A DNA stretch of 64,000 nucleotides from IMG/VR virus record IMGVR_UViG_3300042889_002176, positions 20,554 through 84,553 of that record. The stretch is one strand, 5' to 3'. The notes under the pieces were generated by a model. The model searched no databases and was not told the origin of the DNA. It was given only the letters and a program-made list of their open reading frames with translations. Shown here piece by piece: positions 1-64,000 of this stretch. The DNA is from a virus (taxonomy: Duplodnaviria > Heunggongvirae > Uroviricota > Caudoviricetes). Numbering within the stretch: the first letter of the stretch is position 1; every line of letters starts with the position of its first letter. The translations under genes were made by a program, and so were the position numbers.

Positions 1-742
1 CGCCAGGGTCATTGGAAGAGTAGGCGGTCACAGCCTGGTCATGGACGATGGAAATCTTGACGGGCAAAATGTCATGATGCGATTGCGAACCAGCAAAGGA
101 CATCAAATTACCATGAGCGACAGTGGTAACTTTTTTTACATTATTCATGCCAACGGACAAACCTGGCTGGAGTTTGGTGCAGAAGGCACAATGGATGTGT
201 TTAGTACCAACAGTGTAAATATTCGGTCTGAAGGCGATATCAATCTGCATGCAGACCGAGATATCAATATGTTTGCTGGACGCAATGTCAAAATCAAAAG
301 CAAAGAAACGATGCAATTGGAATCTATGACTGATATTATCATAGATGCACAAACTGATATTACCATGTACAGCAAAGCCACCATTGGAGTCAAATCTGAT
401 GGTACATTAACCTTGAACAGTGCCAGCGGCGCCTGGGGCGGCGGCAGCACATTGGTGTTTAGTGCTGGCACTATTGACCTAAATGGAATAGCAGCAGGCA
501 AAGTTGCAACACCCAATCCTATTGTAAAAACCGTACTCAATGATACCAAATTTAGCAGCAGCACAGGTTGGGTAGTTGATCCTGGCACACTCGAAAGTGT
601 GGTAAGTCGCGCTCCTACGCATGAACCATATTCGTATCATAATTTGGGAGTTGACGTAAAAGTTGTATTTGAGGATGGTAAACCAACACCGCCTCCGGGT
701 GCAGTACCGGTGCCTGCTGATGTCGAAATAGTGGCCAAATAA
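1..742 (+). CDS. 5'-truncated virion protein, beta-helical spike-like C-terminal region (baseplate central spike / gp5-needle-like, tentative)
   Basis: Frame is open from the window edge, with no stop before the Met at 41. An 8-10 aa alternating polar/hydrophobic periodicity (DINLHADRDINMFAGRNVKIKS...IGVKSDGTLTLNS) is typical of a triple beta-helix. It lies immediately upstream of gp25/gp6-like baseplate genes. Confidence 0.4.
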   Translation, partial: ARVIGRVGGHSLVMDDGNLDGQNVMMRLRTSKGHQITMSDSGNFFYIIHANGQTWLEFGAEGTMDVFSTNSVNIRSEGDINLHADRDINMFAGRNVKIKSKETMQLESMTDIIIDAQTDITMYSKATIGVKSDGTLTLNSASGAWGGGSTLVFSAGTIDLNGIAAGKVATPNPIVKTVLNDTKFSSSTGWVVDPGTLESVVSRAPTHEPYSYHNLGVDVKVVFEDGKPTPPPGAVPVPADVEIVAK

Positions 743-743
743 C

Positions 744-2195
744 ATGGGTAGTTTTACATTTAACCTTGATAGTTTAAAAGCCAGTGTTGGCCCGGGCACT
801 GCCAACTTTGAAAGTAATCTTTATTCCAAAACAAAAGACGAAGATTTAACCTATACTGGAACTGATACTGCAGTCTGGGATAGAGTCAATGCTGAACGAC
901 TGCGTAGGGGACTTCCAAGTTTAACAGCACTTGGATATCCTCGACCGCCGGAAGATACGCCAGCACCTGCATCTACCTCTTCGGCTGCCCCAACAAACCC
1001 AGACGGAACAGCAAAAACTTTTGTAGTCAAGGGTCCGCCAGGGCTGACACTTGAACAAGCTCGTGCAATATTTGATCAACAGGCCAAGACTGGATCACTT
1101 GTGGGATTCAAGTCAGGTGAAATACTGAGTGCAGTTACACAAGCTGAAGCAGGTCTTCCTAGTGCGCTAGCACAACTAGGGCAAGCAAAATCTGGAATAA
1201 TTGGCGCCCTGGGTGCAGGAATTCCAGGCGCAACTGGCCCAATTGGGTCATTGTCTGCAATACCGAGCTCTCTAGGATCCGCGGCACAGACAGCAGTTAG
1301 CTCTATTACAGGAGTTCTTGCAAAAACTCCAGTGACTTCTCCTATCAGCATTGCTGATTTTTCTAAACAAGCAGCAGCACTGGCACCAATTGCCGGGATC
1401 AGCAGTTCTCAAGTTACCGGAGTTCTTGCACAAGCAAAAAATCTTGTGTCGCAAAGTCCCGCAGCATTGACCAATGCCAAAGGACTGGGGTCTTTTGGAC
1501 TTGATGTCAACCAGTTGGAACTTGCTGGACACGTCAAACCGGGAACTGCTGCTGCATACAGCACAAGTTCTTTAACCAGCGTTCTCAATAGCCCGTCTGT
1601 TTGGACTGGCAAAGGCGGCATCACTGGAGTCAACAACTTGTTGGCGAGCCCAGCAGCTCAAGAAAAAATACAACAAGATCTAATGAGTCAAGGATTGAGT
1701 GTGTTAGGCCAGCGGGGTATACCAGTTAGTAGCCTCACTGCTGAATTGCAATCAGGACTTGCTTTAAACTCTGCCAAGTCAGTGGCTGATACAGAAGCAT
1801 TTGTTAAAAAATTACCATTACCGCCCTCAGTACAGGCACAGTTTAATGCAACCACTCGAGATGCTGCTTTTGCTGTGGCCTTGACAGATTCTAAAATTCC
1901 TGAAGCATTTAAAGCCATTGAAATTCCAATACCAGCAATTGATACTGTGAATCGCTCTACATTAAATGCTGCCATTGGTAGACTAGTGGGCAATGACAAA
2001 GTTCCATTGCCCAATTATGGAACACCTGACGCATCTCTCTATTCTAAAACCAAAGATGAAGATTTAATTTACACTGGCAGTGATACTATTGTGTGGGATC
2101 GTATAAATGCCGAACGACTACGTCGCGGACTACCAGGGCTAGCAGCAATTGGTTATCCAAGACCCCCCGAAGAAAACACCACACAAACTGCATAA
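744..2195 (+). CDS. hypothetical virion protein with duplicated ~47-aa N- and C-terminal module and Ala/Ser/Gly/Leu-rich low-complexity centre
   Basis: A 483-aa ORF starts 1 nt after the previous stop. The segment NLYSKTKDEDLTYTGTDTAVWDRVNAERLRRGLPSLTALGYPRPPED (nt ~810-955) recurs as SLYSKTKDEDLIYTGSDTIVWDRINAERLRRGLPGLAAIGYPRPPEE (nt ~2037-2180). Confidence 0.6.
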   Translation: MGSFTFNLDSLKASVGPGTANFESNLYSKTKDEDLTYTGTDTAVWDRVNAERLRRGLPSLTALGYPRPPEDTPAPASTSSAAPTNPDGTAKTFVVKGPPGLTLEQARAIFDQQAKTGSLVGFKSGEILSAVTQAEAGLPSALAQLGQAKSGIIGALGAGIPGATGPIGSLSAIPSSLGSAAQTAVSSITGVLAKTPVTSPISIADFSKQAAALAPIAGISSSQVTGVLAQAKNLVSQSPAALTNAKGLGSFGLDVNQLELAGHVKPGTAAAYSTSSLTSVLNSPSVWTGKGGITGVNNLLASPAAQEKIQQDLMSQGLSVLGQRGIPVSSLTAELQSGLALNSAKSVADTEAFVKKLPLPPSVQAQFNATTRDAAFAVALTDSKIPEAFKAIEIPIPAIDTVNRSTLNAAIGRLVGNDKVPLPNYGTPDASLYSKTKDEDLIYTGSDTIVWDRINAERLRRGLPGLAAIGYPRPPEENTTQTA

Positions 2196-2203
2196 ATATC
2201 AGC

Positions 2204-2581
2204 ATGGCACAAGCATTTATCGGATTCAACACACAAAACCAGTTCAAAAAGTTTACCTTGACCGGGTTTGAACTAATCAAACGCGATCTCCTGAATGCGT
2301 TCAACATACGGCAAGGCCAACTTCCGGGACGGCCAGCTTATGGCACGGTACTATGGAATTTTTTGTTTGAACCTCAACTGGAATCAACTCAACGAGAAAT
2401 TGAAAGAGAAGTGCAGCGTGTGGCCGGACAAGATCCCCGTATATACATCAACAGCACACAAGCTTTTCCTTCGGGCAACGGCATTCTGATTCAGATTGAA
2501 CTGGAAGTGGTGCCTAGCACAGATGCTGAACGCTTGGCCATCTTCTTTGATCTAGAGCAACGCAACGCCACCTATGTATAA
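2204..2581 (+). CDS. baseplate wedge protein, GPW/gp25 family
   Basis: A ~125-aa protein carries the gp25-type core (…GRPAYGTVLWNFLFEPQLESTQREIEREVQRVAGQDPRIYINS…). I chose the ATG at 2204 rather than the track start 2093, which overlaps the upstream gene. It precedes large wedge-like genes as in T4-like phages. Confidence 0.6.
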   Translation: MAQAFIGFNTQNQFKKFTLTGFELIKRDLLNAFNIRQGQLPGRPAYGTVLWNFLFEPQLESTQREIEREVQRVAGQDPRIYINSTQAFPSGNGILIQIELEVVPSTDAERLAIFFDLEQRNATYV

Positions 2582-2627
2582 CTGAGCCGTTTTTAGTCTC
2601 GATAAATAAACTACGAGGCTCACAAGA

Positions 2628-5600
2628 ATGGCAACAACCACAAGACAAACAGCAATTTTCGGCGTTGAAGACTGGAAACAGATCTATCAAACCTATCGAG
2701 AAGCAGACTTTCAAAGCTATGATTTTGAAACTTTGCGAAAAAGTTTCGTTGATTACTTGCGATTGTATTATCCAGAAACCTTCAATGACTACATTGAAAG
2801 TTCTGAATACATTGCTTTGCTGGACGTTATTGCGTTCATGGGTCAGGCCCTGGCCTTTCGTACAGACCTCAACACACGTGAAAACTACTTGGACACTGCT
2901 GAGCGTCGTGACTCAGTGGTACGTCTAGCCAACTTGGTCAGCTACACTGCCAAACGCAACACTGCGGCACAAGGACTGCTCAAAGTGTTCTCTGTGACCA
3001 CAACAGAAAACGTCATTGACTATCAAGGCATTAATCTTTCCAACTTCACAGTAAACTGGGCAGACCCAACCAATCCCGACTGGCAAGAACAATTTACTGC
3101 GGTTCTCAATGCCAGTCTGGTGGATTCGCAACGTGTGGGCCGGCCCGGAAACCGTAACACTATTTTGGGAGTGCGTACTGAAGAATATGCCATAAACCTG
3201 GTGCCAGGATTTTTGCCAGTTGTGCCTTACACTGCCACTGTAGACGGCGTGACCATGCCGTTTGAAGCAGTGACTTCTACCTCTGTGGGCGAAGATTATT
3301 TGTATGAACCGGCTCCCCAGGCCAATCAGCCTTTCAACGTCTTGTTCCGCAATGACAGCCTGGGTTTTCAAAGTGCCAACACTGGCTACTTTTTTATGTT
3401 CAAGCAAGGCGTGTTGCAAAACCAAGACTTTAATTTGTCCGAACGAATCAGCAACCGCACAGTGAACATCAACATTGAAGGCGTCAACAACGAAGACTAC
3501 TGGCTGTTTCAGTTGGACACAGTGGGCAACGTCAATCGCGAATGGACGTATTCAGAAAACATTTATTCTGCAGCAGCCGAACAACTGGGAACAAGCCTGC
3601 GCCCTATCTATACTTTAAATTCTAGAACCAATGATCAGATCACCATGGTGTTTGGTGACGGCGTGTTTTCTGAAATCCCTGTGGGCACATTCCGTGCTTA
3701 TGTTCGCGCAAGCAATGGTCTTCAATACATCATTAACCCTGAGGAAATGCAGGCAGTGACCATACCTGTCAGTTACATCAGTCGTGAAGGTAACTTGGAG
3801 ACTATGACATTTACTTGTGGTATCACACAGCCAGTTAGCAATAGCCAGGCACGTGAAAGCATTGATGCTATCAAGCAACGTGCACCCTCAAGGTACTACA
3901 CTCAGAATCGTATGGTCAACGGCGAAGATTACAACCTGTTTCCATACACCGAATACAGCAGTATCTTAAAGAGCAAGGCCTTGAATCGTGCAAGCATTGG
4001 CACCAGCCGATACCTGGACCTAGTAGACAACACTGGCAAATACAGTTCTACCAACACATTTGGCAGTGACGGCGGCCTGTGGCAAGAGATAGTGTTGCCC
4101 ACAATTCTTTTTAGCTGGGTCAATCGCAATGAAATTGCTGATGCAGTTACCAATCAAGTGCAGCCTCAACTGACTGATAGTACAATGCAACAATTTTACT
4201 ATGCAAACTTTCCACGTGAAGCAGTTAACACAGGATCAACGCTAGGCACCACTTGGCAGCAGAGCACAACTTTGGCCAATGAAACCACTGGTTACTTTAA
4301 AAATGCAGCAGGTCAGCCAATTGCTGTGGGCTCAACTACCAGCACAGTTTTTAAATATGTTGTGACCGGAGCACTGATCAAATTTGTTGCTCCCACAGGA
4401 CAATATTTTGATGCCAACAATCGATTGCAAACTGGAGTACCAGGTCGTGTGAACGAACGTACCAGTATCTGGGCAAGTCCACAACAGGTCATTGGTGACG
4501 GCTACAACGGTGGACTAGGCAATCTTTCATCAGGTGCTGGTCCTGTGACCATCAACAACTTTGTGCCCACAGGTGCAATTGTAGATACTATTATTCCGTT
4601 ATTTGTAACAGATTTGCCCTTGAGTTTTGAACAGACAATAGCTGAGCAAATTTTATTGTATCGCAACTTTGGTATTGGCTACGATAACGACGGTGCTGTC
4701 ACAGGTACGCCTTACACTTGGTACCTGATTACTAGTACCAACCTAGATCAAGATGCTGAGTTCAGTCTGGCTAATGCAGGATCCATTGCTGGTACTAATT
4801 CAGACGCTAGCTGGATGGTTCAGTTTGTAACGCAAAATCAAAACTACACAATCAGTTTTCGAGGCCTGGCCTATAACTTTGGCAGTGTATTACAAACACG
4901 ATTCTTCTTTTTTGACGACCAGCAGATCTACGACAGTCGCACAAGCACAGTGATCAAAGACTTTGTGAATGTGCTGGCAGTAAACACACAGCCAGACACC
5001 ACTGCCAGTTTACCAGGAGATATTCCCATGACCATTACTGGTCAACCTGTAGAAAGCGATGGCTACGTAGACGACTTCCAGGTCTTGGTGGGGTTCCGTG
5101 ACTCGGACAACGATGGCGTGCCCGACGATCCAGATTTCTTTGATGAAATTGTTGCTCCTAGTGTGAATCCCACACAAAAACTAGTGTTTTTCCAACAAAC
5201 AGTGGATTTTGATAATCTGCAGCGTTATCTTTTGGTTGAGTCCGGTCGAGTCAACAGCGACTATGCTACCCTGGACGACCTTGAACTGGTCAAAGATGAA
5301 TGGTCACCTGGACAAGTTTTTTATGCCTACGATCCGGCAGAATTCTACGAACTCAGCATCAGTACCACAGGTGCAAGAACATTGGTGGCCGTGGCGGGAT
5401 GGATTGCTAGAACAGGTCGACAGGACTTGTATTATCAATATCGCCACAACAGTCCTCTCAGCAGTAGAATTGATCCTGGCACAACCAACATCATTGATCT
5501 GTATGTGGTCACTCAAGATTATTATACTGCATACCAAAACTGGCTGCGTGACACCACTAACACTGTGCCGCAGCCTGCTGTGCCATCCATTGACGAACTC

Positions 5601-6059
5601 AGCACAGCTTATCAAAGATTGCAAGACTACAAGATGTTGAGTGACAATATTGTCACAAACTCAGTAATATTCAAACCCTTGTTTGGAGCCAAAGCAGCCC
5701 CCGAACTGCGAGCCACAATCAAAGTGATTCGTGCTAGCAATTCAACAGCCAGTTCGAGTGAACTCAGAAGTTCTGTAATTGCAGTTATGAATGACTATTT
5801 TTCTATTGATAAATGGAACTTTGGAGACACATTCTACTTCTCGGAACTTGCAGCGTTTTTACACCGAGAATTAGGCAGCATAATTAGTAGTGTGGTGCTG
5901 GTTCCTTTAAATCCTGAAAAGAGTTTTGGCGACCTATACGAAATTCGCAGCACCCCAAGCGAGATTTTTGCCAATGGTGCCACCATTGACAACATTGATG
6001 TGATCGACGCATTGACCAGTACCAATTTGCGTACTACACCTGGAAGTGGAGTTATCTAA
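2628..6059 (+). CDS. large baseplate wedge protein candidate (gp6-like by synteny)
   Basis: A 1,143-aa ORF directly follows gp25-like with an SD-like spacer, and its stop overlaps the start of the giant gene (TAATG at 6057-6061). The assignment rests on position only. Confidence 0.4.
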   Translation: MATTTRQTAIFGVEDWKQIYQTYREADFQSYDFETLRKSFVDYLRLYYPETFNDYIESSEYIALLDVIAFMGQALAFRTDLNTRENYLDTAERRDSVVRLANLVSYTAKRNTAAQGLLKVFSVTTTENVIDYQGINLSNFTVNWADPTNPDWQEQFTAVLNASLVDSQRVGRPGNRNTILGVRTEEYAINLVPGFLPVVPYTATVDGVTMPFEAVTSTSVGEDYLYEPAPQANQPFNVLFRNDSLGFQSANTGYFFMFKQGVLQNQDFNLSERISNRTVNINIEGVNNEDYWLFQLDTVGNVNREWTYSENIYSAAAEQLGTSLRPIYTLNSRTNDQITMVFGDGVFSEIPVGTFRAYVRASNGLQYIINPEEMQAVTIPVSYISREGNLETMTFTCGITQPVSNSQARESIDAIKQRAPSRYYTQNRMVNGEDYNLFPYTEYSSILKSKALNRASIGTSRYLDLVDNTGKYSSTNTFGSDGGLWQEIVLPTILFSWVNRNEIADAVTNQVQPQLTDSTMQQFYYANFPREAVNTGSTLGTTWQQSTTLANETTGYFKNAAGQPIAVGSTTSTVFKYVVTGALIKFVAPTGQYFDANNRLQTGVPGRVNERTSIWASPQQVIGDGYNGGLGNLSSGAGPVTINNFVPTGAIVDTIIPLFVTDLPLSFEQTIAEQILLYRNFGIGYDNDGAVTGTPYTWYLITSTNLDQDAEFSLANAGSIAGTNSDASWMVQFVTQNQNYTISFRGLAYNFGSVLQTRFFFFDDQQIYDSRTSTVIKDFVNVLAVNTQPDTTASLPGDIPMTITGQPVESDGYVDDFQVLVGFRDSDNDGVPDDPDFFDEIVAPSVNPTQKLVFFQQTVDFDNLQRYLLVESGRVNSDYATLDDLELVKDEWSPGQVFYAYDPAEFYELSISTTGARTLVAVAGWIARTGRQDLYYQYRHNSPLSSRIDPGTTNIIDLYVVTQDYYTAYQNWLRDTTNTVPQPAVPSIDELSTAYQRLQDYKMLSDNIVTNSVIFKPLFGAKAAPELRATIKVIRASNSTASSSELRSSVIAVMNDYFSIDKWNFGDTFYFSELAAFLHRELGSIISSVVLVPLNPEKSFGDLYEIRSTPSEIFANGATIDNIDVIDALTSTNLRTTPGSGVI

Positions 6060-9000
6060 TGGCAACAGTACGCAGTGTTGACTTTTTACCTGAAATTTTT
6101 CAAACTGATGCCAACAAGCAATTTCTTGCAGCAACTCTAGACCAGTTAATTCAAGAACCACAGTTCAAAAAGACTCAGGGATTCATTGGCCGCAGTGTAG
6201 GCCCTGGTGTCAATCCCAACGACCGTTATGTGATTGAGCCCACCAAGTCTCGAACAGACTATCAACTGGAGCCAGGAGTGATCAGTCTCAAGCCAGACAC
6301 TGATCGAGTGCGTGATGCAATCACATATCCTGGCATGAATGATGCTGTGGCATATCAAGGCGGACGCAACAGTACTCCTGATCAACTGTACTCAAGTGAG
6401 TACTATAGTTGGGATCCGTTTGTGGACTTTGACCCGTTTGTAAATTTCAGTCAGTATTTTTGGTTGCCTGCAGGTCCCTCCGCAGTTGATGTGGCTGCCA
6501 CAGGAATACCTGTACAAGCCAATTTCCCAGTCACACGAGCGGATGGTGTGTACACGTTTGGTGGAATCTCCGGCCAAAATCCTGTAATCGAACTGGTACG
6601 TGGCGGCAGTTATAGTTTCCAAGTTGCACAAAACAACAAAGAAACTGTAAATTACCGAGTGCGTAATTTGCAAAATTCAGCGTATTCAATTGATGCTCAA
6701 TCAAATCCTGACCTGACTCTGGCCCGAGGCAACACCTATGTATTCAACTTGAACTTGACAGGCGTGTTTCCATTCTGGATCAAAACTGCTCCCACCACAG
6801 GTCGTGGCGAACTTTACAACTCAGGAGTGACTCGCAATGGATCCAACTCGGGATTGGTAACTTTTGTTGTTCCGCAAGACGCACCTGACACCTTGTACTA
6901 TGCAGCAGAAAACGAAGCAAACATGCAAGGGCAACTCACCATTGTTGACAGCGTACCAGGAACAGGACCAGGATTTTGGATTCAGGCCGCGCCTGGCGTC
7001 AGCGGCTTCCTGCCGGCCACTCCTAACGTCAGTTCAAGAGATGTGTTTGGGGTGGACAACAACGGTCAAGATCTTGGCACGGTGATTTTCAACGTACCTT
7101 ACAAAACTGCACAAAACTTTTACTACAATCTGCCTAGTATTAACAATGTTGATTTAATCACTGATTTAAAGTTTGATCAGATCAACAACATACCTGTTGT
7201 TGAATTTATTGCTCAGTACGGCGGCATTGATGGTATCACCAATCTTAGCGGTCGTACGCTAGTATTCACCAATCCCATCAGTGACTACGAAGACGGCGGA
7301 TGGCAACGTACCACCAGGTTTGACCCGTTGGAAGCTGTGTCTGCCAACAATGGCCTGCCAGGCAGTTATGACTCTATAGAGTATGATCAGACCACAGTGA
7401 TTCCACTTGAAGATCGATACCAACTATGGCAAATCAATTATGTCAACGACTCAGGCACAAACTACATTTTCTTAAGCCGTATTGAGACCATTGATGCTTT
7501 GACCAAATTCACAATTCGTTACGGCACAGAATACAGCAGCACTCAATGGTACAAGGACAACACAGGATTATTTGAGCGTATTCCATTGTTGACCGCGGCA
7601 CAAGACGTCTTGTATTACCAAGACGGAACAGATCCAGAAATTTTTGGACAAATTCGGCTAATTGATCAGTTGGCGTCCGACACGCTAACACTTGATCAAA
7701 TCATTGGACAACGTTCATACACCAGCCCCAATGGTGTGGCCTTTACCAATGGCCTCAACGTTCGATTCATAGGTGCTGTGGAACCAGCAGAGTTTGGATC
7801 AGGCATTGGATCGTTAACATACAGTTCCACAGAGTCAGGAACAAATTACATTACATCTTTGGAAGTAAATGAATTGTATGTTGGTCAACAGATTGTGTTT
7901 TCTGCACCTACACTGGGCGGCCTTGTGGCTGGTCAAACATACTATGTGAGATCTTTTGCAGCCAACGGACAGAAGTTCACAGTGTCTGCTACCCTTGGCG
8001 GCCTGGCAGTTAACCTTGTAACAGGTCAAGGTGAAGGAGTCAATCAGGCCACCACCATCAGTAACAGAGAATACTATGTGTCAGGGGTGGGCACTGCAAT
8101 TGAATTGTTACCAGTAACTAATTTTGTGGTACCTGAATCATATGCTGCTGACGCAGACAGTACCACAGTGAACGTTGAGCCAGGTCAGCCGGACTATCTC
8201 ACAATCAATCGTGCCAGTCAGGATCTAAACGCCTGGAGCCGAAGCAACCGTTGGTTCCATATTGACGTGATAAATGCCACAGCTGAGTACACCAATGTCC
8301 CGGCAGTGCTGAACAATCAATTCAGAGCCAAGCGTCCTATTGTTCAGTTCCGTCCTGGTATCAGATTATATAACATGGGCACCGAAGGCAAGGCACCAGT
8401 GGACATCATTGACTTTGTGGCCACAGATGCGTTTAGCAACATCAATGGCTCTCTTGGATACACCATCAATGGCTATGCACTTGCAGAAGGATCTCGAGTG
8501 ATCTTTGCAGCAGACACCGACGCAGATGTACGCAACAAGATCTATCAGGTGAGTTTTATCATTCCTGATTCAGTAGCGCCATTGATTGCTCAACCAGTGA
8601 TTAACTTGACCCTGGCCACTGACGGTAATGTACTGATCGATCAATCTACTGTGGTATTAAATGGCACTACCACTGCTGGCAAGACCTACTGGTTTGACGG
8701 AACAGATTGGACACAAGCACAACAAAAAACAGGAATTCAGCAGGCACCCTTGTACAATGTGTACGACACTGTAGGTGTAAGTTTTAGCAACAACACCAAG
8801 TACCCCAGCACAACATTTGCTGGTAGCAAATTGTTCAGTTATGCAGTGGGAGATACCAACATTTTTGATCCTGTGTTGCAATTTCCACTGCAATATTTAA
8901 ACATCAACAACGTTGGCGACATTGTGTTTGAAAACAACCTGTACAAGGACACATTCTTGTATGTTGAAGACAATGCCAGTGTGACATTGGCAATTGATCA

Positions 9001-12000
9001 AGGTTCTGTGCAGGAATATCAGTCTCGCACAGGCTATAACAAGTTGATTGGCTGGCAAACTGCCGCGGTTACCAGCCAGATCTATCAACAATTTAAATTC
9101 AACTATTCTGGGCAGACTCTCAAATTAGATGTTGCAGTGTTACCGCAAACAGCTATTGCTGTGCCTGTGGTCAAAATATACGCAGGTTCAGTATTCCAGG
9201 ACATGAGCACCTACACTTACACTGTGACCGCAGACAGTACTGTAATTACTCTCAACAGAATTTACACACCCGAAGATGTGATTGAAGTACTGGTGTTGAG
9301 TGACCAAACCAGTCAAATTGCGTTTTATCAAGTACCTGTAAATCTTGAGTCCAACCCACTTAATGAAAACTCAGAACTGTTTACGCTGGGCACAGTTCGT
9401 TCGCATTATCAAAGCATATGCGAAAATTTGCCTGGTCTAACAGGCGAGATCAACGGTGCCAACAATTTGCGTGATCTTGGCAATGTGGTACCGTATGGTC
9501 TGAACATCTTGCAACAAAGTGCTCCACTGACCCTGGCAGGATACTTTCTACGCAGCAAAGAATACAACATCTTTAGTTCGCTGCAGTACAACAGCCGAGA
9601 ATATATCAAGTTCAAAGCACAGATGCTGGATGCTGTGTTGAGTCAAAACATTGGTTTCCGCAACACCGCTCAAGTGTTGGACACTGCTATTCAGGATGTG
9701 ACTCTGGGCAAGTTAGACAGTCAACCGTTTTACTGGAGCGACATGATTCCTACAGGAGTCACCGTGGCCAGTAACACCTACACTGTGGGCTTTGTTACTG
9801 GTGTCACATTTGATACTGTGCAAGTGTACAACTACACATCAGCCAACTATCTTGGCCTGTTGGTATATCGCAACGATTTGTTGTTGACTCGCGGTGTAGA
9901 TTATGTTGTGGCCACAGACGGTCCTCGAATCACTATTATCACAACATTGGCCACAGGCGATACAATTGTGATCAACGAATATTCCAACACCTATGGCAGT
10001 TTTGTACCCAACACTCCTACTAAACTGGGATTATATCCTGCATACCAACCAGGCATTGTGTTACAAAAAACCAGCACAGGTACAATTGAAGCGATTCAAG
10101 GTCACGACGGTAGTACTACTCCTGTGTTTGGCGACATTCGTGACCAAGTATTGCTGGAATTTGAAACCAGAATTTATAACAATTTGAAACTAGACGGTAA
10201 CCCTGTGCCACTGGATCTGAACAATGTCATGCCTGGCCAATTCCGAACCACCGGTTATAGTTTTGAAGAAATCAACAGCATTCTCAGTCAAGACTTCTTG
10301 AGTTACTGCGGCTGGAACAAGTTAGATTACAAACCACAACAATACAGTGCTAACAATTCATTTACCTGGAACTACAGCAGTGCACAAAACAAGCTGAACA
10401 ATCAAAACATGCTGGGTGCCTGGCGAGGAATCTATCGTTACACCTACGACACACAGCAGCCTGAATACACTCCTTGGGAAATGTTGGGTCTGAGTATTCG
10501 TCCCACCTGGTGGAACGAGCGATATGGTCCTGCGCCATACACTCAAGACAACTTGGTGTTATGGGATGATATCGAGGCTGGTTACGTAGCGGATCCTGTT
10601 GCTCCATACTTTGCCGAAGGATATGCTCGCCCAGGGCTGCTGGAAATACTACCTACCGGAACCGAAGGTGAACTACTGAGTCCTGCTCAATGCGTCATGG
10701 GCACATTTAACGAAACACAATTTCAGAAATCTTGGACTGTGGGCGACGGTGGCCCGGTTGAAGCATCATGGTGGAACAGTTCCTCTTACCCGTTTGCGGT
10801 CATGCGAGTACTGGCTCTTACCCGCCCAGCAAAATTCTTTGCATTGTTTGCTGATCGAGATCTGTATCGTTACAATGAAGACTATCAACAGTATCTTTAT
10901 AATAATCGATTTAGACTAGATGCTAATGGGGTCGAAGTGTACGGCAATGGTGTCAGCAAAGCCAGTTATATCAACTGGATTGTGGACTACAATCGTCTTA
11001 CTGGCCTGGACTCCACCAACAATCTCACTGCAGATCTCAAGAGCCTGGACGTTCGACTGTGCTATCGTATGGCCAGTTTTAGTGACAAACAATACATCAA
11101 ACTGTACACTGAAAAATCAAGTCCCAACAGCATTAATACTACATTGTTGATTCCTGATGAAAGTTACGATATTTTATTGTACAAGAATCAACCGTTTGAT
11201 CGTGTGAGCTACAGCAGCGTGACCATACAACGAACCGATCGTGGCGGATTTATTGTCAATGGATACAGTACTGTCCAGCCGTACTTTAACATATTTGAAA
11301 GCCGTGCAACTGGCCGATTGCAAACATACACCAATGGTGGCATAACCATTCGTGTGCCCACATTCTACACTGACACAGTGGTCCAGGTTCCATACGGATT
11401 TGAGTTTTCTAGTGTGACCAGTGTGGCAGACTTTTTGTTGAGTTATGGACAATTTTTAGACAGTCAGGGACTGAGCTTTACAGATATTGCCAATGGCTAT
11501 GTGCTGGATTGGCCAAGAATGGTCAATGAATTCATGTATTGGAGTCAACAAGGTTGGGGTACTGATGCTATCATCAACATAAACCCATTGGCCACTGGTC
11601 TCACAGTTACTAAACCACAAGCTATTGTGGATTCAATTCTTGCACAAACTGCTGAAAACAGTGTGTTGAATCAAAACAGTCAAGAGTTTCCTGTTCGCAA
11701 TCTAAACATTGTGAGATTGGACAACACATTTGTGATGCAGGCTCTGAACGACAACTCCATAAGTTTTGTTGATCTAAGTTATACCACCTACGAACATATG
11801 GTTGTGTTGAACAATCAAAGCGTGTTTGGAGATTTAATCTATGATCCTGTGACCGGAGCAAGACAAAGTCGCTTGAATCTAGTTGCAGTAAACAGCACAG
11901 GTTGGAACGGCAATGTTGATGCTCCTGGATTTATTTTAAATCAGGACAATGTGGAAGAATGGACAGGAACTCGCATCTACAGCAAAGGCGAAATTGTCAA

Positions 12001-15000
12001 GTACAAAAATGTATTCTGGAGTGCACTAACCATTGTTCAACCCAGCGTAAACTTTAATTTTAATAACTGGACACAAAGTGATTATTCTCAAATTGAACTG
12101 GGCCTGCTACCAAACTTGAGCAACAAGGCCAACCAGTTGGTCAACAGTTACAACATCAACAGTGCCAATATTGATTCTGACAACGACTTGTTGAGTTACG
12201 GCTTGATTGGATTCCGTCCTCGTGAATACATGGCTGCTCTGAATCTTGACGATGTAAGTCAAGTCAACGTGTACCGACAGTTCTTGGGATCAAAAGGCAC
12301 TGCCCTCAGTACCGAACTGTTTAAAGGTGCCAACTTTGGAAAAGAAGCAGCTGACTATGACATCTATGAAAACTGGGCGGTACAACGTGCAGTGTATGGA
12401 GCCAATGCCAATCGCAGTTTCTTTGAACTGAGACTAAATCGGGCTCTATTAGATCCGAACCCAAGCCTGGTACAAGTGGTTGTGCCTCAACAGGCAAGTG
12501 ATGCTGATCAAACTGTGTTGTTGACCGACGTATGGCGTCAAAGTTACCGGCTAACTTCGCCTGACATTTTGCCAACCACAACCACGTTACCAACTGACAT
12601 TGCATTGCCCACAGCAGGCTATGTGAATATCAACGATGCTGACATCACTGTATTTGACATCAATGATGTTGGAAGCCTCAATGAGAATATTGACAACATT
12701 GAAGTTGGAACTACTATTTGGGTGGCCAAAGTCAACAATCATGACTGGAATATCTATCGTGCTGAGTCTGTTCCGGGTACTGTGGATCACGTGTGCGACA
12801 ACTTGAACGAAACTAGCCGTGTGATCTTTAGCAAGCAACATGATCTTGCCATTGGCGACAAACTGATCATCAAATTTTTTGATGATGAAGTCAATGGTGT
12901 TTACGATGTAGTAGGCATACCAAATATCAACACAGTGAACATTGTGTTTCAGTTTGCTGGAGATCGCACAGTGGCCAATGGTCAAGGTCTAGGATTCACA
13001 CTTCAGACCATGCGTGTGGCCCAGGCCAGCGACATTGCTGACCTGCCTTATGCTAACGAAATTCGCTCTGGCGCTCGTGTATGGGTAGACAACAACGGTG
13101 CCGGAGCCTGGTCAGTGTTGGAAAAGCGTCAGGCTTTTGAAAATATCACTACCATAGTTCCTGACCAAAATGTAGTGCAAGCTGGAGAACAATTTGGTAC
13201 CAGTATTGCACAAGCAAGAAATAGACTGGCAGTGTTGATAGGAAGTCCGCATTACGCTGTGTCTGACGACAGTTCGCTAAATCAACGCGGCGGCGTGTAT
13301 GTGTTTTTGAGAGACGATTCCACAGCATATAATCCTGTGAGTCCACTGGGTGCTGATGAAGATGCAGTGCTGACTTTGGATGTTGAAGGTGTCAGAGGCT
13401 ACGGCAATGCTGTGGATTTTGGAGACCAGGCCTGGGCAGTAGCCGGAGCAAGTGCAAGTCTCGGACCACAGGGCCAGGACAACAACGGTTATACTGTTGT
13501 GATCTTTCGTGATCCTGCGCTGGGCCAACCTGGCGTAATTCCGTTTGCACAATGGCAACTGTTGACTCAGCCAGGCACCACTACCACCACCACACCGGGT
13601 GCAGGAGAATTTGGCCACAGTGTGGTCATGAGTGCAGACGAACGCTGGATGTATATTGGAGCTCCGGGCCTGAATCAAGTTCATGCATACGGTCGAGTTG
13701 ATTGGCAAAATCAGTTTTTCCGTGTTCGCGGCAATGGTGTTACTACCACTTACGACATCAGCAATACTATTCAAATTGACCAGGCCACTCAACTCAAAGT
13801 TACTGTGGACGGCCTGTTGCTGGCACTGGGAACTGATTATACTGTCAATGCTGCATTGACAGAAGTTGAACTATCTGTTGCTGCTGCAATAGACAAACTG
13901 GTAGATATTCAACGTATCTACGTGCAACAAATAGATGCACAAACTTATTTTGATGTGCCACAAACAGCCACATCGGGTGGTGGCTCTGGCGTAGAATTTA
14001 CAATTGTGCGTGTGCGCAATGAAATTGGTCAGTCAGGCGGCACCTTGCCTGGCAGCATTGGCCTAACATCATTTGGTTCAGGATATGCTGTTGGTAACAC
14101 CATAACCATTGCAGCCACTAGCTTTGGTGGCGGCGTCAACGGAGTCAATGACATTGTGTTGACTCTGACTTCCGTTGGAGCAGCAGGATCAGCAGGTGCA
14201 TTTACGATTGCGTACACTCCACCAACACTGCAGACAGTGTTTGATCTTAGCACAAATTTCTTTACTGCAACCAACATTGATTCGTTCAGTATCACAGTTG
14301 GCAGTGTGTTATACAGACCCAACATTGACTACACATTCAACTCTGGCACAAAACAGTTGACTTTTGCCACAGTGCCAACACAAGGCACAGTGATTGTGGT
14401 CAATGCTCAAGGCTATTTTGAATATGTCAACACCCTTACTGTGGGTGGACTTGCAGCAGACGCAAGATTTGGACATTCAGTGAGTTGCAGCACTGATGGC
14501 CGCCAGGTCATGGTCGGCACACCTTATCAAACAGTCAGTGCTCAGGTTCAAGCAGGTGCAGTGTATGTGTTTGACCGAGCTGTGCAACGATTTATTCGAA
14601 ACAATGATTCCAGCAATGCTTACACAGTGCTTGGCACAGTCACAGCACCGGTGACTGTTTATCTAAACAACACCAGGTTGATCAACCAAGACAACAGCAT
14701 TGTTGGGGCACCTGGCACATTTGCAGTATCAGGCAACACAATTACCATTGCAGATGAATTGAACATTGGTGACAACATAGAAATTGAAACCAACCAATTT
14801 GGCTTGATTGAGGCTGTAACACAAAACACTGTGGCAGAGTTTTGTAATTTTGGTTCTGCAGTTGATTTGTGCAGCAACAACTGTAGTTTGTATGTGGGAG
14901 AACCTCAAAGCAGTGTACAAGTGTATAAAGGTGGCATCGTCGAACGCAGTGTAAATCAAAGTCGACTATACGGTTCTATTGCTGCCACAGTGGCCAATCC

Positions 15001-18000
15001 TGCGTTGACTGCTGGCAATACTTTAAGAGTCAACAACATTGATGTTGCAGTTCCTGCTAGCAATCCCACAATACAGGGCCTGGCCGCTGCAATCAACGGA
15101 TTGCCCGTGGGCGTTCAGTCAGGTGTGCCCAACGTGTTGGCCACTGTGACTGCTGGTATTTTGACACTGAGTGTCAAAAACAGTGCAGCAGCACCGTATG
15201 GTAACAAACTACAAGTAGCGCCAGGCAGCGTGGGCACAGCATTTGCTGACCTAGGATTCCGTACATTTGTTTGGACACAAAATATTTCTAGTCCTTATCC
15301 TATTGCGTTTGCTGGATTTGGCAGCAGTGTCAGTATTGACACATCAGCAATCAATCTCGTGGTTGGTGCTCCACAAGGAACCTTATATATCGAAGTTGAA
15401 TTTGATGACGGTACCACTATATTTGACGTGGGCAGTACAGAATTCTTCAGCAGCATCGCACAAAGTGGTGCCGTGTACACATTTGACTACTTGCCAAGTG
15501 ATTCAGAATCAGTGTCCAATCCTGGCAAGTTTGTGTTTGGTGCACAGATTTCCACCATTGAAGTAACACCTTATGCCAACTTTGGCACCGCTGTGAACTA
15601 TACGTCAGGCCTGCTCATGGTAGGTGCACCTGATGCTGATGTTGGCGACTCTGCAGAAACCGACTACGGCAGTGTGTTTGTGTACGAAAACGCCACTCGA
15701 TCTCCTGTGTGGCAGGCCACTGCTGTGCAGCAACCAGTGGTGGATATTAGACTACTGAATTCAGTATTCTTGTATGATCAGATTACCAGTGCAACCACAG
15801 AGTTTTTGGACTTTATGGATCCATTGCAAGGCAAAATTCTAGGTGCTGCACGACAAAACATTGACTACATTGGTGGAATTGACCCTGCATCTTACAATTC
15901 TGGACCTAACAATGTTCGTGGCACCACCTGGGCAGCCAGTCATGTGGGTCAAGTATGGTGGAATACCAGCACAGTGAGATTTATTGATCCCAACCAAGAC
16001 AATATTGTGTATGCAAGTCGTCGTTGGGCACAAGTGTTTCCGGGCAGTTCCGTAGATGTGTATCAATGGATCTCAAGCTCAGTGCCACCTGCCAACTACA
16101 CAGGCCAAGGCACAGTACTTGACAATTTGAGTTTTACTGTAAATTCTAAACTTGCTGCCGATGGCACAATTGTTACAGAATATTATTTCTGGGTTCGTGG
16201 TATTACTGTGACAGCACCGCGCAAGACGTTGCCAGTCAGCACCGTGGCCAGTTATATTGAAAGTCCACGATCCAGTGGTATTCCTTATCTGGCTCCGATC
16301 AACGCCAGCACCGTGGCTTTGTACAACTCTGGAGACTTGATTGAAGCCAGCGACACTGTGTTGCATATTGAATTCGACCGAGAACTGACCACAGACAATG
16401 TGCACGTGGAATATGAATTGATTGCACAAGGCCGTGCAGATGGTTTCTTGAGCAACAACTTGTATCGCAAGTTACAAGACAGTTTTTGCGGAGTAGATAC
16501 GTTTGGTAATCAAGTGCCTGATCTTGGCCTAAGTCCAGCAGAGCGTTATGGTGTGCAATTCCGTCCACGTCAAAGCATGTTTGTGAACCGATTTGAAGCT
16601 CTACGTAACTATTTGTCTAGAGCAAATTCTGTACTCAAGCAGTATTTTATTGCTGAAAGCCGTGTGTTTAATTTGCTCAACTCCGGCGAACCTGAACCCA
16701 GTGCCAGTTCAGGATTGTGGAACCTCCGAGTAACTAATTTGGAAATTCTTGGATTTCAAAACATTGATGCTGTGCCGCTGGGCTATCGATACCTGGTACA
16801 AACTGACAGCAACAATCGAGGCCTGTGGACTATCTATACTGTTCAGAATAGTCAAACACAACTGGGCCAGCGAGCACTCATACTTTCCCGAGTGCAGAAC
16901 TTCAATACTCCGGATTACTGGAGTTACATTGATTGGTACCGTCCTGGATACAATTCCAGCAGCAAGTTAATAACTGAAGTGGCTAGTTTTAGTTTGTTAG
17001 ACACACTGAGTGTTCCAGTGGGATCCAGCGTCAAAGTAACTGCCAATGCACAAGGTAAGTTTGAAATTTATCTGAAGACTGACCTTGCTTGGGAACGGGT
17101 GGGACTAGAAGATGGCACTATTGAATTCAGTGCAGAGCTGTGGGACTACGCACTGGGTCGATATGGTTTTGACCTGGAAGTGTTTGATGCACAGTACTAT
17201 GATCAAGAACCAGTGATTGAAACTCGTAAAATTATTCAAGCCATCAATGAAGAACTGTTTGTTGATGATCTAGCAATTGAACGTAACCGGTCTTTGATCT
17301 TGATGTTTGACTATGTGTTGAGCGAATTTTCTGCACCTGAATGGCTGGTCAAAACCAGTTTGATTGATGTAGATCATAGAATTCGAGATCTTGTGCCTTA
17401 CCAAAATTTTAACCGAGACAACCAGGAGTTTGTAGAAGACTACATTCAAGAAGTCAAACCATACCACGTGCAGATTCGAGAGTTCAACTTGCAATATGCA
17501 GGCTTTGACGATTTCCGCGGCGATGCCGTTGACTTTGATTTGCCAGCCTATTTTGACACTGAGCTCGAACTTCCTCAATTCACAAGCCCAGTGTTGCTGC
17601 CGTATCAACAGAGTACAGCATTTAATGCCACACTCACAACAGTAAGCAATTTGCCTGCTTCTAGTACAGTATGGACACAGTGGCCTTACTCAGAATGGAT
17701 TCAAAACTACCTGTTGAATCTAATTGAAGTTGAAATTACCTCAAGCGGCCAAGGCTACAACCAAGCACCGGTGGTCACGTTTGAAGGTGATGCGGTTCAA
17801 CCAGCTCAAGGATTTGCTGTGGTCAACAGTCTGGGTCAAGTGGTTGGTGTAACAATCACCACTCCGGGCGTTGGATATCGTGCTACTCCTGTTGTAACAT
17901 TCACCGGCGGCAATGGATCAGGTGTTCGTGCATACGCATCTATGGATGGATCTGCGGCTGCACAAGACTACAGTGGATCAGTGATTCCCACAACTGTTGA

Positions 18001-20719
18001 TTACTACAGTCCTGTGCGTACATTCCGTACCACCATGAAGTTTGACCGCTATCAATATGTGCCAACCCTGACTGAATGGAGTTCTGATGCCACCTACCAA
18101 AACGGAGATCTGGTACGTTATGACAATCGTGTGTGGCAAGCTGACAGTCAAGACAGCACCGCAGTTGTGGGCCCTACATTTGATCTAGAAAACTGGCAGT
18201 TGGTAAATGCCGGAACCTACAACAATGGTCTAGGGCTCAGCGGCGTTGACCGTACCATGGGTTTGTATGTTGCAGGAGTTAACTCACCTGGTCTAGAACT
18301 GCCGTTGTTGATCGACGGCATAGACTATCCAGGAGTACAGGTATACGGAGAATATTTTCTAGGCGATCCAAATGCATTAGATGCAGTGTATCAAAGTGAA
18401 TTTACTGACACTACGCTAGGCAATCGTTTTTCTGACATCAATGTCAACGGCGGAGAATTCATTGGACCCTACGAAGGACATGCTCCTGAAGAACTAGTCA
18501 ACGGTTCAGAATTTGACACACTAGATTTCCGAGTGTTCACACGCCCTGGCAGCGACTGGAGCCTTGACGGACACGGTTTTGAAATTGGCACTGTACGATA
18601 CACCTACGAACCTGCTGTGACCGGAACATACAGCTGGGCCAATGTGGTTGAAAATCCTGTGCAAGTGTTGGTCAGCAATTTGACCACAGGTCGTGACCTA
18701 GCTCGAGACGTCAACTACACAGTGAACTGGGTGAACCAGACTGTGTCTTTTGTGTCAGGCGTTGCCAACAACGACATTGTGAATATTTCTGTCTACGAAG
18801 CTGGCGGCGGAAGTCAATTGTATCGTGCCAACTACATCGGAGCAGATGTTGGCAGTTCAGTGATTATTCCAGTCAACGAAGCTGAAATTTTTGATGTGGC
18901 TGTGTTTGTAAATGGTCAACTGATTGACAACGTGACCTGGGAACCGTACTTTGACGCTGCAGTCTGGTCAATTCTTGATTCGTATGAACAATCAGCAGTG
19001 GTCATTGATGACAACACATATTATCGTGCATTGCAACCAGTTCCGGACGGCGTTGCTATCGACAACGTATTGTACTGGTTTGAATTTGCACCAACTCTGG
19101 AGTCTCAGGTAAATTTTGGTACAACCCTGGGTGTCAACGATGGTGTTTCGTTGGTGGCCCTGGGCACAACGAGTCCAATTCAATACTCCTGGAGCACCCC
19201 GCAAATACAAACAGTAGTCGCGGGTGCAGCATTGGCCATCACCAAAACTATCACAACCACCAACAGTCTCCGAGGCACCAACCCTGCCAACATGATTGTG
19301 ACACGCAACGGCTTGAGACTTCGTCCTGCAGAAGGCATTGAATGGATTGGTGACGACAGCAGCGTGAGTTTTGGATTGCCACAGCGAGGTGGTTATCAAC
19401 AAAACATCATTGACCCTGCCACTGATGTTCTAGTATGGGTAGACGGTGCAGTCCAGACACAAAGTCTTGGATCGTTTGTGGGAAATTTTAGTGTGTCCAA
19501 CTGGGACGGCTCAAACACTCCAGGCCGCCAAGTGATATTTGCAACTCCGCCTGCAGCAGGAGCCAAGATCTTGATATCAGTCAACACTGTAGCTGATTAT
19601 ATAATAGGAGCCAGTCAAGTTCAGATTGTGGGCACAGTGAATTCTGGAGATGTATTTGAAATTACTACCTGGAACGACACTGCCCAACAAGATATCTTGA
19701 CACAGGTATTTGTAGGTCCAGTGACATCAGGCATCACCATCAACGAGCCCTATGACAGCACTGATTACGATCCTGCAGTTGTCAACAACACTCCTGGATC
19801 TTATGATTACACCGCTGGTACGTCAGTGGCCAACAATCAGTTTAATCTAGGACGTACAGACATTGTGGCCAGCAGACTTTGGGTCACACTGGATGGCTAT
19901 AGACTGTTTGAAGGTGCAGACTACACCGTGGATAATGGATTTGTGATCTTGAGTTCTGGTGCAATTGGGTCAACACAGATAATGGCTGTGACTCAATTTA
20001 CCAACAGTGTGACTCCTGAAGAACTGGATTTCCGTATATTCCAGGACATGCGTGGAGTACAAGCAGTTTACAGAATTACTCGTACCACAACCACAGAACT
20101 GGCGGCAGCCGTGTCTGCTGCTGCGGATTCTATCCAGGTGGTAGACGCTGCAGCACTAAGCGAGCCTAATTTAGAGTTGGGCATTTTTGGTGTGGTAATT
20201 ATTGATGGCGAACGTATCATGTATCGCACACGTGATCTTGCTGCCAAAACCATCAGTAGTTTGTTGCGGGGCACTGCAGGCACAGCCGCTGCTGACCATG
20301 CAGTGGGAGCAAGTGTAACTGATCTTGGTCGTGGCAACTTGTTGGATCCAGAATATCAAGATCGTGTGGTCAGTGACACTGCACTAGGCGATGGGTCAAC
20401 TGTGGTGTATTACGCACCAAGTATAACTGATGTTGATTTTGGAGATTCTAGTAGTGTGTTTGTTGATGCTATTGAAGTGTATGTGGGCGGCCAACGTCAG
20501 TATCCTGCTTTTATTACAGAATCGCCGTACCCTTGGGTTGTGACCAATTTTGACCCTGTGGCTGTGGAATTTCTGGAAGCATTACCACCAGAAGGAATTG
20601 AAGTTACAATCTTGATTCGCCGTGGTGTAAGTTGGTACGAACCAGGTGTGGGCACTGCCAGCAACGGCGTTGCCTTACAAGATACCAATACTCGTGCAGC
20701 AAGGTTCTTGCGTGGGTAA
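6059..20719 (+). CDS. giant virion structural protein (4,886 aa; gp7-position baseplate/fibre protein) with FG-GAP beta-propeller region and Gly/Tyr-rich repeats
   Basis: An uninterrupted 14.66 kb ORF. FG-GAP-like repeats (FGHSV..., FGSAVDL...VGEP, FGSSVSI...VGAPQGTLY, FGTAVNY...VGAPDADVGDS...YGSVFVYE) lie at ~13.2-15.7 kb. Repeats of the form xGxGYxxAPVVTFxGG lie at ~14.0 and ~17.7-17.9 kb. Only antisense ORFs inside it are short and spurious. Confidence 0.7.
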   Translation: MATVRSVDFLPEIFQTDANKQFLAATLDQLIQEPQFKKTQGFIGRSVGPGVNPNDRYVIEPTKSRTDYQLEPGVISLKPDTDRVRDAITYPGMNDAVAYQGGRNSTPDQLYSSEYYSWDPFVDFDPFVNFSQYFWLPAGPSAVDVAATGIPVQANFPVTRADGVYTFGGISGQNPVIELVRGGSYSFQVAQNNKETVNYRVRNLQNSAYSIDAQSNPDLTLARGNTYVFNLNLTGVFPFWIKTAPTTGRGELYNSGVTRNGSNSGLVTFVVPQDAPDTLYYAAENEANMQGQLTIVDSVPGTGPGFWIQAAPGVSGFLPATPNVSSRDVFGVDNNGQDLGTVIFNVPYKTAQNFYYNLPSINNVDLITDLKFDQINNIPVVEFIAQYGGIDGITNLSGRTLVFTNPISDYEDGGWQRTTRFDPLEAVSANNGLPGSYDSIEYDQTTVIPLEDRYQLWQINYVNDSGTNYIFLSRIETIDALTKFTIRYGTEYSSTQWYKDNTGLFERIPLLTAAQDVLYYQDGTDPEIFGQIRLIDQLASDTLTLDQIIGQRSYTSPNGVAFTNGLNVRFIGAVEPAEFGSGIGSLTYSSTESGTNYITSLEVNELYVGQQIVFSAPTLGGLVAGQTYYVRSFAANGQKFTVSATLGGLAVNLVTGQGEGVNQATTISNREYYVSGVGTAIELLPVTNFVVPESYAADADSTTVNVEPGQPDYLTINRASQDLNAWSRSNRWFHIDVINATAEYTNVPAVLNNQFRAKRPIVQFRPGIRLYNMGTEGKAPVDIIDFVATDAFSNINGSLGYTINGYALAEGSRVIFAADTDADVRNKIYQVSFIIPDSVAPLIAQPVINLTLATDGNVLIDQSTVVLNGTTTAGKTYWFDGTDWTQAQQKTGIQQAPLYNVYDTVGVSFSNNTKYPSTTFAGSKLFSYAVGDTNIFDPVLQFPLQYLNINNVGDIVFENNLYKDTFLYVEDNASVTLAIDQGSVQEYQSRTGYNKLIGWQTAAVTSQIYQQFKFNYSGQTLKLDVAVLPQTAIAVPVVKIYAGSVFQDMSTYTYTVTADSTVITLNRIYTPEDVIEVLVLSDQTSQIAFYQVPVNLESNPLNENSELFTLGTVRSHYQSICENLPGLTGEINGANNLRDLGNVVPYGLNILQQSAPLTLAGYFLRSKEYNIFSSLQYNSREYIKFKAQMLDAVLSQNIGFRNTAQVLDTAIQDVTLGKLDSQPFYWSDMIPTGVTVASNTYTVGFVTGVTFDTVQVYNYTSANYLGLLVYRNDLLLTRGVDYVVATDGPRITIITTLATGDTIVINEYSNTYGSFVPNTPTKLGLYPAYQPGIVLQKTSTGTIEAIQGHDGSTTPVFGDIRDQVLLEFETRIYNNLKLDGNPVPLDLNNVMPGQFRTTGYSFEEINSILSQDFLSYCGWNKLDYKPQQYSANNSFTWNYSSAQNKLNNQNMLGAWRGIYRYTYDTQQPEYTPWEMLGLSIRPTWWNERYGPAPYTQDNLVLWDDIEAGYVADPVAPYFAEGYARPGLLEILPTGTEGELLSPAQCVMGTFNETQFQKSWTVGDGGPVEASWWNSSSYPFAVMRVLALTRPAKFFALFADRDLYRYNEDYQQYLYNNRFRLDANGVEVYGNGVSKASYINWIVDYNRLTGLDSTNNLTADLKSLDVRLCYRMASFSDKQYIKLYTEKSSPNSINTTLLIPDESYDILLYKNQPFDRVSYSSVTIQRTDRGGFIVNGYSTVQPYFNIFESRATGRLQTYTNGGITIRVPTFYTDTVVQVPYGFEFSSVTSVADFLLSYGQFLDSQGLSFTDIANGYVLDWPRMVNEFMYWSQQGWGTDAIININPLATGLTVTKPQAIVDSILAQTAENSVLNQNSQEFPVRNLNIVRLDNTFVMQALNDNSISFVDLSYTTYEHMVVLNNQSVFGDLIYDPVTGARQSRLNLVAVNSTGWNGNVDAPGFILNQDNVEEWTGTRIYSKGEIVKYKNVFWSALTIVQPSVNFNFNNWTQSDYSQIELGLLPNLSNKANQLVNSYNINSANIDSDNDLLSYGLIGFRPREYMAALNLDDVSQVNVYRQFLGSKGTALSTELFKGANFGKEAADYDIYENWAVQRAVYGANANRSFFELRLNRALLDPNPSLVQVVVPQQASDADQTVLLTDVWRQSYRLTSPDILPTTTTLPTDIALPTAGYVNINDADITVFDINDVGSLNENIDNIEVGTTIWVAKVNNHDWNIYRAESVPGTVDHVCDNLNETSRVIFSKQHDLAIGDKLIIKFFDDEVNGVYDVVGIPNINTVNIVFQFAGDRTVANGQGLGFTLQTMRVAQASDIADLPYANEIRSGARVWVDNNGAGAWSVLEKRQAFENITTIVPDQNVVQAGEQFGTSIAQARNRLAVLIGSPHYAVSDDSSLNQRGGVYVFLRDDSTAYNPVSPLGADEDAVLTLDVEGVRGYGNAVDFGDQAWAVAGASASLGPQGQDNNGYTVVIFRDPALGQPGVIPFAQWQLLTQPGTTTTTTPGAGEFGHSVVMSADERWMYIGAPGLNQVHAYGRVDWQNQFFRVRGNGVTTTYDISNTIQIDQATQLKVTVDGLLLALGTDYTVNAALTEVELSVAAAIDKLVDIQRIYVQQIDAQTYFDVPQTATSGGGSGVEFTIVRVRNEIGQSGGTLPGSIGLTSFGSGYAVGNTITIAATSFGGGVNGVNDIVLTLTSVGAAGSAGAFTIAYTPPTLQTVFDLSTNFFTATNIDSFSITVGSVLYRPNIDYTFNSGTKQLTFATVPTQGTVIVVNAQGYFEYVNTLTVGGLAADARFGHSVSCSTDGRQVMVGTPYQTVSAQVQAGAVYVFDRAVQRFIRNNDSSNAYTVLGTVTAPVTVYLNNTRLINQDNSIVGAPGTFAVSGNTITIADELNIGDNIEIETNQFGLIEAVTQNTVAEFCNFGSAVDLCSNNCSLYVGEPQSSVQVYKGGIVERSVNQSRLYGSIAATVANPALTAGNTLRVNNIDVAVPASNPTIQGLAAAINGLPVGVQSGVPNVLATVTAGILTLSVKNSAAAPYGNKLQVAPGSVGTAFADLGFRTFVWTQNISSPYPIAFAGFGSSVSIDTSAINLVVGAPQGTLYIEVEFDDGTTIFDVGSTEFFSSIAQSGAVYTFDYLPSDSESVSNPGKFVFGAQISTIEVTPYANFGTAVNYTSGLLMVGAPDADVGDSAETDYGSVFVYENATRSPVWQATAVQQPVVDIRLLNSVFLYDQITSATTEFLDFMDPLQGKILGAARQNIDYIGGIDPASYNSGPNNVRGTTWAASHVGQVWWNTSTVRFIDPNQDNIVYASRRWAQVFPGSSVDVYQWISSSVPPANYTGQGTVLDNLSFTVNSKLAADGTIVTEYYFWVRGITVTAPRKTLPVSTVASYIESPRSSGIPYLAPINASTVALYNSGDLIEASDTVLHIEFDRELTTDNVHVEYELIAQGRADGFLSNNLYRKLQDSFCGVDTFGNQVPDLGLSPAERYGVQFRPRQSMFVNRFEALRNYLSRANSVLKQYFIAESRVFNLLNSGEPEPSASSGLWNLRVTNLEILGFQNIDAVPLGYRYLVQTDSNNRGLWTIYTVQNSQTQLGQRALILSRVQNFNTPDYWSYIDWYRPGYNSSSKLITEVASFSLLDTLSVPVGSSVKVTANAQGKFEIYLKTDLAWERVGLEDGTIEFSAELWDYALGRYGFDLEVFDAQYYDQEPVIETRKIIQAINEELFVDDLAIERNRSLILMFDYVLSEFSAPEWLVKTSLIDVDHRIRDLVPYQNFNRDNQEFVEDYIQEVKPYHVQIREFNLQYAGFDDFRGDAVDFDLPAYFDTELELPQFTSPVLLPYQQSTAFNATLTTVSNLPASSTVWTQWPYSEWIQNYLLNLIEVEITSSGQGYNQAPVVTFEGDAVQPAQGFAVVNSLGQVVGVTITTPGVGYRATPVVTFTGGNGSGVRAYASMDGSAAAQDYSGSVIPTTVDYYSPVRTFRTTMKFDRYQYVPTLTEWSSDATYQNGDLVRYDNRVWQADSQDSTAVVGPTFDLENWQLVNAGTYNNGLGLSGVDRTMGLYVAGVNSPGLELPLLIDGIDYPGVQVYGEYFLGDPNALDAVYQSEFTDTTLGNRFSDINVNGGEFIGPYEGHAPEELVNGSEFDTLDFRVFTRPGSDWSLDGHGFEIGTVRYTYEPAVTGTYSWANVVENPVQVLVSNLTTGRDLARDVNYTVNWVNQTVSFVSGVANNDIVNISVYEAGGGSQLYRANYIGADVGSSVIIPVNEAEIFDVAVFVNGQLIDNVTWEPYFDAAVWSILDSYEQSAVVIDDNTYYRALQPVPDGVAIDNVLYWFEFAPTLESQVNFGTTLGVNDGVSLVALGTTSPIQYSWSTPQIQTVVAGAALAITKTITTTNSLRGTNPANMIVTRNGLRLRPAEGIEWIGDDSSVSFGLPQRGGYQQNIIDPATDVLVWVDGAVQTQSLGSFVGNFSVSNWDGSNTPGRQVIFATPPAAGAKILISVNTVADYIIGASQVQIVGTVNSGDVFEITTWNDTAQQDILTQVFVGPVTSGITINEPYDSTDYDPAVVNNTPGSYDYTAGTSVANNQFNLGRTDIVASRLWVTLDGYRLFEGADYTVDNGFVILSSGAIGSTQIMAVTQFTNSVTPEELDFRIFQDMRGVQAVYRITRTTTTELAAAVSAAADSIQVVDAAALSEPNLELGIFGVVIIDGERIMYRTRDLAAKTISSLLRGTAGTAAADHAVGASVTDLGRGNLLDPEYQDRVVSDTALGDGSTVVYYAPSITDVDFGDSSSVFVDAIEVYVGGQRQYPAFITESPYPWVVTNFDPVAVEFLEALPPEGIEVTILIRRGVSWYEPGVGTASNGVALQDTNTRAARFLRG

Positions 20720-20741
20720 TAAACAAGGTAAATAAAAGATC

Positions 20742-20891
20742 ATGACAAACACACAGTCGACAAAACCCACAGTACCTGCTGTTCAGCAGCGTCCTGCAAG
20801 ACCCAACGAAAAAGGGTCTATTTCAGTACAGGCACACATGCGAATTTTTGATCCTGCTACCCAAAAAACCTACGTGGAGGGTCGAGCATGA
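20742..20891 (+). CDS. small hypothetical protein (49 aa)
   Basis: ATG at 20742 gives MTNTQSTKPTVPAVQQRPARPNEKGSISVQAHMRIFDPATQKTYVEGRA. The stop overlaps the next start (ATGA at 20888-20891). It is below the ORF-track threshold. Confidence 0.3.
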   Translation: MTNTQSTKPTVPAVQQRPARPNEKGSISVQAHMRIFDPATQKTYVEGRA

Positions 20892-21496
20892 TTATCACTC
20901 CTGGTCTTGCAAAAATTGAAGGATTTATCAAAATCCACGACCCTGTAACAGGTGAAGTGTTGGTGGACAAAAAGAATGCTATTCACTACGAAAACATCTC
21001 AATTGCAATGGCACAGACTCTGAGCAACAGAAATTTGGGTTACGTCTACGAAATGGCTTTTGGTAACGGCGGCAGTTCAGTTGACCCCACAGGTGTTATT
21101 ACCTATTTGCCCCCTAATACCATCGGACAAAACGCTGACTTGTACAATCAAACCTATCAAAAAGTAGTGGATGATCAAAGTGCAGCCAACCAAGATCCTG
21201 TAAACAACCGCATGACTGTGTTGCATACTTCAGGCAACGTGTACACTGATATCTTGGTCACATGTTTGCTGGACTACGGCGAGCCGCCAACACAGCAGGC
21301 ATTTGACAACTCAACCGACTTCAACGGCGAATTTGTGTTTGACGAACTGGGACTCAAAGTCTGGAACGGTGCAGCAGACGATTTACGCTTGATCACACAT
21401 GTGATTTTTCACCCGGTGCAAAAGAGTTTGAACCGACAAATTCAAATTGACTACACCGTACGAATCCAGACATTGAGTAACATCAATGCTGTATAA
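20888..21496 (+). CDS. hypothetical virion-associated protein
   Basis: A 202-aa ORF is coupled by an ATGA overlap to the upstream small ORF and lies inside the structural block. Confidence 0.5.
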   Translation: MIITPGLAKIEGFIKIHDPVTGEVLVDKKNAIHYENISIAMAQTLSNRNLGYVYEMAFGNGGSSVDPTGVITYLPPNTIGQNADLYNQTYQKVVDDQSAANQDPVNNRMTVLHTSGNVYTDILVTCLLDYGEPPTQQAFDNSTDFNGEFVFDELGLKVWNGAADDLRLITHVIFHPVQKSLNRQIQIDYTVRIQTLSNINAV

Positions 21497-21524
21497 ATAT
21501 TGACAACAGGAATAGGCGACCAAC

Positions 21525-23312
21525 ATGGCATACATAATCAATCTTACCGACGGTAACGTTTTTGCAACAATTGCAGACGGTACAGTAAACACCAGCTCTA
21601 GCATGATCTTGGTGGGCAAAAACTACGCTGGATACGGTGAGTTTTTGGACGAAAACTTTATTCACTTGCTGGAATGCGGTTCAAACACCACTGCTCCTGC
21701 TGCTCCGCTGACAGGGCAACTGTGGTGGGACAAGACCAATTTCTTGCTCAAGGTCTACAACGGTACCATTTTCAAAACAATTTCAGCAGCCACATCCAGT
21801 GCCACTGCTCCCACTTCCAATGTGCAAGGCGATCTATGGTATGACACAGTAAACCAGCAACTGAAAGTTTGGACAGGTGCTGCATTTATTGTGGTAGGTC
21901 CTGCTTTCTCCAGCACTCAGGGTACCACAGGTGCTATTCCTGAAACCATCAATGACTCCAGCGCAAGTCCTCACTTTATAACCAGCTTGTATGTGAACAA
22001 CACACGAGTGGCTATTGTGAGCAAAGACGCTACTTTTACTCCTGCTGCTCCTATCAACACAGATTTCCCGTCGATCTTCAACGGTATCACACTGTGGAAT
22101 TCAGGATCTCCTGTGTTTGGCGGAAGTGCAACCAATGCCCAGCTGCTGGACAGCCTGGACTCAACCGACTTCATGCGAGCCACTGCCAACACCGCCACCA
22201 GCGGCACAGTGCGAATCAACAATGATCTAGGTTTGTTTGTGGGAACTGGCAACGCTGCTATTATTTCTGAAACTGGCAACGATGGTGTTGTACGCAGCGG
22301 AATTTCAGGCGGTAACTTGGTAATTCAATCCAACGTGGGCGGAACATTGTTTGACGTTGCTCGTGCACTGGGAGCCAGTGGCACATTTGCAGTCAGCAAT
22401 GCTGCCACAGTAGGCACAACACTCAGCGTGACTGGCAATATTACTGGTGCAAACTTGAACACAGGTGCACAAGTTGTGGCCACAGGCAACGTCACTGGCG
22501 GCAACATTGTGACTGCAGGTTTGATCACTGCAACAGGTGCAATTACCAGTACTGCCAACGTCACAGGCGGCAACTTGCGCACAGCAGGCCTGGTCAGTGC
22601 TGCAGGCAATATCACCAGTGCAGCCAATGTTGCTGGCACATTTTTTATTGGTAACGGTTCACAACTGACTGGACTGAGCCTGGGCGTTAGTGTCACTAAG
22701 TTTGTGAATGGAACATCAGAAGGCAACGTTGGCGAATCAGGTGGTAACATCAACTTCAACGTAGCCGGAACATCAAACGTGGCTGTGTTCACAACCACAG
22801 GCGGCGTGTTTTTAGGACTCACAACAGCTAGTATTGCCAAATCAGGAACTAACGCTGTGGGCAACATTGGCAGTTCCGTTAATTACTTTAACCGTGTGTT
22901 TGCCACAGCAACCACTGCCCTATACGCTGACGTTGCAGAACGTTTTGCAGCTGACGAAGTCATGGAGCCAGGCACAGTGGTCGAACTTGGCGGCACCAAA
23001 GAAATTACTCGTGCTACCAATGATCTAAGCGAGCAGGTGTTTGGAGTTATTTCAACCAATCCTGCTTTCATGATGAACGGTGGTGCAGGCGAAGATGATA
23101 CTCACCCTGCAGTGGCCATGACTGGTCGTGTGCCAGTCAAGATAGTGGGGCGGGTACGCAAAGGTGATCGCTTGGTCAGTGCCGGTGACGGTGTTGCTCG
23201 AGCAGCACAACCTGGCGAAGCCACAGCATTCAACGTGATTGGACGAAGTCTGGTTGACAAACTAACCCCTGAATCAGGTACAATTGAAGCAATTGTTACA
23301 ATCAAGAACTAA
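21525..23312 (+). CDS. tail fibre-like protein (beta-helix repeats GNxTGxNxxTAG) with non-repetitive C-terminal domain
   Basis: N-terminus MAYIINLTDGNVFATIADG. Repeats GNITGANLNTGAQVVATGNVTGGNIVTAGLITATGAITSTANVTGGNLRTAGLVSAAGNITSAANVAG follow. A globular C-terminal ~130 aa domain ends the protein. An SD precedes it. Confidence 0.6.
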   Translation: MAYIINLTDGNVFATIADGTVNTSSSMILVGKNYAGYGEFLDENFIHLLECGSNTTAPAAPLTGQLWWDKTNFLLKVYNGTIFKTISAATSSATAPTSNVQGDLWYDTVNQQLKVWTGAAFIVVGPAFSSTQGTTGAIPETINDSSASPHFITSLYVNNTRVAIVSKDATFTPAAPINTDFPSIFNGITLWNSGSPVFGGSATNAQLLDSLDSTDFMRATANTATSGTVRINNDLGLFVGTGNAAIISETGNDGVVRSGISGGNLVIQSNVGGTLFDVARALGASGTFAVSNAATVGTTLSVTGNITGANLNTGAQVVATGNVTGGNIVTAGLITATGAITSTANVTGGNLRTAGLVSAAGNITSAANVAGTFFIGNGSQLTGLSLGVSVTKFVNGTSEGNVGESGGNINFNVAGTSNVAVFTTTGGVFLGLTTASIAKSGTNAVGNIGSSVNYFNRVFATATTALYADVAERFAADEVMEPGTVVELGGTKEITRATNDLSEQVFGVISTNPAFMMNGGAGEDDTHPAVAMTGRVPVKIVGRVRKGDRLVSAGDGVARAAQPGEATAFNVIGRSLVDKLTPESGTIEAIVTIKN

Positions 23313-23326
23313 TATAGGATACCAAA

Positions 23327-24295
23327 ATGACATATTCAGCGGGTCAATTAATTGAAGCCACAGACTACAACGGGTTTGTAAGCACCACAGCAGGAGCCAA
23401 CATCAACAACGTATGGAGCACTGGCTCAACTGATTCAGGGTGGGGACAATCAGCACTGGCTACGGTGGCAGCAGCAGGATCAATTAGTGCTACCCAATGG
23501 GCCAGCCTGGTAAACACCATTAGCAGCATGGGCAGCCAAACAGGTACAACTATCACTGCTAGAACTGCCCCAGTAACTGGCAACACCATTGACATTCTGG
23601 CTGCACTCAACACTGACCTGACCAATATTACTACCAACCGCCAAAACGCTGTGGCCAATGGCACACAGTTCACCGGCTACACCGGCACCAATTCAAAAAC
23701 AGCAGCCACTTCGGGCGCAACCTGGACTATCTCATTTGTGAACACAGTGACATTTGCATCAGCTGACGCTGCCCGTTATTTCTTCAACGCCGGTGGCCGA
23801 ATCAAGATCGACGTGAGCAAAACTGCCACAGGCGACGTGGGCGACCCAGAATGGAACGACCTGGCCAACACCTTGTGCGGTGATATTTTTATCACAGGCG
23901 GTACAGCCACACAAACCATTTCTGGTGCCAACTACACAGGCACCACCAAAACCGGCGGCACAGGAACTCCTACTATACTGCTGACCACAACTGGTTGGTA
24001 TGACTTGACGGCAGGCGCGGCTGCTACCATTGTGTACAAGCAATTTGCCGACACTGCTCCCTACACCGCAAACTTTATTCAACACTCAATTGCCAAAGGT
24101 GCTGGTTCGGACACATTGGTTATCACAACACTTTGGTCAGCATCGGACGGCGATGCAATTACAGGCGGCACAGCTAGTTCGGGCGCAACTCCAGGCACAG
24201 CACCCACCACAATTGTGACTTATTTCCCGCCATCATCAACTTATCTGACCACAGCTTCTTGGGGCACGCCAACTGTGGCTGCCACAACAACTTAA
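23327..24295 (+). CDS. Thr/Ala/Gly-rich fibre-associated structural protein
   Basis: A 322-aa ORF with strongly biased composition (T, A, G, S) sits after the fibre gene and is followed by an intrinsic terminator. Confidence 0.5.
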   Translation: MTYSAGQLIEATDYNGFVSTTAGANINNVWSTGSTDSGWGQSALATVAAAGSISATQWASLVNTISSMGSQTGTTITARTAPVTGNTIDILAALNTDLTNITTNRQNAVANGTQFTGYTGTNSKTAATSGATWTISFVNTVTFASADAARYFFNAGGRIKIDVSKTATGDVGDPEWNDLANTLCGDIFITGGTATQTISGANYTGTTKTGGTGTPTILLTTTGWYDLTAGAAATIVYKQFADTAPYTANFIQHSIAKGAGSDTLVITTLWSASDGDAITGGTASSGATPGTAPTTIVTYFPPSSTYLTTASWGTPTVAATTT

Positions 24296-24297
24296 CC

Positions 24298-24328
24298 AAA
24301 AAGGGGCTGCTGCCCCTTTACTTTTATC
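24298..24328 (+). terminator. rho-independent terminator closing the structural block
   Basis: A GC stem aaaaggggc / gccccttt with loop tgct is followed by the T-rich tract tacttttat, immediately after the stop at 24293-24295. Confidence 0.6.
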
Positions 24329-24352
24329 TAGATTTGTAATATAATACAGCAT
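24317..24352 (+). promoter_or_regulatory. sigma70-like promoter, leaderless-type (TTTACT-17-TATAAT, ATG 5 nt downstream)
   Basis: TATAAT sits at ~24340-24345 and the start codon at 24351, so the predicted transcription start falls at or next to the ATG. The -35 match is 4/6. Confidence 0.35.
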
Positions 24353-24659
24353 GGATACTGATGCTTTAATTGCCCACGCACGAACACGTTTTGATCATGC
24401 AACTGCACGCCGTGTGCTCAAAGAAAAATACCAGGCCCGTATGCTGTTTGCCCACAGCGGCGGAATGTGGCGTGCTGGCCCTGAACTGCTGGCAGTGCTG
24501 CAGTCTGTTCCTGTTGAGGACCATGTAGTGTTACTGGATCTTTATGATACTCCTGTAAAGATAAGTCCGTTAGAATTACAACACCTGGCATTTGATCGTT
24601 GGCAAGAACAAATGAATGCATGGCTTGTGGAATTTGACCAACAACGTCAACAGCGATGA
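24351..24659 (+). CDS. hypothetical protein (102 aa), first gene of glycan island operon
   Basis: The ORF stop overlaps the next start (ATGA). Confidence 0.5.
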   Translation: MDTDALIAHARTRFDHATARRVLKEKYQARMLFAHSGGMWRAGPELLAVLQSVPVEDHVVLLDLYDTPVKISPLELQHLAFDRWQEQMNAWLVEFDQQRQQR

Positions 24660-25468
24660 CCACAGGCGCACTGATATTTGCCTTCAACAACGAAGCCACT
24701 GATTATGTGCGCTTGGCCGCCTGGAGTGCTGAAAACATTCGTCGGCACTTAAACATTCCTGTTGCAGTGGTCACTAACGCGGATCCTGCAGATCCCAGAC
24801 TCAACGCATTTGATCAAGTGGTACATGCAAAACCAGACGCCGGTGGCACACGATGGTTTGAAGACTATGCCAGCACAGTGACCTGGCACAACGCCGGTAG
24901 GGTCAACGCATATGATCTAACGCCCTGGGATCAGACTCTGGTCTTGGATGCAGACTATGTAGTAGCCAGTTCAGATCTCAAAAGAATTTTAGAATACAAC
25001 ACAGACTTTATGTGTCATCGATCGGCCGTCAACTTCAGCACTGGGCATCCTTTGAAAGGACTCAATGTTTTTGGACGGCATAGCATGCCCATGTGGTGGG
25101 CCACAGTAATGTTATTTCGTCGGTCAAACACTGCACAATATATATTTGACTGCATGCAGATGATTCGAAACAACTGGGAACATTACCGCGCACTGTATGG
25201 CATTGACAACAAGACCTATCGTAATGATTTTGCCTTGAGTATTGCTCTGGGAATTGTGAGCGGCCACACAGGCCGGGTAGATGAAATGCCCTGGCCCTTA
25301 CTGACTGTAATGCCAGACACAGTGCTGACCAAAATTGCACACCAAACTGATACATACCGCATCACATATCGCGACCCAGACAACCAATCAAAATACATTC
25401 AATGGCATACTACAGATTTTCATGCCATGGGCAAACAGCACCTGGAGAACATAATTGCGACCCATTGA
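24656..25468 (+). CDS. putative glycosyltransferase, GT-A-like (DxD motif)
   Basis: An N-terminal Rossmann-like beta-strand (ALIFAFNNEATDYVRLAAWS...IPVAVVT) and a hhhhDAD motif (TLVLDADYVV) are present. The gene is translationally coupled. Confidence 0.4.
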   Translation: MTTGALIFAFNNEATDYVRLAAWSAENIRRHLNIPVAVVTNADPADPRLNAFDQVVHAKPDAGGTRWFEDYASTVTWHNAGRVNAYDLTPWDQTLVLDADYVVASSDLKRILEYNTDFMCHRSAVNFSTGHPLKGLNVFGRHSMPMWWATVMLFRRSNTAQYIFDCMQMIRNNWEHYRALYGIDNKTYRNDFALSIALGIVSGHTGRVDEMPWPLLTVMPDTVLTKIAHQTDTYRITYRDPDNQSKYIQWHTTDFHAMGKQHLENIIATH

Positions 25469-26216
25469 AGAACAAGGTTATGTTGTGCTAGCAGTCAACA
25501 CTGCCACAGTTGACTATGTTCGTTGCGCTGCTATGTTGGTGCAAAGTCTAAAGACACAGCATCCTACTGCAAGAGTATGCCTGATCACAGATCAACCAGT
25601 AGAAGATTCTGTGTTTGATTATGTGCATGTGCTGCCGGTTGTGTCAGACAATGCCTATGCCAATGACGCAGCAGTATTTCAGTTAACGCCGTTTCGTGAA
25701 ACAATCAAGCTGGAAGCAGACATGCTGATAGCCAGTCCTATCTCACACTGGTGGGACCTGTTCAGACACCGTGATGTTGTGATCAGCACAGGCTGTAGAA
25801 ACTGGTGCGGCGATGTCAGCACTGCTCGGCATTATCGCCGAGTATTTGATCAAAATCACTTGCCTGATGTGTACAACGCTATTACCTACTGGCGCCTGAG
25901 TGAAACTGCAAAAGAATTCTTTGACCTGACACAAGATATCTTTGCCAACTGGGAACACGTTCGCACACTAATAAAGTTTGCGCCAGCAGTAGCAGACACT
26001 GATCTGGTGTATGCCATGGCTGCACAGATCATGGGTGAACACAGAGTTACCATGCCCTTTGCCACATATCCACAAATTGTTCACATGAAACCGCATCATG
26101 CAGGCACAACCGATCAGTGGACACACGAACTGATCTGGGAACATGATCCGTTACGGATAAACACAGTGGCACAATGGGGTGCATTCCATTATCACATCAA
26201 GGAGTGGCAGCCATGA
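25455..26216 (+). CDS. putative glycosyltransferase paralog (degenerate DxD)
   Basis: Paralogous to the previous protein ([22 protein letters not shown]...ARVCLITDQ, ...[12 protein letters not shown]). It overlaps the upstream gene by 14 nt. Confidence 0.35.
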
Positions 26217-26548
26217 CACCAGATGAATTCTGGAGCATACTGCATGCAGTGCCTGAAACATACCCTGTGAGTTATAGATTGTATCATGACTCCGATGGCC
26301 GACCATTATTTTACAGCATGGATGATGTGCCAGGTACATACATTGAAATAGATGCTGCAACGTATGCTCGTAGCCCCATGCATGTACATGTGCGTGATGG
26401 AAAACTAACGCAACGTGTGTGGAAAACAATCACAAAACTTGTGCCTGCTGACTCTGGATCCCCTTGCGATCTTCGCAATGTCGCTGTAATCGTCAGTGAG
26501 CACCGACCCCATCAAAAATGGACCAAGAAAACTTATGAAACAAATTGA
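26213..26548 (+). CDS. hypothetical protein (111 aa)
   Basis: An internal ATG overlaps the upstream stop (ATGA at 26213-26216): [34 protein letters not shown]... Confidence 0.45.
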
Positions 26549-27461
26549 CATAGCAGACCTAGACGTGATATTTTTGACATTTGATGAACCCAAGAAAGAA
26601 GAATACTGGGCAATCATACGCAACATGGTGCCCTGGGCGCAGCGTGTGGACGGCGTTCGCGGGTCCGACGCAGCACACAAGGCCGCTGCGGCTGCTAGCA
26701 CTACAGAACGATTCATCCTGATCGACGGGGACAACATGCCTGACGCCAAATTCTTCAATCAGACCTTGGCATTTGCTACGGCAGATTATGAATCTGCTGT
26801 GTTCCGTTGGAGAGCGAGAAATGCCGTCAACGGACTCATGTATGGCAATGGTGGACTGAGCTCTTGGACAAAAACCTTTGTGAACAGCATGCGCACACAC
26901 GAAGCCACAGACGGCCGCACAGAAACACAGGTGGAGTTTTGTTTTGATCCCTTGTACTGGGCCATGCATGACTGCTACTCAACAACCTATCCCAATGGAT
27001 CTGCTTTTCATGCCTGGCGTGCAGGATTCCGCGAAGGTGTAAAGATGTGCCTGAATCGCGGAGCCAAGCCCACACTGGAAGAATTTAAGGATCGTGTGCA
27101 TCAACGCAATCTGGACCATCTCACCATCTGGCACAACATAGGTGCAGATGTTGACCACGGCTACTGGAGCATGGCCGGCGCAAGACAAGGCACCTACATG
27201 ACCATGCTCACAAACTGGGATCATACTCAAGTGCAGAACTTTGATGCACTGGCTGAACTGTGGAAGACTGTGGAATCCAGTGATCCAAGATTGCTAGCAG
27301 GCCGTGTGGCAGAAGATCTAGATCAACAACTGGATCTGCCAATGGCCATGCTGGAAGCAGAACAAAGCAAGTTTTTCAAGCACCACTACCGAAGCAACTG
27401 GCACAATGAAGGTATCATGGTCCGAGAAATGGATGTTATTCGAGCTCAAGAAGGTTGGTAA
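26535..27461 (+). CDS. putative glycosyltransferase, GT-A-like (LIDGDNMPD DxD motif)
   Basis: ATG at 26535 gives [19 protein letters not shown]...; the track's upstream start is a GTG. The protein carries [13 protein letters not shown]. Confidence 0.35.
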
Positions 27462-27462
27462 T

Positions 27463-28563
27463 ATGACCTGGAATTGTGCCGCTATTGATCATGGAGTTAC
27501 TGTTTTCCCCAATGGGAAAATTGGACCTTGCTGTCAAATTGCCGCAGATTATCTAAAACCCATATCAGAATTATCAAATCCTGACAGATTTGCAGATTTA
27601 AAGACTCAAGACTGCCCGCCGGACCACCCGTGTAATACATGTTCGGTGGCAGAATATCATGGACTACCAAGCTATAGAAAATCATTTGATAGTACAGTGA
27701 CATCGGCTCCTGGGTTGCAGTTTGTTGATATCAGAAATACTAATCTTTGTAATTTAAAATGTAGATACTGCGGCCCACATTTTAGCAGTCAATGGGCGGA
27801 AGAACTTGACAAATTTCCGTCAATACAACAGCAAGACATAACTGATTACAAAGATATACTAATCACTGATTCATTGCATTGGATGTATTTTACAGGTGGA
27901 GAACCACTGATTAACAGAGAACACTGGGACCTGCTTGAGGAATTGATTGATAGTGGGAAATCTAATAGCATATCGTTGGTTTATAATACCAATTTGACTA
28001 CAATAAAATACAAAGATAAAAATGTTATTGACATTTGGAAACAATTTAAAAATGTCAGAGTACGATGTAGCATTGACGCAGTAGGCGCCCCATTAGAATA
28101 TATTAGATCTGGTACAAGCTGGGAAAAAATAAAATTTAATTTAACACATTTGATATTAGTGTCACAAAAATCAAATATCACAGTCGTGTTGGCACCTGTG
28201 GTGAGTATTTTAAACATGTGGTTTGTTGATGAATTATACAAATATGCTTGGTCAAACAACATTACTGTTGAACCAATTATACTGACAGGTCCTGACTATC
28301 TAGCAATAGACGTAATTCCAGACGAATTAAAATCTCTAGCCCTGGAAAAAATCACCAACATTGAATCCAGTTACCCTATAGACAAAAAAATTGTACAACA
28401 TATTAAAAATTTGATTAATAACAATCGCAATCAATTTTTATTTCAGCAAACTATTTCGCACGTATTGCTATTAGACAACTTGCGCGGAGAAAAATTATTT
28501 GAACTATTACCGTTTAAATCAATTGCAGTAGATAACATTTTACGAAATTACGAATATGAGTAA
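27463..28563 (+). CDS. radical SAM enzyme, paralog 1 (N-terminal Cys-rich twitch/SPASM-like module + CNLKCRYC core)
   Basis: ATG at 27463 (MTWNCAAIDHG..., 2 nt after the upstream stop). Cys cluster C..G.IGPCC...CPPDHPCNTC. CxxxCxxC core CNLKCRYCGPHFSSQW. A GGEPL glycine motif is present. Confidence 0.65.
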   Translation: MTWNCAAIDHGVTVFPNGKIGPCCQIAADYLKPISELSNPDRFADLKTQDCPPDHPCNTCSVAEYHGLPSYRKSFDSTVTSAPGLQFVDIRNTNLCNLKCRYCGPHFSSQWAEELDKFPSIQQQDITDYKDILITDSLHWMYFTGGEPLINREHWDLLEELIDSGKSNSISLVYNTNLTTIKYKDKNVIDIWKQFKNVRVRCSIDAVGAPLEYIRSGTSWEKIKFNLTHLILVSQKSNITVVLAPVVSILNMWFVDELYKYAWSNNITVEPIILTGPDYLAIDVIPDELKSLALEKITNIESSYPIDKKIVQHIKNLINNNRNQFLFQQTISHVLLLDNLRGEKLFELLPFKSIAVDNILRNYEYE

Positions 28564-29956
28564 CAAAGGCGATGAAACTACTGACAACAAAAGTCATTTC
28601 CTAACAGCCGCAGAAAAAATGCAGGCTGATCTGGGACCTGCCTTGTGCTTGGCTAAATGGAAACAAGTTAGCCTACACCTGCCCACAGGGCTCAACAACT
28701 CATGCTATCATCCACCTTTACACCAAATACCCATAGAAGATATTGGCCGCAATCCAAGTGCATTGCACAATACACCGTTTAAAAAATCGCAGCGCAAACT
28801 CATGCTAGCAGGCACCAAACCTGCAGAGTGCAGCTATTGCTGGAACATGGAAGCACATGACAAGCTGAGTGATAGACACTATAGATCAGGTGAACCCTGG
28901 GCAGCCAAAGATTATTCAGTAATTACCCAATCAACAGGAGATGAGGATGCCATACCTAGTTATGTGGAAGTTAATTTTAATAATGCTTGTAACTTGTCTT
29001 GCAGCTATTGCAGCCCGCAGTTTAGTTCAAGCTGGCAACAAGAAGTCGATCGACATGGCGGATATCCTACTAGCACTGTGCATAACGATCCTGGTCACTT
29101 TACCGGCCGTAATCGTCCTATTCCTGCCCGTGATCACAATCCCTATGTAGATGCCTTCTGGTCTTGGTGGCCCACGTTATACCCCGAACTGGAACACTTC
29201 CGTATGACTGGCGGCGAGCCACTTCTTGACAAGAACACTTACCGAGTATTTGACTATGTGCTGGCCAACCCCAGTGCTAAACTGCACCTAAATGTCACGT
29301 CAAACTTTAGTGTGGATGAAAAGTCCTGGCAAAAGTATCTGTCCTATGTGAAACAGCTATGCGATGGACGCATAGAACATTTCATGCAGTACGTGAGTCT
29401 AGACACCTGGGGAGCTCAAGCAGAATACATACGGCATGGCCTGGACTTTGATCTGCTGTGGGACCGAGTAAATCAATTCTTAACTGAAGTTCCCAATTAC
29501 TCAAGTCTGACATTTATTGTCACAATGAACAATCTCAGTGTACCAAGTCTGGAAAACTTGTTTGCTGGCATTCTGGGTCTGAGAAAAACCTACAGCAAGA
29601 CCTATCAGCGTGTGTGGTTTGATACTCCTGTGCTGCGTGAGCCAGCCTGGCAGAGTCTGCAGATTCTTCCTGAACCCTATGCTGACAAACTGGAGCATTT
29701 GTGGGCCTGGATGGTACGTCAAATTGAAACGGCCGAAACACCGTTTCAAGGATTCAAAGACTACGAACTCAGTCGACTGGACCGAGACATAGCCTGGATG
29801 CGAGCGGGACAGGACAAAGATCATAGTGTTGCCAAAGCAGACTTTTGGCGTTTCTTTAGTGAACATGATCGTCGGCGTGGCACCAACTTCTTGAAGACCT
29901 TTCCTGAAATGAAGTCATGGTGGGCAGAATGTGAGTATCATGCTAGGGCCGCATAA
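28556..29956 (+). CDS. radical SAM enzyme, paralog 2 (subtype B N-terminus CLAKW...SCYHPP)
   Basis: CLAKWKQVSLHLPTGLNNSCYHPP...AECSYCWNMEAHDKLSDR followed by CNLSCSYCSPQFSSSW and RMTGGEPLL. It overlaps the upstream stop by 8 nt. Confidence 0.65.
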   Translation: MSNKGDETTDNKSHFLTAAEKMQADLGPALCLAKWKQVSLHLPTGLNNSCYHPPLHQIPIEDIGRNPSALHNTPFKKSQRKLMLAGTKPAECSYCWNMEAHDKLSDRHYRSGEPWAAKDYSVITQSTGDEDAIPSYVEVNFNNACNLSCSYCSPQFSSSWQQEVDRHGGYPTSTVHNDPGHFTGRNRPIPARDHNPYVDAFWSWWPTLYPELEHFRMTGGEPLLDKNTYRVFDYVLANPSAKLHLNVTSNFSVDEKSWQKYLSYVKQLCDGRIEHFMQYVSLDTWGAQAEYIRHGLDFDLLWDRVNQFLTEVPNYSSLTFIVTMNNLSVPSLENLFAGILGLRKTYSKTYQRVWFDTPVLREPAWQSLQILPEPYADKLEHLWAWMVRQIETAETPFQGFKDYELSRLDRDIAWMRAGQDKDHSVAKADFWRFFSEHDRRRGTNFLKTFPEMKSWWAECEYHARAA

Positions 29957-31040
29957 CATAGTAGTGGACGAATGGGCTGAAGTATGGGATTTATTAAAGC
30001 CCTATGCTGTGGAAAGCTTCTGGGACTGGAAATCAGTAACCTTTGATCCCAACAAGTTTTATATTGTAGGGCGTGTGGTATTGAAAGAAAACTGGCAGTC
30101 AATCACTGACCTAGCACGCCAACACCCGGGACGCATTGTGTTTTGTAATCCTGCCGAAGGATCTGAAACAATCAAACTACAGCTCTCAAGACTGAGAATC
30201 ACTGAGCTGGTGCAGAATCGCAACATACGCATGATCGCCAGTGGCAATCTAGAAGCAGGGTTTCATGAACTCAGCACAGACTGTTACTTTAGTAACATAG
30301 TAGAATACACTGAAAATCTAGCGGCAGCCGAGTCAGATGTGTTTGCTGATCCAGTCAAACGCTATGAATTTTTGTTTCTAAATGGACGCCTCAGACCACA
30401 TCGCAAGTATCTAATAGATGCACTACGCAGTCAGGATCTGTTGAGAGATGCACTGTGGACCAATTTGGGCAGTCAGGTTGAAATGGAGTTTACGTCTGTG
30501 CTGCAAACAGCCAAACTAGAACACGTTAGACTGCTGCCCCCGGAATATGAAATACCTCGTGCCAGGCCCAATCTCAAGGCCAGTTTGAATTCAGGATTTG
30601 TCAAGCATGAATTGTTTGGCAATACCTGGGGTGACGCCATTGTCAATCCGCAGGCATACATGGACACATGTTTTAGCCTAGTAACAGAAACCATTTTTGA
30701 TTACCCCCACTCATTCAGAACAGAAAAAATCTGGAAGCCCATGATCATGTGTCATCCATTTGTAGTGGCTGCTAACACAGGCTACTATCGAGATCTACGG
30801 AATGCAGGATTTCAAACCTTTGGCCATCTGATTGATGAATCATTTGACATGATAGACAACGCACAGGATCGGGCTGACGCCGTGGTTGCAACAGTCAAAG
30901 ATATATGCTATAATGGTGCTAGCAGTTTCTTGACTGCTGCTCGAGAGGTGTGTAAATACAATTATCAACACCTGCGCGAACACAATGCTCGTGAACGAAA
31001 CCGTCTCCCACAGAATTTAATAACATATCTAAATGAATGA
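29940..31040 (+). CDS. putative glycosyltransferase, TEK-motif fucosyltransferase-like (GT10-like) paralog
   Basis: ATG at 29940. The C-terminal motif LVTETIFDYPHSFRTEKIWKPMIMCHPFVVAANTG...GFQTFGHLIDESFD resembles the FENS...TEK...P(I/V)V.G region of alpha-1,3-fucosyltransferases. Two paralogs lie on the - strand at 39.7-42.0 kb. Confidence 0.4.
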   Translation: MLGPHNIVVDEWAEVWDLLKPYAVESFWDWKSVTFDPNKFYIVGRVVLKENWQSITDLARQHPGRIVFCNPAEGSETIKLQLSRLRITELVQNRNIRMIASGNLEAGFHELSTDCYFSNIVEYTENLAAAESDVFADPVKRYEFLFLNGRLRPHRKYLIDALRSQDLLRDALWTNLGSQVEMEFTSVLQTAKLEHVRLLPPEYEIPRARPNLKASLNSGFVKHELFGNTWGDAIVNPQAYMDTCFSLVTETIFDYPHSFRTEKIWKPMIMCHPFVVAANTGYYRDLRNAGFQTFGHLIDESFDMIDNAQDRADAVVATVKDICYNGASSFLTAAREVCKYNYQHLREHNARERNRLPQNLITYLNE

Positions 31041-32370
31041 TCTAGAATTTAAACGCACAGTGCTAGACCCACTGAGTGACAGTTTTTGTGCAGCGAAATG
31101 GTACAATGCTACCATTTGGTTAGGAAGTGGACAGACCACAAGTTGTCATCACCCGCCAGCTCATTTGGTCGACAAAGATAAAGTCAGTATCAACCCTAGG
31201 CTGCTGCACAATACTGTTCAGAAGAAAGAAGACCGTCGCAAGATGATTGCAGGCGAGCGTCCTGCAGGTTGCGAATACTGCTGGAAGATTGAAGACATGG
31301 GTCGAGACGCTGTGAGCGACCGCGTGTACAAGAGCAAGATTTATCCCATTAACACACTGAAAGAAGCATATGAAACTCCACCTGATCAAGACATCAATTT
31401 ACGCACACTTGAAATTGCATTCGACCGCACTTGCCAATTTGCTTGTAGCTATTGTAACCCTGCTTTCAGTAGCACATGGGTTAATGATATCCGAAAGCAT
31501 GGTGCCTATGAGCACCTGGTGTCTGATGGGCGTAACCACTTTACTCACACTCACGATAGTGCTCAACTATACAAGTTTGGCGAAACTAATCCCTACGTTG
31601 AAGCGTTCTTTAAGTGGTGGGAAACAGATCTTCACCGGACTCTTCAAGAGCTAAGAATCACCGGCGGTGAACCGCTAATGTCAGGAGAGACCTGGAAGCT
31701 GATCGATTGGTTCAAAACAAACAAAAACAAAAGCTCTACCCGCCTGGCGATCAACTCAAATCTGGGTATGGATCGCATCAAGCTGCAGGAGTTTATTGAA
31801 CGAGTCCGAGATATCCCACACCTAGAGATATACACCAGCATGGAGAGTGTGGATCAACAAGCTGAGTATATTCGTGATGGGCTTGACTACGATCTCTGGA
31901 TGCACAATGTACAAGAGCTACTAGAACATGATCATATAAAAGCTGTGCATTGTATGTGTACAATCAATGCTCTTTGTTTGGAACAACTTCCTGATTTATT
32001 GTACCAGTTACTTAAATTAAAACAAGTTTATGGTCGCGAAAGAGTTAATTTTACATTGAACATTCTACGCTTTCCCAGCTTTCAGTCGGCCCTGGTGTTG
32101 CCCGAACACATTCGAACTGGCTACAGAGTAGTACTTGAAGAATGGCTGTATCGAAATCGTGACAACCCGTGTCTGCATGAGCATGAAATAAATCATACCC
32201 AGCGTCTAATAGATTACCTGGACGTGGTCAAAACGCCGCATTCGGATGCATTTGAACAGCCCAAGTTACTGAATGACTTCAAACAGTTTTATCAGCAGTA
32301 TGATCAACGTCGTGGAAAAGATTTTGTCACAGCATTTCCTGAACTAAAAGAATGGTACAATGACCTATAA
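31033..32370 (+). CDS. radical SAM enzyme, paralog 3 (subtype B)
   Basis: CAAKWYNATIWLGSGQTTSCHHPP...AGCEYCWKIEDMGRDAVSDR, CQFACSYCNPAFSSTW and RITGGEPLM. ATGA overlap with the upstream gene. Confidence 0.65.
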   Translation: MNDLEFKRTVLDPLSDSFCAAKWYNATIWLGSGQTTSCHHPPAHLVDKDKVSINPRLLHNTVQKKEDRRKMIAGERPAGCEYCWKIEDMGRDAVSDRVYKSKIYPINTLKEAYETPPDQDINLRTLEIAFDRTCQFACSYCNPAFSSTWVNDIRKHGAYEHLVSDGRNHFTHTHDSAQLYKFGETNPYVEAFFKWWETDLHRTLQELRITGGEPLMSGETWKLIDWFKTNKNKSSTRLAINSNLGMDRIKLQEFIERVRDIPHLEIYTSMESVDQQAEYIRDGLDYDLWMHNVQELLEHDHIKAVHCMCTINALCLEQLPDLLYQLLKLKQVYGRERVNFTLNILRFPSFQSALVLPEHIRTGYRVVLEEWLYRNRDNPCLHEHEINHTQRLIDYLDVVKTPHSDAFEQPKLLNDFKQFYQQYDQRRGKDFVTAFPELKEWYNDL

Positions 32371-33619
32371 TTACAACAGCACAGATCTGGTACGTGCTAC
32401 GGAATTGTCCGAGCGTGAGCGATTTCTTTTAAAAGATTCCAAGACATTTTGTATCTATCCTTGGATTCATTTACATGCATACCCCACAGGGGAAGCATAT
32501 CCTTGCTGTCATGCTGAAATGGGTGTGGGGCAAGTGGGCAATTGTCGTGAGAATACCCTGGAAGAAATATGGACTGATGTTCCTATGCAACGCCTACGAG
32601 CTGACATGCTGAGTGAAACACCCAATGCAGCTTGCACACGCTGTTATGAACAAGAAGAATCAGGATTCTTTTCGGGACGTCGAAGTGCCAACAAACATCA
32701 CGGACATCAGATCAAAAAGCTAGAAGCTAATCCTTTTGAAATGACCTACTGGGATATTCGTTTCAGCAATCTTTGCAACCTAAAATGTCGTAGCTGCGGC
32801 CACATATTCAGTAGTCAGTGGTATCAAGATCAAGCTAAACTAGCAGGACCTGCCTGGAAGCTCAATAACACAGTTCTCAACTATGCTGGCCGCACAGAAA
32901 CAGACATGTGGACTCAGTTGGAACCGCATCTAGACTATGTTGAGCAAATCTACTTTGCAGGCGGCGAACCCTTGCTGATGGAAGAACACTATCGAATCCT
33001 AGACGAGCTGGTCAGGAGAAAACGCTTTGATGTACGCTTGATCTACAACACCAACTTTACGCACACTGACCTAAAAGGCCGTAGTGTATTTGAATACTGG
33101 AAACAGTTTGATTCAGTTGCAGTGGGCGCCAGCCTGGACGGACAAGGGCCACGTGCTGAATACATACGCAAAGGCACAGACTGGACTGTGGTAGAACAAA
33201 ATCGTAGAGACATGCTGTCAATCTGTCCCGAGGTGGACTTTTATGTCAGCCCTACTCTTAGCATTATGAATGCATGGCACTTGCCGGACTTTCATCGTGA
33301 CTGGGTTGCGAAAGGACTTATTCGAGCGCAGGATTTAAATGTAAATATCTTGCAAGATCCCCTGCACTATAGAATAGACATTGCGCCTGCTGCGTACAAA
33401 GGGTCATTGATGGCTCGGTATCGCGAACACATTGAATGGCTTCGCGGCCAAGATCCATTACAGCGAGCCACACAAGGTTTTGAAAGTGCTATCACCTTTA
33501 TGACAGCCACAGACAACACACAACTAATAGACACATTCTGGCGCAAAACACACGAGCTAGACGCTATTAGAAAAGAAAATATCCTAGACGTAATTCCTGA
33601 ATTAAGGGCGCTGAAATGA
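32360..33619 (+). CDS. radical SAM enzyme, paralog 4 (subtype A: CxxPW...PCC)
   Basis: FCIYPWIHLHAYPTGEAYPCCHA...CTRCYEQEESGFFSGRRS, CNLKCRSCGHIFSSQW and YFAGGEPLL. Confidence 0.65.
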   Translation: MTYNYNSTDLVRATELSERERFLLKDSKTFCIYPWIHLHAYPTGEAYPCCHAEMGVGQVGNCRENTLEEIWTDVPMQRLRADMLSETPNAACTRCYEQEESGFFSGRRSANKHHGHQIKKLEANPFEMTYWDIRFSNLCNLKCRSCGHIFSSQWYQDQAKLAGPAWKLNNTVLNYAGRTETDMWTQLEPHLDYVEQIYFAGGEPLLMEEHYRILDELVRRKRFDVRLIYNTNFTHTDLKGRSVFEYWKQFDSVAVGASLDGQGPRAEYIRKGTDWTVVEQNRRDMLSICPEVDFYVSPTLSIMNAWHLPDFHRDWVAKGLIRAQDLNVNILQDPLHYRIDIAPAAYKGSLMARYREHIEWLRGQDPLQRATQGFESAITFMTATDNTQLIDTFWRKTHELDAIRKENILDVIPELRALK

Positions 33620-34830
33620 ATTTGCCACACGATAAATTCTGTGTATTACCCTGGGTTAGTCTGGAAGCCAGTCCCATTGGTACTGTACGACCCTGCTGCC
33701 TGGCCGATGATGAAATAGTAGACAATTCTGGACAAAAGTTCAAATTGAGCACGGCCAATTTCCAAGACATTCAGAACTCAAATCACATGCGCAATCTTAG
33801 AGCACAGTTTCTTGCAGAGGAAAAGCCGCAGACATGCCGCAAGTGCTGGAATGAAGAACGTGCAGGACGTGACAGCAAACGCATACACACCTTGAACAGA
33901 CTCAAACACATGCTGCCTGATCAGGACTGGACCACTAACGCCAAGCCCTTGATGTTCCTGGATCTTAAACTGGGCAACATCTGCAATCTAAAATGTCGTA
34001 TATGTGGCCCTTGGAGTTCAAGCCAGTTTGCCACAGAAGAATTGAACTTCATGCCACGCGAAGAACAAAAAAGCTCTCATGCATATCAAATGCTGCGCGC
34101 CGGCGCCTGGCCCCGAGAAAATGAGCAATTCTGGAGCCAAATTGACACGGTGCTGACAGACATACGCTATATTGAATTCACTGGCGGCGAGCCGTTTATG
34201 ATCAACGAACACTTTGACATGTTACAAGGCATCATTGATCGTGGTATTGCACATCAAGTTGAAATACACTACAACACCAATGGCACACAATGGCCCGAGC
34301 GAGGTCCAGACATTTGGAAACATTTTAAGACTGTGGAAATTGCTTTTAGTATAGATGACATTGGAGAAAGATTTGAATACCAGCGCACCAATGCTGACTG
34401 GGCAGTGGTCCTGGACACAATCACAAGTTTTCAATATCTCAAAGATCAAATGCCCAACATTCAGTTGCAGTGTTGTTCGACTGTGAACATATTCAACGTG
34501 CGCTACATCAATGAGTTGGCACATTGGATAGCACGGCAGAAGTTTGACTTTGTGTACTGGAACATGATGCATGACGCCTGGTACTTTAGTATTGCCACAC
34601 TGCCTGACACTGTCAAGGCCGGCATTACTGAACACTTACGCACAGCAGATGTGCCGCCCCTGTATCGTGAAGAGTTTGCACGAATAGTAGACTTCATGAA
34701 TGGTGGCGCCAGCACCGACGGCTTTATGACCCGAATGAAAATAGCAGACCTAGACCGCAAAAGAAATCAAGACTTTGCCGCGGTGGCGCCCGAAATGGCA
34801 CAGTTGATTGAGTACAAGTTCAATGGCTAG
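33616..34830 (+). CDS. radical SAM enzyme, paralog 5 (subtype A)
   Basis: FCVLPWVSLEASPIGTVRPCCLA...CRKCWNEERAGRDSKR, CNLKCRICGPWSSSQF and EFTGGEPFM. ATGA overlap with the upstream gene. Confidence 0.65.
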   Translation: MNLPHDKFCVLPWVSLEASPIGTVRPCCLADDEIVDNSGQKFKLSTANFQDIQNSNHMRNLRAQFLAEEKPQTCRKCWNEERAGRDSKRIHTLNRLKHMLPDQDWTTNAKPLMFLDLKLGNICNLKCRICGPWSSSQFATEELNFMPREEQKSSHAYQMLRAGAWPRENEQFWSQIDTVLTDIRYIEFTGGEPFMINEHFDMLQGIIDRGIAHQVEIHYNTNGTQWPERGPDIWKHFKTVEIAFSIDDIGERFEYQRTNADWAVVLDTITSFQYLKDQMPNIQLQCCSTVNIFNVRYINELAHWIARQKFDFVYWNMMHDAWYFSIATLPDTVKAGITEHLRTADVPPLYREEFARIVDFMNGGASTDGFMTRMKIADLDRKRNQDFAAVAPEMAQLIEYKFNG

Positions 34831-36106
34831 TTCCTTGTGTCTTGCTCCGTGGACACACACCTATCTTAGCCCGCAAACTGAACGTAGAATGTGCTGTGCC
34901 AGTCGAGAACCTGCGCAGAACTTTGCTCAGTACATAGACACGGCCGCAGGTACAGGCCGGTATATTCCTATCACACTTGAACAGCACTGGAATGGTGAAC
35001 ACATGCGCGGTGTGCGTAGACGCATGTTGGCTGGAGAAACCCTGTCCGAGTGTGAAGTGTGCAACGATCAGTTGTTGAACACTGATGTGTATCGTACCTA
35101 TTTTGAACACCTGTTCAGTCACAAGTTGCCCGAAGTAATCAGCAGTACTGCCCCAGACGGCAGCACCACAATGCAACCCGTAAGCTGGGACTATCGTTTC
35201 AGCAACCTGTGCAACTTCAAGTGTAGAACATGTGGTGACATGTTATCTAGTGCATGGGAAAGTGAACAACGACAACACCACATGATTGACTGGACTAATC
35301 CCAAAAATGCATGGATGCAGCCTGAGATTCGTCAAGAGATTTCTGCATTCCAGGACAGTCAGATTGAAAAAGAATTCTCGGACGCTGTGGAACAACATCG
35401 TGTGGAAGAAGTGTACTGGGTCGGCGGTGAACCGCTGATGTACGAACAGCACTGGCGTTACATGGCTCGTATTGTTGAATTAAATGACGGAGGTCGAGTA
35501 TATGCAAGGTATAATACCAATCTTAGCAGAGTTGACTATGGTGGGCGCAATCTATTTGGTGATATACTGGCTCATATTCGTGATTGGCAAATATGCGCAA
35601 GTCTGGACGGTACAGGTGCCACAGGAGAATACATCCGAACAGGGCTTGACTACAACACCTGGCTTGCAAACTTCCGTCAAGGATTAAAACACAGTTCAAA
35701 TCCGCGACAGATGCGCATAGACTTTACACTGACCCTGCCGGGCATGACACAGGTCCTGGCCATACAGCAACTGGCTCAAGAACTGGGTGTGCAATTGCTG
35801 GCCAAAGTGGTGTTTAGTTTTGGCCCAGATATTGTGATGAGCCCATTGGCCCTGCCCAAAAATCTGCTGCATCCCTGGCTGGATGAACTGATTGAAGCCA
35901 GTTCAGGCGCCATGCGTGATGTGCTGATGCAATTGAAATCACGCCCCACGTTTGAACAACAATGGCCAGATACCCATGCTCAAGGAGTTGCTAAAGGTCG
36001 GGCTAGAGTGTTACAATTAGAAAGCATACGCAAATCATCAACGTCCATGGCTGATATTTTGTCAGCAAGGCCCGCGGTGCTAGAATGGTGGAACCAACAT
36101 GCTTGA
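34823..36106 (+). CDS. radical SAM enzyme, paralog 6 (subtype A)
   Basis: ATG at 34823 (MASSLCLAPWTHTYLSPQTERRMCCAS...); the track start 34808 is TTG. CEVCNDQ...; CNFKCRTCGDMLSSAW; YWVGGEPLM. Confidence 0.6.
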   Translation: MASSLCLAPWTHTYLSPQTERRMCCASREPAQNFAQYIDTAAGTGRYIPITLEQHWNGEHMRGVRRRMLAGETLSECEVCNDQLLNTDVYRTYFEHLFSHKLPEVISSTAPDGSTTMQPVSWDYRFSNLCNFKCRTCGDMLSSAWESEQRQHHMIDWTNPKNAWMQPEIRQEISAFQDSQIEKEFSDAVEQHRVEEVYWVGGEPLMYEQHWRYMARIVELNDGGRVYARYNTNLSRVDYGGRNLFGDILAHIRDWQICASLDGTGATGEYIRTGLDYNTWLANFRQGLKHSSNPRQMRIDFTLTLPGMTQVLAIQQLAQELGVQLLAKVVFSFGPDIVMSPLALPKNLLHPWLDELIEASSGAMRDVLMQLKSRPTFEQQWPDTHAQGVAKGRARVLQLESIRKSSTSMADILSARPAVLEWWNQHA

Positions 36107-37136
36107 TACTATCCAGATGGACCTAAGAAGCACGGACAATCAAGAGCTGTCAGTGTATATTGACGTAGAAGACAACAGTCTCTCACGCAAATGGCTGGCA
36201 GCATTGAATCAGCTAATTCAGAATCAAAATCATCTGGAAAAGAACTATTGCTGGTTGGGCTGGGCAGAGAGTGATCGCAACCACGAATACATCTGCACAC
36301 AACTCAATCGCAGTATACATGCTGTTAATTCAGCCAATCTAGGATATGTCATACAAGACTTTTTTACACCTGCCAACACAATTGATGCGAGTCTTGGGAT
36401 CAATCATACCCACCTAAATCAGTTGCACAAATATTTTGAAGACCTACAAGGTGTGTCGGGTGCCATGAGCCCGTATTACACAGCAGCCAATGACACAACT
36501 CGTTGGCACATACGTCAATTAAATTTGCTGTGTCACGAACTAGAAAGTTTGGTATTAAGCAATCGTATGTTGAAAATAGCGCCTGAATGGCAACGTCCGT
36601 CACAGTTGATGTGCTGGTTGGCAGCACCACGCTTTGAACTGTCAGATGAAGATTATGAACTGTTTGGAATAGAAACTATCAATAGATCCCTGGGCGGCGT
36701 ATATGTAGGAGTGAACAAAGCTGTGGGCAAACATCATTGGGAAGTGTTCACAGACGAAGGCAGAGACAGTCGTGTAAGCGAACTTGTGACCAGTACACTG
36801 AAATCCCAAACTCAAGCAGCTGGAGATTTTGATATAGAATGGGCCAACAATCCTGGATCATTCCTGTGGCAGATTGCATCACTCAAAGACTTTCGTGCCT
36901 GGCTAATAGACAACAACTTTGATCCTGAAGATAAATCTCTAACAATTGGGCATCCTAGAGTGGCACAAGTGGATCTAGTTCGCAGTTTTGGCACAGTAGA
37001 TTACCGAGAAATATGGGCACAGTTGTCGCAGCATCAAGACGTTTATAGAATAAGTACTAGCATGGCACAGACCACATACCAGTATCGCTGGAGTGATCCT
37101 GACTATGATCTACAGCAGATAAGGAAATTAACATGA
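36099..37136 (+). CDS. hypothetical protein (345 aa)
   Basis: An ORF coupled to the upstream gene by an 8-nt overlap. No motif recognised. Confidence 0.5.
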   Translation: MLDTIQMDLRSTDNQELSVYIDVEDNSLSRKWLAALNQLIQNQNHLEKNYCWLGWAESDRNHEYICTQLNRSIHAVNSANLGYVIQDFFTPANTIDASLGINHTHLNQLHKYFEDLQGVSGAMSPYYTAANDTTRWHIRQLNLLCHELESLVLSNRMLKIAPEWQRPSQLMCWLAAPRFELSDEDYELFGIETINRSLGGVYVGVNKAVGKHHWEVFTDEGRDSRVSELVTSTLKSQTQAAGDFDIEWANNPGSFLWQIASLKDFRAWLIDNNFDPEDKSLTIGHPRVAQVDLVRSFGTVDYREIWAQLSQHQDVYRISTSMAQTTYQYRWSDPDYDLQQIRKLT

Positions 37137-37234
37137 ACTGGCTAAAAAAATTATGGGCAAGAATCTCCCTGGAATATCGTTACCGCAAGAAACTCAAAGA
37201 GCTACGCAAAAGAGACCCTTTCATTTATAAATGA
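37133..37234 (+). CDS. small basic peptide (33 aa), candidate coupled ORF
   Basis: MNWLKKLWARISLEYRYRKKLKELRKRDPFIYK has an SD (aaggaaa) upstream and ATGA overlaps with both neighbours. It is below the ORF-track threshold. Confidence 0.3.
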   Translation: MNWLKKLWARISLEYRYRKKLKELRKRDPFIYK

Positions 37235-38712
37235 ACATACTGGGAATATCGGCAGGATTCCATGATGCTGCTGCCACGGTACTGGATCATGACGGCAACA
37301 TTCTTTTTGCCGGCCATTCAGAACGCTACAGCAAAAAGAAAAATGACGCTGATATCAGTTTAGGACTGATTGCCGACGTACTGTATTATGGTCAGCCTGA
37401 ACAAGTTGCTTACTATGAGCGTCCTTGGCGTAAACAACTGCGACAATGGTATTCAGGACAAGGTATCGAGTGGAACAAACTCACTGTAGGACAGATCTTG
37501 AAGGCACAACTGGGCAATCAGATCAAGCCTGAGCATGTGTCCAGTTACAATCATCATCTAAGTCATGCCGCAGGCGGATTTCAGACCAGCCCATTTGATC
37601 GAGCCACAGTTGTGGTAATAGACGCTGTGGGTGAGTGGGACACCATAACCATCTGGGGCGCTGAATACAATTCTCAGGGCCGAGCAACTTATCGAAAACT
37701 TTGGTCCCGCGGGTATCCGCACAGCATAGGATTGTTCTACAGTGCAGTCACTGCTCGTGTGGGTCTTAGACCCCTGGACGAAGAATACATTCTAATGGGC
37801 ATGGCTGCATACGGACAAAACAATATCAGCAATCGACTGCGCTACGATCTTATCGACAATGAATATGAAATTCGATTCAAAGAGAATCTACATACAGGTC
37901 TTGAAGCTGAATATCTAAATGATTATTCAGAGTTTGATATTGCCGCCGGGGCACAGGCTCTAGCAGAAGACCTTATTTTGAATGTGATGGTTCGTGCTAA
38001 GAAACTGAACTGGAGCCGGAACCTAGTTTACATGGGCGGTGTTGCTCTTAACTGTAGTGCCAACCAACGGATTGGAAATTATTTTGACAACATCTGGATC
38101 ATGCCTTGTCCTGGTGACGCAGGCAGTAGTCTTGGCGCTGCTGCCTTGGCACATGGTGGTCGAATCAACTGGACCAATGCTTATCTTGGCCACAATATCC
38201 TCGGTGCTTATCCTGTCAATGCCATCCTGGATGAGTTGGTCACTAGAAAAATTGTGGGAGTGGCTAGTGGTCGAGCAGAATTTGGACCCAGGGCCCTGGG
38301 CAATAGAAGTTTGTTAGCAGACCCTCGTGGCTCGGAAATAAAGGATCAAGTAAATGAGATCAAACGTAGACAACAATTCAGACCATTTGCACCAGTTATC
38401 CTTGAAGAATACGCTGATCAGTATTTTGATATGCCTAGGGGTTTCAGCACTAGTAGGTATATGCAAGCAGTCGCCAACTGCTGGTATCCTGATCTTTTTC
38501 CTGCTATTGTGCATCATGACGGCACTAGTAGAGTGCAGACAGTTCCTGCGGATGGTTCAGGCATTAGAGAACTCTTGGAAAAATGGTACGTGATGACTGA
38601 TTGTCCTATGCTGCTCAACACGTCATTGAACATACGCGGAGAGCCCATGGTCAATGATCGAGCAGATGCGGACCGCTTTGAACGTGAGTACGGCGTTCGA
38701 GTTTGTAGTTAA
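37231..38712 (+). CDS. carbamoyltransferase, NodU/CmcH family
   Basis: The N-terminus MNILGISAGFHDAAATVLDHDGNILFAGHSERYSKKKND and the HHLSHAAGGF motif match the Kae1/HypF-like fold of O-carbamoyltransferases. 493 aa. Confidence 0.7.
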   Translation: MNILGISAGFHDAAATVLDHDGNILFAGHSERYSKKKNDADISLGLIADVLYYGQPEQVAYYERPWRKQLRQWYSGQGIEWNKLTVGQILKAQLGNQIKPEHVSSYNHHLSHAAGGFQTSPFDRATVVVIDAVGEWDTITIWGAEYNSQGRATYRKLWSRGYPHSIGLFYSAVTARVGLRPLDEEYILMGMAAYGQNNISNRLRYDLIDNEYEIRFKENLHTGLEAEYLNDYSEFDIAAGAQALAEDLILNVMVRAKKLNWSRNLVYMGGVALNCSANQRIGNYFDNIWIMPCPGDAGSSLGAAALAHGGRINWTNAYLGHNILGAYPVNAILDELVTRKIVGVASGRAEFGPRALGNRSLLADPRGSEIKDQVNEIKRRQQFRPFAPVILEEYADQYFDMPRGFSTSRYMQAVANCWYPDLFPAIVHHDGTSRVQTVPADGSGIRELLEKWYVMTDCPMLLNTSLNIRGEPMVNDRADADRFEREYGVRVCS

Positions 38713-39752
38713 AAGTAAGTTTCTAGCCCGCCACGTCGGCGAATGTCTTGAGTACAGCAACTGATGCCGCCATCCCAGAAGTAGCTGTGACGCAGTTCAC
38801 TAATGATAGGTTCAATCTTGTGCTTACGACAGTAGTCAAACACTTCTCGGTTATAGGCACTAAAGATAACGTGACTTTCGTCTAGCACAAGACAGTTGAC
38901 ATCAAACACAGTCTCAGCAACAAAACCTGTCCACTTGGTTAGATAGGTGTTTACAAAGTCTGTAAACTCTGCTGTGGGTGTTTGTCCTTGCACATACCAT
39001 GCACCAGGGCTTTGTTCGTATTTGAACTTGCCCACTTCCATAGCAGCCCAGATTGAGCTATCCCAAATCTTGCAAACGTCCCAGCCAGGAAAATCTGCTG
39101 CAAGATTTAGATTCACATCGTGCTTGCTGCTCAACAACACACCAGGCTTGAGTATAGCAAACACAGCATCGCCATGCCCGTCGGTGATAGCTTCGTGTAT
39201 GCGGTACTCAGGACCCAGTACATTGTCCACAATCCAGCGTGATTGTTCAGGTTTTAGGAAGTCTGAGTTGTCAAAGAACACATCGCGACCCACTCGCACA
39301 ATACAACTGGCACTGGCACCATTTAGAATACAGTTTTCATCCCAGCCTGACGGTCCATGAGGATTAATCACACTGCCAGGATCAGCTGCTTCGTACTCGG
39401 CACAAACTGCGTCAAGCTCTTGCATGGGCAACACACGTAACAGTTTGTTGCCTAGAGTGATCTGCCAGTCACGTGGCGTCAGCGGCGGCAGCGGCGCGCC
39501 GTCCCCTGTGATTTGTTGTTGTTGGAAATTGTGTTTGTTGGGCAGATCAGGACGCCGCACTCGAGCACCAAACTTCTCAATGGTTTTTTGCAAGTTGTCT
39601 AGATCTTCGGCTGTTTCCGACAAGATCTGTTGCAGTTGATTGCGCACCTGTGGGTTTTCGATAAAATCAAAATAGTCAGGTGTGTATGCTTGCCCCACAA
39701 TCACTTCTTCAAGTGGTTGCCAGCTGGTGTATGAATTAATTGTATTGCTCAT
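38709..39752 (-). CDS. amidinotransferase-superfamily enzyme (glycine/inosamine-phosphate amidinotransferase-like)
   Basis: The C-terminal catalytic-Cys region FWDGGISCCTQDIRRRG resembles AGAT/StrB1 (GG.HC.T.DvRRRG). It converges on the carbamoyltransferase gene with a 4-nt overlap. Confidence 0.55.
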   Translation of the reverse strand: MSNTINSYTSWQPLEEVIVGQAYTPDYFDFIENPQVRNQLQQILSETAEDLDNLQKTIEKFGARVRRPDLPNKHNFQQQQITGDGAPLPPLTPRDWQITLGNKLLRVLPMQELDAVCAEYEAADPGSVINPHGPSGWDENCILNGASASCIVRVGRDVFFDNSDFLKPEQSRWIVDNVLGPEYRIHEAITDGHGDAVFAILKPGVLLSSKHDVNLNLAADFPGWDVCKIWDSSIWAAMEVGKFKYEQSPGAWYVQGQTPTAEFTDFVNTYLTKWTGFVAETVFDVNCLVLDESHVIFSAYNREVFDYCRKHKIEPIISELRHSYFWDGGISCCTQDIRRRGGLETYF

Positions 39753-40917
39753 GAATGTCCTTGATCAAGCTATTTAAACGCTGCGTCTTGAGTTCGGCAA
39801 ATAACTGTTGGTTGTGTTCTATGTCTGCTCGTGCAGTTTCAAACCGATCTGCCAATCTATGCCGTGCCTGAGCAACTGCATCACATAGGCGTATCCAGCG
39901 TTGGGTGTTATCCTCAATGCGATCATACATGGTGTCCAACACTGTGTCAAAGGTCTTGTAGCCTAGATCACGCAGAGCTTGTAAACTGCCCGCAGGACCG
40001 GCAACAAAGAACAGTTGTCCGTGCTTGATTGGCTTGAAAGTTTTTTCAGTTAAGAATGCGCCACCGGACTGATCTGCGTCCCAGTGTGTTTCCATCACAA
40101 TGTTGCAATAACTGTTGACGTGATATTTGGATTCAGTTTCAGAATGATTGTTGCGGCTGTCCTGATCAAGTTCGTCGCTGACATAAGGTGCCTGGCCAAG
40201 AAACTTCACAGTGGCTTCACGCAGTCCGGGTACAGCGTCTATCTCAATGGGGTTGTCGTTATCTAACTCACCAGTTTCGCAGTAGCTCCAGTAACTGCGG
40301 TCCAGCACACCTGTTCGTGACAAATCTGCCATTGCAGTGGCTCTCCAGCTTTTGTGTAGTCGATTTAACACAGTGAATTCACGTTCTCTTGGTTTAGAAT
40401 GTATGGCCAGAGGTGCTTGTTCACGGTTGCGCTGATAGTACCAAAGTTCAAAGTCATTGAAGTACACAAAGCCTGGAATATCTCGTGCAGCAGAGTTAGC
40501 ACTAACAAAAATATAACAGTTGGCTGGTAGTCGTACTTGTACAGCTAATTTGTCCAATCTTTGTTTGATCCTGGCAGGATTGTCCCCTTCGTGATAGTAA
40601 AACAACACACGAATTTTCTTCTGGCACACAGCAGTAAAAATTTCAGCAGGCAACAAAGTAAAATAATCAATGCTAAAATTGAAAAAGCTCAGACCTATTG
40701 GGTAAAACGTATTGGCTGGCAAGTTGTTGTGAATGTAATGAATGTTGATTTTGACTTCATGATGGTCACAGTATTCTTGCAGTCGTAAGGGAATGGTGTA
40801 GGGAAAATGCAGATCAAACTCACGCCAGCTCTGTGTGTAAGGCCTTGCTTGGTGAGTAGCAAGTGCAGGATAGATGCGTCCTTTATCAACGCGATCAGCT
40901 ATTAGATTTAATTCCAT
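39736..40917 (-). CDS. putative glycosyltransferase, TEK-motif fucosyltransferase-like paralog
   Basis: ...YCNIVMETHWDADQSGGAFLTEKTFKPIKHGQLFFVAGPAGSLQALRDLGYKTFDTV...; paralogous to 29940..31040 and 40895..42022. Confidence 0.4.
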   Translation of the reverse strand: MELNLIADRVDKGRIYPALATHQARPYTQSWREFDLHFPYTIPLRLQEYCDHHEVKINIHYIHNNLPANTFYPIGLSFFNFSIDYFTLLPAEIFTAVCQKKIRVLFYYHEGDNPARIKQRLDKLAVQVRLPANCYIFVSANSAARDIPGFVYFNDFELWYYQRNREQAPLAIHSKPREREFTVLNRLHKSWRATAMADLSRTGVLDRSYWSYCETGELDNDNPIEIDAVPGLREATVKFLGQAPYVSDELDQDSRNNHSETESKYHVNSYCNIVMETHWDADQSGGAFLTEKTFKPIKHGQLFFVAGPAGSLQALRDLGYKTFDTVLDTMYDRIEDNTQRWIRLCDAVAQARHRLADRFETARADIEHNQQLFAELKTQRLNSLIKDIHEQYN

Positions 40918-42022
40918 TTAGCATCTCATTTAGTTCTTGCCATAACACAGCTTCAAATCCACCCCTATAAAAGTGATTCCAGTTGTGTTCTATGACTTGG
41001 TGACACTGCTCAAACAGGTCTTGTTTGGCTTCAGCAGGCAACTCGTCGAGACTACGTAACAGGCTAGTAATGCGTTCTATACGTACATCATCGTCTGCAG
41101 AATCATAGCTCTCGTCCCAGATATCTCCAAATGTTTGAAATCCGTAACTGCGCAAATACTCCAGACTGCCCTTGGTGCCCACAATTACAAACGGCATGCC
41201 CAGGGCAATGGGTTTGAATGTTTTTTCAGTCAAGTGAAGTCGTTGGCCTGTGGCCACAGTTTCTGTAACCAAGTACAACAGGCTTTCAGCTGACTCATCA
41301 AACAAGCTGAGCCAACACGAGTGCATGGGATGATCAGTTTCGTTGGCAAAATTTATAGGCAAAGTTTGTGCGGCAAACACTGATTCTATATCAGGATACT
41401 TGTTTGACAATGGTTTTACAGCATCTAGTATGCTGATATTTTCTGAAGGACACACAGAAGGGCAGCTGATATGATTGTGTGCCATTCCGTTCTTAAAGAT
41501 GTGGTACAGCATCTCCAGCCGGTGTTGTCGCTCTCCTGCTATAATTCGATTAGGTGCAATGAATGTCTTTGTAATAACACGCTCAGACGCCGGCTGGATC
41601 AAGAAAGTTTTATCGTAACCTCGATACCAATCTAGTGCTGCCCAACCGTGAAAGAAATAATACAAAGGCGTCCACCAATGCTGTTTGCACAAAGCAGCAA
41701 CATTGTCGCTGTTTTTTTCGCTGGTTACAAGATATCCGAGATTATGTAACATCACTAGCTGTTGTATGCTTGTATTTTTTAATATATCTACATTACAAAC
41801 AACTACTCTTGCAAAAGTAGGCATGTGTATGTCCAAATTTATTGGCTCTTGGTCAAAAAAGAATATATAATTGTGTTCATGTATGTCATCTCTGCCATAA
41901 TTCATCACACTGGCAGGATCACTGCGTCCAAACGGTTCGCAAAAGAATGCTCTAAAACCAGGACGGTTAGCCTTCAGCCAGGGCCAGAATGTGTTGTTGT
42001 AAATTTCATCTATTCTAATCAT
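40895..42022 (-). CDS. putative glycosyltransferase, TEK-motif fucosyltransferase-like paralog
   Basis: ...YLVTETVATGQRLHLTEKTFKPIALGMPFVIVGTKGSLEYLRSYGFQTFGDIWDESYD...; its start codon is 2 nt from the divergent start at 42025. Confidence 0.4.
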   Translation of the reverse strand: MIRIDEIYNNTFWPWLKANRPGFRAFFCEPFGRSDPASVMNYGRDDIHEHNYIFFFDQEPINLDIHMPTFARVVVCNVDILKNTSIQQLVMLHNLGYLVTSEKNSDNVAALCKQHWWTPLYYFFHGWAALDWYRGYDKTFLIQPASERVITKTFIAPNRIIAGERQHRLEMLYHIFKNGMAHNHISCPSVCPSENISILDAVKPLSNKYPDIESVFAAQTLPINFANETDHPMHSCWLSLFDESAESLLYLVTETVATGQRLHLTEKTFKPIALGMPFVIVGTKGSLEYLRSYGFQTFGDIWDESYDSADDDVRIERITSLLRSLDELPAEAKQDLFEQCHQVIEHNWNHFYRGGFEAVLWQELNEMLNGIKSNS

Positions 42023-42024
42023 TA

Positions 42025-44223
42025 ATGTTTGACGTATTTTATTCTGGAAAGAAACCCAACTTGTTTGTGCATGAGCAGGAAGCTGACAGCATTGAGCATG
42101 CGCAGACTCTGAGTCGTACTAGGTATTTCTGGTGGATCACATACTTAGCTGATTATAGCACACATGATTGGGATTTTCAACCTGTGCCTTGGCAAAGCGA
42201 GTACACTCACACATGGCCCAGTCAACATCATGAGTATTCGGGCACATACCTTGTGCCCAGGGGCGGCGAGATCAAATATCACTTTCATGATCGAATTATT
42301 CCAAACAAAAGTTCGACTATGCATTTCTATACTGCAATGTCAAACGCAGAGTTTGATTACTCCTGGGCACCACATCCGCATGATCCTCCTTACATCTATG
42401 TGTTTGGCAACCAGTGGTGGCCAGCAGAGATCATGCCCACAGTAGAATATCATGTGCCGGGTGCAACTGAACGCAAGTACATGACAACACCAAGAGCTGA
42501 GCTGACACAAAATCCCAATCGACCCTGGTACAACGTGGTCAACAGCGACATGGACTATTCATGGGTACCTGATCCTGGAGATGTTCCTTACATCTATGTG
42601 TTTGGCAACCAGTGGTGGCCAGCAGAGATCATGCCCACTGTGGAGTATCGTGTGCCAGGCGCAACTGAACGCAAGTATGTTGCATGGCCACGTGCTAGTT
42701 TGCTAGCAAACTCTGCTAGATGGACTGTGCCTGATTCAGTTGATCCTGCTGGTGTAGACTTTAGCTGGGTACCTGATCCTGGAGAACCGCCCTATGTGTA
42801 TCAGTTTGCTACACAACATCAAAAGACTGGCGGACCTGTTTATCGTGTGCCCGGTGCGGTAGAAGTCAAGTACCTTGCTGAACTAAAAATTCGCACAGTG
42901 GGCAAAGCCACAGCCATATACGAAATTGATCACATGGATGGCGCCGCTGGACAGATACCCAACATCACTCGTCGAGTGCGATACTTTGACAACTATAGAG
43001 ATACCTTGATACGCTTGGCCAAGAGCATAGGCACAGAACATGAATATGTCTGGGTATGCAGCAGCATCTGTGATTACACTGACTTTGACTTCTCGTGGCA
43101 TCCCGAACAATGGCAAGCCACAATGCTGCATGTGTTTGCAAGTGATACAGAAAAGTTTGGAGACACATTCTTCATGCATGTGCCTACCTTTGCTGAGTAT
43201 GCAGAACGCAAGGAATTGCTGGAATGGTATGATTGCAATTTTGTCAGTGTTGGTGTACCTCGCAGACCCATGCCCGTAGTACAACACGATCAAGACAGTC
43301 ATGTGGATGTGGTTCGTACCCGAAACTTTGCCGGTCCACTGGCAGTGTTCACACAGTCCGACTACATGAGCACAAACTTGGTCACTGTGCCACTATGGAG
43401 AGAACAAACCAAGACCATAGTTCCGTTGAATCCTGGTGCCAGCAGTGTGGTTGTACCTCGAACGGCCATACCCTACATCAAGACGCAGCTATATGATTAT
43501 CCCTATGTAGACAAGACGCACTGCATGCTAAAGGATCAGCTACAGGATATTGTGTTCATCTCCAACGGTGAACCCAATGCTGAGCAACATTACAAAAGAT
43601 TGAGTTTGTTGCCCAAGGCTAATCGCCTGGTGCGTGTGAGCAACATCAATGGTCGTGCAGCAGCATATCATGCAGCAGCTGAGGCCAGCACCACACCCTG
43701 GTTCTTTGCTGTGTTTGCCAAGCTGGAAGTGGACATTGACTTTGACTTTACTTGGCAACCTGATCGCATGCAACAGGCCAAGCACTACATCTTCCATGCC
43801 CAGAATCCTGTTAATGGCCTAGTATACGGACACCAGGCCATGATTGCATACAACCGGCAATTAGTATTGGATAACCCGGGTATAGGCCTGGACTTCACAC
43901 TGGACTCACCGCATGAAGTGGTGCCTATCTTGAGTGGCGTGGCACACTATAACACTTCACCGTGGTCAAGCTGGCGCACAGCGTTTCGTGAATGTATCAA
44001 ATTGAAAGCCAGCTTGCCTGATGTGGAAAGTGAATATCGGTTAGGCAAATGGCTTGATGTCAACAGCGACGAAGCAGATCCTCAGTGGAGCCGATGGGGT
44101 GCAGAGGATGCTGTGAATTACTACGATGCAGTCAACGGCAACTTTGATGCGCTGAAGAAAAGCTACGAGTGGGAGTGGCTAGCTAGTTATGCTTTTATCA
44201 AACGCAGTCTAGTACCGAACTAA
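42025..44223 (+). CDS. hypothetical protein (732 aa) with five D(F/Y)SWxP(D/E)P-type repeats, three of them near-identical
   Basis: The repeats are DYSWAPHPHDPPYIYVFGNQWWPAEIMPTVEYHVPGATERKY, DYSWVPDPGDVPYIYVFGNQWWPAEIMPTVEYRVPGATERKY and DFSWVPDPGEPPYVYQF...VPGAVEVKY. Degenerate copies follow (DFDFSWHPEQW, DFDFTWQPDR). Confidence 0.5.
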   Translation: MFDVFYSGKKPNLFVHEQEADSIEHAQTLSRTRYFWWITYLADYSTHDWDFQPVPWQSEYTHTWPSQHHEYSGTYLVPRGGEIKYHFHDRIIPNKSSTMHFYTAMSNAEFDYSWAPHPHDPPYIYVFGNQWWPAEIMPTVEYHVPGATERKYMTTPRAELTQNPNRPWYNVVNSDMDYSWVPDPGDVPYIYVFGNQWWPAEIMPTVEYRVPGATERKYVAWPRASLLANSARWTVPDSVDPAGVDFSWVPDPGEPPYVYQFATQHQKTGGPVYRVPGAVEVKYLAELKIRTVGKATAIYEIDHMDGAAGQIPNITRRVRYFDNYRDTLIRLAKSIGTEHEYVWVCSSICDYTDFDFSWHPEQWQATMLHVFASDTEKFGDTFFMHVPTFAEYAERKELLEWYDCNFVSVGVPRRPMPVVQHDQDSHVDVVRTRNFAGPLAVFTQSDYMSTNLVTVPLWREQTKTIVPLNPGASSVVVPRTAIPYIKTQLYDYPYVDKTHCMLKDQLQDIVFISNGEPNAEQHYKRLSLLPKANRLVRVSNINGRAAAYHAAAEASTTPWFFAVFAKLEVDIDFDFTWQPDRMQQAKHYIFHAQNPVNGLVYGHQAMIAYNRQLVLDNPGIGLDFTLDSPHEVVPILSGVAHYNTSPWSSWRTAFRECIKLKASLPDVESEYRLGKWLDVNSDEADPQWSRWGAEDAVNYYDAVNGNFDALKKSYEWEWLASYAFIKRSLVPN
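42388..42440 (+). repeat. 53-bp perfect direct repeat, copy 1 (inside 42025..44223)
   Basis: ccttacatctatgtgtttggcaaccagtggtggccagcagagatcatgcccac is identical to the sequence at 42586-42638. Confidence 0.8.
42586..42638 (+). repeat. 53-bp perfect direct repeat, copy 2
   Basis: Identical to 42388-42440. Flanking codons are diverged, which indicates a recent in-frame duplication or gene conversion. Confidence 0.8.
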
Positions 44224-45307
44224 TAATGTATTCTACTTCTGAGTCTGTGAGCTCAGGATAGATAGGCAGACTCAGTGCTCGTCTACTCAATGAACTTGCA
44301 GCACTAAGAATACTAGGTCCAGCATACTGTTGATATGCCGCCAGTTCGTGCAATGGATGTTGGTAATGTACTCGAGTCTCTATGCCCGCAGACTTCAGAT
44401 CTGCTTGCAGTTGATCCCGATTGCTGGTATCAATAACAAATTTGTGAAAACAGTGAGTAGACACATTTGAATCGTCGATCAAACAACGAAACGGTGCTTT
44501 ACCAAATGCGTCTATGTAGCGCAGTGCAATTTTTTCCCTGCGAGCTTGCCACGCATCTAGATACACAGTCTTGACCATCATTTGCGCACAGTCTACTTCG
44601 CTCATGCGTGAGTTAGTGCCTGTTTGTGTATGACCAGATCGTTTACCGTTGTCACTCCAGTTACGAGCATAGTCACTTAGATTGCGGTCGTTGGTGACTA
44701 CGGCACCACCGTTGCCGTAGTTGTTTAGATTTTTCATGGGATCAAAACTGATAGCACTGGCTTCGCCCACACGATGGCAACGGTCAGACAACCAGTGTTG
44801 TGCTGCATCTTCAATTATCAGGTGGCTAACACGGCGTAGACTATCAGACAATGCTGCGCCATACAATCCAATGCCAAGTATGGCTTCGTAACTCAGGTGT
44901 GGTGGTTTATCTCTAAATTGCATGTTGCCATTGGCATCGGTGTCAACCAAGTGTATGTTCCATCCTGCTCGTACAAATGCATTTGCACTGGCAGGAAATG
45001 TCATGGCAGGAATTAACACTGTAGGTGGTGTTGGCTGGGGATGCAGGCTATGCTCTGTGCGGTAATAGCCAGCCAGTATCTCCAGAGCCTGTGTACCCGA
45101 ATGGCACAGTACTGCATAATTCGAATGATTTTTTTGAGCCAACCATTCCTCAAACTGTTGAGTGAACTGGCCGTTCATGAGATTGCCAGATGCTAGAACC
45201 TGGTCCGTTGCATCCAGTATCTCCTCTCTGAGATTATTATACTGTCTTTGTAGACCAGTAAACGCTATTTGAAAGCCACTCATAGTAATTTTGGAATCCT
45301 TGTTCAA
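44198..45307 (-). CDS. DegT/DnrJ/EryC1/StrS-family PLP-dependent sugar aminotransferase
   Basis: The N-terminus ...FTGLQRQYNNLREEILDATDQVLASGNLMNGQFTQQFEEWLAQKNHSNYAVLCHSGTQALEIL is the family signature. Its 3' end overlaps the convergent + gene by 26 nt. Confidence 0.7.
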   Translation of the reverse strand: MNKDSKITMSGFQIAFTGLQRQYNNLREEILDATDQVLASGNLMNGQFTQQFEEWLAQKNHSNYAVLCHSGTQALEILAGYYRTEHSLHPQPTPPTVLIPAMTFPASANAFVRAGWNIHLVDTDANGNMQFRDKPPHLSYEAILGIGLYGAALSDSLRRVSHLIIEDAAQHWLSDRCHRVGEASAISFDPMKNLNNYGNGGAVVTNDRNLSDYARNWSDNGKRSGHTQTGTNSRMSEVDCAQMMVKTVYLDAWQARREKIALRYIDAFGKAPFRCLIDDSNVSTHCFHKFVIDTSNRDQLQADLKSAGIETRVHYQHPLHELAAYQQYAGPSILSAASSLSRRALSLPIYPELTDSEVEYIISSVLDCV

Positions 45308-46205
45308 CGTCTACTCGGGGATCAAAGCCCAGTATGGTTCTTGCACGATCGATGTTTAATGCGCCACGACTGGGAAAGTCTGCATCTCGATCTCGACATT
45401 CAATGGTACCAGAACCCACGATCTTCACAATCATTTCGGCTGCTTGTAACAAACTCACTGAATGTGATTTGGTAATGTTGTATGTTCGGTTGGCACTCAT
45501 GATTCTAGTTGCAGCAGCAACCACACCATCGGCAGCATCATCCACATAGGTAAAGTCCAGTGTTTCGCCTGCACCATTGACTTTCAGCACACCGCCACGC
45601 ATGGCGGTCAGCATGAACTTGGCCACCACACGATCCTCCACATCGAGCGGTCCGTACACAGCACTGGGACGAAGTATCACATACTCCATGCCGGTTCTGC
45701 GAGCATAATCTTTGACCAACCATTCACCGGCCAGCTTCATGATACCATACTGTCCTTGCGGCCTGCACTCGTCGTCCTCTAACACTTGATCTTCAAAGTC
45801 GCCGTAGACCATGCTGCTGGACATGTACACAAAGCGGCGGACCTGGTGTTTTTTGGCACTCTCAAGAAGATTGATTAGACCACGCATCATGACATCAGCA
45901 GCCAATGCAGGGTTGGCATTGACTACTTTTTGTCTGGGAAAGCTGGCACAGTGTATGATTACCTCTGGTGTCTCTTTACCAATAATGGCATCCATACGAT
46001 CTGCATTTTCAATGTAGTCGTGATAGTGACTACATGGTGCTAGTTTTTTAAGACGTTCACCAATCAAATAGTCAACTTCTTCACGCGGAATAATACCGTA
46101 GGTGGTTTGGCTATCCACAATGCTCACTGTGTCATTGCGCTGCTGCAAACGAGCCGCCACATTGTGCCCAATCAGCCCTAGTCCGCCGGTTATCAATACT
46201 TTCAT
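45237..46205 (-). CDS. NAD-dependent epimerase/dehydratase (extended SDR)
   Basis: ATG at 46205 (MKVLITGGLGLIGHNVAARL...) gives the GxxGxxG Rossmann motif; a YxxxK-type region (MSSSMVYGD) follows. Confidence 0.7.
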   Translation of the reverse strand: MKVLITGGLGLIGHNVAARLQQRNDTVSIVDSQTTYGIIPREEVDYLIGERLKKLAPCSHYHDYIENADRMDAIIGKETPEVIIHCASFPRQKVVNANPALAADVMMRGLINLLESAKKHQVRRFVYMSSSMVYGDFEDQVLEDDECRPQGQYGIMKLAGEWLVKDYARRTGMEYVILRPSAVYGPLDVEDRVVAKFMLTAMRGGVLKVNGAGETLDFTYVDDAADGVVAAATRIMSANRTYNITKSHSVSLLQAAEMIVKIVGSGTIECRDRDADFPSRGALNIDRARTILGFDPRVDVEQGFQNYYEWLSNSVYWSTKTV

Positions 46206-46477
46206 TGGTTGCCCCATTTCATTTGATACCATGTATACACTTTTTCATCCATCACAGTAAAGTCTCCGGCTCTGCTGTATTCCCAGTATCTTCCGTCTCG
46301 ATATGTTCCTGCGTGTCCAAAACTCGTGAGCAGCCAGTTTTCTGCAGCCATACCTGGCCACCCTTTTATCTTGTACAGTGTGATTGGCACAAACTGTTCA
46401 CCATCCCACACTTGTTTCTTCACAGGCGGCGGCAGTGTGACTTCAGCATCTACATATTCAATTTTTTGTGTCCACAT
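46202..46477 (-). CDS. hypothetical protein (91 aa)
   Basis: Internal ATG (MWTQKIEYVDAEVTLPPPVKK...) of the track ORF 46202..46591. Overlaps the next gene (ATGA). Confidence 0.4.
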   Translation of the reverse strand: MWTQKIEYVDAEVTLPPPVKKQVWDGEQFVPITLYKIKGWPGMAAENWLLTSFGHAGTYRDGRYWEYSRAGDFTVMDEKVYTWYQMKWGNQ

Positions 46478-46793
46478 ATTTGAGCCTCCAAAAAGTTTCG
46501 TTGGATTCGCTGAGTCGTGCCACGATACGATACACCTGATGGTAGCCTGTGTGATCCATATGATGAGTCCAGTAAGGTTTTGATACAGCATGCTCCATCA
46601 CAAACTTGCCTGCGTCTGTTTGTTGCCATTCCCAGATTGGTGCAGCAACATATATGTCCGGATCCTCTACATCACCCATTCTAATTTCATGCACACACAC
46701 GTCACGAAAACGCACTGGCTTGTTGTCCAAAATTTTTGTTTCGGCAGCACGCCAGTGCTTGTATTCGTCTTGTTTGTTATGTACCATTGCCAT
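46458..46793 (-). CDS. hypothetical protein (111 aa), His-rich (possible cupin-like)
   Basis: The ORF starts exactly downstream of the consensus promoter; ...WTHHMDHTGYHQVYRIV... It is the first gene of the transcription unit ending with the epimerase and aminotransferase. Confidence 0.5.
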   Translation of the reverse strand: MAMVHNKQDEYKHWRAAETKILDNKPVRFRDVCVHEIRMGDVEDPDIYVAAPIWEWQQTDAGKFVMEHAVSKPYWTHHMDHTGYHQVYRIVARLSESNETFWRLKYVDTKN

Positions 46794-46798
46794 AACAC

Positions 46799-46828
46799 AT
46801 TATAGCAGATTATTTTATCAGTGTCGAG
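46799..46828 (-). promoter_or_regulatory. sigma70-like promoter P1 (TCGACA-17-TGCTATAAT), leaderless geometry
   Basis: On the - strand, TGCTATAAT is the reverse complement of 46799-46807 and the -35 TCGACA is the reverse complement of 46822-46827, with a 17-nt spacer. The start codon of the downstream gene (46793) lies ~6 nt after the -10. Confidence 0.5.
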
Positions 46829-47496
46829 GTCATTGGAAAAATTGCTGCAATGGCCTGGGCGCAAGCACGAGCAATGTCCATGTGTTCTTTTTGAGTACCG
46901 TTGCTGGCACGAAGCTCAATGTAATGAATCCAGCTGCGCAAGGTACCGTTCATGTACATGCGACTCACAGTTAGTCCTTCTGGCAGCACAGCCCGAGCCT
47001 GTTCTTTGGCAATGCCATTGGCAATGGCCCAGGAGTATTCTTGTTTGACGCTGAACAGCACACGCTTCTGAGCACGTTCCCATTCAATGGCCAGGAGCTT
47101 TTGTGCTTCGTCACTCATGTCTAGCTCTACACTGTTCTGTCGATTCTTTGTGTCCTGGAATCTTGCCTCACGTAGCACAAACGCTTCATCAAGTTCAGCT
47201 GTAGGATCAGCATATCTCTGACTGAACTCCTGGAAGCTGAAACTTCTGTGACGTAGAATCTGTCGGGCAATGTCTCTGGTGGTGACAATTTCCATGCAGG
47301 CACTGACCATCTCGAGTGGACTCCAGTGCTGGTGTTTGACCAAGTATCGGATGAGTTTTTCTGATGTGTCTGTGTTGAACTGATTGGCAGGATTGCTGAC
47401 ACGGGCACAATACGCAATGAGCTCTTGGGCATCGCTGATGCCCTGGTTGGTAAATTCTGCAGTGGGTTCTGAAGAGGAGATAAGTCTAACATTCAT
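46810..47496 (-). CDS. thyX: flavin-dependent thymidylate synthase
   Basis: The ThyX signature RHRSFSFQEFSQRY (RHRxxSxxExSxRY) is present. 228 aa. Confidence 0.85.
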   Translation of the reverse strand: MNVRLISSSEPTAEFTNQGISDAQELIAYCARVSNPANQFNTDTSEKLIRYLVKHQHWSPLEMVSACMEIVTTRDIARQILRHRSFSFQEFSQRYADPTAELDEAFVLREARFQDTKNRQNSVELDMSDEAQKLLAIEWERAQKRVLFSVKQEYSWAIANGIAKEQARAVLPEGLTVSRMYMNGTLRSWIHYIELRASNGTQKEHMDIARACAQAIAAIFPMTSTLIK

Positions 47497-47497
47497 G

Positions 47498-47803
47498 CTA
47501 TTTTAAATTGGTCAAGAGTTTATCGGTTTCAGGTTGTACTAGTTCGGCCACAGCACCGATATCTACCACGAATTCAACGTCACGAACCTGATCATCCAAC
47601 TCCAGCAGTGTGCGAGTTAGTATGGTTTCAAGTTCATTGCTGTCCAAGCCCTGGCGTCGTAGAGTTTGTAGATTTATTGTTTTTTGTCGCTTGCTATGTA
47701 GCTTGATTACTACTTTTTTGATACACTCGAGAGGTACCTCGGTCTTGTGTACCTCCTCAATTATATGCTCCCACATAGCAAGGAATTCATCACTGAACGG
47801 CAT
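47498..47803 (-). CDS. hypothetical protein (101 aa)
   Basis: An ORF tightly packed between thyX and the upstream gene. Confidence 0.5.
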   Translation of the reverse strand: MPFSDEFLAMWEHIIEEVHKTEVPLECIKKVVIKLHSKRQKTINLQTLRRQGLDSNELETILTRTLLELDDQVRDVEFVVDIGAVAELVQPETDKLLTNLK

Positions 47804-48518
47804 CGGCAGTCACTACCTTTTTGCGACTGCGAATTTTGGCAGGGACTGCTTCTGTTGGTGTTGCTGCTGCAACAACTTCACCGGTGTTTTGCACACCTGG
47901 GAACATGCGTTGTGCATCTTTTTTCATTCGGGCAGCTTCAGCAACCAGGCTACGAGCTTCCAGTTCCATACGTTTGGCCTGTGCTAGCATGTTGGTGGCC
48001 AAGGTTTTGTCGTCCAATGCACTGTTGGCATCACTGGTCAAGGGCGCGGCAGCTGGTTGGGCTTGACGTTCGCGGCTGCGTTTGTATTCAGCTTCGGCCT
48101 TGCGTTTCTGTGCAGGATCAACAAAGCCAGCGCTGGCATCTAGTTCTTGCAGTCGCTTGTGGGCCGACTCACCTGTTTCCATCTCGCGAATGATCTGATT
48201 CATTTCATCCAGCTTGACACTGCTTTGTGCTGTGGGTGTTACAATCACTTGGCTTGCGGGAATTTTCTTGATCATTCCTTCACGATGCAAAGCCTCTAGT
48301 TGTGGTCTACCGTCGGGCAATAAATTTCGTCCCAGCACATCTGCTAGATTGGGTGCTGCTTGCCCAGGTAGACTTTCCAAAGTGCTCATGATTGAGTTGT
48401 GAATGTGTGTGGGCAGTGTTTCTGGATACACAACCAAGCACATGTGATCTTCACCAGGTACTTCTCTAAATAAAATTGCGACCTTGCGATCACCATGACG
48501 TCCAATATGTTTAAGCAT
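47790..48518 (-). CDS. hypothetical protein (242 aa), charged/Ala-rich C-terminal half
   Basis: An ORF with no recognised motif. Confidence 0.5.
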   Translation of the reverse strand: MLKHIGRHGDRKVAILFREVPGEDHMCLVVYPETLPTHIHNSIMSTLESLPGQAAPNLADVLGRNLLPDGRPQLEALHREGMIKKIPASQVIVTPTAQSSVKLDEMNQIIREMETGESAHKRLQELDASAGFVDPAQKRKAEAEYKRSRERQAQPAAAPLTSDANSALDDKTLATNMLAQAKRMELEARSLVAEAARMKKDAQRMFPGVQNTGEVVAAATPTEAVPAKIRSRKKVVTADAVQ

Positions 48519-48825
48519 TTTGTTCTCCTTGTGCTTGTTGTTCAGCCAGTTGAGCTGTTGTTACTTCTACAAACTTTGAGAGTTTGTCATAAATGGCACC
48601 TACAGTGCTCATTTCTTGTGCTTTGAAGGCACCGCGATTGGCAGCAGCTTCTAATAGACTTTTGAGTGAAGCCATGTCAGCAATGGTAAGTTGTGCGTTT
48701 TCCATATAGATATTTAATCTATAAAAATACAACGGCAATATTTTTAAATCAATATACTGACATTTAACAATACAGCTTGATGTCTTTGTATTTGACCTTG
48801 ACAAACAGCTCATGCCATTGATCAT
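48511..48825 (-). CDS. hypothetical protein (104 aa)
   Basis: An ORF with overlapping coupling. Confidence 0.45.
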   Translation of the reverse strand: MINGMSCLSRSNTKTSSCIVKCQYIDLKILPLYFYRLNIYMENAQLTIADMASLKSLLEAAANRGAFKAQEMSTVGAIYDKLSKFVEVTTAQLAEQQAQGEQNA

Positions 48826-49006
48826 TGTGCTTTAGAGGCAAATCCAGGAACACAGTTACCAGCGGTCCTACGCTTTCGTTGACCATGATATCAGCGCCGC
48901 ATGTGCCCACAAACGGCACTCCATGATATTTGCCTATAACCCGATCGCCAATGTTGTATTTTGCAACCGGACGATTGGCAGCAAAATACTCAGCTAGACT
49001 GGCCAC
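48764..49006 (-). CDS. hypothetical protein (80 aa)
   Basis: ORF. Confidence 0.4.
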   Translation of the reverse strand: MASLAEYFAANRPVAKYNIGDRVIGKYHGVPFVGTCGADIMVNESVGPLVTVFLDLPLKHNDQWHELFVKVKYKDIKLYC

Positions 49007-49007
49007 A

Positions 49008-49187
49008 CATCACTTCATCTGAAACTTGGACATCTTGTAGTTGGCATATACCATCACTGCATCGAATGCGGCCCAGATGTACTTTTGCTCTACAAAATGT
49101 TCAATAGTGGCCAGACTCAACCAACCAATCAAAAACCAAGAGATCTCATCTTGGTATTCAACATACCATGCTCTAAATTTGCTCATC
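49008..49187 (-). CDS. hypothetical small protein (59 aa), hydrophobic segment
   Basis: MMSKFRAWYVEYQDEISWFLIGWLSLATIEHFVEQKYIWAAFDAVMVYANYKMSKFQMK, with an SD (aaggaa) upstream. It is just below the 60-aa track cutoff. Confidence 0.4.
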
Positions 49188-49230
49188 ATAATATTTTTCC
49201 TTTTTTAATCATAGACTCAAATCAGTCCAT

Positions 49231-49358
49231 TACCACTCTTTTTTGGCCGCCTTGGCCTCTTCAACTATCCTCTTGAACAGTTTCCACAACGGGTTGTAGA
49301 AAAAACCAATAGCAAAGCCATACACAAAGGGCACAAGTGCATTGACAAACTCAGTCAT
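49231..49358 (-). CDS. small membrane peptide (42 aa)
   Basis: MTEFVNALVPFVYGFAIGFFYNPLWKLFKRIVEEAKAAKKEW; the start lies 1 nt after the upstream stop. Confidence 0.35.
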
Positions 49359-49359
49359 A

Positions 49360-49587
49360 TCACACAATCCGTCCGGTCACAGCATAGATCAAATCATCCA
49401 ACACACGTTGGTAGTCTTTTCCGTTGCGTCGAAGCATCCAGATTTGTTGCACCAATTCGTTACTGTCGTATGGCCCGGTGCTGGAAGGTAGTTCTCCGCG
49501 TTCTTCTAGTTCTTCAATCAGATCATCGGTGTCAAAGTCGTGCAAGTCAACATCAACTTCAACTTCTTTGTAAACTGTTTTGTACAT
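49360..49587 (-). CDS. hypothetical protein (75 aa)
   Basis: ORF. Confidence 0.45.
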   Translation of the reverse strand: MYKTVYKEVEVDVDLHDFDTDDLIEELEERGELPSSTGPYDSNELVQQIWMLRRNGKDYQRVLDDLIYAVTGRIV

Positions 49588-49604
49588 GAGTATGCCTTAC
49601 TTGT

Positions 49605-49790
49605 TCATTTAGTAACCTCAACACAGGTAAATTTCATTACCTTAGTTGTTCCAGCAGCCATCTTTTCAGCAGTTTTACCAGCTGCTGCACATTCTTGTTG
49701 AGTTCGGAAACCAGGCACTGAAGTCAGCGCCATGGAATCCTTATCACTCATCATACCAACATGTGCAAATAGTATTAGAGTCCAGAGCAT
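49605..49790 (-). CDS. hypothetical small protein (61 aa) with N-terminal hydrophobic segment
   Basis: ORF; MLWTLILFAHVGMM... Confidence 0.4.
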   Translation of the reverse strand: MLWTLILFAHVGMMSDKDSMALTSVPGFRTQQECAAAGKTAEKMAAGTTKVMKFTCVEVTK

Positions 49791-49791
49791 A

Positions 49792-50589
49792 TTACTTGTT
49801 CATCATGAGTGCGTTGAAGTTTGAGGGAACAACAATGGTCTGCACTTGACCGTTCTTGATACCTTCCGAAATGTTCAACATGGCCTGTGCCTGCATGAAC
49901 GCAATGCTTGCACCTGAGTTGTTGGCCAATGCTGCCATACGACGGCTTTCAGCTTCAGCGGTCTTGACTTCAACTTCCTTCTGCTTGAGTTCGTTTTTAC
50001 TGCGAACCAATGCATTGGCGCTTTCAACCACAGTGTCGGCTGGCACAATATTACGAATCAACACCTGACTGATAGTGATGCTACTGTCTAGTTTTTCTTC
50101 GGTAAGATTACGAACAATTTCTTCCTTGATAAAGGTTTCCATGTCACCACGAGCATCTGCCATGTCCAGGGCCTCGTACTTGCGAGCAGCCTTGTAGATG
50201 GCGTTACGAGCATTCTGTACAATGTAGTTGTACATCACATAGGTATCGCCCTTGAACTCAGCATGAAAGCTCTTGTTCTTGGTACTGTACAACTCTGCAA
50301 CACTTTGTGGGTTGATGTTATAAACAACCACGGCATCCACCTCTTTCATGGTGCTGTTGTCTTTGGCCACAGGAGTCATGTTGTCCAGAACTACATTGAC
50401 ATCCTTGATAGGGAATGTGAGCACTTCACCAATCAAGGTTTGATTGAACGAGCCTGGCAACAGTTCGCCAGATTTTACCTGTTTGTCAAAGCCCACACGC
50501 ACACCGACCTCGCCGGTTTCAATGCGAGTGCAAGCACTAGTAAGAGCCACAGCCGCGGCTACGATAGAAAGTTTAATAACACGATTCAT
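49792..50589 (-). CDS. SPFH/band-7 (prohibitin/HflC-like) lipoprotein
   Basis: Lipobox MNRVIKLSIVAAAVALTSAC. The body is SPFH-like, with a C-terminal coiled-coil/Ala-rich region (…KQKEVEVKTAEAESRRMAALANN…). Confidence 0.6.
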   Translation of the reverse strand: MNRVIKLSIVAAAVALTSACTRIETGEVGVRVGFDKQVKSGELLPGSFNQTLIGEVLTFPIKDVNVVLDNMTPVAKDNSTMKEVDAVVVYNINPQSVAELYSTKNKSFHAEFKGDTYVMYNYIVQNARNAIYKAARKYEALDMADARGDMETFIKEEIVRNLTEEKLDSSITISQVLIRNIVPADTVVESANALVRSKNELKQKEVEVKTAEAESRRMAALANNSGASIAFMQAQAMLNISEGIKNGQVQTIVVPSNFNALMMNK

Positions 50590-50686
50590 TAGATAACTCC
50601 AAAAAAAAGAAAAAGATTGATACCAATCACAATACCCAGCGCAACATACGCCAGGCGTCCAACCACTTCAGAAAACATACAGTTCC

Positions 50687-50863
50687 TTAAAAAATTACCA
50701 CAATTGCTGTCATCAGCATTACTGTTAGCAGTGAAACAATTATACTGTATCCTAGAGATTTTGTCAAGGACCAGCGTTCTTTTCCGTCTATCTTTCGCCA
50801 GGCCGCAATGGCAAAATGTATCACAGCAACCGAAACAAAAAATACCAACCAAAGTCTAATCAT
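50687..50863 (-). CDS. small two-TM membrane protein (~58 aa)
   Basis: MIRLWLVFFVSVAVIHFAIAAWRKIDGKERWSLTKSLGYSIIVSLLTVMLMTAIVVIF, preceded by the ttttggagttgaaga ATG motif. A further 29-aa TM peptide (MFSEVVGRLAYVALGIVIGINLFLFFGVI, ~50592-50681) lies downstream. Both are below the track cutoff. Confidence 0.35.
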   Translation of the reverse strand: MIRLWLVFFVSVAVIHFAIAAWRKIDGKERWSLTKSLGYSIIVSLLTVMLMTAIVVIF

Positions 50864-50945
50864 TCTTCAACTCCAAAATATTACTTGCCCAAGTAGTGAA
50901 CAACCACAGTGGGACCAATTACACACACAAGGACCAATAGTTCAA

Positions 50946-51179
50946 TCATGATTCAACTCCAAAATGTCTATTAACGCTATCTTGTATCTGTCTTGCTACC
51001 TGTTTCCAACCATCTTTAGCATTCTGAGCAATCCAATACTGTCTCCATTCATTGGTTATCTCATGAGCATATCCTCTAGCCATACTTGAACCTTCTGGCG
51101 GAGTCCATTCTCCACTCCACATAGGAATGGCGCGATCTGCCTTCCATAGAAATTCGTGTGAGTTACAATCAGTCGACAT
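50946..51179 (-). CDS. small protein, HFGVE-terminus family (divergent member)
   Basis: Ends ...DSVNRHFGVES with the conserved junction CATTTTGGAGTTGAATCATGA. Confidence 0.5.
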   Translation of the reverse strand: MSTDCNSHEFLWKADRAIPMWSGEWTPPEGSSMARGYAHEITNEWRQYWIAQNAKDGWKQVARQIQDSVNRHFGVES

Positions 51180-51198
51180 AGTTCAACTCCATTAACAA

Positions 51199-51366
51199 CT
51201 ATTTCCACACCTGCACAGACCAATAGAGTGGCCAGAAGAGTGATGAAACGAATGCTCCAACAGCATTCTCTCCGGCAAAGGTAGAATCTACCTGCTGATA
51301 GGCATGCCCGTAAGTAACTATGAATGCTGTAAAATACGCAGTGATCAATGCTATGATTTCCTTCAT
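51199..51366 (-). CDS. small membrane protein (55 aa)
   Basis: MKEIIALITAYFTAFIVTYGHAYQQVDSTFAGENAVGAFVSSLFWPLYWSVQVWK. I prefer this frame over the overlapping track ORF 51056..51373, which runs through the next gene. Confidence 0.35.
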   Translation of the reverse strand: MKEIIALITAYFTAFIVTYGHAYQQVDSTFAGENAVGAFVSSLFWPLYWSVQVWK

Positions 51367-51369
51367 TCT

Positions 51370-51585
51370 TCAACTCCGAAATTTATCTGCCACTGTGTAG
51401 TAGACGTCCATACCATCATCTATTGCCTGTAGCACTTCGTTTAACACATCCTGAACAATCAACTCGGCGAACTTTTTATAGGCTGCTTCAGATTCTTCGG
51501 CTGACATGGCTCGCGGCCACGGCGCACCGTCGAGATCCACATACAGTCCGGCCTCTGCACCAAGTTTTAGAATTCGTTCGTTCAT
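51370..51585 (-). CDS. small paralog-family protein (MNERI...KFAELIV...)
   Basis: MNERILKLGAEAGL...EAAYKKFAELIVQDVLNEVL... Confidence 0.55.
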   Translation of the reverse strand: MNERILKLGAEAGLYVDLDGAPWPRAMSAEESEAAYKKFAELIVQDVLNEVLQAIDDGMDVYYTVADKFRS

Positions 51586-51587
51586 TC

Positions 51588-51740
51588 TTAAAATCTCCGT
51601 ATAAAGTCTCGTGCTTTCTGATTACCCAGCAGGGCGAATACACATATCCACGAGACTATTACAACTCCTACTCCTGCTACTGTTATCCCCAAATACAACG
51701 GAGAAAGAATTACTAATAAAATAATCTCAGCCGGAGTCAT
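51588..51740 (-). CDS. small membrane protein (~50 aa)
   Basis: The internal ATG MTPAEIILLVILSPLYLGITVAGVGVVIVSWICVFALLGNQKARDFIRRF overlaps the upstream family gene stop (gaATGAct) and follows the ttttggagtagaaga motif. Confidence 0.35.
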   Translation of the reverse strand: MTPAEIILLVILSPLYLGITVAGVGVVIVSWICVFALLGNQKARDFIRRF

Positions 51741-52012
51741 TCTTCTACTCCAAAATGTGTTTGAATCTGGGCGGTACAATTCTTGGCGCCACCCCACATA
51801 CCTTCGTGAAGCATACGACCTGCATCAGTTACAAATTTACTATTAGTCATAGCATCAGCATCTGTAGCAACTTGCTCGCATTGTGCAATACATTCTGCTA
51901 CAATCAACTCGGCGAACTTTTCTTTATCAAAGTCCCAACACGCTCCGTCATGAGCCGTGGGATCAATGCGGGTAGTGGCCTGCTCAATCAGTAGTTGAAT
52001 TCGTTCGTTCAC
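51737..52012 (-). CDS. small paralog-family protein (MNERIQLLIEQA...KFAELIVAEC...THFGVEE)
   Basis: The family consensus is present at the N-terminus, middle and C-terminus. Confidence 0.55.
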   Translation of the reverse strand: MNERIQLLIEQATTRIDPTAHDGACWDFDKEKFAELIVAECIAQCEQVATDADAMTNSKFVTDAGRMLHEGMWGGAKNCTAQIQTHFGVEE

Positions 52013-52437
52013 TTTGTGATCTCCAGCCGGGTCAGTGCTGAGTCAAACTTTTTGTCTGCGGGCCAGTCTGCAAGATAACCGTTGTCCTTGTCAAACTGTT
52101 GTAAAAATTCATCCTCAGTAATCACTCTGTGTGACACAATCTGCTCGCCCAGGCACTCCTGGCTAAACTCTACAGCCTGTTCCATGGTCACAGTGTCTCT
52201 GGCCCACTCTTCCGGTGAATCTTCTGCCAGTTCCACAGCATAACGCATGCGATATGATACCAGTGCATCAACCAGCACAATCCTGGTCTTGGGCTTCTTG
52301 CTCATGGTCCAGGAACCATCTTTGTTATCAGTCCACACAACAGTGTCACCAATTTGCCAACCAACTGACTGCAACAGTTCGTCGCTGAGTGGCAGAATCA
52401 AATCGCCGTTGGCATCTTGCTCTAGTCTAACAATCAT
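52009..52437 (-). CDS. hypothetical protein with N-terminal AbrB/MazE-like swapped-hairpin motif
   Basis: MIVRLEQDANGDLILPLSDELLQSVGWQIGDTVVW resembles the SpoVT/AbrB/MazE DNA-binding fold. An acidic C-terminal half follows. Confidence 0.45.
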   Translation of the reverse strand: MIVRLEQDANGDLILPLSDELLQSVGWQIGDTVVWTDNKDGSWTMSKKPKTRIVLVDALVSYRMRYAVELAEDSPEEWARDTVTMEQAVEFSQECLGEQIVSHRVITEDEFLQQFDKDNGYLADWPADKKFDSALTRLEITK

Positions 52438-53711
52438 TTGTTTTTCTCCTCATCGTAGTAGGCATGCTGTCCCCAAGGTGGCACAATGGTTGTAGTGCCA
52501 TGCAAGATCCACACAGTGTCTGCGTAGTTCTCATCACCCCATGAACCAAACGGGTAGCCGTCTGTGAACACTACCAGGCGCTTGGGTTCAATCTCGTTCT
52601 CTTTCAGGTAGTTGAAGATACATTCAAAGTCTGTGCCACCACCACCCTTGATTTCGTAATCGCAGATGTCATCTAAGTTTTCACTGTCATACTGCACAGG
52701 GTTGTATGCTTCGGTATCAAATGTGACCACATGAATACGGTATGCTGGGAACGATTCCATGATGCCTTGAATCTCACCCAAGAAGTCTTTCAGCATGGTT
52801 TCGCTAATACTGCCAGATGCATCCAGAGCCACAGCAATATCAATCATGGGATCCAGTTTCATGCCAGGCATGACTGCATCCATGTGCCAGCCTTTACGGC
52901 TTGCTCGCATCCAGGTGTAGTCACTTTTGATAGTGCTCTCCAATTGCATACGCAACAGTTCACGCCAGTTCATTTGTGGCTCGGTGAGCTCCTGGATCAG
53001 TCGCTTGACACCTGCGGGCAAGTTGCCTGCTCCGTCCACTGTGGCAGCCGCTGCCAGCATGGCTTCCTTGATCTCATCCTTGATGGCTTGACGTTCTTCG
53101 GCAGTGAGTTTGGGACGACCTTTGCCTTTGCCATCTTGATCGTCGTCACTGTCGCTGTCGCCTTCACCATCCAGGTGCTCGTCGATCATTTGATCCAGCA
53201 ATTTGCCAATGTCAATCTTGTCTGCTTTTTCATACAAGATATCGTAGATTTCTTCGGAGCTCATGCCATCATACTTGGGATCATACAAACAAGGCACTGA
53301 CGTGATCTTTTCACCTACTTTGTGTTTGATTAGGTCTGCATTAACGCAAAAGTCATTGGCAATGTTAAACAGTTGAGGATCTCTATCACCCCTACGGCCA
53401 AAGTGATCATATACACAATGCAAGACTTCGTGGCCAAACAAGAATTCAATTTCTTTGGGACGCAACAGTTTGATGAAACGGCTGTTGTAATAGAAGTTTC
53501 TGCCGTCTGTTGCGGCGGTACTGCACCATTCGTCGGCATTGACCAGTTTCAATCTAGTGGCCAAGTTGCCAAAGAAACTGGCTTTCAACAGCAAGCCCAC
53601 ACGGGCAGTGATCAAAAGCTCACGTACTTCTCGATCAATTTTGGGATCAGTTTTGCCCAGCAAGTTGGCAAACTTCTTGTGGTCTTCTTTTGTAGCAGTA
53701 GTAGATGTCAT
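52434..53711 (-). CDS. VWA-domain protein with N-terminal HExxH metallopeptidase-like region (CobT-like / MoxR-partner)
   Basis: ATG at ~53711 (MTSTTATKEDHKK...) with an SD (aaagga); the track start 53789 is a GTG inside the tandem repeat. The HExxH motif is GHEVLHCVYDH. An acidic linker DGEGDSDSDDDQDG follows. The C-terminal VWA has a MIDAS motif DASGS. Confidence 0.65.
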   Translation of the reverse strand: MTSTTATKEDHKKFANLLGKTDPKIDREVRELLITARVGLLLKASFFGNLATRLKLVNADEWCSTAATDGRNFYYNSRFIKLLRPKEIEFLFGHEVLHCVYDHFGRRGDRDPQLFNIANDFCVNADLIKHKVGEKITSVPCLYDPKYDGMSSEEIYDILYEKADKIDIGKLLDQMIDEHLDGEGDSDSDDDQDGKGKGRPKLTAEERQAIKDEIKEAMLAAAATVDGAGNLPAGVKRLIQELTEPQMNWRELLRMQLESTIKSDYTWMRASRKGWHMDAVMPGMKLDPMIDIAVALDASGSISETMLKDFLGEIQGIMESFPAYRIHVVTFDTEAYNPVQYDSENLDDICDYEIKGGGGTDFECIFNYLKENEIEPKRLVVFTDGYPFGSWGDENYADTVWILHGTTTIVPPWGQHAYYDEEKNK

Positions 53712-53736
53712 GCGAGTCCTTTGTTGCTTATGTGTA

Positions 53737-53766
53737 ATTATAGCACAATAGCGATTAATGGTCAAA
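53737..53766 (-). promoter_or_regulatory. sigma70-like promoter P2 (TTGACC-17-TGCTATAAT)
   Basis: -10 and -35 read on the - strand; the spacer is exactly 17 nt. It lies ~25 nt upstream of the VWA ATG. Coordinates are +-2 nt. Confidence 0.5.
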
Positions 53767-53847
53767 TCAGCTATTGTTCTGACGTTCACGGTTTAGGTAG
53801 CGATTAATGGTCAAATCAGCTATTGTTCTGACGTTCACGGTTTAGGT
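53750..53847 (+). repeat. perfect 49-bp tandem duplication (2 copies)
   Basis: agcgattaatggtcaaatcagctattgttctgacgttcacggtttaggt occurs twice head-to-tail. It contains the -35 element of P2 and the last ~11 codons plus stop of gene 53816..54148. Coordinates are +-2 nt. Confidence 0.8.
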
Positions 53848-54148
53848 ACTTTAACTGGAACCAAGAGTGCGCAGCCTCTGTAAAAAAATCCAAGTGTACC
53901 TGCGGACTGTAGTGATGCCGTTTTTCCACAGAGACTAGCCCAGGATATATTACTGCGGCGGTTGAAATTGGTGCATAGTAGGGTTCTAGTCCTTGATGGT
54001 CACGGGCAGTAAAACCTAGCTCACGCCGCATTATGTGCCGCATGCGAATTGTGTTGCCATAAGTCTGAGTCAATTGATCTAGAATCTTTGTCCAGTCAGC
54101 AGGATCATGAAATACCACAAGATTCTTTTTTACAGTTACCTGTCCCAC
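53816..54148 (-). CDS. hypothetical protein (110 aa)
   Basis: GTG-start ORF; its C-terminus (...KYLNRERQNNS) is encoded in the upstream copy of the 49-bp tandem repeat. Confidence 0.4.
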   Translation of the reverse strand: MGQVTVKKNLVVFHDPADWTKILDQLTQTYGNTIRMRHIMRRELGFTARDHQGLEPYYAPISTAAVIYPGLVSVEKRHHYSPQVHLDFFTEAAHSWFQLKYLNRERQNNS

Positions 54149-54486
54149 TATTCAGTGCCTGAATGTGCCAGTTGAAAAAATGCCAGTTCTTTTTCACTAG
54201 CAAGATAGATACGATAGTCTTTGTATGCAACCGAATATGCCCAGTGCTGATTGATATCTTCATCCTGTACCGCAACAGCAGGATTAAGCATTTTACAACG
54301 CTTGATAGCGGTACGAGTTTCCACATCCTGCCCCCAGCCCCAGGTGCGATTCATCCAGCGACGAGCTCGGTCAAAATCCAACACACCAGTGCTATGTCCC
54401 CAGGTATTTTTGGAAAACTCTAGCATATAGTTGAAGCTCGCGCTATGGCTGAAGCGGCGGTCCATATCGGTTACTTGATATTTCAT
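54148..54486 (-). CDS. hypothetical protein (112 aa)
   Basis: ORF. Confidence 0.45.
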   Translation of the reverse strand: MKYQVTDMDRRFSHSASFNYMLEFSKNTWGHSTGVLDFDRARRWMNRTWGWGQDVETRTAIKRCKMLNPAVAVQDEDINQHWAYSVAYKDYRIYLASEKELAFFQLAHSGTE

Positions 54487-54725
54487 TTGTAACTGCTGCT
54501 CTGCAACATGTAGGGTTTATGAACTTCGTAGTATTTCTTAAAAATATTTTCGTAGTCTTGCCAGTCACAATGTGCCCATTCTTCTTTATAGTCGATTCGG
54601 GTTGACTGTAATCTTGACCAAAATAGTTTTTTATTGTGTCCAGTCACCTGCGACCGTGCCTTGGATTCAGTATCGTAATATCTCAAAATCTCGCCAGATT
54701 TTTTAGTATACACTATCCATCCCAT
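54483..54725 (-). CDS. hypothetical protein (80 aa)
   Basis: An ORF with ATGA coupling. Confidence 0.45.
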   Translation of the reverse strand: MGWIVYTKKSGEILRYYDTESKARSQVTGHNKKLFWSRLQSTRIDYKEEWAHCDWQDYENIFKKYYEVHKPYMLQSSSYK

Positions 54726-54781
54726 ACTCTGGTCCTTGTGATAAGAAACACCGGGGCTGTGATTAAACAGCCCCGATCAAT

Positions 54782-55867
54782 TTAGGTACTAGCAGCCAAA
54801 ATGTACTTGCCAAAGCGTTGATGGAACTCGTCAAAGTTTTTCAGCTTGGTAGGCATCATGGGCAAGTTATAAGTAGTAAGGGCAATTCTAGCACCCATCA
54901 CAGTCAACTCTGTTTCAAAGTTTTTCATCATGTAGCCCAGGAAGTGGTCGGCCATGTCCTGAAACTTTTTGTCCTCCACCTTGTTCTCCACAGCGGCCTT
55001 GAGCTCGTAGCACATGGAGATCACCAGGCTGTACATGGCACTGACTTCTTTGACGTCAAGAGTGGTAACCTTGCCACTCAAGATATCTGCAGGGTTGGGC
55101 ATGCGTCCGGCAATCTTGCGATGTGCCATGAACTTCACAGCAAGACCTTCGCCCACAGTGCCTGCAATCAGGTTGGTCATGGTGTTGTCGTCGCTGTCAT
55201 CTTCTTGCAGGAGCTCGCTTACAAAACTCCAGGTACGCGGTGTAGCAAACGCACGTGAGCTGGACTTAGAATCAAAGTCGTACAGGTCCTGTTTAGCAAA
55301 GCTCAAGTAGCCAACCACGTCCTTGTGAACTTTGTTGGTTACAGCCCACTCTTGCCAACTAGCAAAATCCACCTTCATCTCTTGGTGCAAGAAACGGTTT
55401 GCCAGCGGAGTAGGCATGCGGTAAGTAACGCCCTTGTCGCTTTCCCTGTTGCCTGCGGCAACCATAACAACATTTTTAGGCAGGCGATATTTGCCAATGC
55501 GTCGATTCAGAATCAACTGATATGCGGCACTTTGAACGCTGGGTGCGGCTGAATTCAACTCGTCCAGGAACAGGACCACAATGGGATAGTCCTTGGCCAT
55601 TTCTTCGTCGGGCAATTCCACAGGAGGTGCCCAATCCATCTTGCCAATGTCCTTGTTGTAGAACGGAATGCCACGAATGTCGGTGGGTTCCATCTGGCCC
55701 AGGCGCAGATCAATCATTAGGCCACCTAGCTCTTTGGTGATATTTTCCACCAGTTCGCTTTTGCCAATACCCGGAGGACCCCACAGGAACAACGGACGCT
55801 GGACGCGGAATGCTTTGAGCAGGCTCTTGCGGGCTTGTGCAGAAGTAACAGTGCGGGTATCTGACAT
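54782..55867 (-). CDS. MoxR-family AAA+ ATPase (CobS-like)
   Basis: Walker A LWGPPGIGKSE; Walker B VVLFLDELN; sensor region VMVAAGNRE. 361 aa, the typical size of cyanophage/pelagiphage cobS homologs. Confidence 0.7.
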   Translation of the reverse strand: MSDTRTVTSAQARKSLLKAFRVQRPLFLWGPPGIGKSELVENITKELGGLMIDLRLGQMEPTDIRGIPFYNKDIGKMDWAPPVELPDEEMAKDYPIVVLFLDELNSAAPSVQSAAYQLILNRRIGKYRLPKNVVMVAAGNRESDKGVTYRMPTPLANRFLHQEMKVDFASWQEWAVTNKVHKDVVGYLSFAKQDLYDFDSKSSSRAFATPRTWSFVSELLQEDDSDDNTMTNLIAGTVGEGLAVKFMAHRKIAGRMPNPADILSGKVTTLDVKEVSAMYSLVISMCYELKAAVENKVEDKKFQDMADHFLGYMMKNFETELTVMGARIALTTYNLPMMPTKLKNFDEFHQRFGKYILAAST

Positions 55868-55900
55868 GGAAATTTCCTTGGTGGAGTGGTTGAAAATTGT

Positions 55901-55930
55901 ATTATACGTGATCTGTGATTTTTAGTCAAA
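55901..55930 (-). promoter_or_regulatory. sigma70-like promoter P3 (TTGACT-17-CGTATAAT)
   Basis: Exact 17-nt spacer. A 27-nt leader with an SD (aaggaaa) precedes the MoxR/cobS-like gene. Confidence 0.5.
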
Positions 55931-56092
55931 ATCAAGTTCTGGCCGAAAACGTTGTGTAAGCTCGCGAATCATGTGAGCAAACACTTGTTGACCCTGATCT
56001 TCTGCCTGGTCTGGTTCTGGTTCTGGTTCTGGGGCATAAGGCATGTTGTCCGGTTCCTCTATAGGGGCAAAATAATCTTTAATGCGACTCAT
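55922..56092 (-). CDS. small acidic protein (56 aa; PEPEPEP repeat)
   Basis: Internal ATG MSRIKDYFAPIEEPDNMPYAPEPEPEPDQAEDQGQQVF... Confidence 0.4.
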   Translation of the reverse strand: MSRIKDYFAPIEEPDNMPYAPEPEPEPDQAEDQGQQVFAHMIRELTQRFRPELDFD

Positions 56093-56364
56093 GCTACTAC
56101 CTTCAGCATGTTGGCAGGAACCCGCCACAGGCCCCCGCCTGTGTCTACAGTCACATATTTGATGGCAATCTTTTGCACAAAACCACGCATGACTCGACCA
56201 GTTTTAGCACTGGTGAATTCCACGTTGCTCTGCAATGTCAAGGCCCGTTTGTTTTTCTGGGCTAGTTGAGCCCGAGCATATTTCACAGCATCAATGATGC
56301 TGGTGAGTTGATCGTTGGTAAAATTACCTGCGATGATCTCAGTGTTGATGCTTTGAATGCTCAT
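56089..56364 (-). CDS. hypothetical protein (91 aa)
   Basis: ORF with an SD (aggaga) and the consensus promoter upstream. Confidence 0.5.
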   Translation of the reverse strand: MSIQSINTEIIAGNFTNDQLTSIIDAVKYARAQLAQKNKRALTLQSNVEFTSAKTGRVMRGFVQKIAIKYVTVDTGGGLWRVPANMLKVVA

Positions 56365-56395
56365 GTTCTCTCCTGTTTTGTTTTGCTATACATGT

Positions 56396-56425
56396 ATTAT
56401 AGCAGAAGAGGTATTTTAAGTCAAA
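56396..56425 (-). promoter_or_regulatory. sigma70-like promoter P4 (TTGACT-17-TGCTATAAT)
   Basis: Exact spacing. It is followed by a ~30-nt leader with an SD. Confidence 0.55.
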
Positions 56426-56437
56426 TATTGCCTAGTG

Positions 56438-56569
56438 TTAGGCCATTGTAACAGCAATAAAAGCCAGCATGAACACCAAGACGGCTCCCACAATGGGCAA
56501 CACAATGTGTATGTGTTCAACCACATCGTCCACTGGATCTTTTTCTGGTTCTTTATTCTCCGGGTTCAT
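56438..56569 (-). CDS. tiny membrane peptide (43 aa)
   Basis: MNPENKEPEKDPVDDVVEHIHIVLPIVGAVLVFMLAFIAVTMA; below the track cutoff. Confidence 0.3.
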   Translation of the reverse strand: MNPENKEPEKDPVDDVVEHIHIVLPIVGAVLVFMLAFIAVTMA

Positions 56570-56656
56570 GTTCTTCTTTCTTGTACATGTCCCATAGTAC
56601 TGCTCCCACTACGGTTACAATAATTATGGTAGAAATAATTTCATCAACGGTCATGG

Positions 56657-57103
56657 TCATGCTCCGTAGTAGGTTTCTTTGTCTTTTTTGGCCAGTTTGG
56701 GATCATTCCAAACATTGCGCTGATTCCATTCTTGAATTTTGGCCAGGCGTTGTTCTTCAGTAAGTTCATCACAGCGACTGCTTCGATCAGGCATGCGTAG
56801 ATATTCCACAGTGCCTTGTCTCACAGTGACTTGGCCAGGGTTATATGTTTTCCTGAACACTTGCATGACATAGCCAGTGCTGAATGCCATGGTGATTAGG
56901 GCAATGTGACCAATCATGTTGTAGCCAATGGTCATGAGTTCACCAATGTAAAGACCAAAGGCCAGGCACCAGAAACAGGCCAACACAATGCTGGCAAAGT
57001 ATTTCAAATAAGTTGGTGCATGTCTTAGACTGTTGACATTGGGATTGAGCCCGTCTCTGAACGCCTTGAACAAGATGTAGATAAATTTCAGCACTGCAAA
57101 CAT
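56657..57103 (-). CDS. integral membrane protein (148 aa, 3-4 TM segments)
   Basis: A hydrophobic ORF: ...YFASIVLACFWCLAFGLYIGELMTIGYNMIGHIALITMAFSTGYV... Confidence 0.5.
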   Translation of the reverse strand: MFAVLKFIYILFKAFRDGLNPNVNSLRHAPTYLKYFASIVLACFWCLAFGLYIGELMTIGYNMIGHIALITMAFSTGYVMQVFRKTYNPGQVTVRQGTVEYLRMPDRSSRCDELTEEQRLAKIQEWNQRNVWNDPKLAKKDKETYYGA

Positions 57104-57121
57104 GATTTCTCCCGGTGAGTT

Positions 57122-57151
57122 ATTGTAATATTACTTGATCAAAATGTCAAT
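57122..57151 (-). promoter_or_regulatory. sigma70-like promoter P5 (TTGACA-17-TACAAT)
   Basis: Perfect -35, 17-nt spacer and a 5/6 -10. The leader carries an SD (gggaga). Confidence 0.45.
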
Positions 57152-57361
57152 GATGTTTGGTTCATTGTGCCGGGTCACCACTGCACGGTTGTCATACACT
57201 TCAATACTGGCGTGATAAACCCTGGTGACCGTGGCACCATTGGGATAAGTGGTCTGTTGCCAACTTTCCTGTTTGACAACACCTTTGCCCACAGTGGCAA
57301 TGGGCAACACGCCAGTGAAGCTGTTGGCAAATTGAGTTACGGGCATGATGGAGTCACTCAT
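57131..57361 (-). CDS. hypothetical protein (76 aa)
   Basis: ORF. Confidence 0.45.
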   Translation of the reverse strand: MSDSIMPVTQFANSFTGVLPIATVGKGVVKQESWQQTTYPNGATVTRVYHASIEVYDNRAVVTRHNEPNIIDILIK

Positions 57362-57576
57362 TCTTCAACTCCGTATTCTGCTTTTAACGCATCCATTGCT
57401 AGACGAATCTTTTCGGCCACAGGCTGATATTTCACAGGATGGATGGGATGGTAGACCCATTCCTGGCCACCCCAGATCTTGCTACCGTTCAATAGTTTGT
57501 CCATTTCTGCCAGAATTTCAAATCTAGGATCAGCCCAGAACTTGAATTTATTATCAGGAACGATGGGCGTATTCAT
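57358..57576 (-). CDS. small protein, HFGVE-terminus family (divergent; ends AEYGVEE)
   Basis: MNTPIVPDNKF...LKAEYGVEE; shares the junction motif. Confidence 0.5.
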   Translation of the reverse strand: MNTPIVPDNKFKFWADPRFEILAEMDKLLNGSKIWGGQEWVYHPIHPVKYQPVAEKIRLAMDALKAEYGVEE

Positions 57577-57788
57577 TCTTCAACTCCAAAATGTTCTCTA
57601 ATCAAATCACCCTGTGTCCGGCCACCTTCGGCAAGTATCCAATCAACTCGGCCAGCACATTCCCGCACAATCAATTCGGCGAACTTTTCTCTATCAAAGT
57701 TAGCATATGAACTTGTATAACCTTGTGGACCAACCATTTCTACAATTGATGTAGCCTGTTCAGCAAGTTCTCGAATTCGTTGGTTCAT
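57573..57788 (-). CDS. small paralog-family protein (MNQRIRELAEQA...KFAELIVREC...EHFGVEE)
   Basis: Full family consensus. Confidence 0.55.
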   Translation of the reverse strand: MNQRIRELAEQATSIVEMVGPQGYTSSYANFDREKFAELIVRECAGRVDWILAEGGRTQGDLIREHFGVEE

Positions 57789-58075
57789 TTCAAAAGCCTT
57801 TCAAACACAGGTGCATGATCAGGAATGTTGTCTGCATCACCAGGCTGTGCCACCACAAAGCCCAAGCCCAACAATGCGTCAATCTCTGTGGGTGTGCAGT
57901 TGGGCCAGCCGCGATGAACAAAAATCCTACGGGTCAGGTTGTCCTGGGAATAATAAATCCGGTAGCTGGCTCGAGGCGCATTGACTGCGGCTGCAATCAC
58001 AGACTGTGATATCTCGTCATCCCATGTGTCGGTCACAGTGGCTCGAGTTTGCTCATACACGAAATCTTGCATCAT
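57785..58075 (-). CDS. hypothetical protein (96 aa)
   Basis: ORF. Confidence 0.45.
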   Translation of the reverse strand: MMQDFVYEQTRATVTDTWDDEISQSVIAAAVNAPRASYRIYYSQDNLTRRIFVHRGWPNCTPTEIDALLGLGFVVAQPGDADNIPDHAPVFERLLK

Positions 58076-58091
58076 GGTTCAACTCTCATGC

Positions 58092-58487
58092 TTAATACAA
58101 CACAGGTTCCACGGTGTGCTCATTCCGTAGAATTTTAAACACTTCTTCGTGCTGGGTATAGATCAGTCCCTGTCGTTCAAGGATTGCTCGTCGAACCACA
58201 GCATCAAGCTGACACCACTGGTCGACAGCTTGGTAACTGCCACGTGCTTCGGCAGGAAAGTCGTTGTGTATCCAGCCGGTCAAGGCCTTGAAGGCTTCTA
58301 CACTGTTCATGGAATGGCTGGATCCTATTGCCCCACGCCAGTCATTGGCCAGCACCGCATAGAAACAACTACCCGGACTATATCCATACACCAGATAGTT
58401 CAGCATGGGGTCGGCAAAGTCTCTGGGCACCGACCAACGCTCACAGGATTCTTTTAGTAGATTCCAGCTGTATACAGTTATGTTCAC
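58092..58487 (-). CDS. hypothetical protein (131 aa)
   Basis: ORF. Confidence 0.45.
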   Translation of the reverse strand: MNITVYSWNLLKESCERWSVPRDFADPMLNYLVYGYSPGSCFYAVLANDWRGAIGSSHSMNSVEAFKALTGWIHNDFPAEARGSYQAVDQWCQLDAVVRRAILERQGLIYTQHEEVFKILRNEHTVEPVLY

Positions 58488-58490
58488 GAT

Positions 58491-58754
58491 TCAACTCCCA
58501 AATGCTTTTTCAATTGGCTCGTAATACTCAACCCCAAACCTGGCTTTGATCCGTTGAATTTCTGGTCTTTGCATTGGTCCATCACCCACTGCATCCATAC
58601 ATTCCTGCACAATCAACTGGGCGAACTTTGAATCGTATCGCTGTTTATACATTCCTTGATTGTAAGGGTTGTGTGGATTGTAATCTGGTTGTCGAGCATA
58701 TTCACAAGCATAGCAATGAGCCTGTTCGGCAAGTTGTTGAATTTGTTTGTTCAT
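58491..58754 (-). CDS. small paralog-family protein (MNKQIQQLAEQA...KFAQLIVQEC...ARFGVEY...)
   Basis: Internal ATG at 58754. A ~57-aa GTG-start ORF with an N-terminal TM (ITLFIWTVVGYAG), ~58770-58917, fills the gap to the upstream member and overlaps via ATGA. Confidence 0.5.
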   Translation of the reverse strand: MNKQIQQLAEQAHCYACEYARQPDYNPHNPYNQGMYKQRYDSKFAQLIVQECMDAVGDGPMQRPEIQRIKARFGVEYYEPIEKAFGS

Positions 58755-58917
58755 TTGGTCTTCAGGCAACGGTGCCTGTCCTGTAGGTTCATGGATCGCA
58801 CAGCCTCCTCACAGAGCGCGACTGTCTCAAACTGAGCCAAAGCCCGCCAGTCCATTTTAGTACTGATGCTATTGTTCATACCAGCGTAGCCGACCACAGT
58901 CCAGATAAACAGTGTGA

Positions 58918-59157
58918 TCACGATTCAACTCCGAAATGTTCTTCAATATCATTGATTGCTGTGGACATTGCTTCATCCACATTCCATTCATCTTCGATAG
59001 CCAGGTCTCTGTTAACAGATACCAGTTCCACACATTCCTGCACAATCAACTGGGCGAATTTTTCAATCATCTCTGGACTCATACTGTACCAGTCTGCCTT
59101 GTTCCAGTTGTCAGTGACCCCAGCTTGTTTTAAAAGTTCTTGAATTCGTGGGTTCAT
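58918..59157 (-). CDS. small paralog-family protein (MNPRIQELLKQA...KFAQLIVQEC...EHFGVES)
   Basis: Family consensus. Confidence 0.55.
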   Translation of the reverse strand: MNPRIQELLKQAGVTDNWNKADWYSMSPEMIEKFAQLIVQECVELVSVNRDLAIEDEWNVDEAMSTAINDIEEHFGVES

Positions 59158-59269
59158 TCTGCAACTCCGTGATATTTCAATTGTGGTCTACGCCACAGTA
59201 ACCATCCAATATACAGACCCTGTAGCCATCCAATTGCTAGACACATTAGTAATACCCAATCGTTCTGTG

Positions 59270-59500
59270 TCATAGTTCAACTCCAAAATGTTTCTTAATC
59301 AACTCCACAGCCTGCCCACGGCTGATCATATCACGCAACATAGGACTCAATGCTACACCGCATTCCTGCACAATCATGTCAGCGAACTTTTCAAGTTCAT
59401 CTTCCCAACACTCGGCAAATGCTCTAACAGGTTTTTCTGTTGGGTCATAGGTAAACTCAATGTTTGCTTTTTCAGCAAGTTGTCGAATTCGTTGGTTCAT
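59270..59500 (-). CDS. small paralog-family protein (MNQRIRQLAEKA...KFADMIVQEC...KHFGVEL)
   Basis: Internal ATG at 59500 matches the family N-terminus. Confidence 0.5.
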   Translation of the reverse strand: MNQRIRQLAEKANIEFTYDPTEKPVRAFAECWEDELEKFADMIVQECGVALSPMLRDMISRGQAVELIKKHFGVEL

Positions 59501-59703
59501 TCCGCAACTCCGAAATGTTCTTGAATCTTGGCATGGATCAACCATGTATATTCACATTCTTCTGTGTCGGGCGTGTGATACTTGGCAATATCCATACATT
59601 TCTTAACAATCAACTCGGCGAACTTTTCATTGTCAAAATGTAGTTGGCCTTCTGGACGCTTGTCCCAGCATTGTTCAGCCAACTCTTTAATTCGTGTGTT
59701 CAT
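59497..59703 (-). CDS. small paralog-family protein (MNTRIKELAEQ...KFAELIVKKC...EHFGVAE)
   Basis: Internal ATG at 59703, with a TGATG overlap with the upstream member. Confidence 0.5.
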   Translation of the reverse strand: MNTRIKELAEQCWDKRPEGQLHFDNEKFAELIVKKCMDIAKYHTPDTEECEYTWLIHAKIQEHFGVAE

Positions 59704-60080
59704 TAGTCTTGCCATTCTGATGGATGAAGTTTTGGGATATATCCGTATCTGCTGGCAACCTTTTTATTCTCTGCGGCAATAAATTCAGCTGCTTCTTGAT
59801 CCCAGTCTGACTGTGGTTTTGCAACGTCAAAATGGTCTGCAATTGACCGGGCCACCCAGGCCACTGCCGCATGTTGTGCAGGCTCATCTTCCAACATGTC
59901 ATCCACCCGGGCAACCTGGGCCAAACATTCAGCCACAATCAGTTCAGCGAACTTTTTGTTATACACATCACGATATTCTTCCATACATTGTTCGGTGTTA
60001 TGCACTCGTTCATAAATTCGCTTTTCATCTAGGGCATAGTTCCTAGCCTCAACGACAAGTTCTCGAATTCGTGTGTTCAT
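59703..60080 (-). CDS. paralog-family protein, long form (125 aa; MNTRIRELVVEA...KFAELIVAEC...DHFDVAK + C-terminal extension)
   Basis: Family N-terminus and core, with an extra ~40 aa C-terminal tail. Confidence 0.5.
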   Translation of the reverse strand: MNTRIRELVVEARNYALDEKRIYERVHNTEQCMEEYRDVYNKKFAELIVAECLAQVARVDDMLEDEPAQHAAVAWVARSIADHFDVAKPQSDWDQEAAEFIAAENKKVASRYGYIPKLHPSEWQD

Positions 60081-60307
60081 CATTCAACTCCGAAATGTTT
60101 TTCAATCTGATATACAGCAAATTCCGTTCCCATCTTCCACATTCTTTCATATTCATCTTCAGCAGGAACTTCGGCAGCCTCAGTATTAATAACTGATATA
60201 CATTTCTGAACAATCAACTGGGCGAACTTTTCTTTATCAAAAAGCCAACCATCACTGTTATTGTAAGATGTAGCCTGTTCGGCAAGTTGTTGAATTCGTT
60301 TGTTCAT
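60080..60307 (-). CDS. small paralog-family protein (MNKRIQQLAEQA...KFAQLIVQKC...KHFGVE)
   Basis: Family consensus. Confidence 0.55.
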   Translation of the reverse strand: MNKRIQQLAEQATSYNNSDGWLFDKEKFAQLIVQKCISVINTEAAEVPAEDEYERMWKMGTEFAVYQIEKHFGVE

Positions 60308-60504
60308 GCATTTTCTCCTGTGTAGCCCCAGAACTTGGTGTAGGATTCGCCCACCTTGTATCTGCCATTGTCTCGCAAAACAGTTTGAGCATCCAGGCGT
60401 ATGACCAGATCGCCTTTGTTTATCTCTCCAACCGCCCAGGCTGGCACTCGGACCACAACATCAATACGCCGCTTTATCAAGGTGTAGGGATGGGTCACTT
60501 TCAC
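60304..60504 (-). CDS. hypothetical protein (66 aa)
   Basis: ORF inserted between family members, coupled at both ends. Confidence 0.4.
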   Translation of the reverse strand: MKVTHPYTLIKRRIDVVVRVPAWAVGEINKGDLVIRLDAQTVLRDNGRYKVGESYTKFWGYTGENA

Positions 60505-60719
60505 GATTCGACTCCAAAGTGTTCTTTTATAACCTTGCCGATTTCGTAATCATCATCAGCAGTTAACCCGACCTCGCGTCTAAAATCAATATTAGCACAT
60601 TCCCGCACAATCAACTCGGCGAACTTTGCTTGGTCAACCTTAGAAAACACCCATACACGGTTTTCGGGATCAACTGCTTTAGTTGCCTGTTTCAGTAGTT
60701 CTCGAATTCGTTCGTTCAT
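60501..60719 (-). CDS. small paralog-family protein (MNERIRELLKQA...KFAELIVREC...EHFGVES)
   Basis: Family consensus. Confidence 0.55.
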   Translation of the reverse strand: MNERIRELLKQATKAVDPENRVWVFSKVDQAKFAELIVRECANIDFRREVGLTADDDYEIGKVIKEHFGVES

Positions 60720-60964
60720 TTTGCAACTCCAAAAGCGTCAGCGTCAGCATCATCCAGTCGTTCAGCAATGTTCAGGAAGTTTTCGCAGTATTCTCGCATG
60801 AGATCGTAACTGCGCTTTTCGTCACGGCTCAGTTCCAGTTCAGCCATGGTCTCGGCTGCATCCATGGCCTCCAGGCACTGACGCAGATCGTTTGCGGTGT
60901 TTTGAAACATGCAGTAGCTCATGTTCATATTGCTCTCCTTAGGCAAATTCGTAAAATTTAACAC
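60716..60964 (-). CDS. hypothetical acidic protein (82 aa; ends ...DADADAFGVAK)
   Basis: ORF; the true start may be an internal Met (MNMSYC...). Confidence 0.4.
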   Translation of the reverse strand: MLNFTNLPKESNMNMSYCMFQNTANDLRQCLEAMDAAETMAELELSRDEKRSYDLMREYCENFLNIAERLDDADADAFGVAK

Positions 60965-61196
60965 CAGGATCCAACTGCTTGAGCTCTTTGGCTGCGGCAG
61001 TCAAGGCCCGGTAGCGGGTCTGCACCTGACTACGGCTCAGTTCACCATCGCAGGTCAAATTCTCAGGACTGAGATCTGCATCAATGCTGTTGGCAATACT
61101 CTGACGATCCGCAGCCACCTGCAGGCTCAGAGCCTTTTGTCCAAACAGTTTGGCAAAAGAATTTTTACGATCCAAATAAGTGTTCAGTGCTGACAT
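60939..61196 (-). CDS. hypothetical protein (86 aa)
   Basis: Internal ATG (MSALNTYLDRKN...) with an SD (aaggag) and consensus promoter P6 upstream. Confidence 0.45.
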   Translation of the reverse strand: MSALNTYLDRKNSFAKLFGQKALSLQVAADRQSIANSIDADLSPENLTCDGELSRSQVQTRYRALTAAAKELKQLDPGVKFYEFA

Positions 61197-61221
61197 AGTG
61201 ACTCCTTGTTGCGATGTGTAT

Positions 61222-61251
61222 ATTATAGCATTTTGGTGATTTATCGTCAAC
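61222..61251 (-). promoter_or_regulatory. sigma70-like promoter P6 (TTGACG-17-TGCTATAAT)
   Basis: Exact 17-nt spacer with an extended -10. Confidence 0.55.
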
Positions 61252-61255
61252 CGTT

Positions 61256-61531
61256 TTACATTGACCAGTAAGTTTCTGACGCAGGGTTGCAACACCAAGG
61301 CGTGTCTGCATCAATTTCCACCGGAGCGCCGCTCATCAGGTTCTTCACAGTCATCTTGGGAGCCCGGTAAGTGTCACGGCTCACAATGTTCAGTTGGTCC
61401 ACGCTCCAACCTGCTTTGCGGCACAAACGAGTCCGGGTGGCGTGAGCCGCAGGGAAAGTTTTGTATGCACGAGTCTTGTTAGGACCGTCTGTTACGATTA
61501 AACCAGTACCTTTAGCAACGATATAAAACAT
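61256..61531 (-). CDS. hypothetical protein (91 aa)
   Basis: ORF with an SD (aggag) and promoter P7 upstream. Confidence 0.5.
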   Translation of the reverse strand: MFYIVAKGTGLIVTDGPNKTRAYKTFPAAHATRTRLCRKAGWSVDQLNIVSRDTYRAPKMTVKNLMSGAPVEIDADTPWCCNPASETYWSM

Positions 61532-61560
61532 TCTGACTCCTGTTTGCTGTTTAAGTATTA

Positions 61561-61590
61561 ATTATAGCAGAATGGGCATTTTGGGTCAAC
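61561..61590 (-). promoter_or_regulatory. sigma70-like promoter P7 (TTGACC-17-TGCTATAAT)
   Basis: Exact 17-nt spacer with an extended -10. Confidence 0.55.
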
Positions 61591-61991
61591 CGAAATAATG
61601 TTGCTAAAAAACAACAAAAATTGCCGGTTAAATCAGGGTAATGTATTAGTAGAAACCATGAGAGTCTCATGGTAAATACTGAGAAGGAACAGCAATGTTG
61701 AAAACTCTAGTGAATCTACTAAAAAAGATATTCCCGGGAACTGATGCCCATTCTTGCATGGAACAGTACTTGATCAGCAAGAATATACAAACTGCTGGAG
61801 AAGCAGATTACTGGCAACGCCAGTTTGAAATACGTCAACACAAAAGATGGCTATGATGAAAAAATTATTTAATTCGGTATTTGATTACTTGTGCGCAATT
61901 GGTGATGTTCTTTATGAATACCGCCGCTTGGACCGTCGCCACTATTACTAAACTTGTTGTCAAACATGATGACCTTTGATTTCTGCAATAG

Positions 61992-62528
61992 CTAGCCTGC
62001 GTACCAGACCTCATCAAAGCCCTCTTCTAACGTTGGCATTTCAAAATTATTAATCATGTTCTGAACAACTTCGTCCGGGATTACCTTGCCCGGACGACTT
62101 GCTAACCGCCGAGTCAATTCGTCTGGCTCGGGAGTTCGAAACACCACTGCAATGTGCTTGTAGTTGGGCAACTCAACAAACTTTTTCCTGCGGCTTTTAA
62201 CTGTGGTGCTGGTCTGGTCCCACACAATGTCCAGCCCAAAAGCTGCTGCCATATTAACATTTACCATCATCTGCTTGACAGCAGTGGGCATGTATTCCTC
62301 AAACACTTCACTGTATGTTTTATCCTGATCTTGAGCGTATGCTTCTACATGCTGATCTGTAGAAACATACTTGTGATCTTTTTTATCTTTGCCCAACCAA
62401 TCTTGATTGCGGTACCAGGTACTCTTGCCGGAGCCTGGCACTCCTACCAATATGTATACAGTTGACACCTGATTGTCGTTGCTATTAATCAGGATAAGAT
62501 CTTTTACGGGGTGCAGCAGCAGCGTCAC
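61992..62528 (-). CDS. P-loop nucleotide/polynucleotide kinase (T4 Pnk kinase-domain-like)
   Basis: Walker A ILVGVPGSGKSTW. The downstream region (...RRKKFVELPNYKHIAVVFRTPEPDELTRRLASRPGKVIPDEVV) resembles the kinase half of phage Pnk. There is no phosphatase domain. Confidence 0.55.
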   Translation of the reverse strand: MTLLLHPVKDLILINSNDNQVSTVYILVGVPGSGKSTWYRNQDWLGKDKKDHKYVSTDQHVEAYAQDQDKTYSEVFEEYMPTAVKQMMVNVNMAAAFGLDIVWDQTSTTVKSRRKKFVELPNYKHIAVVFRTPEPDELTRRLASRPGKVIPDEVVQNMINNFEMPTLEEGFDEVWYAG

Positions 62529-62736
62529 GCATGAGGTATTCGCGGCCTACTTTTCCTTGCTCAATTTCCAACAAGGCAGTGACGCCGTGCCCGTGTTTGC
62601 TTGGGACTCGAGCCAGGTGGCCTCGAGCTAGTTCTCGCATGCGTAAAGACGCAATCAAGACCAAATCGTAACGATTGCCAACAGCTTCTACAGCAGCCTG
62701 GCTAGTGAGCCCAGCAGTTCTTTCAAAATCTCTCAT
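62485..62736 (-). CDS. RNA polymerase omega subunit (RpoZ)-like protein
   Basis: AVEAVGNRYDLVLIASLRMRELARG...GVTALLEIEQG aligns by eye with the E. coli RpoZ core ([26 protein letters not shown]...TVIALREIEEG). Confidence 0.5.
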   Translation of the reverse strand: MRDFERTAGLTSQAAVEAVGNRYDLVLIASLRMRELARGHLARVPSKHGHGVTALLEIEQGKVGREYLMRDAAAAPRKRSYPD

Positions 62737-63020
62737 GGTGTACTTTCTGATGTTTTTCCGTTTGAATGACGTTTGCGTACTGCATCAGTGTCCTGAAACA
62801 GTCGCTTCTCTTGTGTAGTAGGTTCGTTGAACACCTTGCGTGGGTTACCGCACATCATGCATCGGGGATCACCGCAGTTCATGGCATGATGTTTGGCAAA
62901 CCTATGAGGTTCCTCAACATTGCTTCCATACTGTTTTGCAATCCTGGTCTGCTTTTTTACGGCTGACTCATCACTGAGGCGGCGCCTTGAGTTTTTGAAT
63001 CGGTCTTGTTCAGTGCTCAT
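62733..63020 (-). CDS. hypothetical basic protein (95 aa) with CxxC...CxxC pair
   Basis: ...HAMNCGDPRCMMCGNPRK...; its stop overlaps the rpoZ-like start (ATGA). It is the first gene after P8. Confidence 0.5.
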   Translation of the reverse strand: MSTEQDRFKNSRRRLSDESAVKKQTRIAKQYGSNVEEPHRFAKHHAMNCGDPRCMMCGNPRKVFNEPTTQEKRLFQDTDAVRKRHSNGKTSESTP

Positions 63021-63050
63021 TGAGTTCCTTGTGAATCTACACTATGCTGC

Positions 63051-63080
63051 ACTATAACACACTCAGCACAAGACGTCAAC
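63051..63080 (-). promoter_or_regulatory. sigma70-like promoter P8 (TTGACG-17-TGTTATAGT)
   Basis: Exact 17-nt spacer; the leader carries an SD (aaggaa) before the ATG at 63020. Confidence 0.45.
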
Positions 63081-63199
63081 TGCTTTGGCAAACTGTCCCA
63101 AAGCCACCGGTCAAATTAAACCAGGTCTACTGCTGGTGTATTAAATACATGTGTACAGAATAGTTTTGTACACAAGTTTCTAACCTTAAGGAAAATACC

Positions 63200-63391
63200 A
63201 TGAAACAACTTATCGCTATTATCGCTACCCTGACCGTTGCTACTGCATTTGCTCAAGCACCTGCTGCTGCTCCTGCTGCTGCAAAACCTGCTGCCGCTCC
63301 TGCTGCTGCTCCTGCTGCCAAGAAAGAAGAAGCCAAAAAGCCAGCAGCTAAAAAAGAAGAAGCCAAGCCTGCTGATTCAGCTAAGAAGTAA
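63200..63391 (+). CDS. small secreted/low-complexity protein (signal peptide + PAAA / KKEEAK repeats)
   Basis: MKQLIAIIATLTVATAFA | QAPAAAPAAAKPAAAPAAAPAAKKEEAKKPAAKKEEAKPADSAKK, with a strong SD (ttaaggaaaatacc ATG). Confidence 0.5.
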   Translation: MKQLIAIIATLTVATAFAQAPAAAPAAAKPAAAPAAAPAAKKEEAKKPAAKKEEAKPADSAKK

Positions 63392-63462
63392 TGATTACGA
63401 GTGTGAAGATTCTCCAGGACCGTTGGGTTCTGATCAGTCAGATTTTCACACTTGTTATCTGT

Positions 63463-63490
63463 GTCCAAAAGTTTTTAAAACTTTTGGACT
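63463..63490 (+). terminator. perfect 26-bp palindrome between convergent genes (bidirectional terminator candidate)
   Basis: gtccaaaagttttTAAAacttttggac; the AT-rich stem gives low terminator confidence. It could instead be a protein-binding site. Confidence 0.35.
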
Positions 63491-63507
63491 CCATTAATAC
63501 AAGATTA

Positions 63508-63996
63508 TCAAATGAAATATTTTTGATTGTCAAAAAGCCAGCGATAAATTGGTGTTGAAAACGGTATTGTAGTTTGACCGTCTTTGCCCATGAATTCTCC
63601 AGCAATGTTCATGTGTTGAGTGCTGTCCTGATACGTGCCAGTGCACTCTATGACTTTGCTCAAAGGCAGATGTTCAATCGTAAAGTCAGTCATTGATATC
63701 ATAACATTTTTTTCTGCCAGTTGATCCAGGCCCTGCACTGTCACAGTCAGTTGGTGAGCCTGCAGATCTTCAGTATCTTCAAACAGCCAGGTCAACTTCA
63801 ACGGTTCCCTAATAACTCCAGAAAAAATCTCTTGCTGATTGAGTCGCACTGTGGTGATCACTGTTGTCCAACGATCACAGAAAGTAGTGTCCCATATTTG
63901 CCCGGTTAGTTTGCCCATTGACATCCGCATGCTTAATTCACCAGTTTTGGTTACCAATGGCTTGTTTTGTTTTATAAAATCCCAGTCAGTTAACAT
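63508..63996 (-). CDS. hypothetical protein (162 aa)
   Basis: ORF convergent with the small secreted-protein gene. Confidence 0.5.
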   Translation of the reverse strand: MLTDWDFIKQNKPLVTKTGELSMRMSMGKLTGQIWDTTFCDRWTTVITTVRLNQQEIFSGVIREPLKLTWLFEDTEDLQAHQLTVTVQGLDQLAEKNVMISMTDFTIEHLPLSKVIECTGTYQDSTQHMNIAGEFMGKDGQTTIPFSTPIYRWLFDNQKYFI

Positions 63997-64000
63997 ATTG

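Follow-up and report, generated by a model that had tools for sequence, protein, structure and literature searches.

An uncultured jumbo myophage related to Rak2 carries, immediately 3' of its tail-fibre genes, a ~22 kb gene block (24.3–46.2 kb of the 64-kb window, the whole stretch of DNA analysed here). The block is a core module throughout the clade, and our analysis supports its interpretation as a gene set for building and tailoring a glycan or amino sugar. The explanation that we tentatively favour is that a decorated amino-sugar chain is built in the host cytoplasm on an acceptor that the phage itself makes, with the fibres as the probable candidates. A glycan/aminosugar tailoring function had already been proposed from the DNA letters and their ORFs (the sequence-only reading). 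It is borne out by five proteins with predicted glycosyltransferase (GT) folds, a DegT aminotransferase, a short-chain dehydrogenase/reductase (SDR), a carbamoyltransferase and an amidinotransferase (Table 1), and by sugar-tailoring accessory genes in relatives. Two elements were not part of that reading: a peptide ending in KRDPFIYK, and a counterpart of the radical SAM (rSAM), amidinotransferase and carbamoyltransferase sub-module in Bdellovibrionia.

Layout and conservation of the gene block

The plus-strand genes from 24351 to 38712 abut or overlap one another, and the sole intergenic "gap" (95 bp, 37136–37231) is occupied by a conserved 33-aa ORF. The nearly gapless operon described in the sequence-only reading was thus found, as was its terminator/promoter pair at 24.3 kb, in the form of consensus matches. 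Tail-fibre gene 21525 is preceded by TGTATAAATA, which the -10 region here, TGTAATATAATA, resembles; both are likewise consensus matches only.

The block is syntenic, with the same gene order and a fixed place after the tail-fibre genes, in more than 150 IMG/VR loci, and the order of fibre genes 20888–24295 followed by the module is identical in 71 and 80 IMG/VR loci. Synteny in this many related loci means that the block is more than a chance assembly. The cultured Ralstonia phage RsoM2USA carries a reduced module (an SDR, a GT8-like pair, and two 26496-like genes with an rSAM between them) at the equivalent place, after the genes for the baseplate wedge, giant fibre and tail fibres; its baseplate wedge is only ~34–37% identical over the aligned segments. 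As the base composition of the block also matches the remainder of the window, the region is a core module and not the unusual acquisition that the word "island" had implied.

Relatives differ in accessory genes. An FkbM/RfbT-like methyltransferase is inserted in the module of 26 related loci, and other inserts encode class-I methyltransferases, a hexapeptide acyltransferase, a PfkB kinase, a PIG-L deacetylase, a GFO/IDH/MocA oxidoreductase, a cupin and an extra SDR. These are classic sugar-tailoring enzymes, like those of O-antigen clusters. Conserved proteins without family match were those at 24351 (Pfam and PHROG scans), 26174 (Pfam scan) and 36099 (Pfam, PHROG and PDB), the last of which also showed no relation to the other families of the block. 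All proteins of the block are acidic (candidate GTs, pI 5.4–6.3) and soluble: no 19-residue window exceeded a Kyte-Doolittle value of 1.6, except one in the rSAM at 27406.

Table 1. Features of the gene block and their positions in the window.
Feature	Position	Strand	Basis or remark
Terminator-like hairpin, G+C-rich with T-run	24300–24319	+	Precedes operon
Promoter-like site TTTACT-17-TATAAT	24317–24345	+	Just 5' of ATG at 24351; consensus match only
102-aa protein, first gene of operon	24351–24659	+	71/71 related loci, 52–91% identity
GT8-like GT-A glycosyltransferase (predicted)	24656–25468	+	DAD motif at residues 98–100; fold closest to GT8 structures
Paralog of GT8-like enzyme	25455–26216	+	EAD instead of DAD; phrog_1903 match
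124-aa conserved protein	26174–26548	+	62 related loci, median identity 53%
GT-A-like protein with (V/I)DGD(N/T) motif	26496–27461	+	Weak GT2 match, E 0.09
N-terminal-twitch rSAM enzyme 1	27406–28563	+	NF033640, 248 bits
N-terminal-twitch rSAM enzyme 2	28556–29956	+	NF033640, 321 bits
Third TEK-family member (predicted), via C-terminal nucleotide-sugar-binding half	29931–31040	+	Inside rSAM array
N-terminal-twitch rSAM enzyme 3	31033–32370	+	NF033640, 300 bits
N-terminal-twitch rSAM enzyme 4	32360–33619	+	NF033640, 384 bits
N-terminal-twitch rSAM enzyme 5	33616–34830	+	NF033640, 342 bits
N-terminal-twitch rSAM enzyme 6	34808–36106	+	NF033640, 283 bits
345-aa strongly conserved protein	36099–37136	+	69 loci, median identity 65%, ~120 invariant columns
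Unannotated 33-aa ORF MNWLKKLWARISLEYRYRKKLKELRKRDPFIYK, ending KRDPFIYK	37133–37234	+	Overlaps 36099 stop and carbamoyltransferase start
NodU/CmcH/TobZ-family carbamoyltransferase	37231–38712	+	Both Pfam domains
Amidinotransferase, AGAT/StrB1/HsvA/SxtG family	38709–39752	-	PDB sequence matches
GT-B fold glycosyltransferase (predicted), TEK family	39736–40917	-	Predicted fold model
GT-B fold glycosyltransferase paralog (predicted), TEK family	40895–42022	-	Paralogy to 39736
732-aa multidomain protein	42025–44223	+	Three tandem repeats, conserved central domain, C-terminal 26496-like domain
DegT/DnrJ/EryC1/StrS-family PLP sugar aminotransferase	44198–45307	-	Pfam PF01041, E 2.6e-56, 192 bits
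Extended SDR, GalE-like nucleotide-sugar epimerase/oxidoreductase	45237–46232	-	Pfam Epimerase, E 8e-44

Enzymes of the block

Two GT8-like GT-A and three GT-B proteins are predicted, by model or paralogy, to have GT folds. The sequence-only reading had named three GT-A-like DxD proteins. One of these, 24656, is GT8-like, with D100 invariant in its family (132 homologs) and D98 present in at least 90%, and 25455, kept in 68 loci, joins it as a paralog (27% identity over 264 aa, E 1e-14). Both are assigned a GT-A Rossmann-like fold nearest to GT8 structures. The Pfam scan of the window proteins gave no Glyco_transf_8 or related match for either, only 2 of the 132 homologs match Mannosyl_trans3, weakly, and a profile of the family had no match among PDB sequences. 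Several of the top structural matches to the GT8-like enzyme glycosylate proteins, namely glycogenin, AgtA, GlyE and UGGT. These matches, the Ser+Thr content of the gene directly upstream of the block (30%, 23327–24295) and the -10 likeness to tail-fibre gene 21525 are hints toward a protein acceptor.

The third protein, 26496 (start at 26535 in the sequence-only reading), is placed with the GT-A enzymes by its DGD motif and weak GT2 match only, and its profile had no match among PDB sequences. It is 39% identical to its RsoM2USA relative; the family is common to the C-terminus of 42025 and to RsoM2USA ORF350 and ORF348, and the DGD motif is kept in every ortholog and both RsoM2USA copies. The motif suggests that one or two proteins beyond the GT8-like pair may be GT-A-like.

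Three TEK-motif GT10-like proteins had been placed on the minus strand. Three paralogs with a predicted GT-B fold were indeed found (39736, 40895 and 29931), one of which, 29931, lies on the plus strand. The C-terminal 111 aa of 40895 and 39736 are 38% identical, and the C-terminal ~110 aa of 29931 show homology to 40895 at E 2e-12 and to 39736 at E 4e-8, with E266/K267 of its TEK motif invariant in alignment A1. The family has over 6000 relatives in metagenomes, and no Pfam domain was found in any of them. The GT10 label was dropped for 39736 and 40895, which have the GT-B fold and neither a Pfam Glyco_transf_10 match nor GT10 as the clearly best fold match. Two T4 DNA glucosyltransferases are the top fold matches of the 39736 model, marginally above other GT-B enzymes (FucT scores 11.1), an observation that counts against a fibre glycan; PBCV-1 GTs (2p6w, 3oy2, 8asa) and Mimivirus R699 are also among the GT fold matches. 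The 42025 protein was rejected as a TEK/GT-B paralog and belongs to a different family. It has no match in Pfam, PHROG or PDB, contains three copies of DYSWxPxPxDPPYIYVFGNQWW, and in its 26496-like domain (hhalign probability 100% to A9) DGD is lost and reads FAK.

All six rSAM genes proposed earlier score above the curated whole-protein cut-off of NCBIfam NF033640 N_Twi_rSAM (170 bits), and CxxxCxxC, GGEP and the N-terminal auxiliary-cluster cysteines are kept in each. Across the six paralogs and RsoM2USA ORF202, residues C139, C143, C146, G201–P204, C50, C92 and C95 do not vary. The SPASM Pfam domain precedes the rSAM core (residues 31–96 in rSAM 4). rSAM 1 occupies the variable slot of the module, which measures 0 to 2.3 kb among relatives, and its best relative elsewhere is only 60% identical. 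rSAM 2 is 35% identical to RsoM2USA ORF349, with the same gene order, and rSAM 3 is 52% identical to ORF202, which lies near the RsoM2USA carbamoyltransferase gene. SPASM/twitch rSAMs are typically peptide maturases or BtrN-like; their usual action on peptides speaks against a glycan substrate. Bdellovibrionia chromosomes also carry rSAM arrays beside homologs of the amidinotransferase or the carbamoyltransferase, with Asp_Arg_Hydrox (Asp/Asn-hydroxylase-like) genes and without the GT families. This cellular counterpart is a new finding; it fits a peptide or other non-glycan substrate. WelO5-like, PhyH and ketosynthase genes are among the neighbours of cellular homologs.

The NodU/CmcH carbamoyltransferase was confirmed by both Pfam domains, Carbam_trans_N (137 bits, E about 1e-40 to 1e-39) and Carbam_trans_C (158 bits, E about 2e-47 to 2e-46), against gathering cut-offs of 24 and 27 bits; as a NodU equivalog it was rejected (132 bits, cut-off 1000). 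It is 46% identical to RsoM2USA ORF199, and the carbamoyltransferase gene of cyanophage S-CAM1 adjoins heptose-nucleotide genes, which fits a glycan role. The amidinotransferase, also recognised earlier at superfamily level, matches seven PDB sequences, including AGAT, StrB1 (E 2.5e-12), HsvA and SxtG, at E 1.6e-14 to 5.9e-10, in three aligned stretches that cover the N-terminus, middle and C-terminus. Of the catalytic triad, C332 aligns with AGAT Cys407 (GGISCCTQDIRRRG versus GGFHCWTCDVRRRG) and H193 with His303, and the Asp254 position falls just beyond the aligned stretch. It is the most conserved protein of the module (80–96% identical in 80 loci), and a Gemmatimonadaceae homolog lies near GT2 and PMT_2 genes.

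The proposed DegT/StrS-type aminotransferase has, besides its Pfam match, the PLP-binding lysine in SFDPMKN. Its closest NCBIfam model is PseC (4e-42), and it scores under the equivalog cut-offs for PseC, WecE, ArnB and DesI. The gene at 45237 had been called an NAD epimerase/dehydratase. The epimerase part stands, with GalE-like SSSMVYG and YGIMK motifs; the protein is probably not a 4,6-dehydratase, as it has no TDE/TSE motif and reaches only 115 of the 365 bits required by the dTDP-glucose dehydratase model. Together, the GalE-like SDR and DegT would form an amino-sugar branch.

A conserved 33-aa ORF before the carbamoyltransferase gene

The strongly conserved 33-aa ORF shares an ATGA overlap with each neighbour and is translationally coupled to the carbamoyltransferase gene, which is a new finding. 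It occurs in 71 clade loci, a marine contig and RsoM2USA, and on at least 120 viral contigs across IMG/VR. Its N-terminus is variable and its C-terminus fixed. As synonymous sites vary while the C-terminus is invariant, selection acts on the amino-acid sequence. Among 88 loci with enough downstream sequence, 77 have a carbamoyltransferase on the peptide's strand, and in 40 of these no more than 10 nt separate its start from the stop of the peptide. The peptide co-occurs with the carbamoyltransferase in 35 of 39 loci, with rSAMs in 12 and with the amidinotransferase in one; on the marine contig its neighbours are a SPASM-rSAM gene on one side and the amidinotransferase gene on the other. Its simplest reading is an arrest-type leader peptide, or else a small partner, by which the carbamoyltransferase would be controlled or assisted.

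Possible products and acceptors

In the explanation that we favour, host nucleotide sugars would be epimerised or oxidised, the SDR, or a twitch rSAM as in BtrN-type chemistry, would make a keto group, and DegT would transaminate it. The amidinotransferase would turn the resulting amine into a guanidino group, the carbamoyltransferase would O-carbamoylate a hydroxyl, and each rSAM paralog may perform one radical tailoring step (oxidation, epimerisation, deoxygenation or C–C/C-methyl chemistry). Several GTs would join about five to eight residues into an oligosaccharide. The block has no hydrophobic segments and no phosphoglycosyltransferase, Wzx or Wzy, which argues for cytoplasmic rather than lipid-linked assembly. 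The acceptor would most likely be a phage-made protein, either the tail fibres or the 4,886-aa fibre, whose gene lies just 5' of the block; the latter was also named in the sequence-only reading, and the fibres stay our best guess from gene position alone. The window was found to encode no nucleotidyltransferase, and dehydratase motifs are missing from the SDR; the favoured explanation thus does not account for the source of the keto sugar, which counts against it.

The Mimivirus fibrils and the PBCV-1 capsid carry glycans made by virus-encoded machinery. The block resembles these systems in its soluble, cytoplasmic, lipid-carrier-independent GTs with SDR/DegT-type amino-sugar enzymes and in its location near structural genes, from which the acceptor is deduced here; unlike the block, they belong to eukaryotic viruses and are not known to have an rSAM array, amidinotransferase or carbamoyltransferase. 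Mycobacteriophage GT genes also adjoin structural genes, and their products glycosylate virion proteins (Freeman et al. 2023, cited in PMC12619734). Those systems differ in having one or two GTs and simple glycans, in Gram-positive siphophages, and are not known to have sugar-tailoring or rSAM genes. O-antigen and surface-glycan clusters share the several GTs, the amino-sugar enzymes and the lineage-variable methyl-, acyl- and oxidoreductase tailoring genes, whereas the block, with its soluble proteins, has no Pfam match to Und-P-linked polysaccharide families (initiating phosphoglycosyltransferase, flippase/ABC transporter, polymerase/ligase) and no Wzx, Wzy or Wzz.

The aminoglycoside-like logic of the sequence-only reading holds as an analogy. 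Like pathways with BtrN and BtrS, StrB1 and TobZ, the block combines a twitch rSAM, DegT/StrS, an AGAT-type amidinotransferase and a NodU/TobZ carbamoyltransferase, which gives a chemical logic from hydroxyl to ketone, amine and guanidine. Unlike them, it has no cyclitol synthase, resistance or export genes, its twitch is N-terminal instead of C-terminal, and it has six rSAMs, at least five GTs and a phage structural-gene context.

A serious, if unlikely, rival is a peptide-derived or small-molecule product. The rSAMs, amidinotransferase and carbamoyltransferase would act on a cyclitol/sugar scaffold or on a ribosomal peptide, whether from the KRDPFIYK ORF or from elsewhere, and GTs would then decorate it. 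The product made during infection would be either a glycosylated molecule of RiPP or mycofactocin type or a guanidino/carbamoyl glycoside similar to aminoglycosides. The invariant C-terminus of a peptide within the operon, its amino-acid-level selection and its place on the marine contig fit this, as do the usual substrates of SPASM/twitch enzymes, the GT-free Bdellovibrionia arrays and the WelO5-like, PhyH and ketosynthase neighbours. Mycofactocin is itself glycosylated and methylated, and the mycofactocin and PQQ systems also place a small fixed-C-terminus ORF beside SPASM-type rSAM genes. However, the peptide tracks the carbamoyltransferase and not the rSAMs or amidinotransferase, and its variable N-terminus, fixed C-terminus and ATGA coupling are more readily reconciled with a regulatory leader than with a leader-core precursor. 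No MftB/PqqD-like chaperone, peptidase or other protease, transporter, RRE-like domain, 2-DOI or inositol-phosphate synthase was found with the block, and seven or eight GT-like proteins far exceed known RiPP or aminoglycoside clusters. A peptide or small molecule also leaves the fixed post-fibre position in two very distant phages unexplained.

It is improbable that the GTs protect the phage genome from host nucleases by putting a decorated sugar on one of its bases. Phages hypermodify DNA with diverse glycans via GT-A and GT-B enzymes and sugar-nucleotide genes, and these clusters, in which a sugar epimerase or nucleotidyltransferase partners the GTs, share both enzyme classes and T4-BGT-like folds with the block (Pyle et al., bioRxiv 10.1101/2023.12.21.572611). 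The enzyme system here is soluble and cytoplasmic, and ThyX and nucleotide-metabolism genes adjoin its minus-strand part. However, Pfam and PHROG scans of the examined ORFs of the window (64 kb of a ~350-kb genome, about 340–365 kb) revealed no C5-methyltransferase, 5mYOX/TET/JBP or ThyA-type enzyme and only ThyX, a canonical dTMP synthase family; such pathways are defined by a GT that adjoins either a C5-cytosine methyltransferase together with 5mYOX/TET or a ThyA-type hydroxymethylase. Moreover, the lead of the T4 glucosyltransferases over non-DNA GT-B enzymes is trivial, the candidate GTs are all acidic, five to eight GTs and six rSAMs surpass any known DNA glycan pathway, and the module sits with fibre genes rather than replication genes. 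DNA, another target suggested earlier, is thus unsupported within the window.

It is very improbable that the block serves to remodel the LPS, capsule or S-layer glycan of the host envelope during infection, for example against superinfection: the O-antigen-like enzyme set with accessory genes that differ among relatives, the carbamoylation of LPS core heptose by NodU-type enzymes in bacteria and the Gemmatimonadaceae gene neighbourhood would fit it, but the block lacks membrane-associated enzymes as well as an initiating transferase, a flippase, a polymerase and a ligase, it is the strictly conserved core of a lytic-type jumbo phage instead of a variable moron, and so long a pathway would be of little use to a cell about to lyse, so that the host surface glycans considered in the sequence-only reading are disfavoured as target.

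No earlier study is known to have dealt with this block, which is kept throughout a very abundant phage group.

A core module behind the fibre genes

The block at 24.3–46.2 kb is a virus-encoded glycosylation or glycan-tailoring module, with an uncharacterised radical SAM (rSAM), amidino and carbamoyl sub-system and a new conserved peptide. Its proteins are referred to below by the start positions of their genes. On the 5' side of the block lie genes for a fragment of a baseplate hub, for a baseplate wedge of 1,143 aa, for a protein of 4,886 aa and for three fibre-like proteins. The wedge matches phrog_10646 (E 2e-279) and has ~33% identity to the wedges of Rak2-like jumbo phages of Erwinia, Serratia, Escherichia and Klebsiella. 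Among GenBank phages, no nucleotide similarity to the block and no near-identical phage were found. All of the genes called in the block by the sequence-only reading are real, and those on the plus strand abut or overlap from the start at 24351 through 38712. The first of them, 24351, was considered as a RiPP precursor, and no feature spoke in favour of this.

The strand switches within the module are very tight. The genes of the divergent pair lie 2 bp apart (42022/42025), and the convergent pairs overlap by 4 bp (38709–38712) and 26 bp (44198–44223). With gaps this small, promoters and terminators must sit within coding sequence. This tight arrangement is kept in relatives.

The block had been called an island. 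It is not one in the sense of a horizontal acquisition, as its GC content (0.42–0.48) is that of the flanks and its synteny extends across the clade of IMG/VR relatives. The amidinotransferase is 80–96% identical in 80 IMG/VR loci, on contigs of up to 364 kb, and the GT8-like protein is 50–93% identical in 71 loci. Gene order is fixed across these loci: the fibre genes (20888–24295), 24351, the GT8-like pair, 26174 and 26496 are followed by a variable slot, an rSAM gene, 29931, four rSAM genes, 36099 and the carbamoyltransferase, then by the opposite-strand amidinotransferase with two GT-B genes, and finally by 42025, the DegT aminotransferase, the short-chain dehydrogenase/reductase (SDR) and ThyX. 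Only one of the six rSAM genes, 27406, lies in the variable slot. The block is a core module of the lineage, and is therefore probably needed for infection rather than accessory.

Among GenBank phages, the GT8-like and 26496-like families occur only in RsoM2USA, a cultured phage of Ralstonia. Immediately behind its genes for baseplate wedge, giant fibre and fibres, it carries a reduced module (see the table). None of these ORFs is annotated in the RsoM2USA genome paper, the 'moraphage' paper deals with another lineage, and the literature searched held nothing on the module, on this rSAM family in phages or on the RsoM2USA ORFs. The phage module, peptide included, was also seen at 52–87% identity in two contigs of the 'Haliscomenobacter sp. 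EUL_031' MAG (183 and 148 kb) and in a Legionellales MAG contig. These three almost certainly belong to jumbo phages and were placed in a bacterial bin, which is at best a weak hint of a Bacteroidota host.

Features of the module, its surroundings and its counterparts in other genomes
Feature	Sequence	Position	Strand	Remark
Hairpin with T-run	Window	24300–24319		Operon start
Promoter-like site	Window	24317–24345		Before ATG at 24351
ThyX	Window	46810–47496	−	Downstream of module
SPFH/Band-7 protein	Window	49792–50589	−	Downstream of module
MoxR-type AAA ATPase with VWA/metallopeptidase-like partner (DUF2201)	Window	52434–55867	−	Downstream of module
AAA_33 kinase-like protein	Window	61992–62528	−	Downstream of module
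KRDPFIYK peptide	Compared locus L001	~19030–19136
KRDPFIYK peptide	Compared locus L240	~9240–9340
KRDPFIYK peptide	Compared loci L243–L362
SDR	RsoM2USA	ORF358		Reduced module
GT8-like pair	RsoM2USA	ORFs 353/352		Reduced module
26496-like protein	RsoM2USA	ORF350		Reduced module
rSAM protein	RsoM2USA	ORF349		Reduced module
26496-like protein	RsoM2USA	ORF348		Reduced module
Second rSAM protein	RsoM2USA	ORF202		Elsewhere in genome
Carbamoyltransferase	RsoM2USA	ORF199		Elsewhere in genome

Enzymes of the module and their occurrence in other genomes

The identification of six rSAM genes was borne out: all score above the curated cut-off of the NCBIfam model NF033640, 'twitch domain-containing radical SAM protein' (N_Twi_rSAM). 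The rSAM core is preceded, on its N-terminal side, by a SPASM/twitch-like cysteine region, and all six proteins retain CxxxCxxC, GGEP and the auxiliary cysteines. As they share only 20–33% pairwise identity, they are old paralogs. Profile searches of the PDB gave generic rSAM matches only (8vpo, viperin, SkfB, BlsE and MoaA), with no solved structure or close characterised relative for the family; to our knowledge, no member has been characterised.

The carbamoyltransferase, the DegT aminotransferase and the SDR are each a strong Pfam match, as had been proposed. The amidinotransferase, for which Pfam gave no match, does match AGAT, StrB1, HsvA and SxtG among PDB sequences, and its catalytic Cys and His align with those of the known enzymes. 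The SDR contains the motifs SSSMVYG and YGIMK and lacks the TDE/TSE motif of 4,6-dehydratases and decarboxylases, so the label 'dehydratase' is not supported. The keto-sugar for DegT must therefore have another source: it may be supplied by the host, by the SDR acting as an oxidase or by a BtrN-like rSAM oxidation.

Three proteins had been read as GT-A-like glycosyltransferases (GTs). Two of them, 24656 and 25455, are GT8-like paralogs, whereas 26496/26535 has only a conserved DGD and a marginal GT2 match. The TEK family comprises 39736, 40895 and the C-terminal half of 29931. Its proposed GT10 relationship was not borne out, whereas a glycosyltransferase fold was recovered, as the structure model of 39736 is a GT-B enzyme (pLDDT 84). 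A large protein search with the alignment of this family gave more than 6000 metagenomic relatives, the matches being close relatives without annotation. The C-terminal domain of 42025 belongs to the 26496 family, with FAK in place of DGD, and this was the sole link when all island families were compared pairwise with hhalign; the 345-aa conserved protein 36099 showed no kinship to any other island family. Profiles of the TEK, 42025, 36099, GT8-like and 26496-like families had no match among PDB sequences, and neither Pfam (E up to 10) nor PHROGs gave a useful match for the unannotated island proteins. By these PDB searches, 36099 has no recognised fold, nor do the three N-terminal repeats and the conserved central domain of 42025. 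In 42025, a unit of ~65 residues occurs three times in tandem (window 42330–42900, residues ~105–290 of 732), with the core D(Y/F)SWxPxPxDPPYIYVFGNQWW...VPGATERKY, and related FDFSWxP segments follow both of its GT-A-like cores. The repeats look as if a single sub-structure had been multiplied.

In general terms, the reading of the block as a glycan or amino-sugar tailoring locus was upheld, and relatives add sugar-tailoring genes inside the module. Within its boundaries they encode 217 extra ORFs in 71 clusters, most commonly an FkbM/RfbT-like methyltransferase (26 loci). Also encoded there are an additional SPASM-rSAM (12 loci), class-I methyltransferases, a second SDR, a hexapeptide acyltransferase, a PfkB sugar kinase, a PIG-L de-N-acetylase, a GFO/IDH/MocA oxidoreductase and a cupin. 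This set is a standard nucleotide-sugar tailoring toolkit, which varies among relatives as in O-antigen loci. The FkbM/RfbT-like gene is inserted at the convergent junction of the amidinotransferase and carbamoyltransferase (loci L002–L081, e.g., L022:11026–11835), which in the window is a 4-bp overlap, and other relatives hold different tailoring genes in the slot 3' of 26496. In the Synechococcus phage S-CAM1 (111.0–114.1 kb), behind the gene of a NodU-like carbamoyltransferase come those of a nucleotidyltransferase, a carbohydrate kinase and a phosphoheptose isomerase, which suggests carbamoylation of a nucleotide-heptose.

A genome collection was scanned for N_Twi_rSAM homologs with an alignment of three rSAM sequences, and 80 genome loci were taken. 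The homologs stand in arrays, with one to nine copies in 17 kb, and 22 of 132 neighbouring proteins are rSAMs themselves. Carbamoyltransferase homologs neighbour the arrays in seven of these 80 loci and amidinotransferase homologs in six, mostly in Bdellovibrionales. On two chromosomes of Bdellovibrionia (L238 and L239, on contigs of 0.9 and 3.0 Mb; see also L200/L188), the amidinotransferase is found amid 6–11 rSAM/SPASM genes. Two Asp/Asn-beta-hydroxylase-like genes lie alongside these arrays, and the whole looks like a bacterial gene cluster that has not been described before. In a marine phage-like contig, the amidinotransferase adjoins two SPASM-rSAMs and an RpiB-like isomerase. The arrays and their partners recur in cellular loci that lack the GT8-like and TEK families. 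The rSAM array, the amidinotransferase and the carbamoyltransferase therefore make up a unit, and phages have joined it with GTs. Among GenBank phages, N_Twi_rSAM is confined to RsoM2USA and a few Vibrio phages. The cultured Vibrio phage K566 (255 kb) has four clustered N-terminal-twitch rSAM genes (161.5–168.3 kb) and no other gene in common with the module, and nt-1-like phages have one such gene each.

A conserved peptide at the carbamoyltransferase

An apparent 95-bp gap at 37136–37231 encodes MNWLKKLWARISLEYRYRKKLKELRKRDPFIYK. This 33-aa ORF (37133–37234, plus strand) ends in an invariant KRDPFIYK. It shares bases with the genes on either side, its start with the stop of 36099 and its stop with the start of the carbamoyltransferase, to which it is translationally coupled. 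The peptide recurs in 71 loci of the clade, in a distant contig binned as Legionellales, in the marine contig and, unannotated, in RsoM2USA. A degenerate DNA pattern for KRDPFIYK and the stop codon matched at least 120 viral contigs. Among the matches listed, most peptides are 33–51 aa long; their N-terminus varies strongly and their C-terminus is fixed. All synonymous positions of its codons vary; selection is therefore on the peptide and not on the DNA.

Among the same listed matches, 39 loci have at least 3 kb of sequence on either side; 35 of these hold a carbamoyltransferase no more than 3 kb away, and 12 an rSAM. Of the 88 listed loci with enough downstream sequence, 77 have the carbamoyltransferase on the strand of the peptide, and in 40 its start is no more than 10 nt from the peptide stop. 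A tblastn search of GenBank phages with the 33-aa peptide gave no match, probably an effect of low-complexity filtering. No peptide was found near the carbamoyltransferases of phages C48C1, S-CAM1 and AG-345-D19, and the literature searched contained nothing on the motif DPFIYK. Judged from its sequence and position, the peptide would suit a role as leader or arrest peptide for the carbamoyltransferase, or as a small partner of that enzyme, and a RiPP-like substrate is also possible.

Target of the product and significance

We favour fibre glycosylation, which is a serious possibility that falls a little short of probable. The place of the module after fibre genes is common to two very distant phages, the fold neighbours of the GT8-like enzyme include protein-glycosylating enzymes, and the operon's −10 element is similar to that before a fibre gene. 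In addition, the fibre-like protein just before the module (23327–24295, plus strand) contains 30% Ser+Thr, 11% Gly and 14% Ala, with a pI of 4.4; the 595-aa fibre protein beside it has a C-terminal region that we take to resemble an intramolecular-chaperone domain. As these links (position, fold neighbours, Ser+Thr content and −10 element) are circumstantial, we only infer a virion-fibre acceptor.

The product may instead be a peptide or small molecule, which we consider unlikely. DNA modification is quite improbable. The partners that define known phage DNA-glycan clusters, namely a C5-methyltransferase, a TET/JBP dioxygenase and a ThyA-type hydroxymethylase (bioRxiv 10.1101/2023.12.21.572611), are all absent from the 64-kb window, with ~290 kb of genome beyond it. 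The candidate GTs are all acidic, and none of the downstream minus-strand proteins in the table is a DNA base-modifying enzyme. Least plausible is host envelope remodelling: no island protein has a membrane segment, Pfam found no initiating transferase, flippase, polymerase or ligase, and the module is not a lipid-linked export pathway.

Virus-encoded glycosylation is established in giant eukaryotic viruses and a few mycobacteriophages, as is DNA glycan hypermodification in some phages. We know of no earlier description of a phage module of ~20 genes with six rSAMs, an amidinotransferase and a carbamoyltransferase. The fixed partners defined here are a first basis for assigning chemistry to the N_Twi_rSAM family, and KRDPFIYK may represent a new class of arrest or leader peptide that is widespread in viral contigs. 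As RsoM2USA is cultured and has a reduced module and the peptide, these questions are directly testable.

A doubtful joint reading is that the N-terminal-twitch rSAM arrays, AGAT-type amidinotransferase, NodU-type carbamoyltransferase and KRDPFIYK peptide may constitute one unrecognised biosynthetic system. If so, jumbo phages abundant in the environment, phages of the sea and the predatory Bdellovibrionia would have this system in common, and KRDPFIYK would act as a new kind of leader, arresting the ribosome in response to a metabolite of the pathway. Radically tailored groups bearing guanidino or carbamoyl functions would be put on a glycan or directly on fibre-like adhesins. By merging this chemistry with approximately seven GTs, the phage would make a new kind of virion-fibre glycoconjugate, which would affect host recognition or shield the fibres.

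Follow-up and report, generated by a model that had tools for sequence, protein, structure and literature searches.

Ten genes on the minus strand of the 64,000-nucleotide stretch of Caudoviricetes DNA analysed here (the window) encode small paralogous proteins (Table 1). An HMM built from the alignment of these ten (alignment A1) and run against all window ORFs of at least 35 aa recovers them at E = 1e-18 to 1e-28, with the next-best window ORF at E = 0.05. The alignment proposed in an earlier note on this DNA reveals N-terminal and core conservation in all ten members, with invariant residues throughout (M1, N2, I5, L8, K35, F36, A37, I40, V41 and F67); the true starts of 59270, 59497, 59703 and 58491 are the internal ATG preceding N(Q/T/K)(R/Q)I, not the longest-ORF start. 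That note had counted about 12 paralogues. Its ten listed members stand, but the two "divergent members" do not and were rejected: hhalign pairs only the last 16 aa of 50946 (probability 20%) and the last 14 aa of 57358 (probability 6%) with the family. The gene layout agrees with the note that unrelated tiny genes are interleaved with the members. Member 60501 has a GTGA overlap with the next gene's start codon, and the stop of member 60080 overlaps the start of member 59703.

Table 1. Family members, non-members, junctions and candidate promoters in the window.
Feature	Coordinates	Strand	Basis
Sigma-70-like promoter, TTGACG-17-TATAAT	61222..61250	-	consensus match
Unrelated gene, 70-82 aa	60716..60964	-	HMM E = 18
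Member, 72 aa (MNERIRELLKQA ... AKFAELIVREC ... KEHFGVES*)	60501..60719	-	HMM E = 2e-27
Member, 75 aa, C-terminus HFGVE*	60080..60307	-	HMM E = 2e-25
Member, 125 aa	59703..60080	-	HMM E = 3e-26
Member, 68 aa from internal ATG (MNTRIKELAEQ...)	59497..59703	-	HMM E = 1e-25; alignment A1
Member, 76 aa from internal ATG (MNQRIRQLAEKA...)	59270..59500	-	HMM E = 2e-28
Unrelated hydrophobic protein, 39 aa	59154..59273	-	gene layout, sequence
Member, 79 aa	58918..59157	-	HMM E = 6e-25
Member, 87 aa, two tail blocks (IKARFGVE, then IEKAFG)	58491..58754	-	HMM E = 7e-25
Member, 71 aa, modelled representative	57573..57788	-	HMM E = 2e-27; AlphaFold
Non-member, 72 aa, C-terminus AEYGVEE* encoded by TACGGAGTTGAAGAATGA	57358..57576	-	HMM E = 41
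Sigma-70-like promoter, TTGACC-17-TATAAT	53737..53765	-	consensus match
Member, 91 aa, GTG start, long V2 module	51737..52012	-	HMM E = 3e-28; AlphaFold
Member, 71 aa, C-terminus ...DKFRS*	51370..51585	-	HMM E = 1e-18
Non-member, 77 aa, family tail only (RHFGVES*)	50946..51179	-	HMM E = 0.054
Junction motif standing alone (TTTGGAGTTGAAGA before ATG)	50864..50880	-	motif scan

The metagenome search that the note had suggested places the family in about 8,000 metagenomic clusters. At 50% identity, the exhaustive search returned 7,980 cluster representatives at E ≤ 1e-3 and 1,176 at E ≤ 1e-10; at 90% identity there are at least 7,977 clusters, none of which has a Pfam domain. Carriers are almost all uncultured viral contigs, apparently from freshwater, and mostly hold several copies, with up to 14 per 20 kb in 80 IMG/VR loci. 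Searches of Pfam, PHROGs, NCBIfam, PADLOC and PDB gave no family match, and no copy was found in cultured phages. These small phage proteins form a family that is very large and so far undescribed.

Family proteins are about 65-95 aa long and acidic (median pI 4.8, net charge -6). No signal peptide or membrane segment is evident in the ten window sequences, read by eye, and the proteins are therefore probably cytoplasmic. AlphaFold, another check named in the note, predicts a confident fold for members 57573 (pLDDT 93.0, pTM 0.74) and 51737 (pLDDT 92.8, pTM 0.78), which carry different modules and have an identical predicted topology. In these models the three conserved blocks build a helical base: MNERIxELAEQA makes up helix 1, EKFAELIVREC opens helix 2 and I..HF closes helix 3. 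Two variable elements are set on this base, a beta-hairpin (V1) and a helical hairpin (V2), the latter at the tip of the helix 2/helix 3 hairpin. Confidence is low at the last residues, and PDB fold searches returned no significant match.

The C-terminal (E/K)HFGVE(E/S) block described in the note does not close member 51370 and has decayed in 59703. At the DNA level this block corresponds to a motif, TTYGGAGTTGMA, with 13 matches versus 1.8 expected, all of them between 50866 and 60733 on the minus strand. The tail HFGVEE* is encoded by CATTTYGGAGTTGAAGAATGA, which combines a Shine-Dalgarno-like site with an ATGA stop/start overlap for the next gene, and the motif lies 7-8 nt upstream of the next start codon, mostly with an ATGA or GTGA overlap. 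It persists even where it is read in another frame or falls outside coding sequence: member 51370 keeps it as TTCGGAGTTGAAGAATG but in a different reading frame, and the isolated copy at 50864-50880 lies 3' of a 22-codon hydrophobic ORF. Two unrelated genes, 59154 (..YHGVAE*) and 60716 (..AFGVAK*), end in it as well, and their 3' ends encode the Shine-Dalgarno-like sites for members 58918 and 60501, respectively. In member 58491 the second tail block is frameshifted by one extra G and the Shine-Dalgarno-like site is retained. Member 59703 has a decayed motif (GGAG to GATG, giving HFDVAK) and has lost its stop, resulting in readthrough and about 40 extra residues; its V2 module terminates in ADHFGVEE in three other proteins (P0026, P0032 and P0038).

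The same junction recurs beyond the window, with an NTGA overlap with the next start codon in 237 of 298 members. In a stricter subset of same-strand genes, GGAGTTGA is found in 122/158 family genes with this overlap versus 17/497 non-family genes. Of 197 members preceded by a non-family gene, only 21 have the motif upstream, which makes it a 3'-end feature rather than a symmetric flank. The characteristic gene ending, GGAGTTGAAGAATGA, encodes the floppy tail GVEE* and at the same time provides any gene that follows with a Shine-Dalgarno-like site and a start codon that overlaps the stop.

The variable middles that the note saw between the conserved blocks are real modules. The mosaic signal is drawn in part from assembled metagenomes and from a sampling that favours relatives of one member; in it, V1 identity and V2 identity are uncorrelated (r = 0.003), and 107 pairs have one module in common and not the other. 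Among 428 distinct proteins there are 226 V1 types, 265 V2 types and 371 combinations, with at least two V2 partners for 54 of the 55 recurrent V1 types and 20 four-gamete squares. One V1 type is paired with 13 partners, and at least two non-identical sequences stand behind each, a pattern that chimeric assembly does not explain. The ten members of the window phage are ten different V1/V2 combinations. The V1 and V2 of 59270 occur elsewhere in different combinations, and a single contig (L102) holds V1 of 59270 with V2 of 59497 and V1 of 57573 with V2 of 58918.

Nucleotide alignments lose and then regain similarity at the edges of the conserved blocks, and in another contig (L004) homology with the window stops exactly at the tail motif of member 58918 (position 58932/58933). 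One protein (P0123) has two centre blocks and two others (P0142 and P0264) are fused doublets. These patterns point to recombination as the cause of the mosaicism. Module sharing is about as rare within one locus (1/283 pairs) as between loci (0.4-0.5%) and therefore gives no sign of recent duplication within a locus or of selection against redundancy.

The frame blocks are conserved as DNA as well as protein. In pairs with both V1 and V2 unrelated, and with related sequences treated as independent, identical residues of the N-terminal and centre blocks use the same codon in 74% and 76% of cases, where codon usage predicts 45-50%. The block codons (e.g. AAG, GAG, GCC and CGA) are unlike codons elsewhere in the same genes. 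Repeated gene conversion, rather than selection for recombination, could account for this pattern. Shared V1 and V2 modules have a pN/pS of 0.17-0.18 and are under purifying selection.

Selection on the modules bears on two alternatives to a repertoire of diversified binding proteins. Many phage polymerase modulators are acidic and small, as these proteins are, and the base is invariant across the family; members might thus be small regulators or adaptors that engage one conserved partner through that base (e.g. host RNA polymerase or a phage enzyme), with V1 and V2 only tuning the interaction. We give this reading a minor share of the probability, as it leaves unexplained both the ten combinations in one genome and the hundreds of module types under purifying selection. 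It is somewhat less probable still that the genes are selfish or near-neutral cassettes, whose conserved ends and built-in ribosome-binding site allow harmless insertion between genes and which have no repertoire function. The Shine-Dalgarno-like site offered to any downstream gene, the scars and fusions and the homology breaks at junctions would all fit such cassettes. The low pN/pS of both variable modules and the conserved fold, however, indicate selection on the protein, several intact copies are kept in thousands of lineages, and the motif is confined to the 3' end.

Member genes lie in translationally coupled operons, with no promoter or terminator found between members. Eleven near-consensus sigma-70-type sites (at least 11 of 12 positions, consensus matches only) all fall on the minus (coding) strand, versus 1.2 in shuffles. 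The promoter at 61222 heads a run of overlapping genes from 61196 to 57131 with eight members inside, and that at 53737 lies upstream of a DUF2201 gene and the operon holding members 51737 and 51370. Since these two operons read from what appear to be host-type promoters, the members are probably expressed early in infection. In other contigs the neighbours are DNA-metabolism and accessory genes rather than virion genes, and include DNA ligase, ribonucleotide reductase, dCMP deaminase and exonuclease. The note's suggestion of a hypervariable early-protein family fits the variable modules, coupled operons, promoters and neighbours; its host-takeover or anti-defence component goes further, and we infer it from context.

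This setting weighs against packaging into virions. The tandem, polymorphic small proteins IPI, IPII and IPIII of T4 have in common a short conserved capsid-targeting N-terminus, and at least one of the T4 internal proteins counters a host restriction system. By analogy, the N-terminal helix of the window family could be a capsid-targeting signal cut by the prohead protease, with the variable rest injected to disarm host nucleases. The genes likewise form tandem, polymorphic sets, and the conserved N-terminus of about 12 residues contains ELAE, which on sequence grounds is similar to the (L/I)xE motif at which T4-type prohead proteases cleave. We nevertheless regard this as improbable: the centre and tail blocks, which the T4 proteins lack, are equally conserved, the N-terminal block is packed within the predicted fold, the family is acidic in contrast to the basic T4 internal proteins, and sigma-70-type promoters and DNA-metabolism neighbours take the place of a head-gene module.

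The note's more speculative proposal of a radical-SAM precursor-like family is not supported. Prochlorosin-type precursors (with a Nif11-like leader) form multi-copy families of small paralogues in which a conserved N-terminus precedes a variable C-terminal core, modified by a dedicated enzyme. The window family resembles them in its many small paralogues per genome, each with a conserved and a hypervariable part. Six window ORFs match Radical_SAM, two of them also SPASM, at 27406-36106, and the parent contig has a further radical-SAM gene some 6 kb past member 60501 (L001 1-1286). Against members being precursor peptides modified into ribosomal natural products by these enzymes, at least 15 kb separate the members from the window cluster, which is encoded on the other strand, Radical_SAM is absent from the Pfam families matched by at least two of 150 neighbour proteins (about 75 other loci), and many carriers are small contigs. 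In addition, the models predict compact folded domains (pLDDT 93), conservation extends to the C-terminus, variation falls in structural elements inside the protein and whole modules are under purifying selection, which together make this reading very improbable. The last alternative, that the similarity is an artefact of a common ribosome-binding site and junction sequence, draws on the tail motif and its out-of-frame and non-coding copies and is correct for 50946 and 57358, which have no other likeness to the family, but for the ten members it is refuted by the alignment, HMM and exhaustive search, with N-terminal and central blocks (nearly) invariant in ten paralogues and thousands of homologues and a common fold predicted with high confidence, and as an account of the family it can safely be set aside.

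Parallels for a diversified repertoire come from several systems. The gp38 adhesins of T2/T6-type phages have hypervariable segments between conserved glycine-rich motifs that form a structural core, and the segments are swapped among phages, whereby specificity determinants are newly combined (Trojet et al. 2011, PMC3157838). The three blocks with V1 and V2 between them recall this arrangement, although gp38 is a virion adhesin for cell-surface receptors and another type of sequence; the window family is multi-copy, 65-95 aa, helical, acidic, probably cytoplasmic and in early-type operons, and neither PHROGs nor the PDB fold searches gave a match between the two. PeSL cassettes in T4-type hyperplastic regions are intergenic units of promoter and stem-loop terminator that move whole genes (Arbiol et al. 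2010, PMC2839356; PMC4122927). There, too, short conserved expression motifs double as recombination sites that shuffle small non-essential early-region genes; the anchors in the window are instead a Shine-Dalgarno-like stop/start junction and two intragenic coding blocks, and parts of genes are shuffled. Polymorphic toxin systems include tandem arrays of diversified small proteins. Recombination with coding cassettes diversifies their polyimmunity loci as part of a conflict system (Zhang et al. 2012, PMC3482391), much as proposed for the window family. Polyimmunity loci are bacterial and toxin-linked, whereas the window family's arrays lie on lytic-type phage contigs without a toxin partner, and we found no sequence relationship between the two.

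We therefore favour, at a probability of roughly 55% for the statement as a whole, an early repertoire of small acidic binding proteins that is diversified by recombination at nucleotide-conserved frame segments. Its foundation, namely the family, fold, mosaicism and DNA-level conservation, is very likely sound; a binding or anti-host function, suggested by architecture and context, is more doubtful. Under this model the three frame blocks would serve as short homology patches, where recombination would swap V1, V2 or entire genes, both among paralogues and from one co-infecting phage to another. The outcome would be a combinatorial repertoire of inhibitors or adaptors whose two variable surfaces may recognise variable host targets, most plausibly those of defence or takeover.

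Ten minus-strand genes in the window (51370, 51737, 57573, 58491, 58918, 59270, 59497, 59703, 60080 and 60501) encode small proteins that share an N block (MNERIxELAEQA), a centre block (EKFAELIVREC) and a tail block (I..HFGVEE), with M1, N2, I5, L8, K35, F36, A37, I40, V41 and F67 invariant in their alignment. A hidden Markov model (HMM) built from these ten recovers each of them at E = 1e-18 to 1e-28, and the best other open reading frame (ORF) of the window scores E = 0.05. An earlier note had counted about 12 members, including divergent genes at 50946 and 57358. These two fail the HMM test (E = 0.054 and E = 41, respectively) and align with the family profile only over their last 14–16 residues (probability 6–20%), so the family comprises ten members. 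The members fall into two groups, at 51370–52012 and 57573–60719, the latter with eight members in one run of overlapping genes. Their interleaving with unrelated tiny genes, also part of the original description, is confirmed by six hydrophobic tiny ORFs that lie among them. At other loci, pairing with small membrane proteins shows no enrichment (the gene that follows is hydrophobic in 32 of 279 cases; background 16%).

AlphaFold models of member 57573 (71 aa; pLDDT 93.0, pTM 0.74; helices 3–11, 33–47 and 59–67; strands 13–19 and 25–31) and member 51737 (91 aa; pLDDT 92.8, pTM 0.78; helices 3–11, 30–56 and 63–87; strands 13–15 and 26–28) share their topology. On these models helix 1 corresponds to the N block, helix 2 begins with the centre block and helix 3 ends with I..HF. 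The first variable region (V1), between the N and centre blocks, corresponds to a beta-hairpin and the second (V2), between the centre and tail blocks, to the distal part of the helix 2/helix 3 hairpin. The conserved blocks are predicted to form a base from which V1 and V2 project.

The variable middles of these proteins, recognized from the outset, prove to be two modules that reassort independently. The identities of V1 and of V2 show no correlation across 173 genes parsed from the loci (r = 0.003); 58 pairs have V1 at least 70% alike with unrelated V2, and 49 pairs show the reverse. A set of 428 distinct proteins contains 226 V1 types and 265 V2 types in 371 distinct combinations, with 20 four-gamete squares. 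At least two V2 partners were found for 54 of the 55 recurrent V1 types and at least two V1 partners for 58 of the 64 recurrent V2 types. When only combinations backed by at least two non-identical sequences are counted, a filter set against possible assembly chimeras at 33-nt blocks, 13 partners remain for one V1 type and 4 for one V2 type.

In nucleotide alignments, similarity switches on and off at block edges. Member 57573 matches one comparison locus (L008) from the centre block to the tail only and another (L005) from the ATG to the centre block only, and a third (L102) joins modules of separate window genes (V1 of 59270 with V2 of 59497, and V1 of 57573 with V2 of 58918). Contig L004 (JGI 3300042887), from a related phage variant, is identical to the window as far as position 58932, past which it is unrelated; the break sits exactly at GGAGTTGAATCGTGA. 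In place of everything upstream of window 58932, L004 has at positions 1–1076 a second fragment of a von Willebrand-like gene together with two unrelated genes, and the final gene terminates ...EDGVES*, again on the junction sequence. L001–L003 are uninformative about cassette gain or loss because they are 100% identical to the window, the only difference being in L004. The window is also 100% identical to JGI metagenome contig 3300042892 Ga0453668_0000013 (189,773 bp), and contigs of three further assemblies are likewise identical, so its sequence is not a one-off assembly product.

Apparent by-products of recombination include a protein with two centre blocks (P0123), two-member fusion proteins (P0142 and P0264), the duplicated tail block of 58491, and 59703, which has lost its stop codon, whereas in other phages the same V2 module has a normal ending. 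A further candidate for a fused array (P0234; 676 aa, 10 matched stretches) is an unrelated repeat protein. Two members of the same locus hardly ever have a module in common (1 of 283 pairs for V1 and 1 of 283 for V2), and the arrays are therefore sets of different combinations rather than fresh tandem duplicates.

Across 291 distinct genes, codons within the blocks are fixed (N block, ATG AAC GAA CGA ATT .. GAA CTT; centre block, GAA AAG TTC GCC GAG TTG ATT ... GAA TGT; tail block, CAT TTY GGA GTT GAA GAA TGA). For example, the blocks use AAG, GAG, GCC and CGA where V1 and V2 of the same genes use AAA, GAA, GCT and AGA (chi-square p = 1e-30 to 1e-63, inflated because the sequences are related). 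In 14,717 pairs unrelated in both V1 and V2, identical residues share identical codons at 74% in the N block and 76% in the centre block, phylogeny being ignored in these shares; codon usage predicts 45–50%, chance residue identities within V1/V2 give 47% and recently shared modules give 70–76%, no more than the blocks themselves. The identity of these 20–35-nt stretches is kept either by selection or by frequent homogenizing exchange, and either way the conserved blocks supply homology where exchange occurs. Modules shared between contigs differ mainly at synonymous sites (V1, pS = 0.48 and pN = 0.085; V2, pS = 0.37 and pN = 0.063; pN/pS about 0.17). V1 and V2 are thus functional coding sequence.

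By analogy, the closest described logic to V1/V2 shuffling is that of gp38 adhesins, in which hypervariable segments are swapped between conserved motifs (PMC3157838), and of PeSL cassettes, through which T4-type phages have their early genes shuffled (PMC2839356). The likeness to gp38 is one of mechanism and not of membership: variable segments are exchanged independently between conserved motifs in both, but the blocks of this family are helical rather than glycine-rich and match no PHROG or Pfam entry. PeSL cassettes consist of a sigma-70 promoter and a stem-loop terminator, whereas here promoter-like sites stand at operon heads only, no terminator-like site lies between members, and the boundaries of members consist of stop/start overlaps and a Shine-Dalgarno-like motif. 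The family is multi-copy and its products are probably cytoplasmic, with shuffling that appears to act on parts of genes. Diversity-generating retroelements do not fit, as their variable regions differ from the template repeat at adenine positions only, whereas V1 and V2 differ by complete replacement and length changes and are unalignable between types. To three alternatives, a packaging signal like that of T4 internal proteins, a single conserved partner and selfish cassettes, we assign low to modest probability. T4-type internal proteins have an N-terminal capsid-targeting sequence that ends in an (L/I)xE protease site; here IRE and LAE occur within the N block, which the models place in the fold as a packed helix, and no sequence relationship between the family and PHROG entries was found.

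The tail block also carries a signal at the DNA level. HFGVE(E/S)* is encoded by CATTTYGGAGTTGAANNATGA, and the 12-mer TTYGGAGTTGMA occurs 13 times, against 1.8 expected by chance, on the minus strand only and between 50866 and 60733. GGAG lies 7–8 nt ahead of the next start codon, and stop and start overlap as ATGA or GTGA; GGAGUUGA agrees at 7 of 8 positions with GGAGGUGA, the extended Shine-Dalgarno consensus. The motif persists where FGVE is no longer its product: in 51370 it is read in a different frame (...DKFRS*), in 58491 the second tail copy is truncated by one extra G, a further copy lies in non-coding DNA, and on other contigs these nucleotides form the ends (...FRS* or ...RWS*) of unrelated genes. 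Where a gene's stop overlaps the start that follows, GGAGTTGA is present in 122 of 158 family genes (77%) versus 17 of 497 non-family genes (3.4%), a difference that rejects the motif as the general Shine-Dalgarno site of these phages. In a broader set, 237 of 298 family hits have an NTGA overlap with the next start, irrespective of the following gene. Cassettes with the junction motif on both sides are likewise rejected, since the motif lies upstream of just 21 of the 197 members preceded by a non-family gene; it is a 3'-end feature and not a symmetric flank.

AlphaFold confidence falls over the final residues of the modelled members. We read I..HF as part of the fold and GVEE as mostly the translated footprint of a translational-coupling signal carried by the family. 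The explanation that ribosome-binding-site conservation alone produces the similarity, with no protein family behind it, had been raised in the earlier note against its own claim; it is excluded for the ten members and holds for 50946 and 57358. A parallel comes from a cultured phage, Rheinheimera phage Barba1A (L098, MK719701.1), in which an unrelated cysteine-rich small protein (2779–3024) ends ...YEHLGGEE*, encoded by CATTTAGGAGGTGAAGAATGA, a tail-encoded Shine-Dalgarno site with an ATGA overlap. C-terminal "motifs" of this type can therefore come from ribosome-binding sites alone, a caution for annotation, where a conserved "protein motif" at the C-terminus can be the footprint of the next gene's site. 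Rheinheimera Barba phages, recovered by blastn with the junction sequence, are rejected as carriers, having only a similar ribosome-binding site after an unrelated protein. By eye, base-pairing between the N and centre blocks is limited to a 6-bp complement, and Rfam detects no RNA family at 46–64 kb of the window.

Eleven sigma-70-type sites (at least 11 of 12 consensus positions, mostly with a 17-nt spacer) lie between 39922 and 63533, all on the minus strand, compared with 1.2 (maximum 5) in shuffled sequence, and nine of them fall within 46.8–63.5 kb. To judge from T4- and T5-type phages, these predicted promoters suggest early transcription by the host RNA polymerase. At other loci, most of the large neighbours share the strand of the family, and they include DNA ligase, ribonucleotide reductase, dCMP deaminase, 5'-3' exonuclease, UvdE, phosphatases and Band_7; virion genes and Radical_SAM are absent from the families matched by at least two of 150 neighbour proteins. 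Band_7 also belongs to the family's neighbourhood at two further viral loci, and MW202796 has a stomatin-like gene beside a degenerate member. The window's MoxR-like ATPase is 51% identical to its counterpart in PA5oct-type jumbo Pseudomonas phages, and megablast against 50,697 phage records found no DNA-level relative of the 12-kb region. At 6059–20719, a single very long ORF may encode a giant fibre or adhesin of the phage.

Features of the window discussed in the text (window coordinates)
Coordinates	Strand	Feature	Remarks
6059-20719	+	Single 4,886-aa ORF	Only weak Pfam matches (FG-GAP_2, CBM_5_12)
27406-36106	+	Seven-ORF run	Six with Radical_SAM match, two of them also with SPASM N-terminal to the radical-SAM core
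37231-38712	+	Region listed with radical-SAM island	
44198-46232	-	Region listed with radical-SAM island	
49792-50589	-	Band_7/SPFH protein	Between/beside member groups
50687-50863	-	Tiny ORF (22-58 aa)	Membrane-like hydrophobic segment
50767-50739	-	Perfect TTGACA-17-TATAAT	Inside 58-aa ORF 50687-50863
50864-50880		Tail-motif copy	Non-coding DNA
50880-50948	-	Tiny ORF (22-58 aa)	Membrane-like hydrophobic segment
51199-51366	-	Tiny ORF (22-58 aa)	Membrane-like hydrophobic segment
51588-51740	-	Tiny ORF (22-58 aa)	Membrane-like hydrophobic segment
52434-53789	-	DUF2201 (von Willebrand/metallopeptidase-like) protein	Between/beside member groups
53749-53848		Perfect 49-bp tandem duplication (2.0 copies)	Just upstream of DUF2201 gene; overlaps promoter-like site 53765-53737
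53765-53737	-	Promoter-like site	Heads operon with two members
54782-55867	-	MoxR-like AAA ATPase	Between/beside member groups
58491-58540	-	Duplicated tail block	Member 58491
58751-58921	-	Tiny ORF (22-58 aa)	Membrane-like hydrophobic segment
59154-59273	-	Tiny ORF (22-58 aa)	Membrane-like hydrophobic segment
61250-61222	-	Promoter-like site	Heads overlapping-gene run with eight members

The more speculative suggestion of the earlier note, a precursor-like family, taken here as precursors of ribosomal natural products modified by radical-SAM/SPASM enzymes, fails on predicted fold, conservation pattern and co-occurrence alike: precursors are largely unstructured, whereas the members are predicted (by AlphaFold only) to have defined helices and a hairpin at pLDDT 93; conservation extends to the C-terminus (I..HFGVEE) and variation is internal, unlike the precursor pattern of a conserved leader before a hypervariable C-terminal core; the window's closest radical-SAM gene, on the opposite strand, stops at 36106 and leaves 15 kb to member 51370; and Radical_SAM is missing from the shared neighbour families. 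A carbamoyltransferase gene follows the radical-SAM run, with a DegT aminotransferase and an NAD-dependent sugar epimerase/dehydratase near by. The island looks like one for sugar or cofactor modification, unrelated to the small-protein family.

Curated resources gave zero matches above cut-off in Pfam-A (best E = 0.002, 18 bits against a 25-bit cut-off), PHROGs v4 (best E = 0.03), NCBIfam 20 and PADLOC 2.0 (no credible match in either) and PDB sequences (best profile-search E = 0.45). A profile search of 5.8 billion clustered proteins nevertheless returned at least 7,977 matches among 8,000 candidates scored, all of them unnamed or with arbitrary automatic names and none with a Pfam domain. 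In an exhaustive HMM search of 1.84 billion representatives at 50% identity, 7,980 scored E <= 1e-3, and 1,176 of them E <= 1e-10. Data beyond the window come from metagenome assemblies throughout, and the homologue sample is biased to relatives of member 57573.

IMG/VR holds more than 500 confirmed loci, on carrier contigs of 4.5–364 kb, with up to 14 copies per 20 kb among 80 retrieved loci. Only 13 loci were found in 185,579 species genomes, all on short contigs that binning placed in metagenome-assembled genomes of lake taxa (including Aquiluna, Rhodoferax, and Lake Erken and La Plata bins), and from these record titles we infer a freshwater habitat for the carriers. Rhodoferax, Limnohabitans and other freshwater Burkholderiales are candidate hosts. 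No cultured phage with the family was found among 50,697 records by tblastn (one member and the consensus) or blastn (junction sequence); the sole tblastn match is a weak member in an unannotated stretch of the uncultured Manatee Spring virus MW202520. Acidovorax phage Aval gp46c was considered as a homologue, but its match is not significant. Structural neighbours in BFVD are only uncharacterised proteins of uncultured Caudovirales, and literature searches on the motifs and the concept found no description of the family.

These observations support a view of the family as a repertoire of small binding proteins that share one frame and are expressed early. Two variable surfaces would be drawn from a large pool of modules common to many phages, with recombination at the conserved DNA of the frame delivering V1 and V2. 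Host defence or takeover factors are the most economical guess for the bound targets. The fullest form of this reading, to which we give about three chances in ten, is that freshwater phages keep a community-wide, recombination-driven repertoire of two-slot binders, in which the nucleotide-conserved frame acts as the recombination signal, hundreds of modules track host defence or takeover targets and each phage carries about 2–14 combinations.

About 8,000 clusters at 50% identity without annotation, solved fold or cultured carrier amount to a sizeable share of viral dark matter. With three DNA-conserved blocks and two free modules, the long-standing question of how early accessory-gene diversity arises and is shared in phages becomes testable, and universal primers placed on the blocks could amplify the repertoire from lake viromes. 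Should the members inhibit host defences, the collected modules would amount to a catalogue of binding specificities, and engineered binders could be built on the frame as a natural, compact scaffold of about 70 aa. If the proposed repertoire is real, viruses would have their own counterpart of combinatorial receptor diversity, at work in the cytoplasm instead of on the virion.

Follow-up and report, generated by a model that had tools for sequence, protein, structure and literature searches.

We found that an uncultured T4-like jumbo myovirus encodes an omega (RpoZ) homolog, omega being the smallest subunit of RNA polymerase in bacteria. The gene lies in the window, by which we mean the whole 64-kb stretch of viral DNA analysed here, and its product has lost both of the arginines that host omega uses for ppGpp sensing. 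Phages are known to reprogram the host RNA polymerase via add-on factors. In our literature search we found neither a paper on a phage omega nor any account of a virus with its own copy of a core subunit of the bacterial polymerase. If the replacement proposed below takes place, this would be the first virus swapping a core subunit of a bacterial polymerase.

The assignment to omega, first proposed in the original prediction, was confirmed by profile searches and by a structural model. The open reading frame has no alternative in-frame start further upstream. It scored 35.7 bits against Pfam PF01192, RNA_pol_Rpb6 (gathering score 26; E 8.7e-9), the profile by which the prediction was to be checked, with residues 16-63 aligned to profile positions 3-51 of 53. 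It also passed the cut-off of TIGR00690 rpoZ marginally (25.8 bits vs 23.6), while it was below that of the narrower model NF001579 (23.9 vs 58). A phmmer search of the PDB matched omega chains only (best E 5.5e-8), and the best match aligned residues 8-68 to omega residues 2-64. The predicted full-length alignment therefore holds for the core, and residues 1-7 and 69-83 fall outside it. An AF2 model of the protein (pLDDT 80.5) contained helices at residues 12-19, 22-38, 49-59 and 65-69. When this model was searched against the PDB with Foldseek, all of the top 50 matches were omega chains (probability up to 1.00; TM 0.59/0.67), with weak E-values (best 4.5e-3) because the protein is short.

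The phage protein thus shares with the proteobacterial MAR form of RpoZ its family, its fold of four to five helices, the core motifs NR[FY]xL, RxR and TALxEIExG, and a similar size (83 aa, compared with 67-91 aa in cellular omegas). The core positions kept in both the cellular and the viral groups are N15, R16, F/Y17, L19, L21, A23, R26, R28, L30, G34, T49, A50, L51, E53, I54, E55 and G57 (E. coli numbering). All of the tested core residues were present in the window protein, the sole change being a conservative one (F17 to Tyr), and they were 72-100% conserved across 170 viral sequences. The positions of the gene, its neighbours and its distinguishing features are given in Table 1.

Table 1 The phage omega gene, its operon and its sequence features in the window.
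Feature	Position	Strand	Basis or remark
Sigma-70-type promoter-like site, TTGACG-17-TATAGT, extended -10 TG	63051..63079	minus	Consensus scan; ahead of the partner-omega-kinase operon
Upstream partner, 95-aa basic CxxC protein, putative zinc knuckle	62733..63020	minus	ORF; phrog_4499
Phage omega (RpoZ-like) gene, 83 aa	62485..62736	minus	ATG start; residues 8-68 are the omega core
Viral N-terminal extension MRDFERT, then AGLTS motif (codons 1-12)	62701..62736	minus	Replaces cellular MARxT
Codon 56 (Leu), position of E. coli omega Arg52	62569..62571	minus	Alignment
Basic C-terminal tail with PRKR/PRRR motif (codons 69-83)	62488..62532	minus	Specific to viral omegas
Downstream P-loop kinase, AAA_33, polynucleotide-kinase-like	61992..62528	minus	ORF; AAA_33 57.2 bits
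Weak terminator-like hairpin, may end the three-gene operon	61792..61806	minus	Consensus scan only (5-bp stem, T-rich tail); low confidence

Several lines of evidence supported that the omega locus is phage DNA and not host DNA, as had been judged from the neighbouring genes. Among the genes of the window are those for the baseplate hub and wedge of a T4-like jumbo myovirus. The identical omega protein was found on a 189,773-bp contig, and in JGI and ENA assemblies it occurs with the same neighbours on 14 or more independent contigs. Relatives were found on 283 IMG/VR viral contigs, including contigs of 100-364 kb in which the gene order is that of the window. A gmk-rpoZ-spoT flank was looked for at the locus and was absent. 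Neither gmk nor spoT adjoins omega, which lies between the zinc-knuckle protein and the AAA_33 kinase in the phage genome, whereas SpoT was directly downstream in the genuine cellular rpoZ loci examined. A prophage-host junction or a chimeric assembly would give host DNA at this position, and those rpoZ matches in GenBank phage records that were examined were exactly such DNA. For the window this reading is already refuted by the recurrence of the same protein and neighbours in assemblies from both sources, by the gene order conserved in the 283 contigs, by the lack of adjoining gmk or spoT, and by an identity of at most about 51% to any sampled cellular omega.

The viral family comprised at least 170 distinct sequences on the 283 contigs. 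It can be divided into two types, denoted GL-type, to which the window protein belongs (170 distinct sequences), and MAR-type (7 sequences). Gene order was conserved across 67 distinct viral loci. In all 50 neighbour-joining (NJ) bootstraps the viral omegas grouped as one clade, distinct from the cellular sequences sampled, and the nearest sampled cellular omegas were those of Betaproteobacteria, in which MAR is present. Between close viral relatives dN/dS was 0.05-0.25, and the window omega compared with that of L001 gave a dN of 0.15 and a dS of 1.7. The phage omega gene is under purifying selection.

Omega was not expected to be a standard phage gene, and database searches agreed with this expectation. 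None of the PHROG families matched the phage omega, and megablast of the region against phages gave zero matches. We searched the GenBank phage collection (50,697 records) by tblastn with one GL-type and one MAR-type query, which returned a handful of matching records; both of those inspected were host DNA. An Acinetobacter record, considered as a source of a cultured-phage omega, was a chromosome fragment with gmk-rpoZ-spoT, and the matching region of an 'UNVERIFIED Campylobacter phage' record shared 100% identity with E. coli K-12. The same E. coli-like match came from Escherichia and Salmonella records, two of which are annotated as bacterial contigs. One weak match was found in a 4.4-kb faecal 'Bacteriophage sp.' record.

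The differences between the viral and the cellular proteins include residues known to face ppGpp. At site 1 of the polymerase, the 5'- and 3'-phosphates of ppGpp face R3 and R52 of omega, with R52 facing the 3'-phosphates (Molodtsov et al., preprint, bioRxiv 10.1101/188680). Most contacts to the 5'-diphosphate come from omega Ala2 and Arg3 (PMC13192712), and site-1 binding is predicted by an N-terminal MAR in omega (PMC6912228). The window protein starts with MRDFERTAGLTS and has none of the features of a proteobacterial omega with site 1 (N-terminal MAR, Arg3 and Arg52). In the alignment to E. coli omega, Gly9 occupies the position of Arg3. Across the 170 distinct GL-type omegas this position was Gly in 169 and Ser in one, and Arg in none, while the Arg52 position held Arg in only two sequences and Lys in 43. 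By contrast, the MAR start, R3 and R52 were kept in 37 of 37 sampled cellular omegas and in all seven viral MAR-type omegas. The original prediction had suggested a possible change in ppGpp sensitivity, and the replacement of both ppGpp-facing arginines across the viral lineage gives this suggestion specific support from the alignments.

Other features also set the viral proteins apart from bacterial RpoZ. GL-type omegas have 5-25 extra residues ahead of their conserved motif (6 in the window protein), and the GLTS motif itself was 84-100% conserved. Substitutions include Leu or Lys for Arg52, Glu for Q29 and Gly for K45. The C-terminal tail, with PRRR as its consensus in the viral alignment, is basic, whereas cellular tails are acidic or absent (mean net charge +3.3 in viral and -4.3 in sampled cellular omegas). 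The genetic context differs as well, a phage early operon standing in place of gmk-rpoZ-spoT. We also considered the N-terminal extension as an acidic plug that mimics the phosphates of ppGpp; its mean net charge of -0.09 gave no support to this idea.

The best reading of these data, to which we give about an even chance of being correct, is that the phage swaps omega and thereby removes what this subunit adds to ppGpp site 1 on the host RNA polymerase. The gene would be transcribed early by the host sigma-70 polymerase, from second position in an operon of three genes that encode the zinc-knuckle protein, omega and the P-loop kinase. Because the conserved omega core is retained, the viral protein would be expected to bind host beta-prime at the normal omega site, entering newly assembled polymerase or omega-free polymerase, or doing so by mass action. 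Since it carries the N-terminal extension and has both ppGpp-facing arginines replaced (E. coli Arg3 by Gly9 and Arg52 by Leu56), a polymerase with viral omega would have no functional site 1. As a result, the stringent response of the host would lose part of its hold on phage transcription. The presence of site 1 in the host polymerase is itself presumed from the nearest sampled cellular omegas, those of Betaproteobacteria with MAR.

Entry into the polymerase appears feasible. In purified E. coli polymerase omega is sub-stoichiometric, being absent from 17-25% of particles (PMC13192712), and saturation can be reached when omega is supplied again in vitro (PMC7676912). The benefit of ablating site 1 alone may be small, because in E. 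coli site 1 contributes less to the control of initiation than the DksA-dependent site 2 and loss of omega has only a mild phenotype (PMC7676912). In one assay, removal of omega residues 2-5 combined with three beta-prime substitutions close to site 1 lowered ppGpp binding by the E. coli polymerase only about 2-fold (PMC7676912). A further point against the site-1 reading is that the Lys found at the R52 position in some GL-type sequences might still contact a phosphate. As seen in the alignment, the strong constraint on the Gly-Leu-Thr-Ser motif argues for a gained interaction over a simple loss.

The phage could also simply supply more omega for beta-prime folding and assembly or for polymerase stability during host shut-off, in which case the sequence differences would mean nothing for regulation. 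The residues of the omega core are preserved, there are viral omegas of the MAR-type that appear entirely host-like, and omega is described as a beta-prime assembly chaperone and a stabiliser of the transcribing polymerase (PMC5811629, PMC13192885). We nevertheless consider simple supply quite unlikely. A lineage in which about 99% of the 170 sequences lack both ppGpp-facing arginines, and in which a new motif and a basic tail are conserved, does not look like the neutral drift of a spare chaperone. Extra omega would also be a weak selective reason for clade-wide retention at a dN/dS of about 0.1-0.2, because E. coli omega is dispensable for growth.

The promoter predicted upstream of the operon was recovered as a site closely resembling the sigma-70 consensus. 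It belongs to a series of near-consensus sites lying exclusively on the coding strand between 46 and 64 kb; nine sites had at least 11 of 12 matches where 0.36 were expected, in line with use of the host polymerase. The T4-type late promoter TATAAATA had one occurrence against 1.08 expected, and this count is therefore uninformative. Early expression from a sigma-70-type promoter, together with surfaces altered relative to host omega, could also be reconciled with a decoy or inhibitor that engages host beta-prime, or a host factor that binds omega, in an unproductive way and so aids the shut-off of host transcription. This is very unlikely to be its role. The early region is rich in sigma-70-type promoters and the window shows no phage polymerase gene, so global inhibition of the host polymerase would hurt the phage, and the beta-prime-type core shows conservation, not degradation.

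Some jumbo phages, those of the phiKZ-like group, carry multisubunit RNA polymerases of their own, and omega could be a subunit of such an enzyme instead of a modifier of the host one, the more so as the 64 kb examined belong to a contig of about 190 kb. We regard this as extremely improbable. A beta- or beta-prime-like gene was not found among the large ORFs scanned in the window, the early region abounds in near-consensus promoters for host sigma-70, and the viral omegas are nearest to proteobacterial omegas and keep the beta-prime-binding core. In addition, we know of no phage multisubunit polymerase that contains an omega.

We then turned to the upstream partner gene, whose overlap with the start of omega, noted in the original prediction, is real (ATGA, 4 nt). 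The partner matched phrog_4499, a family of unknown function, over residues 10-77 (E 7.3e-11). A Pfam search of the partner gave zero matches, and a PDB profile search matched only designed repeat proteins, which we rejected as spurious. All of its 797 homologs were likewise without a Pfam domain. The family is nevertheless highly conserved, with a mean column identity of 73% and invariant His and Cys columns (H39 and H45-x3-C49-x4-C54-x2-C57). The AF2 model of the partner, built with 22 homologs, was poor (pLDDT 61, pTM 0.38) and was therefore unfit for a fold search or for proposing an interface. The partner was the immediate upstream neighbour of omega in 50 of the 56 GL-type loci but in none of the 6 MAR-type ones (Fisher p 1.5e-5, with loci that are not phylogenetically independent), and across those loci the two genes overlapped by 4-20 nt.

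This association suggested that the viral omega could act as an adaptor. It would sit in the normal omega site, while its N-terminal extension with GLTS and its basic PRRR tail would dock a phage factor, foremost the translationally coupled zinc-knuckle partner. The lost ppGpp contacts would then be a by-product, although the adaptor role can coexist with the loss of site 1. The type-specific coupling of the two genes, the conservation of the partner and the gained constraint suggested by GLTS are in its favour, and GafA, which activates GTA genes through omega, is a precedent for a regulator working through this subunit (PMC9638019). Against it, relatives of the partner also occur in phiKZ-like Pseudomonas phages, where omega does not adjoin them and was not found by tblastn. 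The partner is also absent from six GL-type loci, the association counts are phylogenetically non-independent, and the poor partner model allows no interface to be proposed. On balance the adaptor explanation is unlikely, but it carries appreciable weight. In the phiKZ-like phage pPa_SNUABM_DT01, the gene following the partner homolog was considered as a hidden divergent omega; hhalign gave it a probability of 0.1%, and it showed no relationship to omega.

Combining loss of site 1 with the partner, we propose tentatively, at somewhat less than an even chance, that an entire clade of uncultured jumbo phages replaces a host polymerase core subunit with a viral version lacking both ppGpp-facing arginines. 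This version would act with its coupled zinc-knuckle partner, and the resulting phage-specific polymerase would either ignore ppGpp at site 1 or read another ligand or partner there.

Related strategies are known for other host machines and at other steps. Virus-encoded ribosomal proteins such as bS21 (Mizuno et al. 2019, PMC6375957) are also phage homologs of a small exchangeable subunit of a host machine, presumably incorporated during infection, but they serve the ribosome and belong to unrelated protein families. A phage omega would extend the idea of viral copies of host-machine subunits from ribosomes to the transcription apparatus. T4 AsiA, MotA, gp33, gp55, RpbA and Alc, T7 Gp2, Thermus phage gp39 (PMC3950348) and Xanthomonas phage P7 (PMC6624301) resemble it as small early phage proteins thought to turn the host polymerase to phage use. 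They are not subunit homologs and bind as extra factors, whereas the phage omega would replace the native subunit. GafA (PMC9638019) shows that a phage-like element can control the host polymerase by contacting omega, but GafA binds the host's own omega while the phage here brings its own.

A viral omega without both ppGpp-contacting arginines would be a natural separation-of-function allele. It would offer a handle on two open questions, namely the in vivo contribution of omega and ppGpp site 1, and the escape of lytic phages from growth restriction by the stringent response. The family is large enough for such study, and the intermediate forms that keep MAR provide built-in controls. Phage MazG and small alarmone hydrolases are stringent-response counter-measures. 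These proteins, as well as the T7 portal protein Gp8, which inhibits RelA/SpoT (PMC13483052), act on the synthesis or degradation of the alarmone, whereas the viral omega would act at the receptor, polymerase site 1. The pathway they target is the one proposed for the viral omega.

In viral relatives this module is a conserved early one, consisting of the zinc-knuckle protein, omega, a phosphatase, the P-loop kinase and often a SpoT-like HD hydrolase. The hydrolase gene (HD_4, with an HDVVED motif) was found in 18 of the 67 distinct viral loci, 1.9-4 kb downstream and on the same strand, and its presence there speaks for the ppGpp link. In this phage, neither the 64-kb window nor locus L005 (20 kb) contained an HD_4 gene, and its absence near this omega counts against the ppGpp reading.

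The kinase gene is conserved 3' of omega in many viral loci. Its PHROG matches were phrog_6931, phrog_2071 and phrog_505 polynucleotide kinase (E 1.2e-10 for phrog_505), and it matched TIGR01663 with E 7e-4, at 18 bits against a cut-off of 502.8. T4 Pnk/PseT is a 5'-kinase fused to a 3'-phosphatase, whereas this protein has a kinase-type P-loop domain only; in relatives, phosphatases (DSPc, Metallophos) are encoded by separate nearby genes. The neighbour described originally as T4 Pnk-kinase-like is indeed a P-loop kinase, but the description fits only in part: its domain stands alone with no fused phosphatase, and its similarity to polynucleotide kinases is weaker than that to AAA_33. Judged by its domain content, it resembles the Pnk kinase and is not a Pnk orthologue. 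Translation probably begins at the GTG at 62468, which yields 158 aa, and not at the omega-overlapping GTG at 62528; the kinase is called as 158 aa on contig L006. The next near-consensus promoter after the operon is located at 61589..61561.

The 83-aa product that the original prediction read as an RNA polymerase omega (RpoZ) homolog starts at the expected ATG and has exactly the predicted limits, and no other in-frame start was found upstream of this codon. In the profile search proposed as a check, the protein matched the Pfam family RNA_pol_Rpb6 at 35.7 bits (gathering score 26), and it matched the NCBI equivalog model TIGR00690 (rpoZ) at 25.8 bits (cut-off 23.6). When compared with all PDB chains using phmmer, it matched only omega subunits, with its residues 8-68 aligned to omega residues 2-64, and was ~42% identical to E. 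coli or Vibrio omega. An AlphaFold2 model, with 26 homologs as input, had a mean pLDDT of 80.5, and the best 50 Foldseek matches of the model in the PDB were without exception omega chains from bacterial polymerases. Profile, fold, and core motif together place the protein in the omega/Rpb6 family. Existing annotation pipelines label it 'DNA-directed RNA polymerase subunit omega', and the homology itself is ordinary; what is undescribed so far is that it has become fixed across a large phage clade, with a coordinated loss of ppGpp-contact residues. No PHROG family matches the protein, consistent with the earlier view that omega is not a standard phage gene, and we found no paper discussing a phage-encoded omega.

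Host DNA had been judged unlikely, and host contamination is indeed the least likely of five rival explanations: the window contains baseplate genes, the relatives lie on viral contigs, the phage neighbours are conserved, and cellular rpoZ loci differ. Baseplate hub and wedge genes stand at the beginning of the window. The wedge protein shares 33% identity with its counterparts in jumbo myoviruses of 350 kb, among them Serratia phage BF and Erwinia phage pEa_SNUABM_49. The 4886-aa ORF that follows may encode a giant virion or fibre protein. A 189,773-bp metagenomic contig and many shorter ones encode an identical omega protein. Its relatives form at least 326 protein clusters (57-96% identity) and are spread over 283 IMG/VR viral contigs, many of them 100-364 kb long. 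The neighbour set was constant and on one strand in all the longer loci examined: an RNaseH-like protein, a 95-100-aa CxxC protein, omega, a DSPc phosphatase, an AAA_33 kinase, a metallophosphatase, in some loci an HD_4 hydrolase and a T4 Rnl1-like ligase, and then a MoxR-type ATPase. Most related viral loci have the pair of DUF2201/VWA and MoxR genes downstream of omega. In genuine cellular rpoZ loci from GTDB genomes, whose omegas are only 34-50% identical, the SpoT gene is directly downstream; the viral omega lacks this context. The four best GTDB matches were MAG contigs, three of which (L015, L018, and L016) have phage-type or uninformative neighbours, and the fourth (L017) could be placed neither way.

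Coordinates of features in the window
Feature	Position	Strand	Remarks
Baseplate wedge gene	2628..6059		phrog_10646, E 1.7e-279
4886-aa ORF	6059..20719	+	immediately after wedge gene
ORF cluster with carbamoyltransferase	27406..38712; 44198..47496	+; -	
DUF2201/VWA metallopeptidase-like protein	52434..53789	-	
MoxR-type AAA ATPase	54782..55867	-	
Tandem array of small ORFs	58491..60719	-	
Omega	62485..62736	-	83 aa
Zn-knuckle partner	62733..63020	-	95 aa, basic; phrog_4499, function not assigned in PHROG
Ala/Pro/Lys-rich ORF	63200..63391	+	63 aa

A tblastn search for rpoZ in 50,697 GenBank phage records gave only a handful of matches, and both records inspected were rejected as host DNA. CAKLQH020000003.1 (Acinetobacter phage MD-2021a) holds a chromosomal gmk-rpoZ-spoT region, and in MG065691.1 ('UNVERIFIED' Campylobacter phage A11a) the stretch around gmk-rpoZ-spoT is 100% identical to E. 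coli K-12; at least these two public 'phage' records thus carry bacterial chromosome. MG065686.1 (Campylobacter phage A18a), judged by its match alone, gave the same match as A11a.

All cellular omegas recovered (37 and that of E. coli) start with MAR[IV]TV, and in every one the distance from Met to the Arg of the NRF motif is 15 residues. The window's omega has MRDFERTAGLTS in place of the MAR start, as do 170 distinct relatives, in which 5-25 added residues precede a nearly invariant Gly-Leu-Thr-Ser (GL-type). Of these 170, 169 carry Gly and one carries Ser where E. coli omega has Arg3; where it has Arg52, the residue is Leu in 103 sequences, with Lys (43) and Gly (11) less frequent and Arg kept in just 2. 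In contrast, seven distinct viral omegas (MAR-type) keep MAR, Arg3, and Arg52 like every cellular omega and serve as a natural control. This rarer kind, found at loci L119, L120, L130, L131, L133, L016, and L018, lacks an upstream Zn-knuckle partner. When ppGpp is bound at site 1 of the polymerase, its 5'- and 3'-phosphates face omega R3 and R52 (Molodtsov et al., bioRxiv 10.1101/188680), a 2026 cryo-EM study assigns the 5'-diphosphate contacts mostly to omega Ala2 and Arg3 and beta-prime Arg417 (PMC13192712), and, according to a review, the MAR motif predicts whether a polymerase has (p)ppGpp binding at this site (PMC6912228). The viral omega lacks the features (MAR, R3, and R52) that define a ppGpp-sensing proteobacterial omega. 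Residues of the omega core are common to the viral and cellular groups, and this core is presumably the part that holds omega on beta-prime. Further changes are specific to the viral group: Glu at Q29 (100%), Gly at K45, a conserved Tyr-Leu at 63-64, and a basic PRRR tail (net tail charge +3.3 versus -4.3 in the cellular sample).

The omega gene is functional and old within the phage lineage. Among viral pairs with unsaturated synonymous divergence, dN/dS was 0.05-0.25; between the window and the related locus L001, dN was 0.15 and dS 1.7. In a neighbour-joining tree of 55 non-redundant omegas (75 columns), the viral sequences split from the sampled cellular ones in 50/50 bootstrap replicates, with MAR-type omegas as basal viral branches and Betaproteobacteria as the nearest sampled cellular group. 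This suggests a single ancient capture from a proteobacterial host, the donor being provisional because the pattern-based search biased the cellular sample. TctC-family (tripartite tricarboxylate transporter receptor) genes were seen inside the viral module at seven loci (L011-L014, L089, L132, and L135). Because Betaproteobacteria have an especially large expansion of this family, the genes may be a clue to the host group.

As predicted, the omega start shares 4 nt with the stop of the upstream CxxC gene, which encodes the Zn-knuckle partner. In the partner alignment, H39, H45, C49, C54, and C57 are invariant, forming a putative zinc knuckle; mean column identity is 73%, higher than that of omega. 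No Pfam domain was found in 797 partner homologs, and the predicted structure has low confidence. The partner lies directly upstream of omega with a 4-20 nt overlap in 50 of 56 GL-type loci versus 0 of 6 MAR-type loci (Fisher p 1.5e-5, counting loci as independent of phylogeny). However, homologs also occur in phiKZ-like Pseudomonas phages without omega (PhiPA3 gp279, PA7, and pPa_SNUABM_DT01, L143 2492..2746), so the partner is not omega-specific. These jumbo phages do not use host polymerase. Downstream, the proposed T4 Pnk-like gene encodes a P-loop AAA_33 kinase, with moderate similarity to polynucleotide kinases; it probably starts at a GTG at 62468, not inside omega. Divergent from the operon is the Ala/Pro/Lys-rich 63-aa ORF, which has a signal-peptide-like N-terminus and is kept beside the operon on contigs L005-L008.

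Upstream of omega, where a promoter had been proposed, a promoter-like site of the sigma-70 type (TTGACG-17-TATAGT, extended -10) lies ahead of the partner gene. Between 46000 and 64000 (-), nine sites agree with the consensus for sigma-70 in at least 11 of its 12 positions. Every one is on the coding strand, almost all have 17-nt spacing, and several have the extended -10 TG. Since first-order random sequences gave 0.36 on average, we read this as a dense early-promoter region used by host sigma-70 holoenzyme, and the phage as dependent on the host polymerase for at least the early part of infection. Among the large ORFs scanned in the window, none was seen to resemble beta or beta-prime; that the viral omega is a subunit of a phage polymerase is more probable only than contamination.

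We propose that viral omega, made early in infection, would occupy the omega site on host beta-prime and yield a polymerase with a non-working site 1, because both phosphate-facing arginines and the free MAR N-terminus are missing. Its entry is plausible because omega is sub-stoichiometric in purified polymerase (PMC13192712) and can be restored in vitro (PMC7676912). Loss of site 1 as the explanation is weakened by the modest role of this site in E. coli relative to the DksA-dependent site 2 (PMC7676912) and by the Lys that a quarter of GL-type sequences have in place of R52. A further weakness is the strong constraint on the new GLTS motif, which suggests that an interaction was gained and that the change is more than a loss. 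In the main rival explanation, which is compatible with site-1 loss, omega is an adaptor whose new N-terminus and basic tail dock a phage factor, for example the coupled Zn-knuckle protein, comparable to GafA acting through omega (PMC9638019). A plain extra supply of omega is less likely than an adaptor, and a decoy role is less likely still, though ahead of a phage-polymerase subunit. The ppGpp reading of viral omega is directly testable.

At 18 of 67 distinct viral loci (including L011, L062, L068, L109, L119, L124, L129, L133-L135, L139, and L140), an HD_4 protein of ~180 aa is encoded on the same strand 1.9-4 kb downstream of omega, often accompanied by the T4 Rnl1-like RNA ligase. It carries the SpoT/Rel hydrolase motif HDVVED and is a candidate small alarmone hydrolase. 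Its proximity to viral omega echoes the bacterial rpoZ-spoT linkage and suggests a role for the entire module in handling alarmone signalling and RNA damage. No HD_4 gene was found in the 64 kb of the window, the 8.7 kb adjoining it, or locus L005. Conceptually closest are virus-encoded ribosomal proteins (PMC6375957), likewise viral copies of small exchangeable subunits of host machines; viral omega has similarities, too, with the add-on factors that phages direct at host polymerase and with their counter-measures to the stringent response (PMC13483052).

Elsewhere in the window, a tandem array holds at least seven small paralogous ORFs of 72-126 aa with the motifs 'RI+ELAEQA' (N-terminal), 'KFAELIVQEC' (central), and 'HFGVE[SL]' (C-terminal); a Pfam scan of two members (59703..60083 and 60501..60719) gave no match. 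A separate cluster contains some eight successive ORFs of 345-466 aa, several of which match Radical_SAM weakly; a carbamoyltransferase follows and, further on, a DegT aminotransferase, an NAD epimerase, and ThyX. The cluster looks like one for sugar or nucleotide modification, here inside a phage.
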